From: Candidatus Melainabacteria bacterium 17Bon1m
GTDB lineage: Bacteria > Cyanobacteriota > Vampirovibrionia > Obscuribacterales > Obscuribacteraceae
NCBI GenBank assembly: GCA_032128875.1
Contig: JAVLKG010000018.1
Coordinates: 12,935-76,934 of the forward strand
Length of the DNA: 64,000 bases
Direction: 5' to 3'
Shown piece after piece: positions 1 to 64,000 of the stretch. Position numbers and translations under genes: made by a program. The stretch's first letter is position 1. Each line of letters opens with the position of its first letter. Below the pieces are notes generated by a model. That model did no database searches and was not told where the DNA came from. It saw nothing but the letters and a program-made list of their open reading frames with translations.

Positions 1-57
1 GCGGCTGGGAAATCAACTCGCGTGGGAAGTAGGCGGTTGGGAAGATTCCCATCCGAA

Positions 58-91
58 TTTCAAAACATTTTGAAAATTCGCCACTTACTAT
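58..91 (+). promoter_or_regulatory. Degenerate direct-repeat promoter (TTTCAA-aacat-TTTGAA-N11-TACTAT)
   Basis: Same 6-5-6-11-6 geometry as the TTTGAY boxes elsewhere; lies just upstream of ORF 127 (RBS AAGGAG). Confidence 0.5.
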
Positions 92-126
92 CCTCGTGTC
101 GGTAGGGCGCAAGGAGCGCGATTCTA

Positions 127-780
127 ATGAGTTTTGAACAAGGTTTTAAAAGTGACAGTGGCTGTGTATCTTCACCATCCATGATTCATGAAGCGATGGA
201 TCATGTGAAGACGACCTGGTCGAATGTGCTGCATGGAAAAGCGTCAACAACTGAATATCTTGAAGCTGCTGCAGAAGTGATTGTTGTTGCGGCAGGAGCG
301 ATCGCTCTAAAACAAGGAGGCAAGATGCTTGCCTCGCGCTTCGGGGCTTCGGAAGACATTGTTGCTCGACAAATTCGCCAAAATTACGAGACAATGCGTG
401 AGACAGAGAGAGCTGTCGTCAAGGAAATTAGAGCGGCAGCAAAGGCCAATGCTGAGTATCTTAAAACAGCAAAAAGAACCCCTGACGGCGCAATTATTGT
501 TGACTGGATGCCTGGCCAATGGACTGTGAGTAGTGGACCTGGGAACACATTCGGGCTTGGGCAGCCGTCTGCGTATGACAAAGTCAAACTTGCGGCCACC
601 CAACGATCGGACTTTGCAAATATTCCGAGTGATTCGGCGCTGTTCAAACTGCGAACTGTAGCCGCCGATGCAGTGAAGTATAAGGACAAGGACAATCTGG
701 CAATGCACTCAGGAGTTGGACAGGGTTTGTTGTCTGCGTTGAGTAGCAATCCTCCATCAAAGTTGAAAATATCAGGCTAA
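127..780 (+). CDS. Hypothetical protein with one hydrophobic segment
   Basis: 217 aa ORF, AAGGAG RBS, polar N-terminus then AAAEVIVVAAGAIAL. Confidence 0.75.
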   Translation: MSFEQGFKSDSGCVSSPSMIHEAMDHVKTTWSNVLHGKASTTEYLEAAAEVIVVAAGAIALKQGGKMLASRFGASEDIVARQIRQNYETMRETERAVVKEIRAAAKANAEYLKTAKRTPDGAIIVDWMPGQWTVSSGPGNTFGLGQPSAYDKVKLAATQRSDFANIPSDSALFKLRTVAADAVKYKDKDNLAMHSGVGQGLLSALSSNPPSKLKISG

Positions 781-839
781 TTCCAGGACAAACCAGACCA
801 GGTTCTGTACACTAAAAGACACTTCCGGCTCGAAAGTGT

Positions 840-1637
840 TTGCGCGTGAAAACCATAGAAAAAGTTGTTGCACTGGCTCTTCTTTTGTGTGGTTTCAGCC
901 CGCTTTACCTCAATCCGGCTCTTGCGCAACTACAATCCACAAAAGAGCGCTTGACCGAAACGGACTTGGCAAAGGAAAAAAAATCACGCACCGCACAGCC
1001 GCCTAGGGCGAGTTATTCACGCCTTCTTGATACTTCGGTTGCGCTCTCTCGTGAATATCTGGATAAAAACATCCACGTTTGTAGCTTGTCAATTCAGCGC
1101 AATCCTAATTACGTTGAAGGGTACATGGTCCGTGGTTTGAGTTATTGGCGACTTGAGGATTCAGCGCATGCAAGTTGCGATTTAGAAAAAGCCTTCAGCC
1201 TCTCTCCGAATTTAGCAACGCCAGAGATGCTGCGCATCTTGGCAGAGTGCTTTGCGGAAGAAAACAAAAATGAGAAAGCGATAAAAGCGCTGACCACCGC
1301 AATTAACATGGGGAATCCAACAGGTTTGTTATATTTGCGCCGCGCTCAAGCCTATTCCCAGGCGAAAAACTTTGAGTCTGCGTTTCAAGATGCGCAAAAG
1401 GTCGTTGCGATGAATCCCCATAAGAGGTGGGCGCTAGAGTTGAGAGGGCATTTGGGCATGAGTGCCGGCAAGTATGCGCTTGCTGCTCGTGACTTCACTG
1501 AATGCATAAAACTTTCACCAGAGGAAGGCAAGCTCTATGCGAATAGAGCAAATGCGTATGACGCGCTAGGTAAGAAAAGTGAAGCGCTTGCAGATAGGAA
1601 AAAACGTGATTCGCTGAATTCTGTTTTGGGCTATTGA
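840..1637 (+). CDS. Tetratricopeptide repeat protein, probably exported
   Basis: N-terminal signal-like segment; TPR motifs (YMVRGLSYWRL, YLRRAQAY, YANRANAYDALG). Confidence 0.85.
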   Translation: MRVKTIEKVVALALLLCGFSPLYLNPALAQLQSTKERLTETDLAKEKKSRTAQPPRASYSRLLDTSVALSREYLDKNIHVCSLSIQRNPNYVEGYMVRGLSYWRLEDSAHASCDLEKAFSLSPNLATPEMLRILAECFAEENKNEKAIKALTTAINMGNPTGLLYLRRAQAYSQAKNFESAFQDAQKVVAMNPHKRWALELRGHLGMSAGKYALAARDFTECIKLSPEEGKLYANRANAYDALGKKSEALADRKKRDSLNSVLGY

Positions 1638-4618
1638 AGATGAACCGCGCTGCTCGTCCGTTACCGAGATACAGACCCTCTGTTTTTCGGCATGGCTTGC
1701 TTTTGGTTTTGATACCGGGCATTTTGAGCAGTATTTTCCTTATTGCGCTCAATCAATTTTGGATGGCGACATCTACCGTTGCTCGAGAAGAGCAGGTACA
1801 CAGCAACTCTGTGTTGGATATAGCCATAAGCTTCAATGCCCTTGTCACCTACTGCTACGACATCATGACTCTCAGCTTTGATCGCGTTCTGAGTTTGGAA
1901 CAGCGCACAGAGACGGACAAAAAGGCGTTTCTGATTTCGCTTGAGCGAATTGATAAAACGAAGAAAGACAGCAAAAAGGAAATTGCCTTTGACAATTTTC
2001 GAAACTACGCATTAATGCTGAAAGCGCATGCAGAGAAGCTTTCGGAGCAAATGTCCAATGAGAGTTTTGATAGTAATATCAACAGATTCATTCGATATAA
2101 AGGGCTGATGGCTAAAGGTGTTGCACTGGCAGAGTCGCTCAGCAATTTTTTTCGGGACGAAACTGAGGAGTTGAAAGAGTTACGACAACAGCTGCAAGTG
2201 CGAAGAAATGAACTCAACCTTGTATCAGCATTCGGGATACCAGCGATTTTTTTTGCATCGCTTCTATCCCTATATATTTTTGCCAGAAGCATTTTTTTGC
2301 GAATAAGAGCGCTTGCTGCAAGCGCCTCAGCCTTTCCTAATCTGCCGGAGCGAAGGCGCTCAGAAGCAGTTTTAGACGAGTTTGGTTATGTTGATGAGGT
2401 AATTTCCGAAGCAGCCGAAGACCTTCGGAATGCCTCTGAGCGGCGTCAGGCATTCGTCCAGATGCTAGCTCACGATATGCGGTCTCCCCTTATGGCTACG
2501 CAGGTCTATGTAGATGTTCTGCAAGAGATGCATCATGTGAACCTGTCTGAGCAAGGAAGGCAAATGTGTAGGTCGGTCAAAGATAATCTCACAAATGTGC
2601 ACGATTTCGTTACTGACTTGCTTACCGCCGAAAAGCTTGAATGTGAGCCCATCGAGCTGAGCTTGATCGAGCTCTCTCTGAATAACCTCGTTGATGATGC
2701 GCTGGGCTCTGTAATGGAGCCGGCCGACGAGAAAGACGTCGCCATTGAGTATGACGGCGCTGAGGTATTTGTCCGCGCGGACAGGGAGTATCTTTTGCAG
2801 GCGCTTGTTTGTTTTCTGAAAGCCGTACTGCAAGCGGCGCCGCACGGTAGCATCATTTCCTTGCTTACCTCCATTCACGAAGGCAATGTTACCTTGACCT
2901 TCGCCGCTTCGTGCGACAGTGATGAGGAAATTGAAGATCTGTTCGATCCTCTGCTCGCGCTGGGAAATGACAATTCTTTTCAAATATCCGGCTGTGGACT
3001 GAATTTAAGGATTGGGCGTTTGATCGCCGAGGCACATTCGGGCAGTGTGGGTGGAAGGAAAACCTCACAAACTCATCGAGATTTGTGGCTGAAATTGCCC
3101 TTGCCTGAATCGCGAGCAGTGCTCAAAACTGGTTCAAGCAGTGCAGATTCGTCATCCACCATGCTTGGCTATGGCTGGCGCGATCTTCTGAGCTCCTACA
3201 GCTTTCGCAATTGTGCTCTGGTTTTTCTTGCCGCTCTTATCCTTCAGTCTGTGTGGATTTTATGGCTGGGCAGTCGAATCGAAGAAGCGCGAAAGTTGTC
3301 TGTTCAAGCGGCACGCCAAACGGATACGGTCTTTGGTTTGAACAAATTATGGTTAGATCTGTTTCTCGCCAATAATGCAATGGGCTTTTATCTTGCGACC
3401 AAAGACCAGGCTAATCGAGTTCTTGCCAAGGAAAATTTAAAGAGCGCTGAAGAACTGGTCGGTTCACTGAATCAGCTCTTTTACGGCAGAGCCGAAGAGT
3501 CTGGAACTTGGTCTGATGTTCGATCTTTTGTTTTAGAAGAACTTTCCGCATTGAAGAGCATGGATGCACAGAGTGAAGAAGAACAAGTGGCCGCGGACCT
3601 CGGCATTCTTGGAAGGCGAATTGAACGCGCCAGCGAATTGAATGCACTCATGCACACTCTGAGCGACTTTGAGTTGGGGCGTCTTAACTCGATGCGTCTC
3701 AAGCAAGGCAATTTGCGCGAAAGATTTCAGAGCATCATCTTGCTTGCTGTTTTCAGCAATTTACTTACAACCTTGGGATTGCTTTGGCTCTTTAGCCGCA
3801 CCATCTCGTTTAGATTGGACATGCTGGTAAAAGTCGCCAGGCAAATTCCTTCTCGTCTGCCAATTAATCAGATGATCAGCGGAAAGGACGAGATTTATCA
3901 GATTTATTGGCTTCTATGCAGGGCTGCGCTGAATTTGAAGGATGCTTTTGACCAACGCAAAGTGATGATGAATTTGCTGTCCGCCAATATCGGAAAGCCG
4001 CTGGCCAGCGTGCAGGCAGACCTTTCCAGGCTTAGCGAAATTCTGCCGGACGACATCTCGGAGAAGAGTCGCGTCAATCTAAAGTCGGCAAGCGAAAATA
4101 TCAAACGGCTTCTTGCCCTTGTTGAAGACTTACTCTTGCTGGACGAGTTGGAGCTCGGCGATTTAAGAATCGAAAAGAGTTTGTGTTCCGCTCACGAGAT
4201 TGTAGATGCATCCATAAATTCCGTGGGAGGAATAGCCCTCAGGAAAGACATCACCATAGTCAATGAATGTGCTGAGTTTGAGATCGAAGCGGATAGAAAG
4301 CGGCTTATCCAGGTGTTGGTCAATTTGCTAGGCAACGCAGTCAAATTCTCACCGAGAAATTCGCGCATCCGCGTCGAAGGAGGGCTGTACGACGGGAAGT
4401 TTCGTATCGCGGTGGCGGATGAAGGTCCGGGTATCAGCAAGGAAGACCTGGACAAAGTTTTTGCTCGCTTTTATCAAATGCAGGAGCACAAGAAGCAGGG
4501 CTTCGGTCTCGGGCTGTCCATTTGCGTTTTAATAGTGCGCTCTCACGGCGGTGAGATAACAGCTGAGAGTGAAGTCGGCAAGGGAAGCAAATTCATTCTT
4601 ACTCTGCCTGTGAGCTGA
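1634..4618 (+). CDS. Tandem (duplicated) membrane sensor histidine kinase
   Basis: Two TM-sensor-TM-HAMP-DHp-CA modules; H-box AHDMRSP in module 1; intact N/G1/G2 boxes (NLLGNAVKFS, DEGPGI, GFGLGLSIC) in module 2. Confidence 0.9.
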   Translation: MKMNRAARPLPRYRPSVFRHGLLLVLIPGILSSIFLIALNQFWMATSTVAREEQVHSNSVLDIAISFNALVTYCYDIMTLSFDRVLSLEQRTETDKKAFLISLERIDKTKKDSKKEIAFDNFRNYALMLKAHAEKLSEQMSNESFDSNINRFIRYKGLMAKGVALAESLSNFFRDETEELKELRQQLQVRRNELNLVSAFGIPAIFFASLLSLYIFARSIFLRIRALAASASAFPNLPERRRSEAVLDEFGYVDEVISEAAEDLRNASERRQAFVQMLAHDMRSPLMATQVYVDVLQEMHHVNLSEQGRQMCRSVKDNLTNVHDFVTDLLTAEKLECEPIELSLIELSLNNLVDDALGSVMEPADEKDVAIEYDGAEVFVRADREYLLQALVCFLKAVLQAAPHGSIISLLTSIHEGNVTLTFAASCDSDEEIEDLFDPLLALGNDNSFQISGCGLNLRIGRLIAEAHSGSVGGRKTSQTHRDLWLKLPLPESRAVLKTGSSSADSSSTMLGYGWRDLLSSYSFRNCALVFLAALILQSVWILWLGSRIEEARKLSVQAARQTDTVFGLNKLWLDLFLANNAMGFYLATKDQANRVLAKENLKSAEELVGSLNQLFYGRAEESGTWSDVRSFVLEELSALKSMDAQSEEEQVAADLGILGRRIERASELNALMHTLSDFELGRLNSMRLKQGNLRERFQSIILLAVFSNLLTTLGLLWLFSRTISFRLDMLVKVARQIPSRLPINQMISGKDEIYQIYWLLCRAALNLKDAFDQRKVMMNLLSANIGKPLASVQADLSRLSEILPDDISEKSRVNLKSASENIKRLLALVEDLLLLDELELGDLRIEKSLCSAHEIVDASINSVGGIALRKDITIVNECAEFEIEADRKRLIQVLVNLLGNAVKFSPRNSRIRVEGGLYDGKFRIAVADEGPGISKEDLDKVFARFYQMQEHKKQGFGLGLSICVLIVRSHGGEITAESEVGKGSKFILTLPVS

Positions 4619-4640
4619 TTGTCACAGAGAGAGACTTTGC

Positions 4641-5318
4641 TCATTTAGTGGCTTCAATCGTATAGCCGGAGCCAAGAACAGTCTTTACGAAGTCTTCTTT
4701 TCCTATCTTGGCTAATTGCTGACGCAAAGTGCCCATCCAGGTTCGCACCGAATTGGTTGTGCCATTGCTTTCCGACGTCCACACAGCATCCAGCAAATTT
4801 TGAGCAGTAAAGGTTTTGTTCGGATGCCGCATCAAATACTCTAAGAGCGCGCATTCTTTGGCTCTCAATTTGACCTCTTTTCCGTCTGCCTTAGCCAATC
4901 GCTGTTCGGGCAACAATTCCAGTCCATCGATGTTGAGGTTTTCTACAAATTGAGTCGAGACTCTGCGCAAAAGCCCTTTCAGCCGAGCTGTCAATTCGCG
5001 AATATCGAAAGGTTTAACCATGTAGTCGTCAGCCCCAGAGTTGAAGCCGGTTTCTAAAAAGGAAATATCGTTTCTGCCGGTGAGAAACATAACCGGCGTG
5101 CTACCGCCGCGAGATCGATAAAGCCTGCAAAGCTCATCGCCCTCTATACCTGGCAGTCCCCAATCAAGCACAATAACGTCGTATTGAAAGTTTTTCAGCA
5201 GCTGTATTGCATCTTCGCCAGTGGCGGCTGTTTCAACCGTATGACCCTGCAACACCAGAAAGTTTTGCACTGCGTTGCAAAGCTCGAGATCATCATCAAC
5301 AAGAAGAATTTTGGCCAC
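4641..5318 (-). CDS. OmpR/PhoB-family response regulator
   Basis: Receiver (LLVDDD, LDWGLP, GADDYMVKPF) plus winged-helix C-terminus (KTVLGSGY). Confidence 0.95.
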   Translation of the reverse strand: MAKILLVDDDLELCNAVQNFLVLQGHTVETAATGEDAIQLLKNFQYDVIVLDWGLPGIEGDELCRLYRSRGGSTPVMFLTGRNDISFLETGFNSGADDYMVKPFDIRELTARLKGLLRRVSTQFVENLNIDGLELLPEQRLAKADGKEVKLRAKECALLEYLMRHPNKTFTAQNLLDAVWTSESNGTTNSVRTWMGTLRQQLAKIGKEDFVKTVLGSGYTIEATK

Positions 5319-5579
5319 TGTGCTAAAGCCTCAATCGGCGACAGGTTTATGTTATCAAACTGTTTTGCCCAGGCAGGTTTTTTGTTGTGCATTAATGAAA
5401 AATCGGTTCTTTTTGTCCGGTTTCTAATCGGAACCCAAAGTCGAAGCGCTCTGCCAGCCGAAGCTCTCAGTCAGCCTGGGTTGTAAAGGTTGGCACCTTG
5501 AGGTAATCAGTCACAAGAACGACGTTTTGCAATGAGAGCGCTGCCATTATCTGCCAAACAGCTTGGCGGGTGGGGCATT

Positions 5580-6941
5580 ATGGCATCAAAGGGAATCAAA
5601 TTACTGTCGTTATCAATGGCAGCATCGGTGGCATTTTCAACCTTGACACCGGTGTCGGGACAGGAAGTTGCTACAGATGTAGAGTTGCGCGGCAGCGCTT
5701 CGCATGGTAGCGATGTGTCGTCGCTCGAAGGGATAGACCGTAAAATACTTGCAAAGGAAATGGAGCTTTTGCGGTTGAACGCTGAGTTTCGAACGCACTA
5801 TCTGGGTCCGCAGAAGTGGAAAAAGCGGCGGCAAAAATTTTATGATGCCACAGGTGGTGCCATTGCCAATGCCGGCGACGTTACTTTGATGAGCCAGTTT
5901 TACCGATATTGGAAAAACCCTGGGGACGGGCTAGCTCACAAGGGGCGTCTGGAAGCTGGTCCAATTATTGTTATGGTCGCATACCTCACCTTGGGCGGCT
6001 TATATGCAGCTGAAGGAGCTTATGATCTCGTGTCCGATTACCGATCGACGCGCAAAGGAATGGACGCGCATTCCGTCTACAAGCGGGCTTTTGCCCTAAA
6101 GGGCGAAATGGACAGTCTACTCACTGAGAGAAATCAGACTGCCGGAGGCACATCTCAGTCTGTAGTCAGCCTTGCTGAAGAGAAGGTATTGAGAGATATC
6201 AGGGACCTGGCATTGCTGGAATTTTCGCGGGTTTATGTTGATTCGAGGAAGTTGAAGGCGACTCGAGATCTAACTACTCTCGGCACCATCGCAGTTTGTG
6301 GCACTGGAGCATTTCCCGGCGCGCTAGGTGTCGTCAGAGGGCTGAGAAATATCAATCTCAAGCAGGTGGGAGGCGGTGGGATAGGTTTTCTCATCTCCGG
6401 AAGCACTCTCACGGCAGCGCCTGTTTTAATTCACGGCGGAGCTTATATCACAGGCAAGATTTCCGCCGCCAAGTTGGAAAAAGCCTTAGCGGATGCAAAC
6501 GTCAAATCCGCCGCAACCCTAGATAAAGACATTCGCCGCCTGGTGCAAGTGGGCGGCTCGGACAATCAGAATTACACCGCATTTTCAAAATTGCTTGCCG
6601 ATCGGCAAAAATTACTGGATAAAGAGAAAAATAGACACAAGTGGGAGGTTCTGGAAAGCTTGGCCTCATATGCCGCTAAAGGCGGGCCGCAAATTGCTTT
6701 TGGAACAATGCTAACGAGAGCCGGATATAAATACTACACAGATCCTGTTAACGCTTTTCGTGGAGTTGCACGTTCTGCCGTTGTAAATGAGGTGAGCTGG
6801 GGCAACTGGATGCTTGATGTCGTGCAAAAAGGAACTCGAGACGAGATCTATAATTTTAGGCAAGGCAAGATCGCACCGGCTGATGCTCCATTCAGCTTGA
6901 AAAACACGGATCTTGTGCAATTGGAGAACACATTAAAATAG
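5580..6941 (+). CDS. Hypothetical exported/membrane protein
   Basis: Long ORF; signal peptide-like MASKGIKLLSLSMAASVAF; Gly-rich hydrophobic segments; start could be 5532. Confidence 0.75.
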   Translation: MASKGIKLLSLSMAASVAFSTLTPVSGQEVATDVELRGSASHGSDVSSLEGIDRKILAKEMELLRLNAEFRTHYLGPQKWKKRRQKFYDATGGAIANAGDVTLMSQFYRYWKNPGDGLAHKGRLEAGPIIVMVAYLTLGGLYAAEGAYDLVSDYRSTRKGMDAHSVYKRAFALKGEMDSLLTERNQTAGGTSQSVVSLAEEKVLRDIRDLALLEFSRVYVDSRKLKATRDLTTLGTIAVCGTGAFPGALGVVRGLRNINLKQVGGGGIGFLISGSTLTAAPVLIHGGAYITGKISAAKLEKALADANVKSAATLDKDIRRLVQVGGSDNQNYTAFSKLLADRQKLLDKEKNRHKWEVLESLASYAAKGGPQIAFGTMLTRAGYKYYTDPVNAFRGVARSAVVNEVSWGNWMLDVVQKGTRDEIYNFRQGKIAPADAPFSLKNTDLVQLENTLK

Positions 6942-6962
6942 CTTTGAAGCCAGATTTGAAGG

Positions 6963-7010
6963 CAAAAGTGCGCTGCAGTCATTGCAGCGCACTTTGATTT
7001 CCCCTTTTTT
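6963..7010 (+). terminator. Intrinsic terminator
   Basis: aaagtgcgctgca / tgcagcgcacttt stem followed by a T-rich tract. Confidence 0.8.
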
Positions 7011-7144
7011 GAATTGTTTAATAGTCACATAGGGCATTCGCCAATCTGACTCTTGGATTTTCATCTCACCGGCCTGATTGAGTTGGTTCTGCTAGATAAG
7101 CGCCCTGACCTTTATCGCCTCAGGTTAGCGGACCGGAAAGAAAA

Positions 7145-7161
7145 TTTGATGCAGATTTGAC
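7145..7161 (+). promoter_or_regulatory. TTTGAY direct-repeat box (no clear -10)
   Basis: TTTGAT-gcaga-TTTGAC. Confidence 0.45.
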
Positions 7162-7830
7162 TTTTAGCGGCACCACCGATAGTGGCGAAGCGCGGCTTCA
7201 TCACAGGAAAGCAAATGAATGCTTGACTAGTGGGCGGATTTTTCTGCATTCTTGAAAAAAAGAAGTTTCATTTGACGATAGAGGTTTGGTAACTAACCCC
7301 GGCTATGTGAGCAGTACTTTTTCGCGGATTTTCAGGCATTTGAGTGTGCCGCAGAATTGTCGGCACGAAAACAGGCTCAAAGGCAAAGGTCTTGCAGGCG
7401 GTCACCATCCTCATGATGGTGGCCAGCACCAGGCGAATTACTACATCGGTGTCACACTCAGGCAATTCACCGAAGCGATCAATTCTCGGGCGGCGACGCC
7501 CTCTTGATCTGGGACGGGCGGATGAGCGCCTCTCTATCTGGGAGCCGTATTTTGAAAAACGCAAGCACGCATGCGAAGGAGAAGGCAAATGACACTTAGC
7601 GATGCGCCGGACGACAAGGTGGTCGAGGCGTACTGACTAGGATTCAGAGCTGACCGCTTTCTGGGCTATTTCGAGAGAGGCACCGGCGCGAAACCACGCG
7701 TGCCGGTGTTTGCGCCGTAGTGAGCGTCGTCGGCGCGCATATTCCTTTTTTTCGCGGCTGACACAGGCGACTGTGGTCGGTCTCAACAAGCAAGTGTGCG
7801 TCGTTCGACGCAATCAGAAAGGATCATGGT

Positions 7831-8106
7831 ATGACAATCATCATGGCAAAATTTATCGTCTCCTCCGTTCTCGGCTTCGCCTTCGGTTTCGTGAGCTTCA
7901 AGGGTGGGGGTGAAAACCCGCTGGGCCCGGTTTGGTTCGGTGCCTTTGTTTTGTCCGTCGTGGCATTCGTGGCTGCAGCCCTAATCTTTGTTTTCGGGCA
8001 AGAACTTCCGTGGGCGTCATTCGGCTTGATCGAGTGGCTCTTCATTGTCATGGACATCGGTTATCTGCTAGGCGGGATGACCGCCGGGATGATCGACCAA
8101 CGTTGA
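7831..8106 (+). CDS. Small membrane protein
   Basis: 91 aa, about three hydrophobic helices, AAAGGA RBS. Confidence 0.65.
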   Translation: MTIIMAKFIVSSVLGFAFGFVSFKGGGENPLGPVWFGAFVLSVVAFVAAALIFVFGQELPWASFGLIEWLFIVMDIGYLLGGMTAGMIDQR

Positions 8107-8330
8107 GGCGCAAGCAACTCAGTGCGCATTCGCACTCTGTCTGAAATGCGCGCAGTGCTTTAGTCTTACCGGGAGCGCTTGCTGCAGTCCGAACAGCCAA
8201 TCCGGCAGTTTTGCATTGCAGTAAGCCGCTCTCGGCATTTGTCTTTTTACCTGTTTGTGCTGAAATTCTGCCGAAACCGGCCTGTTTGAAGAGGTTGCGC
8301 TAGCAGATGAGTGAATTGGAGTTTGTTTCG

Positions 8331-8364
8331 TTTGATGATAATTTGACAGCTCGCGCGATATAAA
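8331..8364 (+). promoter_or_regulatory. TTTGAY direct-repeat promoter
   Basis: TTTGAT-gataa-TTTGAC-N11-TATAAA. Confidence 0.65.
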
Positions 8365-8369
8365 CGATT

Positions 8370-8454
8370 CACGAGTTGCGCGCAGGCAAATGAACGCGCT
8401 GTCGTTTTGAAGAGAGTGATACTACCAGTGGTGTGTCGTCTCTTCCTTTGCTTC
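8370..8454 (+). ncRNA. Candidate small RNA
   Basis: Between the promoter motif and hairpin gaagaga...tctcttc with pyrimidine tail; no ORF with a good RBS. Confidence 0.3.
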
Positions 8455-8962
8455 GCTGATTATATCTGCAAAGCCAAATTTGCGTTGGAAAAAACATAAT
8501 TGATATGCTGCTCGGAAGAAAAATCCGGGCCTTTCGTGCTATTGTAATGGTATCGCATATGGTGGCGCTGCGCTATCCTTGAAGCGTGTTAAAAGGTTCG
8601 GCGTCCGGCTTTTGAAGCCTGCCTGCACTCCGGTCGGAAGCTGCCGTCGGTTGTGAGATTCGCGTAAGCATTGCCAGTTTTATATGGCGTTTTTTCTTGG
8701 TGGATTTCGTTACCTGATGCTTGACTGCGGCGCTGCGCGGCATTCAAAGTGTTGATATCAATGTTCTTTTCCTTTTCTGCAAACAGGTGAAATTTCTGGC
8801 TTAACGCCGCATTCGCCGCAACATCTAAGTATCTTTCGCCGCACACTTCGTGCGCTGATGAAAGTCGACATGCAGTTCAGGTAGCTTTGCTCAATGCCAG
8901 TCTCTCTATTTCAGGCTGGTATCGAGCAGCGCTATGCGTTGCGAAGAACCGAGAGGTTGTTC

Positions 8963-9268
8963 ATGCTCAACACTGATACAGTTATGCGACTCATGCACAG
9001 GGCTCTTTTTGGAAAGGAATCGTGCGTCCTTTTCGTCGGCATAAAATTATTCGGTGCATTTTTCCAACTCGCCGGCGCTGCATCATTGGAAGCCGCTCTA
9101 TGGTCTGCAATCCCCTGGTTGGGATCGCTTTTCGTGGACGTCATCTGGTATACGACACCGGTGTTGTTGAAGAAAATAGCGCCGCTGATTCGACTGCCGA
9201 CGGTACCCTGGCGTGATAGTGCAATGTCAGTGATGGCGCGGCTTCGGCTGCGCTTCTCATTTGCTTAA
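8963..9268 (+). CDS. Hypothetical membrane protein
   Basis: GAGAGG RBS before ATG 8963; hydrophobic stretches; followed by hairpins. Confidence 0.5.
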   Translation: MLNTDTVMRLMHRALFGKESCVLFVGIKLFGAFFQLAGAASLEAALWSAIPWLGSLFVDVIWYTTPVLLKKIAPLIRLPTVPWRDSAMSVMARLRLRFSFA

Positions 9269-9269
9269 G

Positions 9270-9365
9270 GCAGAAAGGGAGGACGAATTTTCGTCCTCCC
9301 TCTGCTCAAGCTTTGCTGAATGCGCAGGAGAAGAAGTCTCAATCTGCGCATTCAGGAAAGCTTGA
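9270..9365 (+). other. Two adjacent long intergenic hairpins
   Basis: gggaggacgaa/ttcgtcctccc (9277-9300) and tcaagcttt-ctgaatgcgcag.../...ctgcgcattcag-aaagcttga (9306-9365). Confidence 0.75.
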
Positions 9366-9410
9366 CTTTCCTGTTGTTGAAGCTCATCACCTGAAGAAGG
9401 AGTTTTGCGA

Positions 9411-9632
9411 ATGAAGACAAACGTGCGCGCTTGGCTCGTCGGCGAATTTGATTTTCGCTGCGCTCAGCTGGTTTTATACGTGCTTCTTAGCGTGTATGCC
9501 GGGTGGGTTTGTACGCCGAGCTTCCCGTTCGGCTTTTGGCAAGGGTTGAGCTTGCTGCTAGTCGTGGCGGCATTGGCACTGCTGTGTGCGAGTGCTTGCC
9601 GCGGTTTGACTGCCTCGGCAACAAAAAAGTGA
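9411..9632 (+). CDS. Small two-TM membrane protein
   Basis: AAGGAG RBS; two hydrophobic helices. Confidence 0.6.
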   Translation: MKTNVRAWLVGEFDFRCAQLVLYVLLSVYAGWVCTPSFPFGFWQGLSLLLVVAALALLCASACRGLTASATKK

Positions 9633-9778
9633 ATGCGTGTCCCAAACAAATTGAGGACCATGCTTAGCTCGGCTTCGGTCGAGTTGAAACCGCAGTCCGT
9701 GACGCCACCGTCAGTGGTGTTGAACGGTGCTGCAATCTGGCAAATAGGGCGCATGTGCCCTGAAAACGGAGAATTGTC

Positions 9779-12091
9779 ATGGAACTGATCAAAAAGTATC
9801 CGAATACCGCTGCGGCTCTCGGCGGCATCTCGCTGGTCGCCTTCTTCGCTGCAATGTCTGCTTTGCCGCCGACTGGAGTTTTGAAGAACCCGCCCGCGAA
9901 CATTGATCAGCCGACCCCTGCTGAGAGGATTTCTCAGCTCGATAAGCCGAATGTCATCGTCACCAACAACGAGATTATTCTGCCTGACGGGCAGAAGGTT
10001 ACGTGGCGGACGACGACAGGAGAGCATGTTGGCGACTCGCATGCCAACCAGCTGATTGATACCTCGTCGCTGCCCAATTTCTTGGGCTCCGCCGTGTCGG
10101 GATTCGGCTGGCTTGTCTACAACCTGCTGGTTCCTGCCGGCATCGCCACCCTCTTTCTCCGCTGGGTTTTCGGCCAGGGCTTGCCCGGCGCGAATCTTCT
10201 GAGAGGAAATCTGGGCGGCGGCGGCGGATTTCCCGGTGGCGGCATGCCTGGCACTGCCGGTAATACCGCCGGCAAGGAGATGGGTCGCTGGGTGAAACCC
10301 GAGGAGATCAGCATTCCGGGCTTCGACGCCGTGGCCGGCGTCCCGGAAGCGGTCACTCAGATGAAAAAGATGAAGAAGAAGATTCTCCAGCAGGCGCGAA
10401 CTGTCGGGCGCGTCAAGGAGATCGAAGACGAGAAGGCGGTCGCCAATCAGGCTAAGAAGGTGGCGCTGACTGTCGAAGAGCTCATGCTCAAGGCCAAGGA
10501 GCATATGGCGGCCTCGACCTTCGGCGGCATCATCCCGAACTGCGCGCTGCTGATCGGACCGCCCGGCACGGGTAAGACGCTGCTCGTCAGCGCCCTCGCC
10601 AAAGAATGCGGCGTGCCCTTCTTCAGCATCTCCGGTTCCGACTTTGTCGAGATGTTCGTCGGCTTGGGCGCCGATCGCGTTCGTCGCATGTTCGCGGATG
10701 CGCGCTCGAACCGTCCCTGCATTCTCTTCATCGACGAAATTGACGCTGTTGGTGCGGCCCGCGCCAATGGAGTGAATTCCAATCCGGAGAAGGATCAGAC
10801 CCTCAACCAGATGCTCGTCGAGCTTCAGGGCGTCGGTACTGAAACTTCCAACTTCGGCCTCTGGATCATCGCTGCCACCAACCGCGATGACATTCTCGAC
10901 CCGGCGCTCATGCGTCCGGGCCGCTTTACGTGGAAAGTCCGGGTCGATCCGCCGAACACCGAAGGCGCCGTCAAGGTGCTCAAGGTGCACGTGAAGAAGC
11001 GTGGCATGAAGCTCGACGAAAGCGTCGATCTCTTTGCTTTCGCTTCGGTTCTGCCGGGTCTTTCCGGCGCTGATCTAGAGAATGTCGTCAATGAGACGGC
11101 ACTTTTCGCGGATGAAACGCGCGAAGCGGAGATCGAGTCCCTGCTCGCGGGCGGGCATTCGCAGGAAGAAGCCGAACGGCTGGCGACCAAGAAGACTGTG
11201 ACTCAGGAGGACCTTTTCGAAGGACTTCTGCGCCACCTTATGGGTCTGAAGAAGGAGGCGGTTCAGTCCTTCCTCTCCATTCTCAACACCACGGTGCATG
11301 AAGGGGGCCACGCTCTGGCGACTGCTTACGAAAGGCATGTCGGCCGCTCCAAGGATCGTGTCCGCTTTATCGTCGTCGAGCCGCGCGGCAATGCCGGCGG
11401 TGTTTGCTTCAAGACTCCGGACGAGGCGAGCGGCACCAAGAGCATCAGCTCTGTGGATGCCGATGCCGTGTGCGCCTTCGGCGGCTCGGCGGCTCAGATG
11501 GTGGTCTTGAAAGAGAAGGACTCGGGACCGGACAACGACTTTGAAGTCGCGTCCGACATGATTTACCGTGCCATCGCCCGTTGGCACGCCGATGAGAAAA
11601 TCGGTCCGATCTCACTGGGCAAGCGCGGCCAGATGATGGCAACGCAGATGGGAGATCAGGCGCGCAATATGATCGACGAAGCTTGCCGCCTGCGCAGCAA
11701 GCAGCTCTACGCGCGCTCGTGGTGGATCATGAAGCTCTTCGTCAAGTCCGAGCATCTCTGGACGATGTATCGCGAAATTCTCGAGAAGAAGGTGATGCGT
11801 CAGGACCGTTTTGAGGCGCTCTTCGAGCTCATGCTCAAGGACGTCGAAGCGCATCCGGACTGGCAGACCCAGAGCCTCGAAGAATTCATGCGCGCCGGCG
11901 GCGACTTCGCCGAGTGGACTCCTCCGCGCCTGGATGACACTACGGTGGAATTCGTGAACCGCCAGGTCGAGAGCCTGCGCAAGTTCTACGAGTCCCTGCC
12001 CAAGGCTTCCGAGCCTGAGGCTGGCACCGCGGCGCTGCTGGCTGGTGCGAACCAGCAGCCTGCAGCTCGTGTCGAGGCACAGACGGCCTGA
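9779..12091 (+). CDS. ftsH: FtsH-like AAA+ zinc metalloprotease (M41), divergent paralog
   Basis: Two N-terminal TMs, Walker A GPPGTGKT, pore FVG, Walker B FIDEID, SRH ATNR..LDPALMRPGRF, HEGGH and GPDND. Confidence 0.9.
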   Translation: MELIKKYPNTAAALGGISLVAFFAAMSALPPTGVLKNPPANIDQPTPAERISQLDKPNVIVTNNEIILPDGQKVTWRTTTGEHVGDSHANQLIDTSSLPNFLGSAVSGFGWLVYNLLVPAGIATLFLRWVFGQGLPGANLLRGNLGGGGGFPGGGMPGTAGNTAGKEMGRWVKPEEISIPGFDAVAGVPEAVTQMKKMKKKILQQARTVGRVKEIEDEKAVANQAKKVALTVEELMLKAKEHMAASTFGGIIPNCALLIGPPGTGKTLLVSALAKECGVPFFSISGSDFVEMFVGLGADRVRRMFADARSNRPCILFIDEIDAVGAARANGVNSNPEKDQTLNQMLVELQGVGTETSNFGLWIIAATNRDDILDPALMRPGRFTWKVRVDPPNTEGAVKVLKVHVKKRGMKLDESVDLFAFASVLPGLSGADLENVVNETALFADETREAEIESLLAGGHSQEEAERLATKKTVTQEDLFEGLLRHLMGLKKEAVQSFLSILNTTVHEGGHALATAYERHVGRSKDRVRFIVVEPRGNAGGVCFKTPDEASGTKSISSVDADAVCAFGGSAAQMVVLKEKDSGPDNDFEVASDMIYRAIARWHADEKIGPISLGKRGQMMATQMGDQARNMIDEACRLRSKQLYARSWWIMKLFVKSEHLWTMYREILEKKVMRQDRFEALFELMLKDVEAHPDWQTQSLEEFMRAGGDFAEWTPPRLDDTTVEFVNRQVESLRKFYESLPKASEPEAGTAALLAGANQQPAARVEAQTA

Positions 12092-12191
12092 CCGGCACTG
12101 ACAAAGAGGCGGGCGGCTCAGTTCGCCCCCCTCGCTTGAAAAAAAGAATCACGTAGTTTGCGTTTGACATGCTCAATCGATGGAGAATAGC

Positions 12192-12458
12192 ATGATTAGC
12201 AAGAAATCAATCGATGCCGTCGGGAAGCTCAAGACTGGAGCGGTGGTTCGCTTTCAGATCCTCGATTTCAAAACCGAGGTGCCGAACCTTATGGCTGCTG
12301 ATTGCCAGGCGCTTCGGGCGGCCGGGCAGAGGGTCGATTCGCACGGCACGAATATGTCAGCCGAGGTCTGGGTGATCAATACAAATTGGTCGCCGGCCGT
12401 AGAGCGCATTTTGCAGTCCAGCACGCTGAGCTACAAGTTACTCACCCGACCCGTCTAG
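12192..12458 (+). CDS. Hypothetical protein
   Basis: GGAG RBS; co-directional ORF. Confidence 0.6.
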   Translation: MISKKSIDAVGKLKTGAVVRFQILDFKTEVPNLMAADCQALRAAGQRVDSHGTNMSAEVWVINTNWSPAVERILQSSTLSYKLLTRPV

Positions 12459-12468
12459 GAGTTTGCCG

Positions 12469-12726
12469 ATGAGCGCGGATAAGACTGTTGAAATTCTCTG
12501 GCAGTATGGACGCAACCGAATCGTGAATCGAGGCGACTTTCGGATGCTGGGCACTCGCAAAGTCGGAGAATTGCGCCTGGAGGCTCGACACGAAGACTCG
12601 ACCGTCTGGTGTCTGGTCGCAGCATCCGAATTTCTCGGCTTTCCTCGTTGTGGCTATAAAAGCCGCAGCCAGGCGCTCACTCACTTGCGTGACGAAGCGA
12701 CCGCCAGATTGGTTTTGGCTGCGTAG
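12469..12726 (+). CDS. Hypothetical protein
   Basis: AGGAG RBS; tightly follows the previous ORF. Confidence 0.6.
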   Translation: MSADKTVEILWQYGRNRIVNRGDFRMLGTRKVGELRLEARHEDSTVWCLVAASEFLGFPRCGYKSRSQALTHLRDEATARLVLAA

Positions 12727-12818
12727 TCAAAGATCGAGAGTTTGTGCAGCAGAAATGTCCCGGCAGAGCTAGCAGCGATGCCGGGATACCCATCAACTCA
12801 AAATAAAAGGACCAATTG

Positions 12819-13832
12819 ATGTCCTACATTGAAAACTTCCCTCTCCCTGGCGAAGAAGCTTTAATCGCCCAGGTTTTGGACGCCGTGCTCGAGAAGCAGC
12901 GCCGCGAACATCGTCCGGGCGAAGTGGCGCGCCGCAACCAGCACGCCAAGTCTCATGGCGTCGTCAGGGCTCGCTTCCGGGTTCTGAGGCAGATGCCCGG
13001 ATTGCAAGTCGGTCTCTTTGCCGAACCTCGCGTGTATGACGCGCTGGTGAGGTTCTCCAATGGTGGCGGCGGTCCCAATCAGCCAGACGCGCTGCCCAAC
13101 GTCCGTGGCGTCGCCATAAAAGTGTTGGGTGTGCAGGGCAAGAAGCTGCTGCCGGGCGAGGAAGATTCTCTCGAGCACGATTTCCTTCTCGCCAATCATC
13201 CGACCTTCTTCTGTTCTTCCATCGAAGAACTACTTTTCCTGATGAAGGGCGACAAGCGCAAGCTTTTGCTCGAGAATCCGCGGCTGGCGCTGCGGCTCGG
13301 GCAGTCTTTGCTCAAGCCTGTCGCCAATCCGCTCCATCTGGAATACTTTTCGCAAGTGCCGTATCGGCTGGGCGGTTTTGCCTGCAAATACTTCTTGCGC
13401 CCCGCCGAGCATGGTTGTTCCTTTCCGGACCTGGTCGACGGCGACTTTCTTCGTCATGCGCTGGCGGACACGCTTGCGCATAGGCCCTGGCGTTTCATCT
13501 TCGGTGTGGAAATGGCATCGATCGGCTTCATGGGGGCAGCGATCCGTGGCACCACCCAGGGTGCCGATACCCACTTGATCGAAAATCCCTCGATCAAGTG
13601 GAATGGCCCGCAGTTTGCCGTCGCCGAGGTGACCATCTTGCACCGTTCTGAGCCGATCAAGGAGTCGGACGGCGAGGCGCTCTCCTGGAATCCTTGGCGC
13701 GTACTCCCCGAGCATGAGCCTCTCGGCTGGGTCGGGCGCACTCGCAAGGCTGTGTACGGCGCCGATTTCAAATGGCGGACGGAAGAAAACGCCAAGCTTG
13801 CCGGATTCGGCAAGCCGGGCGGTTCCTTCTAA
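12819..13832 (+). CDS. Short catalase-family heme protein
   Basis: RRNQHAKSHG distal His motif, VRFSN, RGVAIK, DFLLAN, proximal RKAVY (RxxxY). Confidence 0.85.
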   Translation: MSYIENFPLPGEEALIAQVLDAVLEKQRREHRPGEVARRNQHAKSHGVVRARFRVLRQMPGLQVGLFAEPRVYDALVRFSNGGGGPNQPDALPNVRGVAIKVLGVQGKKLLPGEEDSLEHDFLLANHPTFFCSSIEELLFLMKGDKRKLLLENPRLALRLGQSLLKPVANPLHLEYFSQVPYRLGGFACKYFLRPAEHGCSFPDLVDGDFLRHALADTLAHRPWRFIFGVEMASIGFMGAAIRGTTQGADTHLIENPSIKWNGPQFAVAEVTILHRSEPIKESDGEALSWNPWRVLPEHEPLGWVGRTRKAVYGADFKWRTEENAKLAGFGKPGGSF

Positions 13833-13918
13833 ATCGGCGCCTAGTCCTGCTTTAGTTCGCTTCTACAAATCAAAGTGGCAAGGCAATCTCGCTGCGCCAT
13901 TTTTACAGGGAAATCGAA

Positions 13919-15883
13919 ATGACAAAACCAGGTATCAACATTGGCTGGATGGATCAATCTGTCGATCCAGGCAAAGACTTCTATCGCTATGCTTGCGGCA
14001 GCTACTTGAGGAACGCCACCATCCCTGCCGGCTATTCGCGTTGGGGTTCGTTCTATGAGTTGCGAGACCGCAGTCTCAATCGCGTGCACGACATATTGAA
14101 GGAGTTGTCCGGGCGCGATGATTTTTCGACGATGTCGGCCGAGGAGCAGAAGCTTGCCTTGATTTTCAAAACCGGCATGAACGAGGCCGCCATCGAAGAG
14201 CAGGAGGAATATCCGCTGTATACGGTCTTCGAGCTGATCGAAACTGTTCGGTCTCCTGACTCCTTGGCTGCGGCGCTTTCCTTGCTTCACCAGATTGGCG
14301 TCGACGCTCTTTTCGGTTTCGGTTCAATGCCTGCTCTGGACGGCAGCGGAGTGCATATCGCCGCCATCGCTCAGGGGGGACTCGGTCTTCCCGACCGCGA
14401 CTTCTATCTGAAAGATGATGCGGCGACACTGCAACGTCTCGAGAACTACGAGCAGCATATCGAGCGCATGTTTGCGCTGGTGCGCGGCTATTCTTCGCTC
14501 GCTCCCAAATATGCCCGGGCTGTTGTTGCATTCGAGAAGAAGCTCGCTCAAATCTCTATGTCCAGAGAAAAGCGGCGCGATCTGAATGCGATCAATAATC
14601 CGACGGCGCGTTCGGCTCTGCTTGCCGCTGGAGGTTTCAACTTCGCTGTCTATCTCGAGACAATGGAGGCGCCGGTCTTCGAGACTTTAAATGTCTTGCA
14701 GCCGGACTATCTGAGCGAACTTGGCAATATTCTTTCTGAGATCTCTTACGAAGACTTGCGTGCTTATCTTATCTGGCACGTGCTTGTCTCGACGGCTCCG
14801 TATCTGTCGAAGGCTTTCGTAGAGGAGAACTTCGCCTTCTATCAGAAGACGCTGAACGGCATAGCCGAGCCGAGCCCTCGCTGGCGCGAAGTTGTTGCTT
14901 TCGCTGAAGGCGCGATGGGCGAGGCGATCGGCAAGCTTTATGTGGCGCGTTATTTCCCACCCGAGGCCAAGGCGCGGGTTCTGGAAATGATCGAGAACGG
15001 CCGCCAGGTTATGCGGCAAGCTTTGCAGGGGGCCGAGTGGCTTTCGCCCGAGAGCCGCGAAAAGTCCTTGCTCAAACTTGATCGTTCGACCTTTAAAATC
15101 GGCTACCCGGACAAGTGGATTGACTTTGAGGATCTGTACCTCATCGGCAGCTACGTGGGCAATCGCTTTCTTGCGTCATACTTCCATTATTGGCGCGATC
15201 TCAAGAAGATCGGGCAACCCTTCGACAAGAGCGAGTGGAATATGACACCGCAGACGGTGAATGCTTACGCCAATCCGCTCCTGCTCGAAGTGGTTTTCCC
15301 TGCTGGTATTCTGCAGCCGCCGCTCTTTGATGCGGATGCCGATGACGCCGCCAATTACGGCGCCATCATGGCGGTTATTTTGCATGAGTTCGGCCACTTC
15401 TTCGATGACCAGGGCGCCAAGTTCGACGCCGACGGTAAGCTCAACATGCAGTGGACTGCCGATGACTATGCGCGCTTCATGGAGCAAATTCAGTTGCTTC
15501 GCAAGCAAGCGTCGCGCTACACCGTCGGTCCGAACCAGGTGCCTCTCAAGGGGGAGCTGGTTTCGGGCGAAGCTGCCGCCGATCTCAACGGCGCTCGACT
15601 TGCCTTGCGCGCTCTCAATATCGCGCTGGAGAAGAACGGGCGTCAGTTCGATGGGAGCGGCTTTACCGACGAGCAGCGATTCTTCATTGCCTTCGCTCAG
15701 GTGTGGTCTGTGATCATTACCCCGGAGGCTCTGGAAAATCAAGCCATGACCGATCCTCACCCGCCCGGTGAGTATCGGTGCAATGGCACCCTGGCGCATA
15801 TGGAAGAATTCGCCGAGGCCTTCGGGCTACCGGATAATGCTCCCATCATGCTGCCCAAAGAAGAGCGCACCCGCATCTGGTAA
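13919..15883 (+). CDS. M13 family metallopeptidase (PepO/neprilysin-like), no signal peptide
   Basis: DFYRYACG, VNAY, HEFGHFFDDQG, GEAAADLNG, DPHPPG. Confidence 0.95.
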   Translation: MTKPGINIGWMDQSVDPGKDFYRYACGSYLRNATIPAGYSRWGSFYELRDRSLNRVHDILKELSGRDDFSTMSAEEQKLALIFKTGMNEAAIEEQEEYPLYTVFELIETVRSPDSLAAALSLLHQIGVDALFGFGSMPALDGSGVHIAAIAQGGLGLPDRDFYLKDDAATLQRLENYEQHIERMFALVRGYSSLAPKYARAVVAFEKKLAQISMSREKRRDLNAINNPTARSALLAAGGFNFAVYLETMEAPVFETLNVLQPDYLSELGNILSEISYEDLRAYLIWHVLVSTAPYLSKAFVEENFAFYQKTLNGIAEPSPRWREVVAFAEGAMGEAIGKLYVARYFPPEAKARVLEMIENGRQVMRQALQGAEWLSPESREKSLLKLDRSTFKIGYPDKWIDFEDLYLIGSYVGNRFLASYFHYWRDLKKIGQPFDKSEWNMTPQTVNAYANPLLLEVVFPAGILQPPLFDADADDAANYGAIMAVILHEFGHFFDDQGAKFDADGKLNMQWTADDYARFMEQIQLLRKQASRYTVGPNQVPLKGELVSGEAAADLNGARLALRALNIALEKNGRQFDGSGFTDEQRFFIAFAQVWSVIITPEALENQAMTDPHPPGEYRCNGTLAHMEEFAEAFGLPDNAPIMLPKEERTRIW

Positions 15884-15999
15884 GGTTCGGGTGCGACTGA
15901 CGCAAAGGCGGTCATGGTACCGCCTGTGATGACAAATGCCCGGGCGGAAATTCGTCCGCCCGGGCTCGAGCATGTTTAAAGCAAACGAAAGAGAACAAC

Positions 16000-17985
16000 A
16001 TGAGTCCGCAACTCAACGACCTCGAGGAAGTGCTCGAGCGTGGTTCCAAATCGCTTTCGCGCAGCTGGAGACTGATGGAGGCTTATTCAATCGCTCTGGT
16101 GTCGGGCTGCTTGGCGGCCTACTTCGAGCAATACCTCCATCCTTATTTCGTGCCGCCTCTGATCGGCGTCGGCATTCTTGCGGCTTTTGCCGCCTGGAAG
16201 CTGCTCGACCTCGACCTGGAAGAAAATCCGGAAATCTATCCCGGACCGGCGGCGGCTTTCTTCGCCGTACAGATGCTCTGGCTGCCGGTTGCGCAGCCGG
16301 TGTTCGGTTTCGCCGGACCGGTTCTCGTCAGCCTGGGTCTGTCCGTTTTCTTGATCCGGCTTGCACGATCGCGGTTGTTCAAGCAGGCAAGCTTCTGGCT
16401 GTATTTGCTGGCTCTGCCGATGTCCGCGTTGCTCACCTATCCGCTCGGCATTGCCTTTTCCTGGGTGTTCACCGATGTGGTCCCCTTCGTGCAGCCATAC
16501 CGGGTGGCGTTGTATATGATATCGCCCCTGATTCTGGTTGCTGTTTTCGCGGTCGTCACCTGCTATTGCGCGTGGCGTATTCGTGAAGACGACGAGCGGC
16601 TCATCTACCGCTTCCTGCCTGCCATGACGGCGGTGCTCTTTGCGGTCGTCTTCCCCATGTACGAAGCGGACGGCACTGGTTGGTGGGCGTATCTCACCTG
16701 GGGCAACGCCGCTGAGTGGCTTTTCGTTGCCTTCGTCTTCTGGCTGGGAATCTCGGAGAACAGTGGGCGACTGGTTCGCTCCACGGTTCCGCTTGCCGTC
16801 GCCTACTGCGGGTCGTTCATCCTCTTCAATGCGGTTGAACCGTTGCAGCAAATGATGATCGCGCAGTCGCTCAATGTTCGCGAACCGGCCAAGTTGCCGC
16901 TGTCGACGGACAAACCTCGCATTATGCCCTTCGGCATCGGTGAGAGCCGTTGTCTCGAGGGCAATGCGGAGTCGGCGACTCATTCCGGTGCCGTCTCCTT
17001 TACCATGGAAGCGAAAGGAATCAACTATCAATGCGCCCTTCACTTCGACGGCTTCGTCGCCGGCGACGGGCTGAAGCGCGGTCTGATTTCGATGATTCCG
17101 GGCGCCACGTACAAAATAATGCGCGTGGAGTCGACCAACACTTCGGGGGCGATTACTCCTGTCGAGTCGATCTTTCCGCTCGGCGAGAACACCCGCGTTT
17201 TGAGGTCTGCTGTTCTGGCTCGTCACCCGGGCGGCGCCCTGGGCGAGTTCACTTACAGCAAGCATGAAGGAAAGACAGGCCTCGTCTACTCGTACACTAC
17301 GGCTCGGCTTTTCTGGTTCACGATGGTGCCGACTCTGGGCGGTGCTGTCGTGGAAAACGACAAGGGTCTGCTTGAAGACTACACGGTGACGCAGGCGGCA
17401 GAACACTTCCCCGGCGCCTTCCAGATGCCGGCCCGGCTGGTTCGCGATCGTGCTCATGCTTGGGCGCATTACCGGCTGCAAGCCTGGTGGCCTTTCCGCC
17501 AGGAAAAGGAGTTGTCTGAGCCGGCCGAAACCCTTGCCGGCTTGTCCGCCGAGAAGCGCAAGCTCTTCGGCAACAACACGGTGCCTTACGCCATTCCGAC
17601 CGTGGCCGGTCCGAAGTACTGGATCCTCCTCGAGCCTTACGGCAAGGAGGGAACGGCTGGTTCGGACGTGCTGCTCTTCGATGCGCGCTATCCTGGTCTT
17701 ATCGAAAGGAAAGACACGACCAGCGGGCGCGTGGTGAAGGGGCTTCGGGACGTCGTCAATCAGGCACCGGCTGTGGTGCCTGGCAATTTCGAGCTGCGCG
17801 GCAGTGAAGTATATCTTCACATCACCGATAAGGACATGTATTTCATCGTTCCGCTCCTGGACGGCAACGCCAAGTTTATTGGCGCCGCTATTCTGCGTTC
17901 GGACGAATACATCGTCTTTGCCGGCGCTGTTCCGACCTCGGCTCAAGTCGTAGAGCACATCCGTGAGTTCGAAAAAACTCACTAA
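16000..17985 (+). CDS. Hypothetical polytopic membrane protein with large soluble C-terminal domain
   Basis: 661 aa; many TMs in the first ~280 aa; codon usage matches neighbours. Confidence 0.8.
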   Translation: MSPQLNDLEEVLERGSKSLSRSWRLMEAYSIALVSGCLAAYFEQYLHPYFVPPLIGVGILAAFAAWKLLDLDLEENPEIYPGPAAAFFAVQMLWLPVAQPVFGFAGPVLVSLGLSVFLIRLARSRLFKQASFWLYLLALPMSALLTYPLGIAFSWVFTDVVPFVQPYRVALYMISPLILVAVFAVVTCYCAWRIREDDERLIYRFLPAMTAVLFAVVFPMYEADGTGWWAYLTWGNAAEWLFVAFVFWLGISENSGRLVRSTVPLAVAYCGSFILFNAVEPLQQMMIAQSLNVREPAKLPLSTDKPRIMPFGIGESRCLEGNAESATHSGAVSFTMEAKGINYQCALHFDGFVAGDGLKRGLISMIPGATYKIMRVESTNTSGAITPVESIFPLGENTRVLRSAVLARHPGGALGEFTYSKHEGKTGLVYSYTTARLFWFTMVPTLGGAVVENDKGLLEDYTVTQAAEHFPGAFQMPARLVRDRAHAWAHYRLQAWWPFRQEKELSEPAETLAGLSAEKRKLFGNNTVPYAIPTVAGPKYWILLEPYGKEGTAGSDVLLFDARYPGLIERKDTTSGRVVKGLRDVVNQAPAVVPGNFELRGSEVYLHITDKDMYFIVPLLDGNAKFIGAAILRSDEYIVFAGAVPTSAQVVEHIREFEKTH

Positions 17986-18083
17986 TCTCTTCGTCCGCCG
18001 GACAGGGGACTCTCTTCGTTCCCTGTCCACGATATTCCGCAAGGAGTATGGCAATGATCTCCACTGAAGCAAAAGGAGAGTTG

Positions 18084-18293
18084 ATGAAAATCGCAATCGC
18101 TATTCTCGTGGTCTTTGCTGTGTTCGCCGCCGTTTTCTGTGCTTATACGCGCGTCCTCGCGCTCATGGAATGCACGGGCGGTGACATCAGCGAGGAGATG
18201 GAAGAACAATTCCTTGTCGAAGACCAAATGGGTGCAAGCGCGCCTGAAGCAGCCGGCGGCAGTATCGCTATCCAGTTAGAAGTCAAAGCCTGA
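18084..18293 (+). CDS. Small single-TM protein
   Basis: AAGGAG RBS; hydrophobic N-terminus, acidic tail. Confidence 0.6.
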   Translation: MKIAIAILVVFAVFAAVFCAYTRVLALMECTGGDISEEMEEQFLVEDQMGASAPEAAGGSIAIQLEVKA

Positions 18294-18334
18294 CCAGTCG
18301 AGGGCGGCGGCCAATAGAGTAAAGGAGCAGAAAA

Positions 18335-18532
18335 ATGATCGTCTGTTCTTGCAATGTTTTGTCGGACCAGGACATACTCGACGCCGTCGCCCGTGGTATC
18401 ACATGGAAGCAGTTGGTCCGCAAGACCAAATTGTCTTCTACCTGCGGTCGATGCGCCGTGCATGCCCGGTCTATTTACGAGCGTGCGAAAGCCGGGACTT
18501 ACCTGCCTCTCGTGCCTAAAAAGGAGAAGTAG
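18335..18532 (+). CDS. bfd: Bacterioferritin-associated ferredoxin-like [2Fe-2S] protein
   Basis: MIVCSCN...CGRC (CxC...CxxC) pattern, 65 aa, AAGGAG RBS. Confidence 0.88.
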   Translation: MIVCSCNVLSDQDILDAVARGITWKQLVRKTKLSSTCGRCAVHARSIYERAKAGTYLPLVPKKEK

Positions 18533-18814
18533 ATGATTACGAAAGAGCTTGTTTTCGCCAAAGGCGGGGCAACCACGCCGGCGCAGAGCTTGACTCTCGA
18601 GGCGGCTCGAGCCTTGCTTTCCGTCTGCTTGAGATTCGATTCTTACGTATTCATCAAGCCCGGCGAGATAACAGTCGAGAATCACACACTCGGCTGTTAC
18701 ACCGACTTTCGCGGCGAGCCCGCCGAAATTGCTCAGCTTGCTCTGGGCATGGAAGAACGGCTGCCTCCGGAAAATGCTCATTCGAATTGGCTCGATCGTC
18801 TGCGCAAGGAATAG
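18533..18814 (+). CDS. Hypothetical protein
   Basis: AAGGAG RBS; abuts the bfd stop codon. Confidence 0.65.
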   Translation: MITKELVFAKGGATTPAQSLTLEAARALLSVCLRFDSYVFIKPGEITVENHTLGCYTDFRGEPAEIAQLALGMEERLPPENAHSNWLDRLRKE

Positions 18815-18843
18815 TGAAGCGCATTCTTTGAAGGAGAAAAACT

Positions 18844-19356
18844 ATGAAGAGTGCCAATTTAGACTTGCTCATGAACGGCTTCACGATCAGGTCGATGGTG
18901 CCGGACGACATCATCGAGGTGAAAGCTCTGGTCGCCACCACGCCCGGGCTCGCCCTCTGGGACTGGGAGACGGATGAAAATCTGGCTCGCAGCCTCCGGC
19001 GCAATCCCGGGCTCGCGCAGGTTGCCCTGGATTGGAAGACTCGCAAGGGGCGGCCGGAAATCGTTGGCGCGGTTCTGATCGCAGAGGGGCCTATGTCCAT
19101 GGTCCACCACTTGGCGGTCAAGCCGGAAGTTCGAGGACACGGGCTCGGAACTCACATTGTCCGAGCTGGGCTGAAACGCCTCTTCCAAGTGGAAGATGCC
19201 GCGCGCAGGGTTTACATAACAACTCTCAGGGACAATCTTGGCGCTCAGCTCTTCTGGTCGAAATTCGGAGCTGAGAAGCAGGCGCACGGTGATCTCTGTC
19301 TTTTCACCCTCAACCTGAATGACGCGGAGCACCGCATCTGGTTGCAGGACCACTGA
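18844..19356 (+). CDS. GNAT-family N-acetyltransferase
   Basis: HLAVKPEVRGHGLG acetyl-CoA motif A; N..AQLFWSKFG motif B. Confidence 0.9.
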   Translation: MKSANLDLLMNGFTIRSMVPDDIIEVKALVATTPGLALWDWETDENLARSLRRNPGLAQVALDWKTRKGRPEIVGAVLIAEGPMSMVHHLAVKPEVRGHGLGTHIVRAGLKRLFQVEDAARRVYITTLRDNLGAQLFWSKFGAEKQAHGDLCLFTLNLNDAEHRIWLQDH

Positions 19357-19422
19357 GGCGACCTCATGAAAAAACGGTGGCGAGAAATTTCTTGCCACCC
19401 CAAACATTTGAAAGGACTCGAC

Positions 19423-21051
19423 ATGAACAAATACAGAGGCGCTGCTCTTGCGGTGCTCGCCATTGCGGCCCTATCCGCCGCCGGATTCAGCTACCGAAAC
19501 TCGACTCTGCGCGTGAAGGAGGAGAATGCTGCGCGCATCCGGTCGACGCTGCCGAAAGATATTTTGGCGCGGCTGGAGAAGCTCGACCTCGAGACGCGCG
19601 AGAAGTTGCTTGGCGACGAGTACTTCCGATTCGCCATCGGGCAGGTGCCGGAGGCTATGCGCCCACGCTACCTGGAATACTGGCTGAAGGGGCTGGAGGA
19701 CAATTTCTGCCGCGAGATTCTCTACGAAGCGGCTAGCCGCGCTTACGACGTCGAGGGCGTCGGCAAGCTCGATCTGCCGAATGCGCAGGCCGGCTGCCCG
19801 AAGGGGGTTTCCGTCGAAAAGACGAGAGAATACGTGAACGGTCGTTTAAAAGCTGTTTTCGATGATCCGTTCACCTTCGTGATGGAGCCAGCTGCCGGTC
19901 GGCAGCTGATCACCAGGCTGTCCGGCAAAGAGAAGCTCGACGGTGGCGTCGGTCTTGTTTTCACCAACGTTTTGGACTCCGAACAGACGCTCATTCCGGG
20001 TGCTGGAGCCAAAACTACGGCGAAGTTCACTGGGCTGGTCTATCATGCGGTCAAATCCGGGCCTTCCCGTGCCGCCGGCATTCAGGACGGTGACAAGGTG
20101 CTCAAGGTGGATGGCAAGGACGTAATCGGGCTCGATTCCGACTACGTTATCGAGGGTTTGTTGCGTGGTCCGAAGGGTTCTTCCGTCACTCTCACTGTCG
20201 ATCGTGGCGGCACTGTCTTCGAGACCAAAATCGTGCGTGCCGAAATTCATCCCGATTCGGTGTGGTTGCGGGATCTCGGTGGCGGCATGTTCGCCATCAT
20301 CGCAACCCAGTGGGACAACGGCTCGGCCGGCAACATTTATGCCGCGGTCTTGCAGGCAAAGGCTGCCGGTGCCACGGGTATTGTCGTGGACGTGCGCAAC
20401 AATGTCGGTGGCAACTTCCTCCAGGCTGTCGCTGCAGCTGCGATATTTGTCAAGGACGGACTGCTGGTCTCGACGCGTGAGCGTGAGCTTGTCGACGGTC
20501 ATCCGGAATCCAAGCACTTTCACCTGAATCGCTACGAGATGCGCAATGGCCGTCTCTGGATGGTCTCCAAGGATGAGGACACAGGCAAGGTCGTGGAGCA
20601 GGAGGTGTCCATCCAGATGGTTGAGAAGGACCCGTCAACCGGCAAGGCTCGGGTCGTCGACAACAACGAGCTCTATATTCAGGGTCTGCCACCGGTGGTG
20701 GTGATGGGCAACGGCTGGAGCGCGTCGGCCTCCGAGGTCTTCATCGGCTCGGTCAGCAAGAACCGCGTGGGCAAGGGGGGCGAGCGTCAAGGCGCCGGCT
20801 TCGTCGGCACGGAAACGGCCGGTAAGGGCATCGAGCAAGAAAACACTCCGTTGGCGCTCGGAATGCGCTTTTCCGTGACCTTCGGACGCTATTTCTTGAA
20901 TGACGGTTCATGGCCGGGCGACGCGCATCGCATCCGCAATCCGATCGTGCCCGACCTGGCAGTTGCGCTGCCGGAGAGGGCCATCATTTACACCCCTGAC
21001 GACAGCCAGCTCAATGCGGCTGTTCATTCGCTGAGAAGCACCGGCAAGTGA
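19423..21051 (+). CDS. S41 carboxyl-terminal processing protease with PDZ domain
   Basis: PDZ (AAGIQDGDKVLKVDG), DVRNNVGG, SASASE catalytic Ser, TAGKG Lys; N-terminal anchor. Confidence 0.92.
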   Translation: MNKYRGAALAVLAIAALSAAGFSYRNSTLRVKEENAARIRSTLPKDILARLEKLDLETREKLLGDEYFRFAIGQVPEAMRPRYLEYWLKGLEDNFCREILYEAASRAYDVEGVGKLDLPNAQAGCPKGVSVEKTREYVNGRLKAVFDDPFTFVMEPAAGRQLITRLSGKEKLDGGVGLVFTNVLDSEQTLIPGAGAKTTAKFTGLVYHAVKSGPSRAAGIQDGDKVLKVDGKDVIGLDSDYVIEGLLRGPKGSSVTLTVDRGGTVFETKIVRAEIHPDSVWLRDLGGGMFAIIATQWDNGSAGNIYAAVLQAKAAGATGIVVDVRNNVGGNFLQAVAAAAIFVKDGLLVSTRERELVDGHPESKHFHLNRYEMRNGRLWMVSKDEDTGKVVEQEVSIQMVEKDPSTGKARVVDNNELYIQGLPPVVVMGNGWSASASEVFIGSVSKNRVGKGGERQGAGFVGTETAGKGIEQENTPLALGMRFSVTFGRYFLNDGSWPGDAHRIRNPIVPDLAVALPERAIIYTPDDSQLNAAVHSLRSTGK

Positions 21052-21115
21052 CAGTAACTGCCCGCGGTGGCGCAAAAGAGCGCTGCGGGCAGCCATTTGT
21101 CTGAAAGGAAAGCTG

Positions 21116-21292
21116 ATGAAAAACGTCGATGTAACCTTGCTTGCTCGCTACGGCATTGTTGAGAAGCCACGCAGCGCGGAGGAATCGATAACTGTTCAGG
21201 AGCCCGGCAAGCTCGCCGCCGGCGAAGGTCTGGAAGTTCTCGAATTCGCCGAGTTCGTCGTCGCTGAGCGCTTTGGCGCTGACAGCAATTGA
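21116..21292 (+). CDS. Small hypothetical protein (58 aa, below ORF-track cutoff)
   Basis: AAAGGAAAG RBS; MKNVDVTLLARYGIVEK...ERFGADSN fills the gap co-directionally. Confidence 0.6.
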   Translation: MKNVDVTLLARYGIVEKPRSAEESITVQEPGKLAAGEGLEVLEFAEFVVAERFGADSN

Positions 21293-21307
21293 TCAAAGGA
21301 GAAGAAG

Positions 21308-21568
21308 ATGGGTGTCATCATTCCCGATCCGGAGGACGTCAATGCCTCTAACAGCGCGCTTAGCGCTGAAATCGTTGCCGCTATGTTCGACCGTCCCGGC
21401 TATTCACCGGCGATTCGCCAGGCGACCAGAGAGTGGATCGCCGAGCAGCGCAAGAACGGCTACAAGGATGCGCCGCCCCAGTCCTCAGGACAGGAGTGGC
21501 CGCTCATCGCCTTCATCGCTCTCGTGCTTGGTCTGGCAATCTGCAGTCTGGCGGCCTTCGGCGCCTGA
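21308..21568 (+). CDS. Small protein with C-terminal TM
   Basis: AAGGAG RBS; C-terminal hydrophobic helix. Confidence 0.65.
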   Translation: MGVIIPDPEDVNASNSALSAEIVAAMFDRPGYSPAIRQATREWIAEQRKNGYKDAPPQSSGQEWPLIAFIALVLGLAICSLAAFGA

Positions 21569-21589
21569 GCAAAGGAAAGGGCAAAACGA

Positions 21590-21829
21590 ATGCTGGTAAC
21601 GGCAATTTCTGCGTGGCTCATCGCTATGTTTTTCTGGGGAGCTGCTTGCTGCAAGATGACCAAACTTGACGCGTACTAGCGCGCGCCCAATCCTGAAGCA
21701 CGTCGACAGGCTGCCAGCCAGCCCGGCTTCTGGCTGCCCGAGTATATCCTGCTCCTGCTGGCTTTGCCTTGTGGCATCAGCCTATCCACTGCGCTTGTAT
21801 CGACTCTTCGTCTGAGCGGACATCTCTAG
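21590..21829 (+). pseudogene. Small two-TM protein gene interrupted by in-frame TAG at 21677-21679
   Basis: Frame continues after the TAG into a second hydrophobic helix (FWLPEYILLLLALPCGISL). Confidence 0.4.
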
Positions 21830-21953
21830 ATGGAGGCCCGTCCGCGCTCTTTGCTCGACTAGTCGAACGTTTGGAATGCATCAACGGGCGGGCCTTATCA
21901 CCCGCCTGCGAACACACTTGGGCTGATTGCCCATTGAGAGAAAGGAAACCAAC

Positions 21954-22628
21954 ATGCGAAACGACCAATTTGGACTTTCGATCGTCACGCACGGTCGCGA
22001 ACTTCCCATCATCGAGCACGGCGGCAAGCTTTATGTCGCTGCTCCCTGGAGTGAAAACTACCAGCTGCGTATCAGAGTGCCCAGTTATGGGCGTTATCTT
22101 GGAGTGTTGTCCGTTGACGGACTGGACGTCATGACCGGAAGAACCGCCTCTGTCGATGCTGACGGTTATGTCTTCCGTGGTCCAGTCTGCTCGCCCGCCA
22201 ACGACATTCCGGGCTTTCGTCTGAACGACCGGCAAGTTGCCGCCTTCCGGTTCGGCGATCGCAGAGACAGCTATGCCGCTTATCTGGACAAGCCCACCAA
22301 TGTCGGTGTAATTGCGGCGGTCTTTTACGAGGAGCGGCCTGTACCCATTCCACTGCAGGTCCATGTTCGTCGCGGCGACGGGGGCGGCGCGGTGACCAAG
22401 GGGCGTGGACACGACATGGGCACCGCTTTCGGGCATCGTATGGATCATCATGTCTCTACCACGGAGTTTATTCGAGGGCGGGAAGTCGCGCGCATCGTCA
22501 TCGAGTACGCCTCGAAGGAGAGCTTGCAGAAAGCAGGAATTCCTGTCGAGGCGCCCTTGGGGCAGGTCGAACCTTTTCCGGCCGACCGTAGCTACGGTTG
22601 CGTTCCGCCGCGTAACTGGCGCGGCTAG
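21954..22628 (+). CDS. Conserved-looking hypothetical protein
   Basis: AAAGGA RBS; motifs VLSVDGLDV, IPGFR, FRFG, NVGVIAAVFYEE, MGTAFG. Confidence 0.8.
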   Translation: MRNDQFGLSIVTHGRELPIIEHGGKLYVAAPWSENYQLRIRVPSYGRYLGVLSVDGLDVMTGRTASVDADGYVFRGPVCSPANDIPGFRLNDRQVAAFRFGDRRDSYAAYLDKPTNVGVIAAVFYEERPVPIPLQVHVRRGDGGGAVTKGRGHDMGTAFGHRMDHHVSTTEFIRGREVARIVIEYASKESLQKAGIPVEAPLGQVEPFPADRSYGCVPPRNWRG

Positions 22629-22723
22629 CCGCGTCTTCGCTCAAACGTGACAGGCGGAAAAGCGTTGCTCCGAATGCGTTTTGTACGCGCCGGCAATGCT
22701 TTTCCGATAAGGAGATTACTGTT

Positions 22724-23803
22724 ATGTCTAACAACGAAGCACCCCGTTCCGGCAATGATGGAGCGGGATTTCACATCGTAGCAGGCTCCGGAGGATGCCG
22801 GGCGATGTTGGCAACAATTGGAATGCTGCTTGCCCTCTTCTGGTTCGGCATTCGCAAAATCAAATCCGCCGGTGGTATTAGCGGCGGTGCTATTCCCATG
22901 GTTTTTCTGTCTGCAGGTTTTGATGTCAGACAGATACTCAAGCTGGCTGTCGAGCTCGATTTCCAGAGTCTGCTCGATTTCGGCGAAAAGATCGCCTGGG
23001 TCTTGATCGAACACTATTCGGGCACGCGCCGAAAAGGTGATCCGCCCGCCAAAGGCACGTTCAAGATGAACAGGTTCGAATCCTGGCTGCACGAAAAGCT
23101 GGGAGAGGGGTGGCCTAAGCATCTGGAATACTGGACTATGGCGACCGACGTCAGGGGCGCGCAAATTTTGCTCACGGGCGGAGGTGTTTTTCGCCGGGAG
23201 GAAGGCGGGCAATTCGTTCGCATTGCGTCCGTCCAACCGCCTCTGGGCAAGTCCATCTGTGCTACTTGCACGGTGCCGGGCGTCTTCATGCCGGTCGATC
23301 TTCCACTCGATGACGGCTCCTCCCTCAAAGTCTGGGACGGCGCCTTGAGCTGGGAGTCCATGCGTCCGGCTTCGCTTGTCGAGGAGTTTTACAACGCGAG
23401 TCCTGGCGAGATTATTCTCTGCGACGTCGGCGTCGAACTCAATCGCTTCGATCGCTATGCCAACCACATCTGGAAGCTCATCTGCGGAGGGCGTTGCGTG
23501 CCGCCTCGCGGCAAAAGAAGTGTTAACGAGGACAAGATGCTGGTCATCCAGCCGGCTGTCATGTCCGTGCGCACCTTCGAATTCGCCGCCCACTCGGATA
23601 AGAAGTGGCTGGCGATCATGGAAGGATTCGCAGCTACGGTCGATGCTCTCAACAAGGGATACAGGCTCACCGATGCTCAGTATCTCGAGGGGCGGGCTCT
23701 GCTGGACGAATTCAATCAGCTGGTTCGCGACTATAAGGATGCCGCGCCCGGTACGGTTTCGAAGAAAACCGAATACCTGCTCACTGCATACGGCGTCATC
23801 TGA
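22724..23803 (+). CDS. Patatin-like phospholipase
   Basis: GSGGCR oxyanion loop, GISGG nucleophile, DGA catalytic Asp. Confidence 0.88.
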   Translation: MSNNEAPRSGNDGAGFHIVAGSGGCRAMLATIGMLLALFWFGIRKIKSAGGISGGAIPMVFLSAGFDVRQILKLAVELDFQSLLDFGEKIAWVLIEHYSGTRRKGDPPAKGTFKMNRFESWLHEKLGEGWPKHLEYWTMATDVRGAQILLTGGGVFRREEGGQFVRIASVQPPLGKSICATCTVPGVFMPVDLPLDDGSSLKVWDGALSWESMRPASLVEEFYNASPGEIILCDVGVELNRFDRYANHIWKLICGGRCVPPRGKRSVNEDKMLVIQPAVMSVRTFEFAAHSDKKWLAIMEGFAATVDALNKGYRLTDAQYLEGRALLDEFNQLVRDYKDAAPGTVSKKTEYLLTAYGVI

Positions 23804-23878
23804 CGTCAAGTGCGCAATCGCAAAAGAAGTCCAACTGGCAGGGGGATACTCCTCCTGCCATTTCGATTAGGAGGACGA

Positions 23879-25915
23879 ATGACTACTCAAGAAACAAACA
23901 AAGGCGGCAAAGGCAATGACGACACGCTGCTGACAGACACGCTGGTGAAGACCGGCGCCGGAGCCGACGAAATTGCCGAGACCCTCAAGGTCGATAAGGC
24001 GATGCAGTCCAGCCATAAGGGAAAGCTTCCGGGCGCCATAGCTTCTGCGCTGCTTTCGCGCGATCTTCCTTTCTACCTCTTCCGCCGCATCGACCGGAGC
24101 ATGCCTGAATCCGTCGACGCCGTGCGTAAGGAATGTGTCCGAATCGGGCAGGATTACCTCGCCGCCGGCGAGTTGCTGTCCGAGAATGGCAAATTCAATC
24201 CGAAGCTGGAAGAAGAGCTGACACGCGCTCTTTTTTACGCGCTGACCATTCCCCAGGAGCAGACCGGCGTCGGCGCCAAGATGTCGGACGTGGCCAAGAT
24301 CATGCTTGAGATTGGTCGCAAGGTAAGCCCGATCATTCCTGGCACTCTCTCGATCAAGACTCTCATCGGTCCTGTGGGCGCGCTCAAGAATTTCGGCAAT
24401 GCCGAGCAGAAGGAACGCTTCCTTCGCTACATGGCTCAAGTCGCGTTCCAGGGTTGCTTCGCCGCGACCGAGCCGGGGCGTGGCTGTGCTGTTGCTGACC
24501 CCACCACATATGGTGTCATCGGCGACGACGGCATGCTGAGGATATACGGGGAGAAGCTCTTCATCTCGCGGGGAGTTTATGGCGCCAAGCTCGGTCTTTT
24601 CCTAAAGGTCGGCAATGAGCGCAAAGTGGTGATTGTCGAGCTGCCCGAGGCAGCCACCGAATCTTTCCACATTGAAGAGTACGACATGCTCGTGCTCAAA
24701 CCAGCGCTCGACAACAACAAGTTGGTGTTCAACGGACTGCCTGTGCCGGTCGAGAATATCATCCCCGGCGATGGGCTCGAGGCGATTTTCCACGATCTCG
24801 ACGACGGGCGCTGGGCGGTCGGCGTCAGTGCCACCGTGCTGATGATGGCTGTTCTGGCCAGCCTGCCGGAATGGGTCTCGGTGCGCGAGACGTTCAAGAA
24901 GCCGCTGCATCAGCGTCAGATGATTCAGTATTTGATGTCCCTGATTGCTGCTTACAGCGCCGGTGCCGAAGCGTTGACGCTCTGGGCGGCCGATCAAGTC
25001 GATCAGGGTCGCTCAGCGGCGATCGAGGCAATGATCAGCAAGACCTGGTCCACCGAGCGGCTTCGCGAAGTGATGACCGAGCTGGCTCCGGACGTGCAGG
25101 GCGGTCGGACATTCGAAGCCAATAACGTGATTGGCAAGAATGCTATGAACGCTGCTGTTGCGCGTGTCTATGAAGGTCCCAACAAAATGTTGGGCATGGC
25201 CACGATGGGACTTCTTTCCAAGGTTTTCGAAGAAGCCGGCATGAAGAATTTCTATCTGGCTCTGAAAGACGCCGGCATCGACATGTTCGAGCTGACGCGC
25301 CTTTCCAACATCGCCAAGGCCCGCGTATTTTGGAAGCATCGTCGTGCTCTCTGGGCTGATCGTGCTCGGATAATTCCGGCTGTCCGGTTCGCTTATGGAT
25401 GCAAACGCAGTCTCAAAAGCGGCAAGATCAGGGATTTTGCCGGTGAAGGCGAGCTGTTTGATTTCAACTGGAAGCGGCTGCCCGACAAGCGTTTCCACGG
25501 ACATCTCAAGTTTGCTGCCGAGCAATGGTTCAACTGGCGCTGGCGTCTCTTCAACTTGATGATGCAATATGGAGCCAAGCTCATTGACGAGCAGATGATC
25601 ATCGAGTATGAGGTCTATCGCCCGCTCACCCATATTGTGGTGATGCTCACCAGCATCGACGCTGCGATCAATGCGCAGCAGCGCTCGGACTTCGCGCAGG
25701 TCGAGTGCTTCAATATACTCATCGAGGCGACGCGCGCCGAGTTGCTTGGCAATCGCCCGACCAGTCGCGAATTGCGCCAGGCAGTCGAGACTCTCTTCCC
25801 GCATATCATTGGCGGAAGGCTGCGTTGGCTGGAGGGGATTCCCGTCGCTTCCATCTTCCAGCCCTGGTGGAAGGAAGAGCGGCAAGAGGGTGGCTTCAAG
25901 GAAAACCTTCTCTAG
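23879..25915 (+). CDS. Acyl-CoA dehydrogenase family protein
   Basis: FAATEPGRG, GEKLFIS, RETFKKPL, QGGR, VYEGPN; AGGAGG RBS. Confidence 0.9.
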   Translation: MTTQETNKGGKGNDDTLLTDTLVKTGAGADEIAETLKVDKAMQSSHKGKLPGAIASALLSRDLPFYLFRRIDRSMPESVDAVRKECVRIGQDYLAAGELLSENGKFNPKLEEELTRALFYALTIPQEQTGVGAKMSDVAKIMLEIGRKVSPIIPGTLSIKTLIGPVGALKNFGNAEQKERFLRYMAQVAFQGCFAATEPGRGCAVADPTTYGVIGDDGMLRIYGEKLFISRGVYGAKLGLFLKVGNERKVVIVELPEAATESFHIEEYDMLVLKPALDNNKLVFNGLPVPVENIIPGDGLEAIFHDLDDGRWAVGVSATVLMMAVLASLPEWVSVRETFKKPLHQRQMIQYLMSLIAAYSAGAEALTLWAADQVDQGRSAAIEAMISKTWSTERLREVMTELAPDVQGGRTFEANNVIGKNAMNAAVARVYEGPNKMLGMATMGLLSKVFEEAGMKNFYLALKDAGIDMFELTRLSNIAKARVFWKHRRALWADRARIIPAVRFAYGCKRSLKSGKIRDFAGEGELFDFNWKRLPDKRFHGHLKFAAEQWFNWRWRLFNLMMQYGAKLIDEQMIIEYEVYRPLTHIVVMLTSIDAAINAQQRSDFAQVECFNILIEATRAELLGNRPTSRELRQAVETLFPHIIGGRLRWLEGIPVASIFQPWWKEERQEGGFKENLL

Positions 25916-26011
25916 CCGTGCGTTTGCCTGCGCCCTCAAATGTTTTTTTGCGGCGCGCTTTCATCGGCTTGCTCCTTAGCAAGCGTCGATTCACCAACAA
26001 GGGAGTTCGAT

Positions 26012-26092
26012 ATGGATAAAGCAGGGCTTCTTCTGGCACTCTTCATCTGGGCGGTCAGCTGGGGGCTTTTCTTGTGGCTCTTGCTGCACTGA
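26012..26092 (+). CDS. 26 aa single-TM micropeptide
   Basis: AAGGGAG RBS; MDKAGLLLALFIWAVSWGLFLWLLLH. Confidence 0.45.
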   Translation: MDKAGLLLALFIWAVSWGLFLWLLLH

Positions 26093-26263
26093 AGCAAATA
26101 GCCCTTGCGACTTAACACAATACCGCTTGCGTGGGCTTGGAATTCAATTTTGTCGGTCAGGCTGATGGATTTCCTTCTCATCGGGCTGAAAGCCTTCCAG
26201 AGGGGCTTGCAGGACCCCTGGGAAGGCTCGGATTCTTCCTGTCTAGAGAGAAAGAGAAGTCAC

Positions 26264-26470
26264 ATGGACTCGATACTGCTATTCTTCCTTGTCGTCTTTG
26301 CGGCGGCAAGGAATTACATTTGGCACGCGTTGGCTCTGACAGTCTTGATCAGCGCTACTGTGGGAGTGTTCGGCGGTTCATGGATCGATGCGGCGAAAGT
26401 CTGCGTTCTCATTGCCGTGGTCCTCGCCTGCGCCGCTGGCCTTTTTGCCGTCAAGCTGATTCGAGGTTGA
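26264..26470 (+). CDS. Small membrane protein
   Basis: Purine-rich RBS; almost entirely hydrophobic; followed by hairpin gcgtggacgcagc/gctgcgtccacgt. Confidence 0.6.
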   Translation: MDSILLFFLVVFAAARNYIWHALALTVLISATVGVFGGSWIDAAKVCVLIAVVLACAAGLFAVKLIRG

Positions 26471-26550
26471 AGCAGTTGAAGGTCTGGCGTGGACGCAGCT
26501 TTGCTGCGTCCACGTTTAAGAAGTCAACGCTGTGACGACGGAGTTAAGAC

Positions 26551-27315
26551 ATGAAAAGGTCAAAAAATCCCCGCGCCCGGATCCAGACTGTGATCGAGAA
26601 AGCTAAGGCGCAGTCCTCGGAAAATAAACCGGAAGCGTTCAATACCTGGACTAGCGCGACTCTTCTCAGTTTGGAACTGGTCAGTCCCGACTTTTGTCTG
26701 ACGCAATACTGTCTCAACAATGTCGGCAAATCCTTGGTCGATCAGGGTGACTATGAGCGCGCTATCGGCGTGCTGGAGCCCGCTCTCGAAAAGGCCCGTG
26801 AGGCTCTTGGCCTTGCTCATCCGCTGGTTGAGCATCCCTGCCAGTCTTTAGGACGTGCATATGACGCCGTCGGCGACTATGCAAAGTCTCTTCAGTATTG
26901 GGACGCGGCTGCGCATTCCGCGGAAAATACGCGCGGCATATACCACGCGTCGACAATATTCTGTCTCAGTAAGAAAGCGCGAGCGTTGCGCTCTCAAGGA
27001 ATGTACGAAGAAGCTTTGACGGTCTATTGCAAAGTTTTGGGTCGAACGCAGTTCGTGTTTGGAAACGAACTGCAAACAGCCTTTGCCGCCCGTGAACTGG
27101 CGGCATGCTATTGCCAGCTTGGACGCTTTCAAGAAGCGATACCGATCTGGCAACACGCAAGGCATTGTTTCGATGCGCACCCTCGCTATCACAGGTATGC
27201 GAAAACCGTGAAGCGATGCCTTTGCTGGTCTCGTGACCAGGTGGCGCAGAGCGGTCATGCCGGCTCGAACGCTGGCAGGACGGATGAAGTTGTTTCGGAT
27301 GCTGAGGTGGTTTGA
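26551..27315 (+). CDS. Tetratricopeptide repeat protein (kinesin-light-chain-like TPRs)
   Basis: Repeats such as LNNVG..L..QGDYERA..L..AL, with G..HP spacers. Confidence 0.85.
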   Translation: MKRSKNPRARIQTVIEKAKAQSSENKPEAFNTWTSATLLSLELVSPDFCLTQYCLNNVGKSLVDQGDYERAIGVLEPALEKAREALGLAHPLVEHPCQSLGRAYDAVGDYAKSLQYWDAAAHSAENTRGIYHASTIFCLSKKARALRSQGMYEEALTVYCKVLGRTQFVFGNELQTAFAARELAACYCQLGRFQEAIPIWQHARHCFDAHPRYHRYAKTVKRCLCWSRDQVAQSGHAGSNAGRTDEVVSDAEVV

Positions 27316-27362
27316 AAATCACTTGAGCTGCTGCGGCACTTCACCGCAAGAAAGGAAAAGGC

Positions 27363-28604
27363 TTGAGCACAATTCATCAAATTTTCCCCGTCATCTTCAC
27401 GGCTGTCGGGTTCACTTACGCCTTGGCTCTCGTTTTCGAGGTGATCAACGGCTTTCATGACACTGCTCACGCGTCGGCGACCAGCGTGGCTTCCGGCGTG
27501 TTTGCTTTCAAGCCCCTGGAGTTGAGCGTCTTCGGCAAGAAAATCACGATCGAGTGGCGTTATTGGATACCGGTTGGAATGTCGTGCGTATTCAACTTTG
27601 TCGGCGCCTACTTCGGCGGCACGGCAGTGGCGCTCTTCATTCCCAAGATCATTCACTTCAGCCCTGTGCCCCTGCGCCTCATAATGGCTGCGCTTATGGC
27701 TGCCGCCGGATGGAACCTTTTCACCTGGTGGAAGCGCATTCCTGTTTCCAGTACTCACTGCCTGATCGGCGCTCTTACGGGAGCCGGCATGGCAGCTGCC
27801 AGTGCGCGTGGTGTCAACTTCCAAGAACTGGGTTGGGCTCTAGTCGGTCTTGCTATTGCTCCGTTTCTCTCGTACCTGCTCGCTCTCAGCCTGGCCAAGA
27901 TCTTGAAGATTCTCTTCGGGCGTCCCGGCAGTGGCTCGCGCTGGGAGCAGCTCTTGCGCTGGCTTCAGGTGTTTTCTTCCTGGGCGGTCAGCCTGGGTCA
28001 CGGTCGCAATGACAGCCAGAAGACGATGGGCATTATCGTCATGATAATGTCCATCTCCGCGGGCACCGCAATCCCGAAGGAAGTTCCGCACTGGGTCATT
28101 TTGACTTGCGCGGCGTGTATGGCGCTTGGTACTGCATTTGGTGCTGGGCGCATTATCAACACCGTCGGCGAGAAGCTTTCCACCAAACCGCTCAGCTTCC
28201 ATGACGGTTTGGCGGCTGAGACGGTGACGGCGATGCTGATCCATGTCGCTTCTCACTTCGGTCTGCCGCTCAGCACGACGCAGACCAGCACCTGCGGCGT
28301 GCTTGGCGCTGCTGCGGGCATTCACAACGACAGGGCGCTCTCATGGCAGACGCTCAAGAAGATGTTTTCGGGGACGCCAGCAGACAGGAAGCGCCGCTTC
28401 TTCGCTTTCTTTGGCATTCCTCTGCCGGTAAATGCAACCAGCTCTGTGTCTGTTCTGGAGGAAACAGCCGGCTGGGATGAAGAGTCGGTCGTCAACTGGG
28501 CGACTGTGAAAAACATGGTGGGCGCTTGGCTGTGGACATTCGTGGCTACTGTTTGCGCAGCGGAGGTTCTCTATGTGCTCTTGACCGAACTCAAGATCGG
28601 CTGA
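27363..28604 (+). CDS. pit: Inorganic phosphate transporter, PiT family
   Basis: INGFHDTA, PVSSTHCLIG, HGRNDSQKTMG, GLPLSTT signatures. Confidence 0.92.
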   Translation: MSTIHQIFPVIFTAVGFTYALALVFEVINGFHDTAHASATSVASGVFAFKPLELSVFGKKITIEWRYWIPVGMSCVFNFVGAYFGGTAVALFIPKIIHFSPVPLRLIMAALMAAAGWNLFTWWKRIPVSSTHCLIGALTGAGMAAASARGVNFQELGWALVGLAIAPFLSYLLALSLAKILKILFGRPGSGSRWEQLLRWLQVFSSWAVSLGHGRNDSQKTMGIIVMIMSISAGTAIPKEVPHWVILTCAACMALGTAFGAGRIINTVGEKLSTKPLSFHDGLAAETVTAMLIHVASHFGLPLSTTQTSTCGVLGAAAGIHNDRALSWQTLKKMFSGTPADRKRRFFAFFGIPLPVNATSSVSVLEETAGWDEESVVNWATVKNMVGAWLWTFVATVCAAEVLYVLLTELKIG

Positions 28605-28839
28605 GTTCTCTCTACGCATGTTTGCAAGGTGGCTTGTGACTGTATAAGCCGCATCGCTGTCGTTCCGCAAATCTCCCGGACGCGTGAGCGCCCGGGGGCG
28701 ACAAAATTCTCGATTTCCTTTTTCTCTTTTGCTGTACTAGGCTATGCCGTAAAGCGCTTTTAAAGGTTTTGCTATACGTTTTTCCTCTATATGCGCGCCG
28801 TTTGCTGCGGTAATGCTCGATTATTCGATGGGTGCGACG

Positions 28840-28873
28840 TTTGACGTTAATTTGATGTGGACGGGTGCATCAT
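28840..28873 (+). promoter_or_regulatory. TTTGAY direct-repeat promoter
   Basis: TTTGAC-gttaa-TTTGAT-N11-CATCAT upstream of ORF 28980. Confidence 0.7.
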
Positions 28874-28979
28874 GACATCACCCAGCACGCACACAAATTT
28901 CAACCGCAGGCAAGACACCGTGCGCAGTGTGGTCTGTCTGCATCGATTCTAAAAACCTGCATTACCGGAGGGTTCAGCC

Positions 28980-30041
28980 ATGGGAGTAGCACACTTCGAA
29001 CAACCACAGCATCCAGAAGCTGTTACAAGCCACGGCGGCAATGGCGGCGGCAGCGGAATGCCGGACATGTCCAGAGATAGAGTTGATAGAAGACCAAATT
29101 CCAATAGTTCTGACAATGTATTGCCTTCTCTCTCGATAGACGGGCTGGACGGTGTGAAAGGACAGAACGTACTGTCAGAGACTAAGTATTCCAATGGACA
29201 AAAAGACTATGAGCTAGGCAACGGCAACCATGTCACTGAGTTTGCTCCCGGTGACCAGGAAGACAGAGTGGCCGAGGTGACTTCCCAGGACGGTCATGTC
29301 CACCAAACAAAGTATCGGGATGGACATGTAGAAAAAAACGATGATCGCCCGATCGATCAATCTTCTGATGAACATGGCGGCGACAATGGTCGGCAAAACA
29401 CTGATCATCGCGGAGATGGTTCGCGCCAAGGCGACCAACAGGCAGACGCTGGAGCGCATAGTCAGTCCGGAGAAGGAGGAGCGGACAACCAGGAGGAAGA
29501 AATCCGTAATCCGGACGGCAGCAAAATACGCAGCGGTCCCGACGGCGTGCGCAAAGAGTTTCCTGATGGCAAAGCCGAAATAACTGCGCCTGACGGCACC
29601 GTTACTATCAGATATCCGGAAGAAACGCACAACAAGGACGGCTCTGTTTCTAAGACTTACCCATATGACGGTCGTAAAGAAACCAGCGGCTATGGAGACG
29701 ATGATCCCAGGGACAGCCAGACAGAGTATCCCAACGGCAGAAAAGAAATTCACTACAAGAACGGCAACTCTGAAATTCAATTCGAGCCCAATAACAAAGA
29801 AGGAAAAGTTTCTGAGGTGACTGTCGACGGCGGCAAGACCGCAATTACTAAGTTCAAGGACGGACATGTCGAGAAGGAAGACGCGAACGGCGATATCACG
29901 AAGAGCTATCCGCCGAAAGATGGCAAGCCTGGCTATAACGTGGTCATCTCAAAAGATGCTCAAGGAAATACGACTGTAACCCGAGAGCCCTATGAAGAGA
30001 TTGCAACCGATCCAAAGAAATACGAAGAGAAAGCATCTTAG
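28980..30041 (+). CDS. Hydrophilic beta-hairpin repeat protein
   Basis: GGAGG RBS; repeated (P/K)DG/NG turns with short strands; no signal peptide. Confidence 0.8.
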   Translation: MGVAHFEQPQHPEAVTSHGGNGGGSGMPDMSRDRVDRRPNSNSSDNVLPSLSIDGLDGVKGQNVLSETKYSNGQKDYELGNGNHVTEFAPGDQEDRVAEVTSQDGHVHQTKYRDGHVEKNDDRPIDQSSDEHGGDNGRQNTDHRGDGSRQGDQQADAGAHSQSGEGGADNQEEEIRNPDGSKIRSGPDGVRKEFPDGKAEITAPDGTVTIRYPEETHNKDGSVSKTYPYDGRKETSGYGDDDPRDSQTEYPNGRKEIHYKNGNSEIQFEPNNKEGKVSEVTVDGGKTAITKFKDGHVEKEDANGDITKSYPPKDGKPGYNVVISKDAQGNTTVTREPYEEIATDPKKYEEKAS

Positions 30042-30075
30042 TTTGACTTGAATTTGACGCAGAGCGACATATAGT
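30042..30075 (+). promoter_or_regulatory. TTTGAY direct-repeat promoter
   Basis: TTTGAC-ttgaa-TTTGAC-N11-TATAGT, starting immediately after the stop codon of 28980. Confidence 0.7.
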
Positions 30076-30080
30076 TGCTC

Positions 30081-30175
30081 TATTGATTGTGAGTCTTTCT
30101 TGAACTTTGTCACCGAATATGGTGTCTAAATTAATGCGGCACGACTGAGTTTTCTCGGTCGTGCTGTTTGTTGTT
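30081..30175 (+). ncRNA. Candidate small RNA
   Basis: Promoter motif upstream; terminator gcggcacgactgag/ctcggtcgtgctgt + T/G tail at 30136-30175; no ORF. Confidence 0.4.
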
Positions 30176-30715
30176 ATGCCACTGAATACGGTGTTGTGAT
30201 TAGCGCTGCTAGCGATTCCGTGCGATGCTCCGAAAGCCCCTAATAAAAGCCATCGAGGTCGCCCATTTGTAGGTGCAATGACCTTGTCGTGTAGTGATTT
30301 ATAGCTGGCGTGGCAATGCCATTGTGTATGGTGTCACTACGTATGTGCTAGCTGAGCAAAATACTCATTGACATAAATTCGAAAAATATTTTCGATGATT
30401 TCGGCGAGATCTTTTCTCGCTATTGTTTGTATGTACCCCTAAAAGCTCGCCAGTTGAGTCTTCCTACGTTTGCGCCTGCCTGATTTGGCGGTTTGTATGC
30501 GCATATTTGTGAGCTTGCATTCATGGGATGCAGATCAATAAGTTGGAATTATCCTTCAACATTTTCTTTACCTGGAGCTTTAAAGCGCAAGCAAACATAG
30601 ACCAATTCCTGACCACGCAATATTGCACGCAGTAGTTTGCTGCATAGGTTCCGACCGCACTTGTAGCGGTTGTATCTTCAACTCTGTTCGGCTTGTTAGA
30701 AACAGGAGAACTCAA

Positions 30716-32290
30716 ATGAACGCAGCTACGCAAATTGTCCGCACCTTGCAAAAGGGTGATGTTCAGACCTTCAAGTTCAAGGAGTATGTACGCTGGGATA
30801 ATCGAACCGGTCAGAAGATTCTCGGAATCAGGGGGGTGCATCCGGCCGCACGCAAGGTGGTTTTCGTCGCCCAGACTGCGACCGTGCAGCCGCGCCATGG
30901 CGACATCCTGCTCTGCAAAGTGATTAAGGATACGGCGCCTGCCGACCCGAAGAGGGGCGCTTTGATTGTTGCTCCTGTCGTCGGTGAAAACAAGGCGAAT
31001 TGCCAGCTTAAAGAGCAGAGAGTTCAAGTTCGGCTTCACTTCGACATCTCTGAGGCCAAGGTCGCCAAAGGCGAGCCGATTGTTCTGGTTGCAGTGAAGA
31101 CCAGATGCGGTGCGAAAGTAACGGCAAGAAGTGATTTCGAGATAAGAGCGAAGTCTGACTTGCCCGCCGACTGGCCTCTCTGGGTCAATCAGAAGATTGA
31201 AGACCATTTGAATCTGATTGCCGTCTCTCGCGCCAATTGGCTCAAGAAGAAGTCCGAGGTCTGCGATTGGTTCGAAGTGAAGAACCTGAGCAACCTTGAC
31301 ACCGGTGAGTTGCTCATTAGAGTCGTCCACAAGAAAAGGGTCGGCTTTGATGAATCAACGAATCTCGAGGTCATTTCCATTCGCTCTCGGGGCGACATTC
31401 CCCTGGAATGGACGGACCAGACCAAGAAGAACGTGCTGGATGCGATCGAGAAGACTGAGGCGGCTTACGCTCAGGCGAAGAAGGTCGAATGGTCGGTGGT
31501 TTGGTCCGGCACTGCGCCGGATCGGTTTCCCCGAGTAATCGGGCGCGAGAAGCGGAGTGGGAAGGTGACCGCTTCTTTCGTCATAACTTCGCCCGACCAG
31601 CTAAACGACGGGCTGTTGGCGTCGGTCAAAAGCATCGCTCAGGCGATGCTTACCAGAGCCGAGGCGATCAATGCCGAAGCTCGCGCCAAGCTCGAACGCA
31701 GGAGGTTGATCGACGAGCTGAAGCATGACGCCGATGGCAAGACGCGCTTCCAGTGGGCTGGGGACTATATGACCGATGGAAGGCTTTGGTTCCCCAGGCG
31801 CAGACCGGAAGGTCTCGAGTGGCGGAAATTCCCTATTGCTGCGGTTCCGGCTGGGTATTGGGAAACCTTCCTCCAGGGGCTGGAAGGAAAGATCATGGAA
31901 GAGCTCCTTGATTATTGCACGCAAGAGAGCTGGCGCCGCCCGCTCGCCGAGCGTGTGAAACTGACAGAACGTCAGGAGGAGATCAAACGCACGATCAAGT
32001 CGGAGATCGAGCGGATGGTCAAAGAAAAGCAGATGTGGCAGGGGGATGGAGTTGACGCTATTGCCGTCGGCAAATGCGTTGTCTTTATTGTCGAGCGCAA
32101 TGGGCAATGTCTCTATGTGGTCGACAATCCCGGTCCCGGTGCCATTTACGTCTTCCGTTCAAAGGAAGGCGCTCACAGGCTGGCGCGCGAGGAAGTAACG
32201 CGTCAGGCTCTGATCAAGAGCGGAGCGATTCGCATTCTTCACATGCCTGGCTGGCAATTGAAGCTTGCAGAAACGATTGCCAGCACTTGA
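30716..32290 (+). CDS. Hypothetical protein
   Basis: ~524 aa ORF, AGGAG RBS; no recognisable motif. Confidence 0.8.
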   Translation: MNAATQIVRTLQKGDVQTFKFKEYVRWDNRTGQKILGIRGVHPAARKVVFVAQTATVQPRHGDILLCKVIKDTAPADPKRGALIVAPVVGENKANCQLKEQRVQVRLHFDISEAKVAKGEPIVLVAVKTRCGAKVTARSDFEIRAKSDLPADWPLWVNQKIEDHLNLIAVSRANWLKKKSEVCDWFEVKNLSNLDTGELLIRVVHKKRVGFDESTNLEVISIRSRGDIPLEWTDQTKKNVLDAIEKTEAAYAQAKKVEWSVVWSGTAPDRFPRVIGREKRSGKVTASFVITSPDQLNDGLLASVKSIAQAMLTRAEAINAEARAKLERRRLIDELKHDADGKTRFQWAGDYMTDGRLWFPRRRPEGLEWRKFPIAAVPAGYWETFLQGLEGKIMEELLDYCTQESWRRPLAERVKLTERQEEIKRTIKSEIERMVKEKQMWQGDGVDAIAVGKCVVFIVERNGQCLYVVDNPGPGAIYVFRSKEGAHRLAREEVTRQALIKSGAIRILHMPGWQLKLAETIAST

Positions 32291-32433
32291 TCCTCGCAGG
32301 CGGCGGGAAGCATTTCCTGCCGCCTCGCCTGTAGTCCCTTGAGAATGCATTTGCTGCAAGGTAATTCGGCCTTGCGGATTTCCAGTAATGTCGGCCGAAC
32401 ACGAGCCACGCTCGCTAAAAAAGGAATAGAAAA

Positions 32434-33402
32434 ATGGACACTAATGCAATCATGATGGCGATCGCCATCCTCCTCTTCGTGCTCTTTCCCATGCTCAGGA
32501 AGGCGCTGGGAGCCGTGAAGGCGAAATTCGAACAGGGCGAGCTCAGCAAGATTCATGAGACTACCGGTTATTCACGCCGAGCACGCAAGATGAAGGGCTC
32601 CGATGGCCGCACCAAGCGCCGGAACCTTTTCAAAAAGGCTACCGAGAAGCCTGCAGCAGTCATCACTTTTGACGGCAACTTACATGCCGAAGGGCACGAT
32701 TTGTTCGGACAGCTTGCCGATGAAGTGGTGGAGAACGTCGACGCTCTTTCGGAAGTCGTCGTTTGCGTCACGTCGCCCGGCGGCAGCGTGCCCCCGTACG
32801 GTCTGATGTATGCTCACATGGAGCGCATGCGTAATGCTGGCGTTTCTGTCACGGCCTGCATCGACCAGTTCGGTGCTTCAGGCGGCTATCTTACTGTTGC
32901 GCCGGCGACGAAGATTGTCGCTGCGCCGCTGGCGATGATAGGCAGCATAGGAGTCGCTGCCCACCTGCTCAACTATAGTCGTTTGCTGGAATGGATAGGC
33001 ATTGATTCGGTGACTCTGGCTGCGGGCAAGCATAAGCGCATGCTCACGGCCACCGACCCCGTCACCGAGGAAGGGCGTGACTTCACCACTAAGAAATTGG
33101 AGGTGATTCACCGCATCTTCATCAATGCGGTGAGAAAATATCGCCCTAACGTCTGCGAGGAGATTTGCGACGGCGATAGCTGGTCGGCGCAAGAAAGCGT
33201 GGAAAAAGGCTTGGGTTTGGTCGACGAGCTGGCTTCCAGCCTCGAGTATCTGTCGGCTCTGAATTACGAGAGGGATCTCGTTTTCCTCTCGGCCAAGAAG
33301 TCCAAATTCGCGACTCCCTTCTTTAATTACACTACCGGCATTGCGATGAACATTGTCGATCGTGTGATTGCCAGGATTTCTGGTCCTAATTTTGGTCTAT
33401 GA
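32434..33402 (+). CDS. sohB: S49 peptidase, SohB-like
   Basis: N-terminal TM, SPGGSVPPYGL, GASGGY catalytic Ser, GSIGV, AGKHKR. Confidence 0.88.
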   Translation: MDTNAIMMAIAILLFVLFPMLRKALGAVKAKFEQGELSKIHETTGYSRRARKMKGSDGRTKRRNLFKKATEKPAAVITFDGNLHAEGHDLFGQLADEVVENVDALSEVVVCVTSPGGSVPPYGLMYAHMERMRNAGVSVTACIDQFGASGGYLTVAPATKIVAAPLAMIGSIGVAAHLLNYSRLLEWIGIDSVTLAAGKHKRMLTATDPVTEEGRDFTTKKLEVIHRIFINAVRKYRPNVCEEICDGDSWSAQESVEKGLGLVDELASSLEYLSALNYERDLVFLSAKKSKFATPFFNYTTGIAMNIVDRVIARISGPNFGL

Positions 33403-33558
33403 CCAAGCCACTGATGGTAGTGGCACGTACTGCTCGCGCCGACGGACAATCTGCCGGCGCGAGCACAGGTAATCAGTTGTGGAGGTCGTCTGAAATGAGC
33501 TCCACGACTGCCGATATTTGTGAGCCAGTCCCCTGGCTCCTAGAAAGAGGATAAGATT

Positions 33559-34137
33559 ATGGTTATCACCTTCCAAAGCGTCTTCCGCCTGCTGTCTGAG
33601 TGGACGTGGACCGCCATGTCTGTGCTGTTTAGCATTTTCGTTTACGGATGGCTATTCGGCTTCGGTGTCGCTATTCTCATTGTGTATCTCATGGTCGTAC
33701 AAGCGATGGGGCACTATCTGACGGCCAGACGAATGAAGTTGGAGGTAAGACCTCCAGAAATCATGCCCTTCTCTACGCAGATCCGTGTAAAATGCACACC
33801 TGAGTCGGTAGAAAAAGTTGCATGGACGCTGATTGCTGGTCCCATGCTGGGTGGTCTGGCAGCCTTTGCCTTATTGCCGATCTACTTCTGGGTGGGAGAT
33901 AAGATGTGGCTTTGGCTGGCTGCAGTCGGATTCGTCATCAATCTGATGGACTTGCTTCCATTCATCTCGCTCAAAGGCGATCGCCTTGTAAGTATTGTGT
34001 GGAGTAGGTCCGAGGGACCAGCAGAGCACAATTTGAGCGGGCAATGGAAAGTGCTGATCGGTAAAGTACACATCGTTCTCTGTGTGCTTCTAGCCTCGTC
34101 AATGTTTTGGGCGGCCTGGTTGCTGCCTATTCATTGA
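33559..34137 (+). CDS. M50/site-2-protease-like membrane protein, catalytically degenerate
   Basis: QAMGH in place of HExGH; IAGP retained; DLLPFISLKGD in place of NLLPxxPLDGG. Confidence 0.7.
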   Translation: MVITFQSVFRLLSEWTWTAMSVLFSIFVYGWLFGFGVAILIVYLMVVQAMGHYLTARRMKLEVRPPEIMPFSTQIRVKCTPESVEKVAWTLIAGPMLGGLAAFALLPIYFWVGDKMWLWLAAVGFVINLMDLLPFISLKGDRLVSIVWSRSEGPAEHNLSGQWKVLIGKVHIVLCVLLASSMFWAAWLLPIH

Positions 34138-34231
34138 ATAAGAGCCTTGCGAATGAGCAGTAAGAAGGCGGAAGCGCTGCCTTCTTATGTCAATCCAAAT
34201 CAAAATCAAAATCCGAATCGAGGAGTATCAA

Positions 34232-34480
34232 ATGACCAAGACTACTATCATGTCCCCTTCTGCTGCCGCGCAGCTGGCATGCGTCGACGAGCTGGATGCG
34301 GCTCGTATTCGCCTCAACGGCGCTATCTCAAGGAGTGGAGGTCGCGCATTCACATACGCTGCTACTATCTTTCAGTCGAGAGTCGGCGACATTTTGATCA
34401 GCGAACTGCGCAGTGCCGGCTGGAAAGTTCGGTTTGTTCCGGACAGCCGCGACGGGAGTTATTACGAGATCAGCCCCTGA
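34232..34480 (+). CDS. Hypothetical protein
   Basis: GAGGAG RBS; 82 aa. Confidence 0.65.
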   Translation: MTKTTIMSPSAAAQLACVDELDAARIRLNGAISRSGGRAFTYAATIFQSRVGDILISELRSAGWKVRFVPDSRDGSYYEISP

Positions 34481-35065
34481 TGTCGGGCGATTCGCTGCGA
34501 AGCACATTTGAACAAGTGTGTCAGTAGTTCATCTGCATTGGGGAGAGTTCGAACTTTCATGCTCTCCCCAAGAACAAGGACAGTCAGTTTAGGCGCCTGC
34601 TTGTAAGCCTTCTCTAAGAGGACGAGTTCGCTCGCCAGGATAAGCGTCGGCGGTCAAAAGCTCCAGCCCTGGCCGGAGCTTTCACCATTTTTGTTTCGCC
34701 AGTGTTTTATGCCTTCGAGCGTCCCTTATTTTCTCGAGCTTGGTGATACTGTGTGAGATAGTAAGACGTTCTGTAGGGAAAACATTCGACATTGTACTTG
34801 ACGGTGCAATGGTTTCTCTTGTGCTGAGCAAACTGGCAAAGCTGAACATTTTACGCTCTTACAGTCCTCTGATTGAGGAAGGTGCGCCAAAGGCTGCTTC
34901 TCTTGTTGACGCGTAATTCAGTGGTAGATCGCTGGTTTTCTAGTACTATCAGCGGTGGCGAGTTGTTGAATGGAAAGCTTATTGAGACTGGACCTAATTG
35001 GCTGCGCCGCTCGCGCCTTGCCCAGCCGCGACCCGGTGAAATAGTCCTTGGCTGCCAGAGTTAAG

Positions 35066-35126
35066 GAGGCTGAGGCGTATCCACCGCCTCAGCCTCGCCG
35101 GGCCGTTTTCGTTTTGGTTTCTTTTG
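35066..35126. terminator. Terminator hairpin at the 3' end of 35128-35979
   Basis: gaggctgaggcg/cgcctcagcctc stem; T-rich tract follows on the plus strand. Confidence 0.65.
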
Positions 35127-35127
35127 C

Positions 35128-35979
35128 CTATTCAAGTCTGATTCGGCTTATCAGGGAATCTCTGGGTACAACATAACCTTCACCTATTTGCGCGCGATAC
35201 AGTGTTGAGCCCAAACCTATTTCGGAATAAGGTCCGATGAATGATTTGTTTGCCGTAACGTTTGCTTCGATTTTGGCGTGATGAGCGACTTTCGTTCGAC
35301 CAGTAAGTGTGACGAACGAATTCAAGGTCGAATCCGTTCCGACAATCACATGGTGGCCGATCCGCGAACTTGGACCTACTGTTGAACCTCTTGCGATGTG
35401 TGCTCTCGAGCCAATTTCGACATCGTTGAAAACCTTCGCTTTCGTGCCAATTCTTACTTCGTCGGAAATTAGTGTGCGGTCTGCAATAAAAACTCTGGAG
35501 CCGACTGAGACACCTTTGCCTATTTGAACTTTGTCGCCAATTAGATTGTTTGCCTGCAGGGTAGTTTGCTCACCAATTGCGACATCATGACCAATCGTGG
35601 TTCCTTCGCCGATTCGTACCCCAGCCTCAGCCCTGAAATTGGAAACCCCCGAACCTATTTTTACGGGTGCCAGCTCGGTACCGGCAATCTTCGAAGGTCC
35701 GTTGATTTCAAAGCCAGAACCAATCATGGCATTGTTTATTTCAATGCCACCACCTTTCAGTTTTCCCGATTCGAGAATAGAATTTGTGACTTTGGGAATT
35801 TCATCAAACTCTATATATGCGCCCGTCTGGTTCATTGCGATTGCCTTTATTTGCCCAGCCAGGCTGTCGAGTTTCGCAATCAATGTTGGAGATATTTCCT
35901 CTATGAGGCGAGTGGCTGCGGCCGCTTCGCCGGCGGTGGCTTTGATGACTGTGTGAGGTAACTCTAAAGGAATGGGCAT
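35128..35979 (-). CDS. Left-handed beta-helix (hexapeptide repeat) protein
   Basis: Continuous [IV]GxxxX repeats (VRIGEG, TTIGHD, VAIGEQ...). Confidence 0.88.
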   Translation of the reverse strand: MPIPLELPHTVIKATAGEAAAATRLIEEISPTLIAKLDSLAGQIKAIAMNQTGAYIEFDEIPKVTNSILESGKLKGGGIEINNAMIGSGFEINGPSKIAGTELAPVKIGSGVSNFRAEAGVRIGEGTTIGHDVAIGEQTTLQANNLIGDKVQIGKGVSVGSRVFIADRTLISDEVRIGTKAKVFNDVEIGSRAHIARGSTVGPSSRIGHHVIVGTDSTLNSFVTLTGRTKVAHHAKIEANVTANKSFIGPYSEIGLGSTLYRAQIGEGYVVPRDSLISRIRLE

Positions 35980-36064
35980 TTCAATGTGTCCTCTTTTTAA
36001 CAGCTGCCGGCCTGCGCTTTAGCCGGTGAAATTAGTGGCGATTTGAAAAATCACCGTACGCTAT

Positions 36065-36098
36065 ATATAAGTCGTTTGATCATCAAATGAGTGTAAAA
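36065..36098 (-). promoter_or_regulatory. Degenerate TTTGAY direct-repeat promoter
   Basis: Minus strand TTTTAC-actca-TTTGAT-N11-TTATAT upstream of the beta-helix gene. Confidence 0.45.
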
Positions 36099-36345
36099 TT
36101 TCCTTGCCTCTTCCTGCGTACTTTCCGCATGTACAGCGTGTTTTCCGCTAATTGGTTTGACGCAAATATGATGGCGGTCATTCCATGATTGCGCAAACGA
36201 AGTTACATGCGAAGATAGAACGATGTTCCAATTGTTCAGTCTGGTTATCGCGACTGTAGTGGCATCTCTAATAGTCTTTGGTCGAAGAGTACTTTTATAG
36301 AAAATTGTGATTCGAAGCCGGTAGAAGTTTCTTGGCACTAATCCA

Positions 36346-36379
36346 TTTGACTCTAATTTGACGTTGTCGATGTTTCAAT
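36346..36379 (+). promoter_or_regulatory. TTTGAY direct-repeat promoter
   Basis: TTTGAC-tctaa-TTTGAC-N11-TTCAAT upstream of ORF 36473. Confidence 0.7.
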
Positions 36380-36472
36380 GCTGGCAGTCCGAACCCCCGC
36401 CAACATCAAAGGTTTGCCGTATCCAATCTGATTTGCGGTATGGACATATCCTTCGATTCTTGAGGTTATCTT

Positions 36473-36742
36473 ATGTCACTTCATCTCGATACCCCGGAAA
36501 GACTTTCTCAATCCTCTTCGTTCGCAGAAGCGGCTCATGCTGCAAGAAGTGCTCTTTCGGAAGAGTTCTTTCATCACGCCATCGGCGCCGGTGCAGAAAG
36601 AACTCGCGTTGCTCAAGCGGAGGAGCCGGGTGTCATACATCTGCCGGCGCCCGAACCGGCGCCTGAGGTATACCATGGGGTCAAGGATGGGAAACCCTTT
36701 ACCGTAACGATCGAGCCCTGGGACCCTCAGGCGGAGAAGTGA
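36473..36742 (+). CDS. Small hypothetical protein
   Basis: GAGG RBS; 89 aa; bracketed by promoter motifs. Confidence 0.65.
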   Translation: MSLHLDTPERLSQSSSFAEAAHAARSALSEEFFHHAIGAGAERTRVAQAEEPGVIHLPAPEPAPEVYHGVKDGKPFTVTIEPWDPQAEK

Positions 36743-36762
36743 TAGTTTATGCCCGCCGAAAA

Positions 36763-36796
36763 TTTGATGAGTTTTTGATACTGGCACACTTATGTT
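36763..36796 (+). promoter_or_regulatory. TTTGAY direct-repeat promoter
   Basis: TTTGAT-gagtt-TTTGAT-N11-TATGTT. Confidence 0.65.
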
Positions 36797-36801
36797 GAAA
36801 G

Positions 36802-36896
36802 AGCACCAAACGTTTGTGCTTGCCAGGCATAGACAATCGCATTGACAATTTGCCAGGGAGAAGATCGAGACTCTGATCTCGATCTTCTCCTTTTGG
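36802..36896 (+). ncRNA. Candidate small RNA
   Basis: Promoter motif upstream; 14-bp stem ggagaagatcgaga/tctcgatcttctcc + TTTT at 36857-36894. Confidence 0.4.
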
Positions 36897-37484
36897 TTGG
36901 TATTGTATATGGTGCTGTGATTGGCGTGGTTCGCGCGAGCTGGCTTCGTTAGCAAAGCCTTTTAAACAGTAGCTTTTCTCTTCGTTTGGTGACGGAGTGG
37001 ATGTTATTCTCTAGGGCTTGGAATGCTGGCACCGCTGTGCCATTGTTGGTGGTGTCAAACGACATTCGCTAGCGTGGCCACCCTGATTGTAGCTGTCCTG
37101 GTTTGTTTTAATTTCCGCTCGCATCAGAGCAATGCCCTTCAGCCTCGCCCAAAAGGCTGCCTCTTAAGTACTTTTGAGATTGCTCTGGGTTTCTTCTTCA
37201 GCGCTATTTCTTAGATTTGACGATTTGCATTTCTGATGGCAGCTCATTTAGGTTCAGGTTATTGATCATTTCCTTTTCCGCTTCGCCATTTAAATAACTC
37301 AAGAGATTGTCGATTCCACGAAGACCGGCTTAAGCACAGCAAAATTGCTGTGCCTGGTTAATTCCAATTTGATTTTCCACCTGTTGCAGTTTTGCTATCG
37401 GTAACTGCACACAGGATCAAGGCTGGTCTAGCTAAAACCAAAAGCGAGAGCAATGTGCTCTTGCGCAAACGAAAGGGAAACAAC

Positions 37485-38129
37485 ATGCAAAGACCAATTT
37501 TCCCCTGGGCGGTGGCACTGGCAGGACTTGTTTCTGCATTGCTGTTGCCTTTTGCGGATGTCTATCCGCTCGTGCCTGCTTATGTAAGTCAGGCATTTGC
37601 CACAGAGCATCGGTATATCCCCGAGGCTGTAGGCATGTTTTTCGCATACATGTTTCAGCATGAGAACACGAACTTGCACTGGGTAATGAACTTCATCTTC
37701 CTTTTCTGGTTCGGCACAGTCCTCGAGAATGCGATTGGTCATCTTCGCATGCTTGCATTTATTCTCGGGACGGGCGTATTTGCTGGTCTGGCTCACTATT
37801 TTGCCGACCCTGGACTGACCATTCCTGTTGTCGGCCTGTCGGGGGTGATCATTGCGGTAATCGCCGTGCTCACTGTTGCTACTCCGCGCTTTGCTCTGGT
37901 GAGTGTTCCTTCTACAGAACTTACTATCGTGCGCATGTGGCATTTCGGCTTGCTTGTGCTCGGCACGCAGTTCTATCACTTCTTGCAAATGGCTCCGGGG
38001 GACAAAACTGCTTATTGGATTCATTTCGGCGGCGTTGTCGCCGGACTTGCGCTGTGGTTCTTCTGGCTTCGTCAGCGCATAGACGACTTCAAGCACAGTC
38101 CTGTCGGCGAGCACTTGCTGCAGGGCTGA
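37485..38129 (+). CDS. Rhomboid intramembrane serine protease (S54)
   Basis: HWVMN motif, GLSG catalytic Ser, AYWIHFGG catalytic His; ~6 TMs. Confidence 0.9.
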   Translation: MQRPIFPWAVALAGLVSALLLPFADVYPLVPAYVSQAFATEHRYIPEAVGMFFAYMFQHENTNLHWVMNFIFLFWFGTVLENAIGHLRMLAFILGTGVFAGLAHYFADPGLTIPVVGLSGVIIAVIAVLTVATPRFALVSVPSTELTIVRMWHFGLLVLGTQFYHFLQMAPGDKTAYWIHFGGVVAGLALWFFWLRQRIDDFKHSPVGEHLLQG

Positions 38130-38174
38130 ATATGCACTTTCCCTAAACCTTCCTGAATAGAAGGAGTAAGAAAT

Positions 38175-39356
38175 ATGAATGCGATATCGAATCTTCGGCT
38201 GCGCTCGGCTGGCTCGCTTGCTCTGGCATGTGGTGCCGGTGTGAAAGATGCTTTCGAGCATCCTTTCGGCCAGTTGCTCTTCTACAGCTGGCTTGTGATG
38301 GTGCTGCCGCATGCATATTGGCCGGTGATGGCGGCGATTGTTTTTGCCGTCATGATCCACGAGGTGGGCCACTGGGTGGTGGCAAGAACCTGCGGTTATC
38401 CGATCGATACTTTCTCGATCGGCATTCCGGCTGGACGTGTTCTTGAATTGGGTCGCTTAGGCGGCACGATGATTCAGATTACGCCCTACTGGTTTATGGG
38501 TGGTTACGTTACTTTCGAGCCGACCGCCGCGAGCGTGATGAATACTCCGGTCTGGAAGCGTGCTTGCGTTCTGCTCGCCGGCATCGCCTTCAATCTTCTC
38601 GGGGCTGTTGGTCTCTATTCGGCAAGCGCCTATATCGTCGGTCATGAAGTCTTTCGCGATGTGCCGGTCGTGAGTCGCATCAATCAGACTGGTTATGCCG
38701 ACAAGGCCGGCATGCTTTCCGGTGATACAGTGCTTGCGGTCAACGGGATCGCCACAGGCGGCGCCAGGCAAGTGATCGTTGCGATTGGGCAGCGCACTTC
38801 AGAAGCTGTTCGCTTCGACGTGCTGCGTGCGGGGCGTTCGCTGGAGATAACTGCTCATGCGCCGCTCAGTCAGAGGCTTGGCATTGAGGTTGGTTTTGTC
38901 GAGAGGCATCCGATCGATTTGGCGAGCGCCGTGTCGAGAGGGGCGTCATCCGTCTGGAAAATGCTTTCTATGACAGGACAGCTTATCTGGACGTCCATCG
39001 TCGGAGCCGATGAAGCAGGGACTGCTTCCGGCAAATCGGCGAAGCAAGTTGGTTTTGAGGTCCACGGAGTGGTCGGGTTCATGCAATTCGCTGCCGGGTC
39101 TTTCTCGAAAGGTTGGGCTTCATTCCTGGCGATTGTGGCTGCGTTCAACATCAACTTGGCTATTTTGAACCTGCTGCCGATACCGCTCCTTGACGGCGGT
39201 CATGTCTTCTTTCTTGTGATTGAGAAGTTGCGGGGCCGACCCGTGGCTGTCGAAACGCAGATGAAGATCATGAAAGTCTGCATGTGGGGACTGCTTGCCC
39301 TGGCACTCTTCGGACTGTACAACGACCTTGCTCATCCATTGTCCGGAATTCACTGA
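38175..39356 (+). CDS. rseP: RseP-like site-2 zinc metalloprotease (M50) with PDZ
   Basis: HEVGH, FSIG, GGYV, AGIAFN, PDZ (AGMLSGDTVLAVNG), NLLPIPLLDGG. Confidence 0.9.
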   Translation: MNAISNLRLRSAGSLALACGAGVKDAFEHPFGQLLFYSWLVMVLPHAYWPVMAAIVFAVMIHEVGHWVVARTCGYPIDTFSIGIPAGRVLELGRLGGTMIQITPYWFMGGYVTFEPTAASVMNTPVWKRACVLLAGIAFNLLGAVGLYSASAYIVGHEVFRDVPVVSRINQTGYADKAGMLSGDTVLAVNGIATGGARQVIVAIGQRTSEAVRFDVLRAGRSLEITAHAPLSQRLGIEVGFVERHPIDLASAVSRGASSVWKMLSMTGQLIWTSIVGADEAGTASGKSAKQVGFEVHGVVGFMQFAAGSFSKGWASFLAIVAAFNINLAILNLLPIPLLDGGHVFFLVIEKLRGRPVAVETQMKIMKVCMWGLLALALFGLYNDLAHPLSGIH

Positions 39357-39467
39357 AGGGCATGAGAGTGCCTGGGGGTGTCCGCCCTTTCATTATGAGC
39401 CGGGCGGGCGCTCATTTTTGCAATAAGAGAAGATCACGCGTCTTCTCTACAGAAAAGGAGACTGACT

Positions 39468-40310
39468 TTGTCAAAAGAAGAGAAAAAGCCACTGAGCGGA
39501 AAAACGCTCTTCATCACTGGTGCCAGTCGCGGCATCGGACTCGAAATTGGAAAACGTGCCGCTGCCGATGGTGCCAACGTCGTGGTTGCCGCTAAATCCG
39601 AGAGCGAGAATCCGAAGCTTCCCGGCACCATCTACACGGCCGCCAAGGAGATTGAAGATGCCGGCGGCACCGCACTGGCAGTAAAATGCGACGTGCGTAA
39701 CGAGGACGAGATCATTGCCGCAATTGAGGAGGCGATTAAGACCTTCGGCGGGATCGACATTCTCGTCAATAACGCTTCGGCGCTCTCCATGACCTCTACG
39801 GAAAAGACTGAGCTGAAGCGCTTTCGTCTGATGCATGAGGTCAACGGCGCCGGTTCTTTCTTCATGGCCAAGCACGCCATTCCCCACCTGCGCAAGGCTG
39901 CGAACCCGCACATCCTTACCATGTCGCCGCCGCTTTCGCAGATGTCCGGTAAGTGGCTGGGACCACAACTGGCTTATGCTATGTCGAAGTACTCGATGAG
40001 CATGGTCACAATGGGGCTTGCTGCTGAGCTGTCTCCTGATGGGATCGCAGCCAATTCGCTCTGGCCCAAAACCCTCATCGATACGGCTGCTGTTCGTCAT
40101 TTGCCGGGCGGTGAAGAACTTGTGAAACACGCGCGCTCCGCTCGTATCGTCGCGGACGCTGCATACCATATTCTTACGCGCTCTGCCAAGGAGTGCACCG
40201 GCCAGTTCTTCGTCGACGAGGATGTTCTGAGAGAGTCCGGCATCGAGGATCTCGAGCAGTACGCCGTGGTGACGGGCAACAAGTTGCACGCCGACATCTT
40301 CCTGGATTAA
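39468..40310 (+). CDS. Short-chain dehydrogenase, HSDL2-like
   Basis: TGASRGIG, NPKLPGTIYTAA, VNNAS, YAMSK, NSLWP. Confidence 0.93.
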   Translation: MSKEEKKPLSGKTLFITGASRGIGLEIGKRAAADGANVVVAAKSESENPKLPGTIYTAAKEIEDAGGTALAVKCDVRNEDEIIAAIEEAIKTFGGIDILVNNASALSMTSTEKTELKRFRLMHEVNGAGSFFMAKHAIPHLRKAANPHILTMSPPLSQMSGKWLGPQLAYAMSKYSMSMVTMGLAAELSPDGIAANSLWPKTLIDTAAVRHLPGGEELVKHARSARIVADAAYHILTRSAKECTGQFFVDEDVLRESGIEDLEQYAVVTGNKLHADIFLD

Positions 40311-40334
40311 GGCTGCGGTGTGATAGCTCGAACT

Positions 40335-40372
40335 GTGTATGCGCGAGAAATCGCGCATACACTTTCTACTTC
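40335..40372 (+). terminator. Intrinsic terminator
   Basis: gtgtatgcgcga-GAAA-tcgcgcatacac + pyrimidine tail. Confidence 0.8.
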
Positions 40373-40677
40373 TTCTAGCTTTCCTTCGTCACCGGTATAC
40401 TAGACAAGGTGGTAGGTCGTTAGTCTTCCGCCCGGGTATCAAGTGAAGTTTGGCGAATACGATGGAAAGCCTGTGCAAATCAAGGTCTATCCGCCTGGTC
40501 TTGCACGTGGTGTTGATTCGCCAGGCACAGTCGGTTATAGCACCGGGGTGGGTCTCGGGCGTGGAAGCAAGATGGTTATTGCTCCTCATATGGAATGACC
40601 ACAAAGGCTTCTTGAGCATAGAACAGGTAAACGGCCGGTAACGCTTCGCCGGCCTTCTTTGCTAATTCCGTAATACG

Positions 40678-40711
40678 TTTGACGAAAATTTGACGGGCAA
40701 ATGACTAGCAT
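40678..40711 (+). promoter_or_regulatory. TTTGAY direct-repeat promoter
   Basis: TTTGAC-gaaaa-TTTGAC-N11-TAGCAT upstream of the SLT gene. Confidence 0.72.
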
Positions 40712-40752
40712 TACAGTTGAGCTTCCAGCCGCCTTACCAGAGAGTTTCCAAT

Positions 40753-41853
40753 ATGACTGAATTGCATTCGCGTTCCTCTTTGGAGCGCCGCCATCCCCAT
40801 GAAGATCGTGATTCTGCAAATTCTCATGCCCGAGGCTGGGCTGATGTTTACAGCAGCAGAATAGAAAGACCCAATCCTTCCGTTTACCAGCCTGGACAGT
40901 CCGCGCACGAGTTTGTCCAGAAGCATTTGCATGGAACGGAACTGTATGATTCCGCCGAGACCAAAGGCGGGACGAACCGTTCGCACGGTGCCGCTGGCGG
41001 AGACAAAGGTCGCTCAGACAGAGCAGGCGGAAGCGAGCGCTCGGCTTTGGGGGCGCCCGATGATACCCAAAGGAAAAGGGAAGTACATGAAACTGGCGCC
41101 AAGATAGCCGACCATCTCAAGAAAGATCCTCATGACTTCAAATACGTATTTGGCGAGCTTGATGCATTGCACAAAAAGGACCCCGCACACCTGGGCGAAA
41201 ATCTGCGCGAAGTAAATGATGCCTTGCATGAGAAGGGGCTGCTCAAAGGAATGTCGATTGTTCGCGACAATAGAGATGGGCATGAAGGTTGGGCTGTCGT
41301 AGCTGAAGATAAGAGCAACGTAAATCCCAAACATAACAGAACGATGGTCAGCACCAGTCATGAAGCCCATGAGTCCTCGACATTGAAGCATCATTATTCA
41401 AGCATGCATTACAGACGCGGGCACTATAACGGTTGGCATCAATCCGTCGAAGGCGGTGGTGGCGGTGATGGTGGCTTCGATAAACACGCCGTTGGCGGGC
41501 ATGTTCCACCGGGTGCACGTCGCGAATTGATTGAAAAGGCTCTCCAACTGGCGGGTGTGCCGGTGACAGAACAAAATATCTCCGCTGTAAATAAAATCGT
41601 CACGCGAGAGAGCGGATGGAATCCGAACATTACAAACAACTGGGACATCAACGCCAAAAGAGGTCATCCCTCAACGGGTTTGATGCAGACGATACCCTCT
41701 ACGTTCTCTCGATATGCGCTGCCCGGAATGAACAACAATATCCATGATCCGCTCTCTAATCTGGTTGCAGGAATACGCTACGCAGAGGCGCGATATGGAC
41801 GGCACGGTCTGTCGGGTGTCGCCAAAGTAGCGAGCCGTCCGGGCGGATACTAA
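40753..41853 (+). CDS. Protein with C-terminal lytic transglycosylase (SLT) domain
   Basis: RESGWNP catalytic Glu, NNWDINAKRGHPSTGLMQTIPSTF, AGIRY..ARYG. Confidence 0.9.
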   Translation: MTELHSRSSLERRHPHEDRDSANSHARGWADVYSSRIERPNPSVYQPGQSAHEFVQKHLHGTELYDSAETKGGTNRSHGAAGGDKGRSDRAGGSERSALGAPDDTQRKREVHETGAKIADHLKKDPHDFKYVFGELDALHKKDPAHLGENLREVNDALHEKGLLKGMSIVRDNRDGHEGWAVVAEDKSNVNPKHNRTMVSTSHEAHESSTLKHHYSSMHYRRGHYNGWHQSVEGGGGGDGGFDKHAVGGHVPPGARRELIEKALQLAGVPVTEQNISAVNKIVTRESGWNPNITNNWDINAKRGHPSTGLMQTIPSTFSRYALPGMNNNIHDPLSNLVAGIRYAEARYGRHGLSGVAKVASRPGGY

Positions 41854-41901
41854 ATGGAAAAAGCAGAAATTGCTCACTCCTTGAAAGATTCGCTGCATCC
41901 A

Positions 41902-41935
41902 TTTGACGAGAAATTGATATCGCCATTCGTATAAC
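41902..41935 (+). promoter_or_regulatory. TTTGAY direct-repeat promoter
   Basis: TTTGAC-gagaa-ATTGAT-N11-TATAAC. Confidence 0.6.
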
Positions 41936-41940
41936 TTGTA

Positions 41941-42027
41941 CAGAGCTTATGTTTAACGCGACAGTGGCTCTCAGAGGACGAATAAAAAGGTGTCGAAGCT
42001 GGAGCCGGCTAGTCCGCTCCAGTTTTT
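41941..42027 (+). ncRNA. Candidate small RNA (or 26-codon peptide mRNA)
   Basis: Promoter motif upstream; ctggagc/gctccag stem + TTTTT on the plus strand. Confidence 0.35.
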
Positions 42028-42032
42028 GACGT

Positions 42033-42725
42033 TTAGTCCTTCTTCTTCTTCTTCTTTCCAGAAGGCATGCGATAACCCACTCTCGGAATATTTTCGATAA
42101 CTGCGCATGCGCTGTCGTCGATCTTGTATCTAATTCGCTTCAAGGAAGAACGCAGTGCCTCTCCCGTGGCATCGCTTTCGGAGTGCCAAACGCGCTCCAG
42201 CAGGGCGTTATTACTGAATATTTGATCAGGATGCCGCATGAAAAATTCAAGAAGAGCAAAGTCTATTGGAAGCAGGTGGATCTCTGTGCCTGCTTTGGAA
42301 ACCTTCCTGGTGGATGGATCGAGGACCAAATCTTTTACTTGCAAGATGTTTGCCGTTACCACCTGAGGGCGACGAAGAAGTGCGCGCAAGCGCGCTGACA
42401 ACTCACGCAAATCAAAGGGTTTGGTCAAATAATCATCTGCTCCTGCGTCCAGCCCCGATTCTTTATCGGTGATGGTACTGCGCGCGGTGACAAAGAGGAT
42501 CGGTGTCTTGCCGCCTCTTTCTCTAAACTCTTTGAGGATATTCATTCCCGACAGACCCGGCAATGACCAATCTAGAATTATCAAGTCGTAAGTGCAGCAG
42601 AGGAGTCGGTCCAGCCCTTCTCTGCCATCAACGAAGTGCTCGACAAGATGCTGTTCGGATTTGAGAAACTCGCAGACCGTGAAGCTCAAGTCTGCATCAT
42701 CTTCTACTAACAATATTTTTGCCAT
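42033..42725 (-). CDS. OmpR/PhoB-family response regulator
   Basis: LLVEDD, LDWSLP, GADDYLTKPF, winged-helix (ENIPRVGY). Confidence 0.95.
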   Translation of the reverse strand: MAKILLVEDDADLSFTVCEFLKSEQHLVEHFVDGREGLDRLLCCTYDLIILDWSLPGLSGMNILKEFRERGGKTPILFVTARSTITDKESGLDAGADDYLTKPFDLRELSARLRALLRRPQVVTANILQVKDLVLDPSTRKVSKAGTEIHLLPIDFALLEFFMRHPDQIFSNNALLERVWHSESDATGEALRSSLKRIRYKIDDSACAVIENIPRVGYRMPSGKKKKKKD

Positions 42726-42921
42726 GTGGTCTTTCTGGCGCGCGGGACGATACAAAATCATAAACCATCTTGGGCTAACTTCCATGACGCAAATAGCCTC
42801 CCAGGGGGAGGCTATTTGTGGGCTCTGTCGTTAGGCGGGGGAAAAACTTTTGATTTCGAGTAGTGGGCGCACGTTTTTGCTGGGAAGACAGCCGTGCGCC
42901 CGCTCTCGGTTTTTGCTCAAG

Positions 42922-44019
42922 CTAATCGATATCGCGATTTCCTGTCGGATAGAAGGTGGCTTCGTCACTGTGTCCTGGTCTCAGGTTTAGATTAGGTCTT
43001 AAAGTTCGATTTCCGTAGGTGTCTATACTCGGTCCGAAATCGAGAGTTTGATCGTCGAGTTTCAATCCTACGCCTGCAGCTGCGGAGGAATTTTCACCGA
43101 CATTGAAGTGTGCTCCTGACCTGACGCCGAAAGCGTCCGCAACGCCGGTGTTCGCTCCAGTGTAAGCATTAAAACCTTGTGGTCCTATGCCGGCGCCAGC
43201 ATCAGCTTGCACATCTACGGGCCAGGCGCGTCCTCTGACATCGCCGCTGACACCGGTATTCTTGCCCAGGCTGGCACCAAAGTCCGCGTCTCCGTTAACC
43301 AGGTCGAAGAAATTGGCTCCTGCTCCCACTTCACTATGGATGCCATCTTTTTCAAATCCGAGATTTGCATTCGCTCTTGCGTGAAGCGGTCCGCCATAAG
43401 GCATGAATTCCGCGTTTACGCCAGTGTTCTTTCCGAGTGAAACTTCCGTACTGGCAATGCCGACATTTACTCCTGTTTCCAAAGAGCCGTCTCGCACTCC
43501 GAGTTTGACGATACCTAAATCCAGTCCCTGAAATTCGCCTCTGTCTCTGTTGTAGGCTGCATCATATGCTGGAGAATTCGGTGCTTCTGGCGCAAAATTA
43601 CTGTGAGGTGCATAACCAGGATGAGGGATTTCGACGGGTTTTAGATCATACTGAGTTCTTGTATCTAAATATTCAGCTCTCAATTTGCTTTCTGCTTCTC
43701 GCTGCCGAGCCTCGGCATCTATTTCGGCGTCTAATTCGGCTTTTAGTGCAGCTTCTTTCTGCCTTTGCATTTCCTTCTCGCGTTCTTCTTTCGCGTGTTT
43801 TTGCGCGGCTTCTTCGGCGTCGACCTCTTTCATTGCCTTCGACCAAGCCTTAGGATCTTTTTTCGAGATCTTTTCCCTTTGGTCTAATGCCCAGTCCCAA
43901 GCTGCTGGATCATCGCTTTTCCAGGCGTCCCAGGCGGCATGCGCAGACTGGATGTGTTGTTCGGTGTGCTTGTTTCCTGCGTGACTTGTTCTTCTTTCTG
44001 TGGTGGAATGTGCGTCCAT
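42922..44019 (-). CDS. Hypothetical protein: coiled coil plus Gly-rich beta-repeat C-terminus
   Basis: 365 aa, AAGGA RBS; charged helix then repeated AxAG/GVxA strands. Confidence 0.8.
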   Translation of the reverse strand: MDAHSTTERRTSHAGNKHTEQHIQSAHAAWDAWKSDDPAAWDWALDQREKISKKDPKAWSKAMKEVDAEEAAQKHAKEEREKEMQRQKEAALKAELDAEIDAEARQREAESKLRAEYLDTRTQYDLKPVEIPHPGYAPHSNFAPEAPNSPAYDAAYNRDRGEFQGLDLGIVKLGVRDGSLETGVNVGIASTEVSLGKNTGVNAEFMPYGGPLHARANANLGFEKDGIHSEVGAGANFFDLVNGDADFGASLGKNTGVSGDVRGRAWPVDVQADAGAGIGPQGFNAYTGANTGVADAFGVRSGAHFNVGENSSAAAGVGLKLDDQTLDFGPSIDTYGNRTLRPNLNLRPGHSDEATFYPTGNRDID

Positions 44020-44201
44020 AAAGCTGGTTCCTTGCGGCTCGAGAGGGAGATGACATAAGCCTTACGAGTAAGCGACTCTTCGTGCGGCGCTTTGCTTACA
44101 ACCATTTTTCCGGCAACTTATGGCGGATTTGTGGCGATGCAAAACATAGTCCACGCAAGCCTTTGGGGGATTTGCCCCTGGCTTTCGCCGCCTGTAAAAA
44201 C

Positions 44202-46040
44202 CTAATGCGAGTCTGATGCTTCGGAGATGTTTGCGAGTGCCTTTTCATGCAGTGGAATAGTGAAGATAAATATGCTTCCCACTGCATCCTGAGGGGATTC
44301 AACGACGATTGTGCCACCGTGCAATTCAACTATTGCTTTGCAGATTGCCAGGCCCAAACCCGTTCCGTTCATCTGCGTCGAGTCAATATCTTGCACCTGT
44401 TGAAATCGATTGAAGATCGCCTCTTGCATCTCTTTTGGCACGCCGCGTCCTTCGTCCTGAATGCGGACTTCAACTGCTTTGTCTTTTATAGATGCAGCAA
44501 ATTTTATGGTGCCGCCAGGAGGTGAATATTTGACTGCGTTCGAGGCTATATTGACGAGCACTTGCGCAATGCGGTCTGGATCTGCAAAAACATCAATCAC
44601 AGTGTCTGCAACTTCGATTTTTAATGACTTCTCTTCTGCTAGAGGAGCAATTATCTGAAGGCAAGAATCAAATAAGTTTGCAACTGGAATTTCTGTTTTG
44701 TTGAGTTGCATCTTTCTGGCTCTGATCTTTTCTATTTCCAGAAGATCGTTGATGAGAGTCAACATTCGTCTGCTTGCCGAATCCGCGCGAAGCACGAGGG
44801 TCTGAGCTGAATCCGGCAGCTCTCCTGCTTTCCCCAGAACGAGCATCTCGTGCAAATGGCGAACCGCAGTCAGCGGCGTGCGAAGGTCGTGGCTGACCAT
44901 CGCAATTACCTCTTGTTTTATCCTTTCAGCTTCTTTTCTTTCCGTCACGTCATGCAGTACGCAAAAGTATGTTTCTTCTTCCCCTGACCAATAGACTGAG
45001 AAGAGGATGTCTACTGGCTTCCCGTCTTTTCTGATCATTCTTGTTTCAATAATTTCTTGACCATGTGATTTCAAAAGGTTTTCCATGCAGCCTTTGACAT
45101 GGTCTTTGTCTTCCGGTAAAACCAGCTCGACGTAGGGTTTTGCAAGCAGCTCTTTTGGCTCGTAGCCTAATATTTTCACCGCGGCCGGATTAATAGCGGC
45201 GAATTTTCCCTGCTTATCGATAGAGCAAATTACATCATTGGCATTGTCGATTAATGCTCGCTCTACATGAATGGCTCGTGCAAGGGCTTCAGCCATTTTG
45301 TGAAACACCTGATCGAGTTGGGCGATTTCATCATGCCCTGATAGCGAGGGGAGCAACTGCTCGTTGCGAGCCAGCCGTTGGCTGTTCTCGGATAGGACAG
45401 CGAGTCTTCTGGTGATGCCTTTGCTGACGATAACGGCCAAAACTATTGTCAGAATGACGCTGAAGCCAATCGCTACGGATAATTGTTGGCTGATAAGCTG
45501 TCGATAGTAAGCTTGTCTTTCGGGACTCTTATCGCCTATTTCATGCTGGCTCCTAGCCAAAGAGAGCAGCTCTGGCGAGACTATCTGCTTCAGTCTCACG
45601 TTGAGCGATTTTTGCAGACGAATGAATTCTTCCATATCGCCTCGATTGAATGCCGCATTCATTGCATCAAGGCTATTATCAGCATCGCGGGCGCGCTCTT
45701 GGACCTGATTCATCAAAGCTGAAGCGCTTGCATCATCTTTAACGAGTTCGCTGACAAAGCGCATGTCCTGAAGCGCTTTCGCCACCATCGCGTCCTTGCG
45801 AGCTTTTACACGCGCATCTTGCGCAAGGGCTGCCGACTTCAATGTGGTCAGCATGTCATAGAAGTCACGCACGATGAGATTTATCGTGTCACTAATCTGC
45901 CTTGCTTTCTCAGCTTTGCGCGCTTCTTCCTGCGCTCGATTGTATAAATCGGCAAGTACTGAGTACGAGATCAATTCGAATATGAGCGGAACTGCAACAA
46001 GAATCAAACCTTTGTGAAAGAGAGAAATTCGAAGATGCAT
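44202..46040 (-). CDS. PAS-domain sensor histidine kinase
   Basis: TMs, HAMP, PAS, SHDLRTPL H-box, NIASNAVKYS, DEGRGV, GTGLGLAIC. Confidence 0.95.
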   Translation of the reverse strand: MHLRISLFHKGLILVAVPLIFELISYSVLADLYNRAQEEARKAEKARQISDTINLIVRDFYDMLTTLKSAALAQDARVKARKDAMVAKALQDMRFVSELVKDDASASALMNQVQERARDADNSLDAMNAAFNRGDMEEFIRLQKSLNVRLKQIVSPELLSLARSQHEIGDKSPERQAYYRQLISQQLSVAIGFSVILTIVLAVIVSKGITRRLAVLSENSQRLARNEQLLPSLSGHDEIAQLDQVFHKMAEALARAIHVERALIDNANDVICSIDKQGKFAAINPAAVKILGYEPKELLAKPYVELVLPEDKDHVKGCMENLLKSHGQEIIETRMIRKDGKPVDILFSVYWSGEEETYFCVLHDVTERKEAERIKQEVIAMVSHDLRTPLTAVRHLHEMLVLGKAGELPDSAQTLVLRADSASRRMLTLINDLLEIEKIRARKMQLNKTEIPVANLFDSCLQIIAPLAEEKSLKIEVADTVIDVFADPDRIAQVLVNIASNAVKYSPPGGTIKFAASIKDKAVEVRIQDEGRGVPKEMQEAIFNRFQQVQDIDSTQMNGTGLGLAICKAIVELHGGTIVVESPQDAVGSIFIFTIPLHEKALANISEASDSH

Positions 46041-46179
46041 TCTGGAATTCGATGGTTGCGGACAGACGTGAATATTGTATCCCGAAGAATTGTAGACATT
46101 AGGAGACGGTCAAACGTGGACAAGGCGGTCGATAATGTAAAGCCTCACGGTGACTGGATAATCGGCTGGCTCTGATGGA

Positions 46180-46213
46180 TTTGATGAGAATTTGACTGGG
46201 GCGCGTGCACCAT
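46180..46213 (+). promoter_or_regulatory. TTTGAY direct-repeat promoter
   Basis: TTTGAT-gagaa-TTTGAC-N11-CACCAT upstream of ORF 46286. Confidence 0.7.
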
Positions 46214-46285
46214 GTCAGCACCAATCATCTGCGCACAGCGATGCGAACCACGCCACCGATTTCAACAGCTGCAGGAGTTTTACGA

Positions 46286-47911
46286 ATGGCAGAGCAAGAT
46301 TTAAAGGGCAATTATGATTCACAGCGAGGCGTCGATAAAGAAGCGGCGTCTGATGCTAGGCAGGTAAGGTCGGTCTACGAGCACGAAGGTGCGCAAAAAG
46401 CAGTGCAACGTCTGCAGGCTGAAGTCGACTCTGTACCGGCGTCTCAACGTCAGGCTTACAGCGCCGCTCTTATGAAAGATCTGCAGTCGGACGGTAGTCG
46501 TGCCAATCTCTTGCCGGAGATGGCTCTTGCATTCGGCGACGCCCATAGGGACAGCGTTTCTGAGGGTGGGTACGTGACACGGTCGCGAATTGCTGCAGCA
46601 GTTCAGAATGAGAAAAATCCAGTCTATGCCGAGATGTACCGGCAGTTTGGCGACAAATTCAAAGATATTCGTCATGAGAAGCAGAATCAATCCTGGATAT
46701 ATGGAGATCACTCCTTTGCGCCCGGCATTCTCAATGACGCCAATCACTGGGTCGGCAACAAATTGAATGAAAAAGTTGGCGCGGCTTGGGGCGGTGGAGT
46801 CAGTGTTGATGATCTTGCAAAAAGAGTTGGTGAGGATGGACAGAAGATCGACAAGCGCAATAAAGATCGCCAAGCCCTTGGATTGCTCGCCAGCAAGCCT
46901 GAATTGTTCGATTACGTAGCGCAAAATGACGGGCAGATTTCTCGTTCAGATGCAGAAGCGTTTCGCGAGCAAGTGCTACTCGGCACGGGCGAGGAAGGAA
47001 AACGATTGAGAGAGCGTTTTGGCAAGACTCCTCTGGAGCAAGAAAGACTTACAAATGCCGCCGGCGCCCTGGTTGATTCTTTCGACCATCCGGCAAACTT
47101 GGACGGGGCAGCCGGTTCTGTCCACGAGGATGGTTGGGACCTATATGGAAACAACCCATTTGGCGGCGATTACATGACCAGGGAGAGCCTTGCTCGCGGT
47201 TTGGGTTATAGAAGCCCTCAGGATGCTCAAAAGAATGTTCACAGCGACGCTAGAGGTCTCCTCTCGGCAAATCCGGATGTTTCATCCGCCAATGATTTTT
47301 CTCAAACGGCTCAGCGCCGTGGAGACGGTCCCTGGCAGGTCTCGGAACATATGCTTGCAGGACAGAATAAACATTTCGAAAATCCGTTCGAAGCACAGAA
47401 GATGCTGACTGATGTTCTGAAGCAAAGTAATTTTTGGACAAAAGACAAGCAAGGCGAGCAGAAGGTGACGCCGGAAAACAGGAACGAAATGCTTGGCGCA
47501 ATAAAAGATGCTGAAGCGAAACGCTCAGAGCAGAGCGGTGCTGCTGAAAACAATGATCTATCCCGCTGGTTTGCCGCCCGGTATCCTGAGGAGATGGAGG
47601 GCAAGTCTCCTGCCAGAGCTGATGTTGAGCCACTATCGGACTTCGGCAATACGCGATTGCGCGGACCCAAGGACGGTCCAAGAGCGATAGCTTCGCGCAT
47701 GATTCATGGACAGGAGCAATTTTTCACCGATCCGCACAAAGCGGTGGCAGACCTTTCCAGCGCGATTGGAGTGAAGGCAGGCATTCATAATCACAGGAGA
47801 GGCGCAGAACAAGTGACCGCGCGAAACGTCGACAGCGTGATCGCCAACATCGAGAAGACAGGCAATAAAGAGCTGCTTGAATGGTTCAAGCGTCGATATC
47901 CCAAAAACTGA
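46286..47911 (+). CDS. Hypothetical protein with two C-terminal repeats
   Basis: AGGAG RBS; repeats DFSQT..GDGPWQV..ML.GQ..F..P / DFGNT..KDGPRAI..MI.GQ..F..P, each ending WFxxRYP. Confidence 0.82.
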   Translation: MAEQDLKGNYDSQRGVDKEAASDARQVRSVYEHEGAQKAVQRLQAEVDSVPASQRQAYSAALMKDLQSDGSRANLLPEMALAFGDAHRDSVSEGGYVTRSRIAAAVQNEKNPVYAEMYRQFGDKFKDIRHEKQNQSWIYGDHSFAPGILNDANHWVGNKLNEKVGAAWGGGVSVDDLAKRVGEDGQKIDKRNKDRQALGLLASKPELFDYVAQNDGQISRSDAEAFREQVLLGTGEEGKRLRERFGKTPLEQERLTNAAGALVDSFDHPANLDGAAGSVHEDGWDLYGNNPFGGDYMTRESLARGLGYRSPQDAQKNVHSDARGLLSANPDVSSANDFSQTAQRRGDGPWQVSEHMLAGQNKHFENPFEAQKMLTDVLKQSNFWTKDKQGEQKVTPENRNEMLGAIKDAEAKRSEQSGAAENNDLSRWFAARYPEEMEGKSPARADVEPLSDFGNTRLRGPKDGPRAIASRMIHGQEQFFTDPHKAVADLSSAIGVKAGIHNHRRGAEQVTARNVDSVIANIEKTGNKELLEWFKRRYPKN

Positions 47912-47935
47912 GTTAGCTCGAGAACCCAACCCTCC

Positions 47936-47970
47936 GGCGCCACCATCTCAGGATGGTGGCGCCTTGCCTT
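47936..47970 (+). terminator. Terminator hairpin
   Basis: ggcgccaccatc/gatggtggcgcc 12-bp stem. Confidence 0.7.
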
Positions 47971-47993
47971 CAGGTGCGTTTTTCCAGTCGTTC

Positions 47994-48027
47994 TTTGACG
48001 AAAATTTGATGGCTCAATTTCTATTAT
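47994..48027 (+). promoter_or_regulatory. TTTGAY direct-repeat promoter
   Basis: TTTGAC-gaaaa-TTTGAT-N11-TATTAT upstream of ORF 48059. Confidence 0.72.
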
Positions 48028-48058
48028 TTCTATGCGCCAGTTTCTAACCTGAGAACAT

Positions 48059-50407
48059 ATGAGCCGGGTTTCTGAATTTTTATCAGGTGCTAGTAATGCC
48101 GTTCAAGACCATGTTGACGGCTTGCGGCAAATTGCGGGAGCCGAAGTAGACACATCCGGCAGAGAGTCTAGAACGACTGCTGAAAGTATAGGAGCTGCTG
48201 TCGGCGAGTCCGCGCTATTCCTGGCTTCCACCCTGCTCGCTAAAAAAATTCCCGGTGCCGGCAAACTATGCGAAGGTAAGCTTGCCGGTATCGTCGCCGG
48301 TGGCATGCTCGGCTTTACTCAGTCGGTGGATCAGTCGGCGCCTGGTGCACAAAGAACATTCAATACCTTGCTTGGTGCCGGCACGATGGGCATCCTGGAA
48401 TTCGGTCCGGTGGCGGCAGGGCATCTGCCCGGTGTTTTCTCCAGCCAGAAGACTCTGGCTGGAAATGTCGCGCGGGCCGCTCTGGCTAATGGAGCGGCCG
48501 GACTGTTCAATATTCAAGGCCAATCCTATGTAAAAACCGGTCATCCCGCCTCTTTTGATGAATCGCTTGCTGCCACAGGCACCTGGATGCTTACCGGCAG
48601 TGCCTTGAGCGCAGCCGGATTCAAGCTCGATGGGTACAGGCAAAAACTGGATGCGGCGCGGCGCTGGCAAGAAGAACGTCCATGGAAGTACAAGCAGGTG
48701 ATTGAGCTGAATGCTTCCGACTTGCAGGTCGGCGAGCGGCTCTCACCAGGCAGTTACAGAATAGGGTATGAGAGCCAGGGTGCCGGACGAACATTCGACA
48801 TCTATATCTCAGATGGAGCCGCCGCTGCTAAAAAAGCGCCTCTGACCGCATTTTTGCATGGTCTGTCCAGAAACGGTGAATCGACAAGCATCGTCAGAGA
48901 GCTAGAGTTTAACAGGTTGGCCGACGAGAGTGCGGCGATTGTCGCTTATCCCCATGCTAGAGCCGTTCAGCGTGGTCTCTTTCGCGGAATATTTCAAGCC
49001 TGGAACGACAAAAACTTCGGCTTCCTGCGTCACGATAACTCCTACAGTGATGTTGTCGCGTTCAAAGATATGTTGGGCGTGATATCTCGGCATGTGCCTT
49101 ACGCCGATACAAGCAATATTGCTGTGGGAGGCTTTTCACTGGGCGGAAAGATGGCTCACCGCATCGCCGCCCATCTGGATAATGTTTCGACACTCTCGAC
49201 GATTCACAGCACTATCGATTTGTTTGACAAGAAAGCCATCAAAATGGCTGCCGAACGCCATCCGCTCGATGTGCAAATAATTCATGGCAGAAAAGACACC
49301 GTTTTGCCGTTTGCCGGCGGAAAGAGTTTATTCACGGCATTTCTTGCCAATTCCAATTTGTCTCGCCCGAGCCAGCAAGCTGAGTTTTGGGCGGCTTCCA
49401 ACCGCCAGTTGTCTGCTTCTTCGACGTATTCCGATGGCGGACAACGCAGTTTTTCGACTGCTACTCATGACAGAGGGACATTTCGCCAGCGAAGCTTCAA
49501 ATCTTCCAATGGCTATCAGGTCGAAGAATTGGTCACTGCAGATGGTGCACACCGTGTTCATGGTGCAGAGTCCGTTTATGATCTGACTCAAGTTTTAACC
49601 GGTCGTCCGCTGCCGGCATGGAGATTTGATGCCCGTCTTGAAATGTGGCGCTTTCTCATGGATTCGCTAAAGCGGAATGAATCGCGCGTTCAACCTTTTG
49701 CCGCACCGTCCGTGGTCGCATCGAGAGGCGGCGCTTGGCGCAATGCCGACCGCTTAGACGGCGAAATCCTTGACTTTGGGCGGCGCTCGGGCGGATTGTT
49801 GGATGAGCGCTTTGCCGATATCTACCGAGCTGCCCACCGCTCGATTGGCCGCGTAACCAGCGAAGCTTCGACTAGTACCGGTTTTGTAGTCTCTAAGGAC
49901 GGCGCATTTCTTGTCACGGATCACGCTGTGGCGGATGGTCAAAGCACGGTCAGTTTGCCATCCGGAATTTATAAAGCCATTTTGTTGGCGAGGCAAAGAC
50001 GATCAGATTTAGCACTCTTGAAACTGGAGCCAAATCATCCTGATGAACTGTTCAGTCCACTCAAGATCGCTGAAATTCCTGCCCGACTGGCCGAAAAGAG
50101 TTTGGCTGCAGGCTTTCCCGTCGTAAGCGAATTGGTGCCGCCTTACAGGGCGATGACGGGCCGCTTGTTCACTCACAACTCCGAATTCGGTGACTCGATT
50201 GTTCATGAAGGCACTCGATGGGATGGATATTTTATGCGGACTGCCGGCGGTGCTTCCGGCAGTCCGGTAATGAACAGAAATGGCGCTGTCACTGGAATCG
50301 TCTCTTTCAATCGCCGTTTCGGAGATGGTCCTATGCAAGTACACACTACCGGAGCAATCGGCGCGCCAACTCTGCTGCGTTTTTTATCCGAAAATGTCAG
50401 CGTTTAG
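48059..50407 (+). CDS. Fusion: hydrophobic N-terminus + LpqC/PHB-depolymerase-like alpha/beta hydrolase + trypsin-like serine protease
   Basis: FLHG, GFSLG, HGRKD, GAH (esterase); VTDH, DLALL, GASGSP (protease triad). Confidence 0.85.
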   Translation: MSRVSEFLSGASNAVQDHVDGLRQIAGAEVDTSGRESRTTAESIGAAVGESALFLASTLLAKKIPGAGKLCEGKLAGIVAGGMLGFTQSVDQSAPGAQRTFNTLLGAGTMGILEFGPVAAGHLPGVFSSQKTLAGNVARAALANGAAGLFNIQGQSYVKTGHPASFDESLAATGTWMLTGSALSAAGFKLDGYRQKLDAARRWQEERPWKYKQVIELNASDLQVGERLSPGSYRIGYESQGAGRTFDIYISDGAAAAKKAPLTAFLHGLSRNGESTSIVRELEFNRLADESAAIVAYPHARAVQRGLFRGIFQAWNDKNFGFLRHDNSYSDVVAFKDMLGVISRHVPYADTSNIAVGGFSLGGKMAHRIAAHLDNVSTLSTIHSTIDLFDKKAIKMAAERHPLDVQIIHGRKDTVLPFAGGKSLFTAFLANSNLSRPSQQAEFWAASNRQLSASSTYSDGGQRSFSTATHDRGTFRQRSFKSSNGYQVEELVTADGAHRVHGAESVYDLTQVLTGRPLPAWRFDARLEMWRFLMDSLKRNESRVQPFAAPSVVASRGGAWRNADRLDGEILDFGRRSGGLLDERFADIYRAAHRSIGRVTSEASTSTGFVVSKDGAFLVTDHAVADGQSTVSLPSGIYKAILLARQRRSDLALLKLEPNHPDELFSPLKIAEIPARLAEKSLAAGFPVVSELVPPYRAMTGRLFTHNSEFGDSIVHEGTRWDGYFMRTAGGASGSPVMNRNGAVTGIVSFNRRFGDGPMQVHTTGAIGAPTLLRFLSENVSV

Positions 50408-50492
50408 AAGTTGCCCTTTGATTTGACGGGGATTTTATACCGCTACACTTACCTTTGATGCATAAGGTTTTTTCCCACGTGAGCCGGCGAAA

Positions 50493-50738
50493 TTGACAAG
50501 CATCAAGAGTTTTTATGAGCAAATCGAATTCGGGCGTTATTCGATTGGTCCGGCAATTGAAGCGGCTCGAAGGTGCCAAGAATTGACCATTGAGACAGAC
50601 AATAAAGAAAACATCATCGCTATTTCCCATGCGTCCGGTGCGCAAGCACGTCTAAATGAGTCGTACACCATTGCCAAATCAAAAGAGGGATCATTGTGGT
50701 TAGGCGACCGCGCCGGTCTTTGGCATCCGCTCGATTAG
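50493..50738 (+). CDS. Hypothetical protein
   Basis: 81 aa ORF with TTG start in a gap; weak RBS. Confidence 0.4.
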   Translation: MTSIKSFYEQIEFGRYSIGPAIEAARRCQELTIETDNKENIIAISHASGAQARLNESYTIAKSKEGSLWLGDRAGLWHPLD

Positions 50739-50834
50739 CTGATTTGGCAGTCGTGCAGGCGGCAAACAGGTAGATTTCTGGGGATGGACGTGCTCCACTG
50801 GCTAAGCTGGTGGGGCATATCCTTTTGCTGCAAT

Positions 50835-51860
50835 TTAGATGTGGTGCCCGTTGATGCGCAAGCGGCTGACACCGCCGTTGTTGATGTTCAATCGAACATG
50901 AGTGATAGGACCTTTGTGCAACACTTTGTCGTGACCAAAATGATGTTGCTGATGCGGTTGGGTTGCGGTTTTTGCAATTAGTGGTTTCCACTCATAGTCC
51001 GGCCAGGTGAGATAGTCGACTCGGCTGGCTGGTGCATGTAGGCAGTCTATCCATGCTTCTTTCGGCGCGTTTCCTTTGAAGTGATTGGTGTCGATTTCCA
51101 CATTGTCTACCGTTCCGGCTGTGCCGAGTTTTACGATAACCCAGTCATTTCCATCTTCGCGGCGGCGTTTTGTTTCCCAGCCATCGCCCATGTTTACACC
51201 GCGACCTGGATAAATCAAATTGTCCTTGTTGCCAAAAAACATGTCGTTGCAAGCAACAACTGTTCCACCGTGCGTAATCAGTGCTAAATCTGTGATTGTC
51301 TTTTCCGGTACAGCCGCCCAGTCCATGCGAACTTCGCCGAAGACTCGCAGTCGTGCTACACCGCCATCCGGGTAGATACGGAGCCTGACGCACTGCCATA
51401 TTTCAGGACTACCCACTGAAAAAATGTTTTGGCATCCTTGTTTGAGCGGCACACGCGGGAGGATTTCTTGCCACTGCGCATCTTCTTTTGAGATTTTTGC
51501 GATGTCTCGGTGAGCTGGGTCATATCTCAGGGCGTCGAGGGCCGCATAAGGCGGATGATTGCCTAAGAAGTGGTTTGTGTCGATATCGATGCCGCGGATG
51601 ACACATTGAACTCCCAGTTCGATAATTGCGAAATCCATTCCATGGCGGCCGCCTTTTCGTTTCGTTTCCCAGCCGTCGTAGACCTGGCCTGTTTCGTTGA
51701 AGGTGGCCGGAGAAAAGTCACTGCGACCCGGCTTGATTAAGGACTCTTTGGGGGCAAAAAACTCGTCGGATGCAAAGAGGACTTTTCCTCCCAACCGCTC
51801 TTGAGCAACATCGACTAGATTTGCAAAAACGGCTGGTTCTAGATTGAAATTGCGCTCCAT
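50835..51860 (-). CDS. alc: Allantoicase
   Basis: Two allantoicase repeats: SDEFFA, DGWETKR x2, IDTNHF.GN x2, PDGGVARLR. Confidence 0.95.
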   Translation of the reverse strand: MERNFNLEPAVFANLVDVAQERLGGKVLFASDEFFAPKESLIKPGRSDFSPATFNETGQVYDGWETKRKGGRHGMDFAIIELGVQCVIRGIDIDTNHFLGNHPPYAALDALRYDPAHRDIAKISKEDAQWQEILPRVPLKQGCQNIFSVGSPEIWQCVRLRIYPDGGVARLRVFGEVRMDWAAVPEKTITDLALITHGGTVVACNDMFFGNKDNLIYPGRGVNMGDGWETKRRREDGNDWVIVKLGTAGTVDNVEIDTNHFKGNAPKEAWIDCLHAPASRVDYLTWPDYEWKPLIAKTATQPHQQHHFGHDKVLHKGPITHVRLNINNGGVSRLRINGHHI

Positions 51861-52330
51861 TTTGCCCTCCGAGGCTATTTGCTGCTTAACATTTGCTCTT
51901 TACGTTTTCAACAAACTGCAAGTATTGGCGCAGCTGTTTTATCTTGGCTTCTTGCTGAAGCCCTAATTTTCCTAAACTGTGCAAAGTTTAAGATTCAAAG
52001 TGTTTAGCTAAAGTCCTAAAAGCTTTATTTTGCCCTTCTAACTTTACTAAGGTCCAGTGTTACTTTCGCAGCATTTTCAGAAAAACAGGCCACTCTTTCA
52101 CCTCCTTCCCTCATAGGCACATTACCTATTGCGCTCTTTTTGTTTCGTCTTTTGACGAAGTAGATTCGCGCGTGAGGAAAGTGGAGCAGTCGTCTGTGTT
52201 TTCGAGCTGAGAGCAACCCTTAGTCCCGCATGTACTAGTCCGAAAGGAGGTCTTCACCGTCCCGAGAATACTCTTGGCTGCATGGCCTGACGGTGAGCCA
52301 ACAATCGAATAACCAACTGGGAGATTACCC

Positions 52331-52801
52331 ATGCCCAACCCCAATACCCCCGGGGAGGACAACAGGCAGCCAACTCCTCCCGGAAACGGTCGAAATAGAG
52401 CCGCTGACGGCGGTCGTGATGACACCTATTTCGAGAAGCTGCTGAAATACGTGCCTGGTGATATCGTTGCCGCGTTCGTCGCGCTCGATGGCATCATTCG
52501 CGATCAGATCATCCCGCACAACCTCTACCTCCAGTGGGGTGTGTTTTTCGGTCTTCTGATCTTGGCACCGCTCTATGCTGTGTATCGCCCCTCATCTCCA
52601 CCCCCGCCCAACCTGCAGGCAAAACGCTCGTTTCATGCGGTGGCAGCGGTGGTGGCATTCACAGTCTGGGTCTTTGCACTGGGCGGTCCTTTCGCCGCCA
52701 CCTGGCCGGACATCTATCGGCCCGTGTACGGAACCGTTCTGCTGATCTTCACCACGCTAATCATCCCGCTCTTCGAGAAGGTCATTCTCGGACGCGAGTG
52801 A
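52331..52801 (+). CDS. Small 3-4 TM membrane protein
   Basis: GGGAG RBS; KLLKYVPGDIVAAF then hydrophobic helices. Confidence 0.75.
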   Translation: MPNPNTPGEDNRQPTPPGNGRNRAADGGRDDTYFEKLLKYVPGDIVAAFVALDGIIRDQIIPHNLYLQWGVFFGLLILAPLYAVYRPSSPPPPNLQAKRSFHAVAAVVAFTVWVFALGGPFAATWPDIYRPVYGTVLLIFTTLIIPLFEKVILGRE

Positions 52802-52832
52802 TGCAGCAATAGTTTCAACAAGGAACAGCACC

Positions 52833-53603
52833 ATGACTGACATCCGCAATGCCGGTGCCGCGCGTCTGCTCGGCATCGATGTTTCGCGCTATCAGGGCAC
52901 GGTCGACTGGGCGAAAGTGAAGGCGGCTGGATGCAAGTTCGCGTTCATCAAAGCGACCGAGGGACGTACCTGGGTCGACCCGATGTTCGCACGCAACTGG
53001 CGCGAGCTGAAGGAGAAAGGCATCCCCCGCGGTGCCTATCACTTCTTCCGCACGGACGCCCCACTGCAAGCCCAAATCGACAACTTCTGCAACACCGTCG
53101 GCAGCCTGGAAGCAGGCGATTTGCCGCCCGTGCTCGACGTGGAAGTGCCGTCATTCTGGAATCACCTTTCCGTCAAGCAGCGCCTTGACCTCGTCAACGG
53201 CTGGCAGCGCGGTGTTGAGCAGAAACTCGGCGTGAAGCCGATTATCTATCTCAGCACTTCGTTCGCCACCGATGTGTTGAAGGGTGACCAGACGCTTGCC
53301 GCCTACATCCTCTGGCTGGCTCACTACACTGCTCAGCCCAACCCGCGTGTTCCGGCCCCCTGGACCACCTGGGACTTCTGGCAGTGGAGTGAGAATGGTA
53401 CCATCGACGGTATCAAAGACCAGAAGGTCGACATGAACTTCTTCAACGGCACCGAGGCGGACCTTGAGCGCATCAAGGTTCCGGCTCATGCTGTGCGGCA
53501 TCTGCCTGTGCGCAAGCCTGGCGGAACTGGTTGGCGTCGCATCGCCAGCCTGGTCTACTTCACCATCAACGACCTCGTCAACGGGCGCCCGAAGCGCGGT
53601 TGA
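52833..53603 (+). CDS. GH25 lysozyme (muramidase)
   Basis: GIDVSRYQG, KATEG, GAYHFF, LDVE (DxE), WQWS, VDMN; no signal peptide. Confidence 0.95.
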   Translation: MTDIRNAGAARLLGIDVSRYQGTVDWAKVKAAGCKFAFIKATEGRTWVDPMFARNWRELKEKGIPRGAYHFFRTDAPLQAQIDNFCNTVGSLEAGDLPPVLDVEVPSFWNHLSVKQRLDLVNGWQRGVEQKLGVKPIIYLSTSFATDVLKGDQTLAAYILWLAHYTAQPNPRVPAPWTTWDFWQWSENGTIDGIKDQKVDMNFFNGTEADLERIKVPAHAVRHLPVRKPGGTGWRRIASLVYFTINDLVNGRPKRG

Positions 53604-53614
53604 TTGGCGGAGCC

Positions 53615-53677
53615 GTAGGGGCGATGCCATGCATCGCCCGGTTTTAGCGCTTGTTAGGTCGACGCCATGCGTCGACC
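53615..53677 (+). repeat. Two REP-like palindromes (GTAG family)
   Basis: GTAG-GGGCGATGCCATGCATCGCCC and GTTA-GGTCGACGCCATGCGTCGACC. Confidence 0.7.
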
Positions 53678-53801
53678 GCTTTGGACGCAGCAATTACGCT
53701 CGCGTTTTTCTCAACATGAACAGAGCGCGCGGCGCCGCCTCCCGATTCGGTACTTCTCCGATGGAGAGGGGCGGTGCTGCGGCTACCCACAGGGGAAAAG
53801 A

Positions 53802-54707
53802 ATGAACTTGACCATGATTATCTCTATCGGCCTGGCTCTTGCGGCCGTTGGTTTTATCGCGTACCGTGTCCGCTTCTGGATCAACGAAGGAAAGAAGATG
53901 GCGAAGGGTGGCTATCTGCCCCCGCCTCCGACGTTCTTCGGCTCGCTGGCTTACCGGCTGGCAACGAAGCTCGGATGCTTTCTCGTGGTCGGTCCGGTCA
54001 AGGTGATCGGCCGCGAAAACGCCCGTCACCCGGGACGACTCATCGTTGTACCGAACCACCAATTCGAATTCGACTTCGCCGTCACCACGCAGGCGCTGCC
54101 CTATGCCTATCGGCAGTTGGCTGTCGCCAGCGAGGTTAGCGGCATCCGCTCGGCGATTGCTGCCTGGGTCGGATTTTGTGCGGTCGATGGCGAGCGCGGC
54201 AAGGCGAAGGGGAAAGCCGGAGCTGAAGCCGTAATTGAGACCGGTGCGAAAATCCTTACGCATGACAAAGCCTTCCTCATGTTCCCGCAGGGTCTTCTGG
54301 CCCGCGACAACATGCTCCGGAAGGAGGAGTTTCGTACCGGCTGGATTCGCATTTTGAATCGCGCCGGCGAGAGCGTTCCGAAGGAAGAGCTTGCTGCTCT
54401 GCCGATCGGCATCGTCTACCAGCGTGATCCCAAGCGTGCGACCTGGGGTCACCGCTTCGCGAATGCCATCAATTTCCCGGGCTTCCTGCTTCGCCTCATC
54501 GGCTTTGCAGGCTTCCGCGTCTGGGTGTCGAAGGTGACCAACCCGTTGCCCGGTGAGCCCACCAAGATCGTCACGAAGAACTACGGCGCCACCGTGGTCG
54601 TCGGCAAGCCCATTCCGCTGAAAGACTTGCCCGCCGACATTCATGAGGCGACTGAAGTTCTGCGCGCCGCCATTCAGGCAGAGGTCGATAAGGCCAAGGC
54701 CGCGTAA
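53802..54707 (+). CDS. Lysophospholipid acyltransferase (PlsC-like)
   Basis: NHQFEFD (HxxxxD), MFPQG, N-terminal TM. Confidence 0.8.
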   Translation: MNLTMIISIGLALAAVGFIAYRVRFWINEGKKMAKGGYLPPPPTFFGSLAYRLATKLGCFLVVGPVKVIGRENARHPGRLIVVPNHQFEFDFAVTTQALPYAYRQLAVASEVSGIRSAIAAWVGFCAVDGERGKAKGKAGAEAVIETGAKILTHDKAFLMFPQGLLARDNMLRKEEFRTGWIRILNRAGESVPKEELAALPIGIVYQRDPKRATWGHRFANAINFPGFLLRLIGFAGFRVWVSKVTNPLPGEPTKIVTKNYGATVVVGKPIPLKDLPADIHEATEVLRAAIQAEVDKAKAA

Positions 54708-54927
54708 GGTGACGAGCCGCGTTCGTGCGTTTTAGCATGACGCAAGATGAGGTGCGTGCTTGCCAGAATTCTTCGGCAAGCCGCACTGCATCTGGGAAAG
54801 CACGGAGATGACCGCGAGGTTTTTACTGTGCTTTTCCTCTTCGTGATGATGCTATTAAATGCCGTAGTAAGCAACTGCTATTTTTGAATTTTGTAGAATG
54901 GCAATACGACCCTCCCGGTAAGAAATA

Positions 54928-55596
54928 TTGTCGCCAACTTACGCTTCGATTCCAGTAACAATTCAAAAGTTTTTCGATCGTCCATTTTTTCAGGCGATTG
55001 GAATTGGTTTTGCAATTGGTTTCTTTCCAGTAGTGTGCGAACTTGTCACCCTGTCTAGCCTGCCTAGAGTTATTTCGGGCTGGTTTAGTCTTCTTCAGAT
55101 GCTTACATTTGTCTGTAGCTTCTTATTCGCCCTGCTGGGATTAGTTCCAGCACTCACCCTAATGCTCTTCCGGGGAACGCGAAGAACCGCTGGATTGGTT
55201 TGGATCGCCTGCGTTTCTACATTGCTGTTTTCAATTCCTGGGGTTGCTTCCTCGCATCACGTTCGCAAATATGGTTTTGAGCAAATGGCAGAGCGCACAA
55301 AACCACTAATCGCAGCAATCAAAGAATTTGAGCAGCAGGAGGGGCGGGCACCAAATGAGCTGGAAGAACTTGTTCCTAGATACATTGCCGTCGTACCTTC
55401 GACTGGAGTTGGAGCATATCCAGATTATCGCTATGAAAAACTCGAAAAGGACAGCGATCCATGGGAACTTCGAGTTGATTGCGGGCAGGGACTTTTTAAT
55501 TGGGACGAGTTTTACTACCGACCTTCAGAAAAGTATGGAAAACGATATGGTGGATGGGTTGAGCCAATGGGCACATGGGCTTACTTCCACGAGTAA
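54928..55596 (+). CDS. Hypothetical membrane protein
   Basis: Three TMs then G..P..LEELVPRYI motif and C-terminal WAYFHE. Confidence 0.75.
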   Translation: MSPTYASIPVTIQKFFDRPFFQAIGIGFAIGFFPVVCELVTLSSLPRVISGWFSLLQMLTFVCSFLFALLGLVPALTLMLFRGTRRTAGLVWIACVSTLLFSIPGVASSHHVRKYGFEQMAERTKPLIAAIKEFEQQEGRAPNELEELVPRYIAVVPSTGVGAYPDYRYEKLEKDSDPWELRVDCGQGLFNWDEFYYRPSEKYGKRYGGWVEPMGTWAYFHE

Positions 55597-55611
55597 ACGC
55601 GGGTGAAGAAT

Positions 55612-55709
55612 GGGCGCGTGCAACGCGCCCCCACGAATGAACCCCCACGAATGAACCCCCACGAATGCGTCGCCACAATATATCGGTCGACGCATGGCGT
55701 CGACCATAC
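55612..55709 (-). repeat. REP-like palindromes plus 14-bp tandem repeat
   Basis: Minus strand GTAT-GGTCGACGCCATGCGTCGACC (core identical to 53657-53677) and GTGG-GGGCGCGTTGCACGCGCCC; cccccacgaatgaa about x3. Confidence 0.7.
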
Positions 55710-55710
55710 G

Positions 55711-55926
55711 CTAATCTGGAAACGGCTTTACAAGCACTTCTTCGCCGGGTTTTATGGGACCGAGGTGTTGAAGAATTTCTGCGTAGTTTGGATGGCTCTT
55801 TGGATAAGAGAGTTTGCCGACCCCGTATATGCCCGGTCCGACGGCGCGCAGTTTCATCTCGATGGTGCCGTCTTCCGTAATCCAAGCGGTCCCTATGTAT
55901 TCGTCTTCGCTGTCAGAATCAGGCAC
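55711..55926 (-). CDS. Small protein homologous to the N-terminal domain of the upstream peptidase
   Basis: IG.A....DGTI...L ... Y.....Y.EI..HLG....GE...V.P[FW].D shared with ORF 56011-56985. Confidence 0.75.
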   Translation of the reverse strand: MPDSDSEDEYIGTAWITEDGTIEMKLRAVGPGIYGVGKLSYPKSHPNYAEILQHLGPIKPGEEVLVKPFPD

Positions 55927-56010
55927 TTCGCAGTTCCACTTTGCTGGTCAACTGAATAATCGCTTATTCATTTTCGGAGTCTGGTTTGGCGTGACCTTGT
56001 GAAATCACTT

Positions 56011-56985
56011 CTACAATTTTGAAATCTGATCGGTCACAACCTTGATAGTATCAGGGAAGTCTTTCTTCAGAAGAAACTCTCTATAAGTGCTTGTTGCACC
56101 GCCATTGATCACCGCGAACGTTTCTGCAAAAGTCTCCTCTCGTCCGGCGTCGCCTGATTGCAGGAAATAATCTAACGCTTGCTTGTCCGGCGCGGGGACG
56201 TTTCCCGCCTCACGCGTGTAAGCGCTTGTGAAATTGGTCTGGGAAGAAAGATTGTTCAAACGGTCGACTGCGTGCCCGGTTTCGTGACGCGTCAGTCCGG
56301 CGACATCGTTGGTATAAGGTTTTGAGCTGTTTTGTCTCTGCGCGACAATAATGCGTTTGCCTGTAGTATCGTAGGCGCCGTCAACATCATCCCAGCTGCT
56401 GCCGGGTGGCCAGCCGCGTGGCTTCTGCCCCTTCAGCTCTGGCATTACATCAGTCACTTTATCTGTCGGCACAACTTTGACGCCGTCTTTAGACAGTGAA
56501 TCCCGCACATTCTGAGGCAGCGCGTTGTATGTGTCATTGACCGTCTGAGTGAAGTCTGCCGACGGTGCGATTGCTGGAATCGGTGCTGGAGCGTCTTTTG
56601 GAGTCGGTGTCGGATCCGTGATGTCTTGTCGCTGAATCTGGTCGGACCACGGCATGACAGGTTTCACTTCGCCTTGTCGCAAACCGCCAAGGTGGTCTGA
56701 GATTTCTTGGTATTGCTTGTCGGCGCGCGTATATGTTATTTCCGCGTCGGCATCGACGGCTCCGTGATGATGAAGGTTGAGAATGATAGTGCCGTCCGAA
56801 TTCATTGTCGCGACGCCAATCGGCTCTGGCTGCTGGCGCGTAGGCTCTGGGCGACCGCGTCGCGAAGGTCCTGCCTGTGCGAGAAGCATTGAGCTTTCTT
56901 CAGCAAGCGGATTACTTTGCTCAGGGCTTTTGCCCTGCTCATCGGAATTTTCAGCGAATTGCTCGCCTGAAATGCCTGGCCACAT
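56011..56985 (-). CDS. Anthrax lethal factor-like (ATLF/Pro-Pro endopeptidase-type) zinc metallopeptidase
   Basis: PRGW..G.SWDDVDG, HETGHAVD, YF, EETFAETF, FP.T motifs. Confidence 0.82.
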   Translation of the reverse strand: MWPGISGEQFAENSDEQGKSPEQSNPLAEESSMLLAQAGPSRRGRPEPTRQQPEPIGVATMNSDGTIILNLHHHGAVDADAEITYTRADKQYQEISDHLGGLRQGEVKPVMPWSDQIQRQDITDPTPTPKDAPAPIPAIAPSADFTQTVNDTYNALPQNVRDSLSKDGVKVVPTDKVTDVMPELKGQKPRGWPPGSSWDDVDGAYDTTGKRIIVAQRQNSSKPYTNDVAGLTRHETGHAVDRLNNLSSQTNFTSAYTREAGNVPAPDKQALDYFLQSGDAGREETFAETFAVINGGATSTYREFLLKKDFPDTIKVVTDQISKL

Positions 56986-57193
56986 TTTTATCGGAGTTGT
57001 GCATAAAGGGACGATCTTGCCTAGACCATAGCCCCAAAACTAAAAATGAAGAACACGGTTTCCCACACAGGGTGGTGAGACGTTGGCTGGCCGGGCTTTT
57101 GCGAATTCATGAGACGAAAAACCTGGCGCTTATATGGATATGGATTTACCATTCGGTACTGTTTTGACACTTTAACCTTAAGCAGGTTTGTTC

Positions 57194-58396
57194 ATGCGAG
57201 CAACAATCTTTCTGGCGTTGTCCATTTCGTTATTGTCTGGTGCGCAGGCGCCGGTGACTGCTGCAGACATGATTTCGGCGTTAGGCGCAAAATCGTTTTC
57301 GACGCAATCGGTGGCGGCGGTTGGAGCGAAAGCGCCGGCAAATCCATCGGCGAGCCCATCGGCAAAGACTGGCAGCGATTCGGGCGATAGCACGCAGGAC
57401 GCCTATCCGCGGGTCACAGCCATCGAGCAGGCCATTCTTGGGCAAACCTTCGCCTATGAGCCGTTGTCCACGCGCCTGGAACGCATGGAGCGCAAGGCTT
57501 TCAACAAAGCCTCCGACAGCGATGATTTGAGCGGGCGGACCGATGCGTTGTATGACTATGCGGACAAGGTGTTGCACAAGAATCCGTTCAAGGCGGAGTA
57601 TTCGAGTGAAACCGCCGCCGACCAGAGGCTTGATGGTGGTTCGGACGATAGCTCAAGCGGTGGAACCGGCGCAAGCTCAGACGACGGAAGTAGCGGTGGA
57701 GGCTCTGACTATCCTCACGTTACGGCGCTGGAGAAAACGATTTTGGGCGAAGCACACACTGGAGATCAGCTTGCTGACAGGCTCAGCCGCATTGAGACCA
57801 AAGCATTCGGTAAACCTTCGACCGGTCAGGATTTGAGCGATAGAACCGATGCACTGGAGAAATACGCCGAGAAAAAGCTCGGTATGAAACCGTTTGGCGG
57901 TGAAGGCAGGGCATCGATGGGTGACGCGGGTTCGGGAGCCGGGTCAGGAGCCGGTGGCTCGAATCGCAGCGCTCGATTGGGTACCCTTGCCGCCGTCGGC
58001 AACACACTTTTGAATATGACCGGTTTTGGGATGATGGGCATGCCCGGATTTGGCGGCATGACCCCGCCTCAGAGCGCGGCACCGGAGCAATCACTGGAAG
58101 CGCAAAAGGTTGAGCAGCAATTGGAAGATCCGCTGTTGAAGTCGCCGACTCCGCCGCCCGCATCAGCCAAGATGCTCACAAAGATTGGCTGGTGTGAGAT
58201 TAGAGTTTTCGGTCACACGAGCGCGAAGATGCATATGCTCGATCGGCTCAATCAGTTGAATCTCAAACTGAATTTTGATCCTGGAAAAACTGGTTTGGAT
58301 CTGATGGATCACATTGATGGTCTGATGAAACTTGCTGAAAGCCAGAAGCCGGCGGACCAATCCGTTGGTTCTCTTCCCGCACCGGCAGCGCGTTGA
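57194..58396 (+). CDS. Exported protein with helical repeats
   Basis: Signal peptide; two near-identical YP.VTA.E..ILG...L..RL.R.E.KAF...DLS.RTDAL units and a third degenerate one. Confidence 0.82.
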   Translation: MRATIFLALSISLLSGAQAPVTAADMISALGAKSFSTQSVAAVGAKAPANPSASPSAKTGSDSGDSTQDAYPRVTAIEQAILGQTFAYEPLSTRLERMERKAFNKASDSDDLSGRTDALYDYADKVLHKNPFKAEYSSETAADQRLDGGSDDSSSGGTGASSDDGSSGGGSDYPHVTALEKTILGEAHTGDQLADRLSRIETKAFGKPSTGQDLSDRTDALEKYAEKKLGMKPFGGEGRASMGDAGSGAGSGAGGSNRSARLGTLAAVGNTLLNMTGFGMMGMPGFGGMTPPQSAAPEQSLEAQKVEQQLEDPLLKSPTPPPASAKMLTKIGWCEIRVFGHTSAKMHMLDRLNQLNLKLNFDPGKTGLDLMDHIDGLMKLAESQKPADQSVGSLPAPAAR

Positions 58397-58464
58397 AGTG
58401 GTTTTGCCGAAAGTTGTTTTATCGAAGACCAATGACGACGAAGAGCAAGTAGTGCAGTGACGGC

Positions 58465-58500
58465 ATACTAGTGCTCCTTAAAACGACGGAGCACTAGTAT
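58465..58500. terminator. Hairpin between convergent genes
   Basis: atactagtgctcc/ggagcactagtat 13-bp stem. Confidence 0.75.
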
Positions 58501-58527
58501 AAGCGTTCTAAATTTGCTTTCTAAGGG

Positions 58528-58968
58528 TTATACCTTGAGTTGATTTAGCAATTGCGCGTTGGATGGAAAAGCGTCGCCGACGCCAGTTGGCTTCAGTTTG
58601 CTGGTGCCCGTCACGCCGTCAGTTGCTTTGGCTTCCGCTCCATTGGCTCTTGCCCCTGCCGAAGTTTTCACATCAGATGCAGACTCCGCCCGCATGCCGT
58701 TTCCCAGTCCGTCTGCTAGGAGTTTTCCGCTCGTTGCATTGGCGTCCGCTTTGTCTCCATTCGTTGAGCCGCTTGCCTCATTCGTAGCAGAATCGCCTCC
58801 CTTGGCGCCTGCTGAAGGCTTGATTTGCGCTACAACCGTGTCGCTAAATTCCTTAGACAGCCCATTGCCGCTTTCTGCCTTGTCGGCTTCTAGTGCCGCA
58901 CTGTCACTGCCGTTTGCTTTACTTGCCTTGCGCTCGCTTTCACCACTGCCGACTTCACTTCGTAGCAT
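58528..58968 (-). CDS. Low-complexity hypothetical protein, distant paralog of the next two
   Basis: Starts MLRSEVG...GLSKEFS; GAGG RBS. Confidence 0.65.
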   Translation of the reverse strand: MLRSEVGSGESERKASKANGSDSAALEADKAESGNGLSKEFSDTVVAQIKPSAGAKGGDSATNEASGSTNGDKADANATSGKLLADGLGNGMRAESASDVKTSAGARANGAEAKATDGVTGTSKLKPTGVGDAFPSNAQLLNQLKV

Positions 58969-59003
58969 CTTAGTTTCCTCAATAGGGTCTGGGGTCGTGC
59001 CCT

Positions 59004-59037
59004 ATCTTGAAACAGCTAGCGTTGAGTTAGCGTTAAG
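59004..59037 (-). promoter_or_regulatory. Second-type direct-repeat promoter
   Basis: CTTAAC-gctaa-CTCAAC-N11-CAAGAT. Confidence 0.5.
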
Positions 59038-59052
59038 TGCGAACTGAAAGCC

Positions 59053-60174
59053 TTAAAGACCGTCCTTGATTGCCGTCGCAACCGCGTTGTTAACTTGTGC
59101 TGGAGTTATCTTTGCAGCCATCGCGGCAATGTCGCTTTCCATCGCCGGCTTCGGCATTCTGTCGGCAAGCGCTTTGGCGGCTCCTGTGGGATTTGATGCA
59201 ATGAATTTTACTGCTCTTTCCCCGAGAATAGAGACTGCGTCCGTTACCGAAACGTCGCGTGCGACGCCGTCCAAATTCATAACCACTCGATTCATGTTTG
59301 GTCCCGATTCGGGAATCAACTTCACGATGTCATCCATGGTGGGAAACATTGGAATTTTCGGGTCCACTTCCTTGAAGCCCAAGCGCTCGCTCATTGGAAT
59401 GTTGTTTCTGAACAAACCGCTACCGTCTTTGAAGGAGCGTAAATCGTTTAGGGAAGGGAAAAGTGGAGCATTTATACCAGTGCGGTGCCCGACTTCGTGG
59501 GCGAGAATCGATGCCCTATCGACGTGGGCAGAGGCTGGCACAAGTTCATGTCCTAGTGGCTTTCCTCTAAGAACTGCCGCAGCGTCGAGACCAGGAAGCT
59601 CGCCCTTGAGAGGAAGGCCGAAATACTCCATTCTGGCAGCTAATTCATCGCTCATGCCGAAGAATGGAAGCGGTTCTGCCCCTCTTGTGATTTTGGTTAT
59701 GGGTATGCTGTTTTTCACTAGCGCTTCTGTTGCGGGCGCCAAAGATGCGGCTGCGGCATCGCGGGCTGCTGCGCTGATTGGAATGCTGGTTTTCAAAATG
59801 GCATCGGTTGCCGGCATCATGGGCTGATTTCCTAAAAGAAGGCTGTCTATTGCGTCCACGTTGATCCGGCCGTTTGTGGCGCTGACGGCTTTGGGGGCAA
59901 GATTTCCATCGTTTACTGCAGCCCGAACTCCGGCAAGGGCGCTTTCGTCGGCCACAGCGCTGAGAGCTTTACCGGCTTCCAATGCTGGTCTTGCGTACTT
60001 TATAGCTGCGACTGTCGCAGCAGCGCCGGCTGCAAGTACTGCGGTTCCAGCGACTACTTTTAGAGTAGTTGAATCAGCAAGTGCACTGCTGAATTCATTG
60101 AGGAGACCTTCGTTGTTGGTTGCCCTTTCCACGGCGGGAGCCGCGCCGTCGTTACCGACTTCGTTTTTTAGCAT
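59053..60174 (-). CDS. Ala-rich hypothetical protein with one TM (paralog A)
   Basis: N-terminal ~90 aa and C-terminal KALADRMPKP..ESDIAAMA shared with 60263-61087. Confidence 0.8.
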   Translation of the reverse strand: MLKNEVGNDGAAPAVERATNNEGLLNEFSSALADSTTLKVVAGTAVLAAGAAATVAAIKYARPALEAGKALSAVADESALAGVRAAVNDGNLAPKAVSATNGRINVDAIDSLLLGNQPMMPATDAILKTSIPISAAARDAAAASLAPATEALVKNSIPITKITRGAEPLPFFGMSDELAARMEYFGLPLKGELPGLDAAAVLRGKPLGHELVPASAHVDRASILAHEVGHRTGINAPLFPSLNDLRSFKDGSGLFRNNIPMSERLGFKEVDPKIPMFPTMDDIVKLIPESGPNMNRVVMNLDGVARDVSVTDAVSILGERAVKFIASNPTGAAKALADRMPKPAMESDIAAMAAKITPAQVNNAVATAIKDGL

Positions 60175-60205
60175 CTGGTGGGGTCCTCGGAGAGAGAGAT
60201 GCCCT

Positions 60206-60239
60206 ATGTTACTCAGTGGAGCCTAAACTCAGAGTGAAG
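60206..60239 (-). promoter_or_regulatory. Second-type direct-repeat promoter
   Basis: CTTCAC-tctga-GTTTAG-N11-TAACAT. Confidence 0.5.
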
Positions 60240-60262
60240 CATGGGGGCGGTTTTTTGAAAGC

Positions 60263-61087
60263 CTAAGCGCCTTTTGTTGTCTTAGCTATAGCATCGGCCA
60301 CTTGAGTTGGTTCAATGCGCTGTGCCAGTTTTCCTGCCATTGCTGCAATATCACTCTCAGTCGATGGTTTCGGCATCCGATCTGCAAGCGCTTTTGCAGA
60401 TGTATTTGGACTAAGGGCCGCCAGGTTGAAATCTTGAAGGTATAGTTTTACTGCGTCACTCGGATCAGTTGGTGTCAAGTCAGTTCCACGCGCAATCTCG
60501 TGCCTCGTGATAGATGCTTCGTCCACCTGCAGGGCTTTTGAAAACGGGCTGTTTCCAGCGGTGCGGCTCTTCATAATACTAGTGGCCTCAGCACCTGTAA
60601 TGCTGGGTGCCATATCGAAGTATGCATTTCCTTCGGCTGCTGCCGCGCGTGTAGATGGATTTATTGGAATGCTCTTCTCTACAATTGCTTTTGTCGCTGG
60701 GCTCAGATGCTTCGCCGCTGCATCCCGAGTTGCTGCGGTGATTGGAATTGTTTCCTTGAGAAGCGCATCGAAAGCTGGCGTGAGTGGCTTTGTGGCATCG
60801 TGAGTGGCGGCAAGGGCTCCATCGTTTACTGCAGCCCGAACTCCGGCAAGTGCGCCTTCGTCGGCGACAGCTCCTATTGCTTTGCCGGCTTCCAGTGCCG
60901 GTCTTGCATACTTAATGGCTGCAACCGTTGCGGCTGCCCCAGCTGCGAGTAGTGCGGTTCCTGCTACTACTTTTAGCGTTGTTGAATCAGAGAGTGCGCT
61001 GCTGAATTCATCGAGAAGGTTTTCGTTGTGGGTTGCCTTTTCCACGGCGGTCGCTGCGCCGTCGTTGCCGACTTCGTTTTTTAGCAT
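60263..61087 (-). CDS. Ala-rich hypothetical protein with one TM (paralog B)
   Basis: Tandem duplicate of 59053-60174 including the upstream region. Confidence 0.8.
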   Translation of the reverse strand: MLKNEVGNDGAATAVEKATHNENLLDEFSSALSDSTTLKVVAGTALLAAGAAATVAAIKYARPALEAGKAIGAVADEGALAGVRAAVNDGALAATHDATKPLTPAFDALLKETIPITAATRDAAAKHLSPATKAIVEKSIPINPSTRAAAAEGNAYFDMAPSITGAEATSIMKSRTAGNSPFSKALQVDEASITRHEIARGTDLTPTDPSDAVKLYLQDFNLAALSPNTSAKALADRMPKPSTESDIAAMAGKLAQRIEPTQVADAIAKTTKGA

Positions 61088-61116
61088 CTGGTGGGGTCCT
61101 CGAAGAGAGATGCCTC

Positions 61117-61150
61117 AGCTTAACCAGCCGAGCATGAACTCAGAGTGAAG
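61117..61150 (-). promoter_or_regulatory. Second-type direct-repeat promoter
   Basis: CTTCAC-tctga-GTTCAT-N11-TAAGCT. Confidence 0.5.
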
Positions 61151-61394
61151 CCCGGGGGCGGTTTTTCCCATGCCGGTAAGTTATGTGCCATTGCCAAACG
61201 AAAGTGTCCGAAGCCCGGCGCTGTTGCGCCAATATGAAGGATGTTCATATAGGCTTTAAGAATGTGGAGAGTTCCACACAATTCCTTTACGAATTAAAGG
61301 GAGAATTAAAGGACTGAAGTGGATTTTCACTTCCCCTCTGCACGTGATTGAATTGAGCGACGCCAAGATGGCTTTGGATTTGAACGCGAACGTT

Positions 61395-62150
61395 ATGAGC
61401 GAACCGGAAACGCAACTTCCTTTAGAGGATACGACGCCTCGACAGAGTCTGCTGCTTGTCGATGATGACATCAAGTTTTGCCGCCTGATCAGTGATTATC
61501 TGCATCGCTACGGTTATGTGGTCAGTTTTGCGCATGAAGGTAAGACGGCGTTGAAGATGATGGCAGAGGGTTCGTGGGATGCGGTAATTCTGGATGTGAT
61601 GTTGCCGCAAATGGATGGCTTTGAAATATTGAGACGTATTCGCGAGACGTCCGAAGTTCCTGTTCTCATGCTGACTGCGCTTGGTGATGAAACAGATAGA
61701 ATTGTCGGTTTGGAGATCGGCGCAGACGATTATTTGCCGAAGTCTTATTCGCCACGCGAGCTTTTGGCGCGCCTCAAGGCTGTCTTGCGGCGTTCGGGAA
61801 GAACGCAGTCAGAGAATAAAGAAGATGAGAATGAAGAACTTGTCGTTGGTGGTTTGGTCATATCGCAATCCGCTCATACAGCCAGACTTAATGGCGAGAC
61901 ATTAGCATTGACGCCGGTGGAATATCATCTTTTGGTAGTCCTCGCACAAGCGGCAGGGCGCATCAAAAGCCGAGAACAGCTGCTAAATGAGATTCGCGAT
62001 CGCAATTATGATGTCTTTGATCGCTCTATTGATGTTCATGTCTCTGCGCTGAGACGCAAGCTGGGAGACGATCCGAAGAGTCCGAAATTTATTCGCACTG
62101 TCAGATCAGTCGGTTATATGCTAATTCCGCCTCAGGAGCCAGGGAGATGA
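61395..62150 (+). CDS. OmpR-family response regulator, CpxR-like (start uncertain, 61368 possible)
   Basis: LLVDDD, LDVMLP, DRIVGLEIGADDYLPK, FDRSIDVHVSALRRKL. Confidence 0.95.
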   Translation: MSEPETQLPLEDTTPRQSLLLVDDDIKFCRLISDYLHRYGYVVSFAHEGKTALKMMAEGSWDAVILDVMLPQMDGFEILRRIRETSEVPVLMLTALGDETDRIVGLEIGADDYLPKSYSPRELLARLKAVLRRSGRTQSENKEDENEELVVGGLVISQSAHTARLNGETLALTPVEYHLLVVLAQAAGRIKSREQLLNEIRDRNYDVFDRSIDVHVSALRRKLGDDPKSPKFIRTVRSVGYMLIPPQEPGR

Positions 62151-63952
62151 AACTGGCTCATTCGCTGTATGTTGAAACACTGGGATTGCTGGTGCTTTAT
62201 CTCTCAGCGCTGATAGCTGTTGTCTTCATTGTCTTCAACACTCAGTTCGGAGCCGGTTGGGATGCGCTTATGCAAAGCCCCCTCGGTGATAAAGTTGACA
62301 CTGTTGCAGACGCCGTCAGCAATCAGTTGCGCTCATCGCCAGAGAAAAAATGGGATGAAGTGCTGGATTTATTTGGTGGTCTTTACCATGTGAAATTCAG
62401 CGTGTTCGACATTGAAGGGCGGCAAGTAGCAGGCGACAAGGTTGATTTGCCGGAGTCTGTGCTTGACCAGTTTGCTATTCCGATGCCACCGCCTTTTGGA
62501 ATGCATGTAAAACACGGGCCTGCGCCATTCGCTATAGCGGGTGTTGCTGGTTCGAGGTTTGAAGAGGGTGCTTCGGAGAAGCGCGGCTTCCCGGGGTTTC
62601 GTGTGTTTACAAAGCGGATTGAGCGAATTTATCCTCACTTGACCAAACATCAAAAGATGCTTTTCGCTAATGAAGATACGGTCTTTATGAGGTCAATGCC
62701 TCCGGGCGGTCCGCATGTTATTCCGTTTGAGCCGAATGGTCCTTTTGAAAGAGGTAGACCTTTTCCTGAAGCAGGCGCAACGCCAGTAGAACCGGGCAGA
62801 ATGCCTTTCGCCGCACCTCCGATGTCCCTCCACGTGATGCGAATTCCACATATGCCGATGCCCGCTCACGGCAGATTTTTGATCCACACTACAAAACCTG
62901 ATCACTTCTATTTCGGCACGCGCATTGATTTGGCGGGCGAAACATACATGCGACCTGGTCCATCCATACTTTTGGCTTCCACCGACAACATCTGGCAAAC
63001 GGGTCTCCTGCTTGATTTCAAAGTGTTGGCGATGGCTGGCGGCGCGATTGCATTGCTGTCGATTATATTTTGGCTTCCGTTCATCTACCGCATTACAAGG
63101 GCGCTTTCCGATTTAACTCTCGCGACTGAGCGTATTGCTGAAGGCAAATTTGACACGCGGTTGGAAACGCGTCGCAAGGATGAAATCGGGCGTTTGTCAG
63201 ATGCTGTTAACAGCATGGCGGAAAGATTGAACGGATTTGTAGGAGGGCAGAAGCGCTTCCTGGCTGACATTTCTCATGAATTGTTTTCACCGCTGGCACG
63301 TTTGCAAGTTGCCCTCGAAATACTTGCAGAGTCATCAACCAAAGACCAAAAGCCGCTCATCGAAGATATTCGAGAAGAAGTCGAAGAGATGAACCACCTG
63401 ATCAATGAATTGATCGCATTTTCGAAAGCCGAGCTTAAGGGGCAAAGCAGAAGTTTGGTTAGTGTGAACATAGACGAGATGTTCTACGAATTGAGAGATA
63501 GACTTGGTTTGAAAGACCGTGCGGTGATTGAGCTTCCAGATGGCTTGTCTGTATCTGGTGACAGACTGCTGCTTGAACGCTCATTCTCGAACGTTTTGCG
63601 AAACAGTGTTCGTTACGCAGGTGATGGCACGCCAATATCGGTAATGGCTACAGTAGCGGGAGGCAATGTTTCGATTGTCATTCAAGACCGCGGACCTGGT
63701 GTTCCGGCAGAGGCATTGAAACATCTTGCTGAGCCGTTCTTCCGTCCGGAAAAATCGCGCAGTCGCGACACTGGTGGAGTCGGTTTGGGTCTGGCTATTG
63801 TGAAAAGCTGCGTGGAAGCATGCGGCGGAACGCTGCAAGTTCGCAATCGCGACGGCGGTGGACTTGAGGTGGAAATTACGTTGAAGCTGGCTTCAGAAGC
63901 GACGGAACCACAAACCCACTCTCTTGTAGATTTCCTGTCGGACGTCAATTAG
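62147..63952 (+). CDS. HAMP-domain sensor histidine kinase, CpxA-like, Pro-rich sensor region
   Basis: ATGA overlap with the regulator; DISHELFSPL, NVLRNSVRYA, DRGPGV, GGVGLGLAIV. Confidence 0.95.
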   Translation: MKLAHSLYVETLGLLVLYLSALIAVVFIVFNTQFGAGWDALMQSPLGDKVDTVADAVSNQLRSSPEKKWDEVLDLFGGLYHVKFSVFDIEGRQVAGDKVDLPESVLDQFAIPMPPPFGMHVKHGPAPFAIAGVAGSRFEEGASEKRGFPGFRVFTKRIERIYPHLTKHQKMLFANEDTVFMRSMPPGGPHVIPFEPNGPFERGRPFPEAGATPVEPGRMPFAAPPMSLHVMRIPHMPMPAHGRFLIHTTKPDHFYFGTRIDLAGETYMRPGPSILLASTDNIWQTGLLLDFKVLAMAGGAIALLSIIFWLPFIYRITRALSDLTLATERIAEGKFDTRLETRRKDEIGRLSDAVNSMAERLNGFVGGQKRFLADISHELFSPLARLQVALEILAESSTKDQKPLIEDIREEVEEMNHLINELIAFSKAELKGQSRSLVSVNIDEMFYELRDRLGLKDRAVIELPDGLSVSGDRLLLERSFSNVLRNSVRYAGDGTPISVMATVAGGNVSIVIQDRGPGVPAEALKHLAEPFFRPEKSRSRDTGGVGLGLAIVKSCVEACGGTLQVRNRDGGGLEVEITLKLASEATEPQTHSLVDFLSDVN

Positions 63953-64000
63953 CCCGCAGCCTAGCAACGGCTACGGCTCCGCTGCGGCAGCAGACAGCAG

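Follow-up and report, generated by a model that had tools for sequence, protein, structure and literature searches.

Bacillus subtilis PhoP, enterobacterial PhoP and WalR use boxes of two hexamers separated by 5 nt, which lie about a dozen nucleotides upstream of the -10 element at promoters that they activate, and their regulons are chromosome-wide. The PhoB site stands in for the -35 element, with a short and constant spacing to the -10, and its half-sites are of the CTGTCAT type. The site itself is described as spanning 22 bp and consisting of two direct repeats of 11 bp each (PMC3978041, excerpt). Streptomyces SARPs are described as cluster-encoded activators with an OmpR-type DNA-binding domain, which activate several promoters of their cluster and whose sites are 11-bp-period repeats overlapping the -35 (PMC10972967, excerpt). 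In the non-photosynthetic cyanobacteria (Vampirovibrionia), our literature search found neither a regulon nor a binding site of a transcription factor on record.

Here we analyze a 64,000-nt stretch (the window) of Candidatus Melainabacteria bacterium 17Bon1m that carries a series of putative promoters of comparable layout. They share with the PhoP-type boxes the order of hexamer, 5 nt and hexamer upstream of a -10, but differ in half-site, lineage and regulon content and in being confined, in this genome, to one island. As in the Pho box of Escherichia coli, the motif is a pair of direct repeats whose period is 11 bp (PMC3978041, excerpt), and the candidate reader, encoded at 4641–5318, has receiver and winged-helix domains like PhoB; the half-site, however, is TTTGAY. 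The likeness to SARPs (PMC10972967, excerpt) lies in the OmpR-type domain, the direct repeats of 11-bp units at the -35 and a regulator encoded within its own cluster. Unlike a SARP, the candidate reader is a phosphorylation-type response regulator, the repeats are hexamers and the cargo is not a recognizable biosynthetic cluster; SARP membership was rejected, as Pfam finds only receiver and Trans_reg_C domains in the protein and no BTAD domain.

A direct repeat confined to one accessory island

The window contains nine exact TTTGAYNNNNNTTTGAY cores (TTTGAY-N5-TTTGAY), at 7145, 8331, 28840, 30042, 36346, 36763, 40678, 46180 and 47994, all on the + strand, against an expectation of 0.11 (100 shuffles, largest count 1). 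The repeat, first noticed in a first-pass annotation of the sequence, is thus real and specific. That annotation had also implied a non-exact copy at 41902, which indeed has one mismatch; it had called the copy at 7145 weak, where the core is in fact exact, and had missed one-mismatch copies at 36156 and 50422. All sites lie outside long open frames.

Every copy falls within an accessory island of ~50.8 kb (33–50834). The island is absent from G007, a close relative in the same genus, which joins window positions ~19 and ~50836 within ~120 bp. We scanned the whole assembly (7.55 Mb, 93% complete) and found 17 exact cores (nine on the window's contig, four in one tandem array and four scattered), compared with nine in a backwards-read control. 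Matrix sites above 22 bits were found exclusively on the window's contig (11 out of 11; reversed-matrix control 0). Five weaker matches above 20 bits outside the island (control 0) were rejected as sites; among the best six matches outside the island, five lie in open frames of 426–3075 nt and look coding-like, several of them in receiver-domain genes. We also rejected an 11-bp tandem array on contig 7 as an extra docking platform, its four-unit form being absent from all 12 of the genus's other genomes.

The matrix scan, proposed in the first-pass annotation as a check, located all sites above 22 bits in the island, which for this genome refutes the very large genome-wide regulon predicted there. 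A single accessory island of ~50.8 kb holds the whole predicted regulon in the present genome, and the motif looked so dense because the window covers almost exactly the one island that bears it.

The island's two edges share no 9-mers or longer and hence no attachment-site repeats, a tRNA scan of the window found no gene, and a profile search of ORFs (sets of 59 and 26, some of them without assignment) found no integrase or phage families. An integrative mobile element (ICE or prophage) was rejected on these three grounds, the ORFs without assignment remaining. Insertion here and deletion in G007 are both candidate histories. An origin of the contig in another organism was considered and seems unlikely: in composition it clusters with six further contigs of this assembly, and the flanks are syntenic with G007.

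Geometry of the putative promoters

The nine -10-like hexamers reported in the first-pass annotation are all present, exactly 11 nt past the core. The same spacing is seen at 36156 (CATGAT), 50422 (TACCTT) and the weak copy at 58 (TACTAT). The exceptions are 7145, with GATAGT at 16 nt, and the minus-strand copy at 36098–36082, with TATATA at 12 nt. Among 54 non-identical exact-core sites, pooled from the window and from fetched contigs of relatives that were picked for holding the motif (orthologous sites included), NANNNT stands at offset 11 in 35, versus 0–8 at each of 39 other offsets. At the position 7 nt past the hexamer, the canonical +1, 45 of the 54 have a purine and none has a C. Half-sites in this pool read R-TTTGAY-G at positions 0–7 and 11–18, head to tail with an 11-bp period, and beyond the core of 17 nt, the -10 and the +1 the information content is close to zero, with the 11-nt spacer and the flanks varying among copies. 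No conserved hexamer was found in the pool at the -35 place (17-bp spacing), which is occupied by the variable spacer between the repeats.

Two marks of class-II activator sites are therefore present, namely direct repeats one helical turn apart and a -35 replaced at a fixed distance from the -10. The OmpR/PhoB-type activator geometry suggested earlier holds up in each respect (11-bp period, fixed -10 distance, absent -35), which supports the motif copies as putative promoter elements of this kind. Orthologous candidate promoters in G003, G008, G005 and G006 keep both repeats and the -10 where the flanks are no longer alignable, in a comparison across which coding identity falls to ~70%, and each copy is retained at its own orthologous place across species. 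Cassettes found in G003, G008 and G006 are absent from the present island.

We propose that the half-sites would lie at about -40 to -35 and -29 to -24, in the -35 region, followed 11 nt past the repeats by a sigma-70-type -10 (TAnnAT) and 7 nt beyond it by a purine start. A phosphorylated regulator would bind there and recruit RNA polymerase, that is, by class-II activation as PhoB does. Having no -35 of their own, the promoters are expected to stay off as long as no phosphorylated regulator is bound, and we infer activation rather than repression at the island promoters.

Genes and predicted RNAs downstream of the sites

The leftmost site (58–91, +; three core mismatches) lies ahead of an orphan gene (127–780), a TPR gene and the kinase gene, and the exact core at 7145–7183 (+) resembles the regulator-proximal copies of relatives. 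The next site (8331–8364, +; TATAAA) heads a co-directional array at 8894–28604 with FtsH-like, M13, S41, patatin, acyl-CoA dehydrogenase-like and PHO4 genes, which would form a single operon. As worded, the earlier statement that the conserved enzyme genes have no copy directly before them is true; those genes are this array, downstream of 8331, and may be read from its promoter. The 20-kb protease-rich array probably belongs to the regulon.

Further along the + strand, the site at 28840–28873 (CATCAT) precedes an orphan gene for a hydrophilic, repeat-rich protein (28980–30041), and that at 30042–30075 (TATAGT) precedes 30716–34527. Between the site at 30042–30075 and 30716–34527 lies a predicted RNA (30082–30175) ending in a 14-bp hairpin and a U-rich tail. 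The weak minus-strand site (36064–36098, one mismatch) lies ahead of a hexapeptide transferase gene (35979–35128); a hexapeptide transferase is among the motif targets in G010 as well. Back on the + strand, a one-mismatch site (36156–36189) lies ahead of a conserved 25-aa hydrophobic ORF (36223–36300), and the site at 36346–36379 (TTCAAT) ahead of an orphan gene of 89 aa (36473–36742). Rhomboid, M50 and SDR genes (37392–40310) follow the site at 36763–36796 (TATGTT), with a predicted RNA (36803–36895) ending in a 15-bp hairpin and UUUU upstream of them, and an SLT-domain protein (40753–41853) follows the site at 40678–40711 (TAGCAT).

A third predicted RNA, of ~90 nt and ending in a hairpin and UUUUU, follows the one-mismatch core at 41902 and its TATAAC, all within 41902–42036 (+). 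No + strand gene comes after it; in G005 the next promoter comes 287 bp later. The site at 46180–46213 (+; CACCAT) precedes an orphan gene (46286–47911) from a family with 10 members in a set of 5.8 billion proteins, an instance of the mostly orphan targets that the first-pass annotation had correctly pointed out. The last two + strand sites lie ahead of a gene with esterase/PHA-depolymerase-like and trypsin-like domains (47994–48027, TATTAT; gene at 48059–50407) and of a conserved 81-aa ORF (50422–50455, one mismatch; ORF at 50493–50738), the island's last gene. The gene at 5532–6941 and the minus-strand operon 46040–42033 have no site.

In all, ~12–14 promoters would head nearly all + strand transcription units of the island. 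The predicted regulon would comprise orphan hydrophilic proteins, the SLT-domain protein, the esterase-protease, small peptides and three terminator-ended short RNAs. Rfam at gathering thresholds gave no matches in the window.

Three RNA-seq runs of one sample contain the stretch, as contigs whose depth is flat across genes of either orientation. These contigs break at hairpins (30143/30161, 36837/36867, 40338/40361 and 47942/47944) and once more at 42795/42802, and adapter plus G-run ends are found at 40338/40361, 42795/42802 and 47944. The contig ends lie off the predicted starts, in data whose contig-only form cannot reveal starts, strand or level.

The candidate regulator and competing explanations

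The best candidate for the reader of the motif is an OmpR-family response regulator (4641–5318, - strand) with the recognition helix NSVRTWMGTLRQ. Its gene is convergent with that of a 994-aa histidine kinase (1634–4618, +), its presumed partner, and the two are also adjacent in G008. Orthologues (78–89% identity) are found in six of the 12 same-genus genomes (G002, G003, G006, G008, G009 and G010), all six of which have motif sites, co-occurrence counts that overstate the case through kinship within one genus. In each of the six, two to three copies adjoin the regulator gene in its divergent region, which links the motif to a winged-helix response regulator; these proximal copies mostly have no -10 at 11 nt. 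Among the six genus genomes without an orthologue, only G005 has a cluster (four to five sites; no orthologue found in this 82% complete genome). The SVRTWM helix is invariant in seven out of seven orthologues, and the regulator is the only one in the whole genome to carry it, whereas the family usually has (I/V)DVH(I/V), as does the window's 61344 protein. These comparisons reveal, at the level of sequence, an association of the motif with the SVRTWM-helix regulator subfamily. Regulator and targets share the island, and linkage alone could yield their association.

We conclude that the motif is probably where one OmpR/PhoB-family regulator docks as a dimer, most likely 4641–5318 acting with kinase 1634–4618 (we put the probability at about 0.65). 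The first-pass annotation had assumed one master regulator for a very large genome-wide regulon: the single regulator stands as the likeliest reading of the sequence, the genome-wide reach does not. Of the three regulators named there, the best fit is 4641; the distributions of 42033 and 61395 match that of the motif poorly.

The label "Pho-box-like" extends to geometry and no further. On the PhoB model, whose cut-off is 296 bits, the 4641 regulator scores 168, and at least 27 paralogues score higher (190–226 bits for 27 of them, none over the cut-off). No phosphate-acquisition gene has its own site, including the PHO4 transporter gene (27363–28604). A Pho regulon (PhoB/PhoR) was rejected: the regulator is not a PhoB equivalog, and the targets are orphans, the SLT-domain protein, the protease and small ORFs.

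Real activator-dependent promoters might instead be read by another protein, such as the regulators at 42033–42785 or 61344–62150, one of ~50 paralogues or an unrecognized DNA-binding protein of the island. The genome indeed encodes ~50 OmpR-family paralogues (52–54 matches, E <= 1e-40), about half of the island proteins have no family assignment, G005 has its cluster without a detected 4641 orthologue, and 42033 lies within the island, adjoining the site at 41902. However, 42033 has orthologues in only four of 12 relatives; one of these, G004, has no -10 at any of its 13 cores, while G002, G005, G009 and G010 have sites without an orthologue, and the operon is missing from the G005 locus. The 61344 gene lies outside the island, is 92% identical in the cluster-less G007 and was not found in the site-bearing G009 and G010. 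We rejected both regulators, whose distribution fails to track the motif. With only the 4641 gene adjoined by motif copies in all six relatives, and with its distant homologues lying in motif clusters, a different reader seems unlikely.

Repeats that overlap a region RNA polymerase must contact could also be the operator of a repressor, perhaps of the same regulator, over the -35 region of otherwise constitutive promoters. The copy at 7145 and its orthologues would suit this, as the proximal repeat and GATAGT, AATAGT or TATAGT 16 nt on could be taken for a nearly standard -35/-10 pair. The 12 sites with 11-nt spacing, though, have repeats ~10–11 nt (proximal) and ~21–22 nt (distal) from the -10 and no -35-like hexamer at a workable distance, so these promoters should be weak without an activator; we consider repression quite improbable. 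A single conserved upstream element at fixed spacing from a -10-like element, on one strand of one island reminiscent of phage-like elements, might likewise suggest an alternative sigma factor or a mobile element's dedicated polymerase, with the motif as its -35-type element. Yet the element is duplicated in tandem one helical turn apart, which a sigma factor does not need, and stands 11 nt from the -10 rather than 15–19 nt. Neither a tRNA gene nor edge repeats were found, nor were sigma, polymerase, integrase or phage families among the 59 or the 26 ORFs; an alternative-sigma promoter was rejected on the tandem duplication, the spacing and the lack of sigma-family matches among the 59 ORFs, and we regard this whole class of explanation as highly improbable. 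Finally, many copies close together in a single orientation could stem from recent duplication of a single promoter segment (a mobile promoter or miniature element) and have no common regulator, or could reflect chance. The odds of this are close to negligible: spacer and flanks differ between copies, no extended sequence is common to them, copies are kept at their own orthologous places, and the chance expectation is far below the observed count.

Motif clusters in other genera

The preferred reading, activation by a regulator of the 4641 type, can be compared with other genera, where homologues of 55–60% identity that have the same helix are found within clusters of TTTKAY-N5-TTTKAY sites followed by a -10. 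Sites numbered 37 in G081 (control 2), 28 in G094 (control 3), 17 in G025 (control 4) and 11 in G036 (control 2), with 18, 13, 12 and five of them, respectively, on the regulator's contig. Three genomes of the G081 genus without the homologue had 0, 1 and 0 sites; G078 had seven (control 2) with no homologue at E <= 1e-74. The identity of these homologues is little above the paralogue level within the present genus (~51%). A tentative reading, which we hold possible but doubtful, is that SVRTW-helix regulators and -35-less promoters form a portable, self-contained module, patchy across species of at least four Obscuribacteraceae genera.

Discussion

The proposed switch is of a well-known type, in a lineage-specific form, and not a genome-wide regulon. 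The analysis provides a precise, testable promoter architecture with a named candidate regulator, and delimits a predicted regulon of ~13 units, most of them orphan genes, in an uncultured organism that cannot be grown. Two further points of note are a regulator subfamily whose recognition helix is non-canonical and small RNAs that the regulator may control.

If the portable module is real, it would place entire accessory islands under a single two-component switch of all-or-none type, and genes entering an island would acquire or bring the same promoter. Such islands would carry hydrophilic orphan proteins, enzymes that degrade peptidoglycan and proteins, micro-peptides, and short RNAs that end in terminators. 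On this reading, the island would be a conditionally expressed programme (e.g., of attack, defence or differentiation) of non-photosynthetic cyanobacteria.

A direct-repeat promoter element with fixed spacing

The 11-bp-period core TTTGAY-N5-TTTGAY, searched as TTTGAYNNNNNTTTGAY, matched nine times in the 64-kb window, all on the + strand, compared with an average of 0.11 (maximum 1) in shuffled sequence. Further copies, each with a single mismatch, were seen on the + strand (36156, 41902, and 50422) and once on the minus strand (36098–36082). The first-pass annotation had listed nine −10-like hexamers, and reading the sequences confirmed that every one is present, exactly 11 nt past its core. 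The same rule is obeyed by 36156 (CATGAT), 50422 (TACCTT), and a degenerate copy at 58 (TACTAT); at site 7145 the core is exact and GATAGT comes at 16 nt instead, and the minus-strand copy at 36098–36082 is followed by TATATA at 12 nt.

We pooled 54 nonidentical exact-core sites from the window and the contigs of relatives, a selected set in that contigs were fetched for holding the motif and orthologous sites are included. NANNNT occurred at offset 11 in 35 of these 54 sites; for the other 39 offsets examined, the counts ranged from zero to eight. The full half-site reads R-TTTGAY-G, and the base preceding the second repeat is A in 51/54. The base 7 nt past the hexamer is a purine in 45/54 and never C, as would be expected of a transcription start. 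Relative to this predicted start, the repeats lie at about −40 to −35 and −29 to −24 and the hexamer at −12 to −7, with no conservation seen at the −35 position across the pooled sites. We conclude that the motif is a real and conserved promoter element, a direct repeat that takes the place of the −35.

Island identity to the window is 89%–94% in the same-genus relative G003, 73%–88% in G008, and about 70%–78% in G005 and G006. At the orthologues of sites 40678, 41902, 46180, 47994, and 50422, upstream flanks and the 11-nt spacer can no longer be aligned for the distant genomes; the two repeats and the hexamer nevertheless persist, with spacing unchanged. The sites are under selection as promoter elements. 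Recent duplication of one promoter segment is ruled out as the source of the copies, since those within one genome have nothing in common beyond core, −10, and start. Relatives also carry motif-plus-gene units absent from the source genome: G003, G008, and G006 have a divergent pair driving ∼100-aa and ∼650–750-aa proteins, and an extra unit in G003 adjoins site 8331.

Confinement to an accessory island

G007, which belongs to the same genus and is 94% complete, has flanks 80%–93% identical to the source. Homology between the two stops at the left flanking gene's stop codon (window 30–32) and resumes at that of the minus-strand allantoicase gene (window 50835), so that about 50.8 kb (window ∼33–50834) is present in the source genome and missing from G007. 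In G007, only about 120 bp span the junction between the counterparts of contig-18 positions 12953 (window 19) and 63770 (window 50836). Measured from the left edge, the first motif copy (58) is 26 nt in; at the other end, the last gene driven by the motif (50493–50738) stops about 100 nt before the right edge. The 13 kb of window outside the island contain no copies. No DNA match to window 28001–48000 was found in G007, G011, G012, or G001 except paralogue-level kinase, regulator, and dehydrogenase hits. Because the island sits beside the same allantoicase flank in G003, G005, and G006, and G005 and G006 are farther from the source genome than G007 is, loss in G007 is tentatively favored over recent insertion in the source. 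Integrase, phage, and sigma families were absent among the island proteins searched; the window has no tRNA gene and the island edges no repeat.

Extrapolating from the window, the first-pass annotation had proposed a very large genome-wide regulon. The assembly (7.55 Mb in 35 contigs, rated 93% complete, with the window at 12935–76934 of contig 18) refutes this for the source genome. Its 17 exact cores comprise nine on contig 18, four that overlap within a single contig-7 tandem array of 11-bp period, and four scattered; a backwards-read control pattern gave nine matches. In a genome scan with a 39-nt matrix that included the −10, all 11 top scores (22–39 bits) fell on contig 18, the best score elsewhere was 21.9, and a reversed matrix gave none above 19.0 bits. 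The few 19–22 bit hits elsewhere lie mostly within long open frames (five of the six best). In this genome the motif is restricted to a single accessory island of ∼51 kb.

The contig-7 array (about 232600–232735, −) strings together about nine units in 11-bp phase (TTTGACTGACG and its variants), with the half-site and period of the promoter motif; it is intergenic, just upstream of a GNAT-like ORF, and the 12 other genomes of the genus lack even a four-unit version. We also noted that the contigs of the assembly form two composition groups, with GC of ∼0.49 (contigs 1, 2, 4, 6, and 10–12) versus ∼0.53–0.54 (7, 8, 13, 18, 19, and 23), which differ in tetranucleotide profiles as well.

Genes and RNAs downstream of the sites

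Hydrophilic orphan proteins whose translations have no obvious signal peptide follow several sites (28980–30041, 46286–47911, and 36473–36742); among 5.8 billion proteins, the family of the 46286 protein numbers 10. Other sites precede an SLT-domain protein (40753–41853), an esterase plus trypsin-like protein (48059–50407), and two small conserved ORFs, one of 81 aa and one, hydrophobic, of 25 aa. The 25-residue ORF (36223–36300, +), downstream of site 36156, has a coding sequence conserved above the surrounding DNA in G003 and G008. Site 8331 stands at the front of 20 kb of co-directional genes (FtsH-like, M13 and S41 peptidase, patatin, acyl-CoA-dehydrogenase-like, TPR, and PHO4 transporter genes), which we infer to be one operon. 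Gene 5532–6941 and the minus-strand operon 46040–42033 have no site.

Strong hairpins with U-rich tails occur within ∼90 nt downstream of the promoter at 30082–30175, 36803–36895, and 41942–42036 (all +; z-scores −4.5, −5.4, and −2.6), none of the three matching Rfam. The first two lie ahead of co-directional genes and could serve as leaders. No + strand gene follows the third, which resembles an independent small RNA and is kept in G003, G008, and G005. All three are candidates for small RNAs or leaders under the regulator's control.

In three RNA libraries, contig breaks fall at 30143–30161, 36837–36867, 40338–40361, 42795–42802, and 47942–47944, four of the five at hairpins (the exception being 42795–42802), and an adapter plus G-run is seen at ends 40338/40361, 42795/42802, and 47944. 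These ends may mark genuine RNA termini or places where reverse transcriptase stopped. Over window 9779–50407 the island is peptidase-rich (FtsH-like, M13, S41, S49, two M50, rhomboid, and trypsin-like), with patatin and SLT genes as well. Just outside the island lies a gene for a GH25 lysozyme (52833–53603). Also outside it is ORF 56011–56985 (−), which lacks the motif and weakly matches Pfam ATLF (E 7e-13), the anthrax lethal factor N/C-terminal peptidase domain family.

The candidate regulator

OmpR-family regulators number 19–74 matches per genome in the genus (E ≤ 1e-40), with three in the window; the more complete genomes, at 45–74, show a very large expansion. All three window genes (4641, 42033, and 61395, the last being 61344–62150) had been named as candidate readers, and of these only 4641 (4641–5318, −) has orthologues that track the sites. 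They occur in G002, G003, G006, G008, G009, and G010 at 78%–89% identity, the other six relatives reaching ∼51% at most. All six genomes with an orthologue have motif sites, including two to three copies in the divergent region adjoining the regulator gene; in the source genome a 469-aa gene intervenes between 4641 and copy 7145. Among the six relatives without an orthologue, a motif cluster is found in G005 (82% complete) only. The recognition helix, NSVRTWMGTLRQ, is invariant in all seven orthologues and unlike those of 42033 and 61344, and a six-frame scan of the whole genome recovered its SVR(T/S)W(M/I/L) signature in one regulator, 4641. The distributions of the other two genes do not follow the motif, and both fit poorly. 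Orthologues of 42033 (42033–42785) occur in G003, G004, G006, and G008, but G004 has no core with a −10, and the operon is absent at the G005 locus. Gene 61344 lies outside the island; its orthologues in seven relatives include one at 92% identity in G007, which lacks the cluster, and none turned up in G009 or G010, although both have sites. We consider the island's own SVRTW-helix response regulator, 4641, the most likely reader of the motif, with a probability of roughly two in three.

Regulator-proximal motif copies (7145–7200 and loci L027, L031, L033, and L034 of relatives) are paired, ∼100 bp apart, mostly without a −10 at 11 nt, and have a downstream GGTGGCG box in common; one such copy in the source genome, G008, and G006 has (G/A/T)ATAGT at 16 nt. 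They may reflect a different control mode (autoregulation?) or tandem small transcripts. The 994-aa kinase encoded at 1634–4618 (+) has a HisKA match at residues 271–336 and a full kinase core at about 774–993, and may be a tandem or fused kinase.

Relation to known systems and other genera

PhoP and WalR boxes have the form hexamer-N5-hexamer, and HilA is an island-encoded regulator. The description of the motif as Pho-box-like holds for its layout, which is of the OmpR/PhoB-family class-II activation type, and fails for a Pho regulon: against the PhoB model 4641 reaches 168 bits where the cut-off is 296, ranking below at least 27 paralogues, and no phosphate gene has its own site. On the RppA model it scores 177 bits (cut-off 250). 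Published work describes the PhoB site as two 11-bp direct repeats (PMC3978041) and Streptomyces PhoP as binding 11-nt direct repeat units (PMC2275107). SARPs, according to a third report (PMC10972967), bind 11-bp-period repeats overlapping the −35 and are encoded within the clusters they activate; SARP identity is ruled out for 4641 because, in contrast, it has a receiver domain and lacks BTAD. Within the portions of the literature covered, no publication turned up that deals with promoters or regulons in this lineage of nonphotosynthetic cyanobacteria.

Outside the genus we used the relaxed pattern TTTKAY-N5-TTTKAY plus −10, which gives eight sites in the source genome, seven on contig 18 (control 2). 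G081, from another genus, has a 4641 homologue (60% identity, helix NSVRTWMNLLRRKL) and 37 sites (control 2), 18 of them on the homologue's contig. In the same genus, G094 has a homologue and 28 sites (control 3; 13 on that contig), and G033, G101, and G107, with no homologue at E ≤ 1e-75, have zero, one, and zero. Elsewhere, G025 has a homologue and 17 sites (control 4; 12 on its contig), and G036 has 11 (control 2; five on the homologue's contig, helix HSVRTWMGLLRHKL). Three homologues each were found in G075 (56%–60%; 11 sites, control 1) and G022 (55%–59%; six sites, control 2, with one exact core 1.4 kb from a homologue). G078 has seven sites (control 2) and no homologue at E ≤ 1e-74.

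Contigs G025:C39 (49.5–91 kb) and G094:C40 (67.7–109 kb), from genomes assigned to different genera, carry identical 34-nt site strings in the same order at matching distances, which could mean that the two share an island through recent transfer or that their contigs were mixed up in binning.

With the qualification that related genomes are not independent, that physical linkage of the regulator to its targets could contribute, and that homologue identities of 55%–60% exceed the ∼51% paralogue level by little, site counts and homologue presence across these genomes indicate that the regulator subfamily and this type of promoter occur together across four or more genera, with a patchy distribution among species.

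Follow-up and report, generated by a model that had tools for sequence, protein, structure and literature searches.

Three predicted small RNA genes sharing terminators with co-regulated genes in a candidate OmpR/PhoB-type regulon of Candidatus Melainabacteria bacterium 17Bon1m

Two-component regulators directly activate several small RNA genes alongside protein genes, i.e. OmrA/B (OmpR), MgrR (PhoP) and RprA (Rcs), all of which are free-standing intergenic genes with known targets. At the Escherichia coli PhoB pho box and other OmpR-family sites, a pair of direct repeats with a period of 11 bp stands in for the −35 element, some 10 nt upstream of the −10. Expression of PhoS in Bacillus velezensis as well as in B. 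subtilis is stimulated by the OmpR/PhoB-family regulator PhoP; this small RNA lies behind the regulator's own operon and is described with a primary 5′ end that has been mapped, a promoter of the extended −10 type proven by reporter, a conserved seed and known targets (PMC11522486). The enterobacterial small RNAs DapZ and MicL, the latter a member of the sigma E stress regulon, are described as Hfq-dependent, with their own promoter inside a coding sequence and a terminator in common with the mRNA, and in the case of CpxP/CpxQ a single stress-regulon transcript yields a protein and a 3′-end small RNA, CpxQ being released by mRNA processing (PMC9438474).

The DNA analysed here (the window) comprises 64,000 nt (JAVLKG010000018.1:12935-76934) of a 77-kb contig from Candidatus Melainabacteria bacterium 17Bon1m, an uncultured relative of cyanobacteria with a 7.55-Mb genome (93% complete; G000 below). 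We compared it with 12 other genomes of the same genus (13 in total), which are kin and not independent samples. The window most likely contains three independent, regulator-driven small RNA genes (units 1–3), each predicted to share its terminator with the upstream mRNA; to the overall explanation, comprising a box regulon, three small RNA genes and tandem packing, we assign a probability of about 0.55.

The arrangement is already known from other bacteria and is here predicted from sequence. Like PhoS as reported, the units would be small RNAs with their own promoters at mRNA 3′ ends under OmpR/PhoB-family control, but here three unrelated RNAs stand behind three structural genes of the regulon and the promoter is a direct-repeat box instead of the extended −10 of phoS. 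With DapZ and MicL, as that source presents them, they share an independent promoter near the end of the upstream gene and a terminator common with the mRNA, whereas the promoter here lies 0–48 nt past the stop codon, one type of activator box would drive both the upstream mRNA and the RNA, and Hfq, on which DapZ and MicL depend, was not found in this 93%-complete genome (nor was CsrA). Unlike the processed CpxQ, the RNAs are predicted to have a separate promoter, and in contrast to OmrA/B, MgrR and RprA the units adjoin co-regulated genes, with the entire candidate regulon clustered in one island.

The direct-repeat box and its candidate regulators

The box has the consensus TTTGAY-N5-TTTGAY, i.e. 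two direct-repeat half-sites with a period of 11 bp. Allowing up to one mismatch, 14 boxes were detected in the window against 1.66 ± 1.32 in 100 shuffles, none of which reached 14. Exact matches across the 7.55-Mb genome number 17 (about 4.3 expected from base composition), nine of them on this 77-kb contig and all nine on the + strand. When the genome was scanned with a matrix trained on nine island sites (which score 29–39), non-training sites outside the island scored at most 20.9 and the two inside it 25.0 and 19.4. A −10-like hexamer begins exactly 11 nt past the box and, by hand count, matches TATAAT at four or more of its six positions in 9 of the 12 + strand boxes, the chance of such a match at one fixed position being about 4%. 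Orthologous sites retain the half-sites and differ in the 5-nt spacer. To judge from these features, the box-hexamer arrangement is the geometry of OmpR/PhoB-type activator promoters; it resembles the pho box in having direct repeats at an 11-bp period in the place of the −35, but the half-site TTTGAY differs from the pho box sequence. Roughly a dozen promoters, all of a single regulator-dependent type, would form a candidate regulon confined to some 46 kb of one contig, as part of the explanation that we rate slightly above even.

We propose that the box, with its half-sites one helical turn apart, is bound by a response regulator of the OmpR/PhoB family and that it replaces the −35 element 11 nt before a weak −10, where the phosphorylated regulator would recruit RNA polymerase. 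Most promoters of the regulon would drive hydrophilic proteins of no assigned family, a lytic transglycosylase, an esterase/protease and small proteins. An ORF-less terminated unit follows three of the window's 12 + strand boxes, and most others precede ordinary ORFs. Regulator binding and identity, transcription starts, and the accumulation and action of the RNAs are what we infer from these patterns. By Pfam, the window codes for three OmpR-family regulators, two of which are listed here with the histidine kinases:

1634–4618, + strand: histidine kinase HK-A, 994 aa, adjoining RR-A (Pfam HisKA, HATPase_c)
4641–5318, − strand: RR-A, OmpR/PhoB-family response regulator (Pfam Response_reg and Trans_reg_C)
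42033–42785, − strand: RR-B, OmpR/PhoB-family response regulator, convergent on unit 3
44202–46040, − strand: HK-B, HAMP-PAS histidine kinase

RR-A, which is 43% identical to RR-B, is the likelier candidate for binding the box, ahead of RR-B beside unit 3, the assignment being correlative. Orthologues of RR-A (78–89% identity) occur in 6 of the 12 other genomes (G003, G008, G006, G010, G002 and G009) and lie 149–224 nt from a box in G009:C81, G003:C107 and G008:C24; none was found in G005 (82% complete), though this genome has clustered boxes. RR-B orthologues were found only in G003, G008, G006 and G004, and G004 has no box plus −10 matches.

Three short units behind box-driven genes

The three units and their surroundings comprise the following features:

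28840–28873, + strand: promoter of the repeat-protein gene (box 28840–28856, −10 CATCAT 28868–28873), kept in G003 and G008
28980–30041, + strand: gene for a 353-aa hydrophilic repeat protein (Pfam Tcp10_C repeats, E 5.8e-11)
30042–30075, + strand: unit 1 promoter (box 30042–30058, 11-nt spacer, −10 TATAGT 30070–30075)
30082–30177, + strand: unit 1 predicted RNA, about 95 nt from an inferred start, with a small hairpin and a terminator stem (30136–30167) plus T tail
30178–30350, + strand: two conserved blocks behind the unit 1 terminator (GCCAC..GGTG..GCTGCTAGCG, and TGGCAATGCCATTGTGTATGGTGTCAC..GCTAGC)
35128–35979, − strand: hexapeptide-transferase gene (Pfam) preceded by a box with one mismatch at 36082–36098 on the same strand (box scan)
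36156–36300, + strand: box with one mismatch (36156–36172) and a hydrophobic 25-codon ORF (36223–36300)
36346–36379, + strand: promoter of the 89-aa gene (box 36346–36362, −10 TTCAAT)
36473–36742, + strand: gene for an 89-aa hydrophilic protein, without a match in the family search
36763–36796, + strand: unit 2 promoter (box 36763–36779, 11-nt spacer, −10 TATGTT 36791–36796)
36803–36898, + strand: unit 2 predicted RNA, about 95 nt from an inferred start, with a terminator stem (36857–36890) plus TTTTGGTT
36900–37070, + strand: conserved blocks behind the unit 2 terminator, homologous to those behind unit 1
40678–40711, + strand: promoter of the SLT gene (box 40678–40694, −10 TAGCAT)
40753–41853, + strand: gene for a 366-aa protein carrying a lytic transglycosylase (SLT) domain at its C-terminus (Pfam SLT, E 4.5e-10)
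41902–41935, + strand: unit 3 promoter (box 41902–41918 with one mismatch, 11-nt spacer, −10 TATAAC 41930–41935)
41942–42027, + strand: unit 3 predicted RNA, about 86 nt from an inferred start, with a 5′ hairpin and a terminator (41999–42022) plus TTTTT

All three gene-box-terminator instances were present where the first-pass annotation had placed them. The box directly abuts the stop codon of the 353-aa gene (0 nt) in unit 1 and lies 20 nt past that of the 89-aa gene in unit 2 and 48 nt past that of the SLT gene in unit 3, and it is followed each time by an ORF-less stretch of about 85–95 nt and a strong intrinsic terminator. From the −10 to the terminator end we counted some 95–105 nt in each unit, close to the 90–100 nt given earlier. 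A terminator scan, in which the unit 1 terminator was the top match, detected in none of the three a hairpin with T run separating the stop codon from the box, so the upstream mRNA and the short RNA would share one terminator (fold z of −4.98, −5.54 and −2.53 for units 1, 2 and 3 respectively). Boxes behind genes and boxes before genes display an identical box-11 nt-hexamer geometry, and the RNA-type promoters carry the best −10 hexamers of the regulon (TATAGT, TATGTT and TATAAC). The half-sites and −10 of the post-gene boxes are kept in three to five related genomes, with the 5-nt, 11-nt and stop-to-box spacers varying, in agreement with the earlier view that they look like real independent promoters.

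It is scarcely credible that the units are ordinary 3′ UTRs, the post-gene boxes being chance matches or binding sites devoid of promoter activity. In favour of this, the RNA data, assembled contigs with even coverage throughout the stretch, show neither transcript 5′ or 3′ ends nor an internal start, but three boxes lie no more than 48 nt behind the stops of box-driven genes, which, with about four chance boxes expected per 7.55 Mb, is not credible as coincidence; moreover, the −10-like hexamer at a fixed 11 nt is kept in relatives whose spacers vary, and unit 1 occurs in G006 in the absence of any upstream gene.

No conserved ORF was found in the units upon comparison with relatives, and all three are predicted to be non-coding: the 9-codon frame of unit 1, with no ribosome-binding site recognizable by eye, has undergone solely non-synonymous changes in relatives, and the 11-codon frame of unit 3 has lost its ATG in G003 and G008. 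The RNA bodies are unrelated, as first noted, since blastn detected no similarity among the three and a covariance model of unit 3 matched nothing in G000 beyond unit 3 itself. Gene 28980–30041, previously called an orphan, is not a complete one given its Tcp10_C repeats, and the 366-aa protein also showed PHROG matches to tape-measure SLT segments. The antitoxin-like role once suggested for the RNAs found no backing, and type I toxin-antitoxin pairs were rejected: the partners are hydrophilic proteins of 353, 89 and 366 aa and not small toxins, the RNAs are sense and lie behind the genes, and no marked antisense complementarity stood out. The hydrophobic 25-codon ORF was likewise discarded as a toxin peptide, being a truncated copy of a membrane/Cys protein of about 77 aa in G003 and G008.

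Conservation and turnover of box-headed units

Across relatives the box, its spacing, the −10 and the terminator stems are kept, the stems with compensatory changes, and spacers and loops are variable. In unit 1 the −10 pattern TAnnnT is retained in G003, G008 and G006, and 3 of 20 pairs show compensatory changes (four genomes). The unit 2 body differs at only 4 of 59 positions between G000 and G008, with changes clustered in the terminator loop, in a locus that is 76% identical overall. The unit 3 covariance model has matches in 5 of the 13 genus genomes, always behind SLT, and compensatory changes affect 4 of its 30 predicted pairs; these five genomes, spanning 73–95% SLT identity, keep the box halves, −10 and terminator and differ in the stop-to-box, 5-nt and 11-nt spacers. 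Unit 3 still stands behind SLT in G005 and G006 despite different downstream content.

These data bear on whether the short transcripts have any function, as box promoter modules that are gained, lost and shuffled could yield a meaningless RNA whenever one lands before an existing terminator. At the p95 locus, G003, G008 and G006 all carry the terminator and downstream element, but among them a box and 5′ segment are present in G006 alone, so a box promoter can simply sit before a pre-existing terminator. No alignment is possible between the two clades for the 5′ halves of units 1 and 3, and what is kept amounts to only some 15 nt and the terminator, an unusual pattern for a putative seed-driven small RNA. 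Signs of decay in the island (a 115-bp deletion by which a box-driven gene is truncated in G000, and an RR-B remnant in G005) and about 6 kb of extra box-driven genes in G003 point in the same direction. Against this, unit 3 has kept promoter and structure over the range of SLT identities given above, the unit 2 body is far better conserved than its surroundings, compensatory changes maintain the hairpins and the best −10 hexamers of the regulon belong to the RNA-type promoters; we consider it unlikely that the RNAs are functionless.

Box-headed units other than units 1–3 were also found in the window:

7145–7161, + strand: box lacking a −10 at +11 and orthologous to the RR-A-adjacent box in G003 and G008
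8331–8347, + strand: box with −10 TATAAA, then hairpins and a conserved leader of about 520 nt preceding a 124-aa gene (8894–9268) and an FtsH-like gene
46180–47911, + strand: box (46180–46196) and a 541-aa gene of no assigned family (46286–47911) with its own terminator behind
47994–50407, + strand: box (47994–48010) and a gene for a 782-aa esterase-like plus trypsin-like protein (48059–50407)
50422–50738, + strand: box with one mismatch (50422–50438) and a conserved 81-codon ORF (50493–50738)

The last of these was rejected as a short RNA unit because its box precedes a conserved ORF, i.e. an ordinary small gene. The proposal that each gene is paired with a small RNA was borne out only in part, as no short RNA unit lies behind the box genes 46286–47911, 48059–50407 and 50493–50738 or behind the SLT homologues of G002 and G018, and unit 1 of G006 is solitary, with one box before it. 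At G006:C1129 and G009:C81 there are units of like design whose RNAs are unrelated. Adjacency of gene and small RNA would reflect tight tandem packing together with insertion and deletion of box-headed units, and not an obligatory pair.

The first-pass annotation had alternatively taken the boxes to mark insertion units, in which case they might double as a preferred recombination site at which promoter-bearing cassettes are captured or lost. The empty site that it envisaged does exist: at G006:C933 a single box, with no orphan gene before unit 1, occupies the place of box-gene-box in G000. The left flanks (first G000 box versus G006 box) gave a local score of 26 versus 16.7 ± 2.3 (2 of 300 shuffles reach it) and the right flanks (second G000 box versus G006 box) a score of 45 (0 of 300), with both crossed comparisons at noise level, and both genomes have an 11-mer exactly 49 nt ahead of the box. 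G000, G003 and G008 arrange their box units in a different order from G005 and G006, the p95 locus shows an indel of box plus 5′ segment, and the abutting stop codon of the 353-aa gene is also in keeping with a unit boundary. However, this is one clear case that could be insertion or deletion, and deletion between direct repeats gives the same picture with no dedicated mechanism; the boxes form direct repeats rather than attC-like inverted ones, a scan of 47 ORFs turned up no integrase or transposase domain, and the conserved −10 and terminated RNA would be left unexplained. As a full account it is distinctly unlikely, and the earlier claim gains real, if limited, support from the single-box allele and the p95 indel, but it is compatible with a box regulon containing small RNA genes rather than opposed to it. 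Integron-type gene cassettes were rejected, given the lack of an integrase domain in those 47 ORFs, the direct-repeat boxes and the fact that each unit has its own promoter.

Possible action of the short RNAs

Units 1 and 2 both precede same-strand conserved blocks and protease operons, with a 524-aa gene, SppA and an M50-like gene downstream of unit 1 and rhomboid, RseP-like and SDR genes downstream of unit 2. It is possible, if somewhat unlikely, that the units act in cis as regulator-driven leaders, their terminators gating the downstream operons or their transcription interfering with them, and the short RNA being a by-product. In both clades the 524-aa gene is found in synteny with unit 1, whereas the gene upstream of the unit differs, and about 520 nt behind its terminator are colinear and of equal length in G000 and G006. 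A conserved block begins within about 10 nt of the terminator, both in units 1 and 2 and in comparable units of G006, G009 and G010, a consensus scan of the DNA from the terminators to the downstream genes detected no sigma-70-like promoter, and the box at 8331 heads a long leader of this type before the FtsH-like operon. On the other hand, the gene behind unit 3 (RR-B) is convergent, so unit 3 cannot be a leader, and the terminators of units 1 and 2 lie 540–585 nt before the next start codon, far beyond usual attenuators. In the folds, the 5′ arm of neither terminator was seen to have a competing antiterminator partner, and no Rfam family matched in the window; together with the convergent gene behind unit 3, these results rule against an attenuator or riboswitch leader.

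As products of independent small RNA genes, which we prefer, the RNAs would most likely act in trans on mRNAs. The target prediction advised earlier yielded no target among 13 local 5′ regions, all duplexes being within noise (best z −2.4). The boxes at 30042, 36763 and 41902 would drive separate non-coding units of about 85–95 nt ending at intrinsic terminators, and the upstream mRNA would run through the small RNA and stop at the common terminator, so the same sequence could be produced in two ways, as a primary transcript and at the 3′ end of an mRNA.

Box-headed promoters and three short terminated units

A -10-like hexamer begins exactly 11 nt past the 17-nt box (TTTGAY-N5-TTTGAY), a putative regulator site, and nine of the 12 hexamers listed below share at least four positions with TATAAT (our count), a level of agreement that ~4% of hexamers at a fixed position would reach by chance. 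Activators of the OmpR family, PhoB among them, bind two half-sites one helical turn apart in the -35 position, and by analogy with these the box layout appears to be that of an activator promoter of the same family.

Boxes (start position) and the hexamer 11 nt past each
Box 7145, CCACCG
Box 8331, TATAAA
Box 28840, CATCAT
Box 30042, TATAGT (30070-30075)
Box 36156, CATGAT
Box 36346, TTCAAT
Box 36763, TATGTT (36791-36796)
Box 40678, TAGCAT
Box 41902, TATAAC (41930-41935)
Box 46180, CACCAT
Box 47994, TATTAT
Box 50422, TACCTT

With one mismatch allowed, the box was matched 14 times in the window (1.66 +/- 1.32 in shuffles), and the whole source genome (7.55 Mb, 35 contigs) contained 17 exact matches against ~4.3 expected from composition. 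Nine of these 17 lie in the window's contig, on the + strand every time, while four matches elsewhere belong to one tandem repeat on contig C7. A position matrix trained on nine island sites found nothing outside the island scoring above 20.9, and two island sites left out of the training scored 25.0 and 19.4. Taken together, the matrix, the enrichment and the confinement to one contig define a local regulon reaching from about 7145 to 50738. The repeat on C7 (232683-232732 of that contig, outside the window) consists of some seven 11-bp units in tandem, all carrying the half-site TTTGAY, and these give rise to the four overlapping exact matches outside the island; a multi-site binding array and a chance microsatellite are both conceivable.

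The three places at which the first-pass annotation had reported a gene followed by a short RNA were all borne out on reading. Each has a box before the gene and a second box shortly past the stop codon, after which come ~85-95 ORF-less nt and then a strong hairpin followed by a T run.

Units with a second box and a terminator
Unit 1: first box 28840; gene 28980-30041; second box 30042; terminator stem 30136-30167
Unit 2: first box 36346; gene 36473-36742; second box 36763; terminator stem 36857-36890
Unit 3: first box 40678; gene 40753-41853; second box 41902 (one mismatch); terminator stem 41999-42022 followed by TTTTT

The three units folded far better than their shuffles (z -4.98, -5.54 and -2.53 for units 1, 2 and 3 respectively), and the unit 1 terminator ranked first in 20 kb in a consensus scan. 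The RNAs had been called unrelated, and when the intergenic regions were searched against the genome with blastn, they indeed returned self-hits only; Rfam at gathering thresholds gave no match in the window. An RNA partner for every gene is no rule, since most boxes in the window precede ordinary genes and only three head ORF-less terminated units. The island is thus densely packed with box-headed transcription units in tandem, among which three happen to be short and non-coding. The box at 50422 was ruled out as the head of a fourth small RNA unit, as a conserved 81-codon ORF comes next, and the box at 8331 was rejected as the head of a terminated unit, the hairpins behind it having no good T run and not being kept as terminators in the relative G008.

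RNA contigs from three libraries of one sample (X3-X5) and from a lake metatranscriptome (X20), available as assembled contigs and not as reads, were placed on 28700-48600. Those of X3-X5 cover the whole stretch at flat depth and, being assembled, are mute on starts, ends, strand and level; X20 contributed eight short pieces, none of them on the three units. The X3-X5 contigs break at 36863-36906, in the unit 2 hairpin, and again at 47944, in both cases inside terminator hairpins and with adapter letters at the breaks, which we attribute to assembly failing at inverted repeats rather than to RNA ends. When the three RNA bodies were folded as duplexes with 13 local 5' regions (25 shuffles each), the best z was -2.4 and no target was convincing, and Hfq and CsrA were looked for in the genome and not found.

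Conservation of the units and their reading as small RNAs

The gene ahead of unit 3, encoding a lytic transglycosylase domain protein (SLT), has orthologues with 73-95% identity in four relatives (G003, G008, G005 and G006), all of which keep behind it the box with a -10 (TATAAC or TATAAA) at the 11-nt distance, and then the terminator; the spacer from stop codon to box varies, as do the two internal ones. The 5' hairpin of unit 3 is rebuilt with different letters in G005 and G006, and compensatory changes are found in four of the 30 predicted pairs. A covariance model of this unit matched five of the 13 genomes of the genus, which are exactly its five training sequences, and only the source genome among 41 sampled from the family (0 of the 40 others). 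Units 1 and 2 are both retained in G003 and G008. The body of unit 2 differs between the source genome and G008 at 4 of 59 positions (whole locus 76% identical), with the changes concentrated in the terminator loop. A more distant copy of unit 1, on contig C933 of G006, has its own box with TATCTT at +11; its small hairpin and its terminator are homologous to those of unit 1, with compensatory changes in 3 of 20 pairs. Short ATG frames in units 1 and 3 are not retained as coding sequence in the relatives. This pattern, drawn from few and related genomes and falling short of proof, is the footprint that selection on promoters and structured RNAs would be expected to leave.

DapZ and MicL are established examples of small RNAs that start from a separate promoter at an mRNA end and share the terminator of that mRNA (PMC9438474), and PhoS lies inside the phoR 3' UTR with its own promoter, stimulated by the OmpR-family regulator PhoP (PMC11522486). 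The three units appear to share that design, in an unstudied lineage, but differ from it in that one predicted activator box would serve the mRNA and the following RNA alike, and in that the arrangement occurs three times, with unrelated RNAs, all within one compact island. The best-supported reading is that the units are regulator-driven small RNAs, with a probability of roughly 0.55. The obligatory pairing of gene and RNA initially proposed is not supported: unit 1 stands without its 353-aa gene in G006, and in G002 and G018 neither box nor RNA follows the SLT homologue. Comparative sequence alone defines a predicted regulator binding site, a promoter geometry, a compact putative regulon and three candidate small RNAs.

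Units 1 and 2 may instead act in cis on the genes downstream, a less probable reading with which the conserved blocks right behind their terminators agree; unit 3, however, faces a convergent gene, which makes a leader role impossible for it. Related blocks lie within ~10-100 nt behind unit 1, unit 2 and the 8331 leader (30178-30350, 36900-37070 and 8490-8720 respectively) and behind similar units in G006 (loci L049 on C933 and L045 on C1129), G009 (L034 on C81) and G010 (L033 on C27). The first block consists of GCCAC..GGTG (GCCAC-N8-GTGG) and then GCGCTGCGCTA or GCTAGC, and the second of TGCCATTGT..TGGTGTCA..GCTAGC; ~130 nt after the first block comes a small hairpin with TTGT..TGGTGTCA..GCTAGC. 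Over the first ~600 nt past the box, the source genome and G006 match colinearly with no difference in length. Downstream of the blocks are membrane-protease operons (SppA and M50-like; rhomboid and RseP-like; an FtsH-like gene). The blocks are confined to these islands, with three copies in the source genome. An nhmmer profile of the three copies recovered only those three from that genome, and simple block patterns were not enriched genome-wide (for one pattern, seven matches against ~25 by chance, our estimate). Not all copies fit a sigma-54 site or a sigma-70 promoter by eye, and both were rejected; the blocks are possibly further promoters or a protein-binding site.

If the units are indeed small RNAs, the island would offer a simple test system, with one box, one likely regulator and adjacent mRNA and small RNA outputs, in which to study how an uncultured lineage divides two-component output among proteins and RNAs. 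We are aware of neither a regulatory RNA nor a mapped regulon from the non-photosynthetic relatives of cyanobacteria, and none came up among the titles and abstract openings listed for this lineage together with transcriptome work. Among the products of the regulon, which has about a dozen units, are a cell-wall hydrolase, an esterase/protease and several proteins outside any known family.

Possible gain and loss of modules between boxes

The check for empty sites suggested in the first-pass annotation turned up a single-box allele: on G006 contig C933, the unit 1 copy lies behind one box and the 353-aa gene is missing, whereas G005 and G006 have a homologue of the latter at another place, where it is fused into an operon. 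The left flanks of the first box in the source genome and of the single G006 box align with a local score of 26 (16.7 +/- 2.3 in shuffles, reached by 2 of 300), and the right flanks of the second box and of the G006 box with a score of 45 (17.3 +/- 2.5, 0 of 300), crossed comparisons being at noise level; an 11-mer lies exactly 49 nt upstream of the box in both genomes. Judged by this allele, unit 1 is a module in its own right and not the 3' UTR of the 353-aa gene, and the gene indel, either an insertion or a deletion between the two direct repeats, is bounded by boxes. Boxes as marks of insertion units, the alternative first offered, have hereby gained one good case. Gene and small RNA neighbourhoods may therefore come from insertion beside an existing small RNA gene, which cautions against taking every RNA behind a gene to be '3' UTR-derived'.

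A further locus (p95) has a ~95-aa gene with a box in G003, G008 and G006. There, G006 has a box and ~60 nt ahead of a hairpin terminator; both are missing from G003 and G008, which share the terminator and the block downstream of it. The order of box units in the clade of G005 and G006 differs from that in the other clade. The island is modular and in flux. The single-box allele, the p95 indel of a box plus 5' segment and the G005/G006 unit order are in line with a broader view that we consider improbable, namely that the island would consist of promoter-headed modules exchanged at the regulator's own binding site, the box being both switch and seam and the two-component regulon growing and shrinking as cassettes are captured, with no integrase involved. 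Between boxes, genes or the 5' segments of short RNAs would then be gained or lost, inserted pieces arriving upstream of older conserved modules of terminator plus downstream block.

Two other differences among the genomes were observed. G003 has ~6 kb of box-driven genes absent from the source genome between unit 1 and the locus of the 89-aa gene (L025, C49:20700-26000), containing a divergent box pair, a ~95-aa gene and genes for 656-aa and 468-aa proteins. In G005 (L004 and L023, C101, ~17404-17560) only a C-terminal remnant of the response regulator RR-B stands behind unit 3, with the next box immediately after, and the block of RR-B, an unknown gene and the histidine kinase HK-B found in the source genome is absent.

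Candidate regulator and genes behind boxes

Three OmpR-family regulators with kinases are encoded in the window (1634-5318, 42033-46040 and 61344-63952). RR-B (42033-42785) adjoins unit 3, but its candidacy by adjacency is weakened by its distribution among genomes, close orthologues being found only in G003, G008, G006 and G004, the last of which has no match to the box-plus-hexamer pattern. RR-A (4641-5318) has orthologues with 78-89% identity in G003, G008, G006, G010, G002 and G009, which lie 149-224 nt from a box in G009 (C81), G003 (C107) and G008 (C24); in G003 and G008 this box is the orthologue of box 7145. RR-A and RR-B share 43% identity, with differences in the presumed recognition region. 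RR-A was not found in G005, which has clustered boxes and an 82% complete genome. By this correlation among kin, RR-A appears to be the better candidate for the box regulator. Box 7145 (7145-7161) has no -10 at +11 but has GATAGT at +16; in G003 and G008 its orthologues are found 224 nt upstream of RR-A, and in the source genome a 469-aa gene (5532-6941) stands between. It may be an autoregulatory site of the regulator.

Genes behind boxes
28980-30041, 353-aa repeat protein (Pfam Tcp10_C)
36223-36300, small membrane/Cys-rich protein (box 36156), a 25-codon hydrophobic stump
36473-36742, 89-aa protein
40753-41853, SLT protein
46286-47911, 541-aa protein
48059-50407, 782-aa esterase-like plus trypsin-like protein
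50493-50738, conserved 81-codon ORF (box 50422), no known family, kept in G003, G005 and G006
Opposite strand, hexapeptide transferase

The 81-codon ORF had been overlooked at ORF cut-offs of 120 aa. The membrane/Cys-rich protein (~77 aa) is intact in G003 and G008, a 115-bp deletion having cut the copy in the source genome to its 25 codons. Sequence searches of the box-driven proteins against PHROGs, NCBIfam and PDB gave nothing beyond generic SLT, esterase and protease matches. Four of these proteins (28980-30041, 40753-41853, 46286-47911 and 48059-50407) are hydrophilic by eye, with long low-complexity N-terminal parts and no N-terminal signal peptide seen, and two of the four contain cell-wall or protein-degrading domains; a non-Sec route may serve for their export.

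The stretch 9779-39356 is unusually rich in envelope/membrane proteases (FtsH-like AAA/M41, M13, S41 with PDZ, SppA-like S49, two M50 and a rhomboid), several of them downstream of box-headed leaders. Outside the box regulon, a 324-aa ORF on the - strand (56011-56985) matched the Pfam anthrax lethal factor N-/C-terminal domain (PF07737, E 7e-13).
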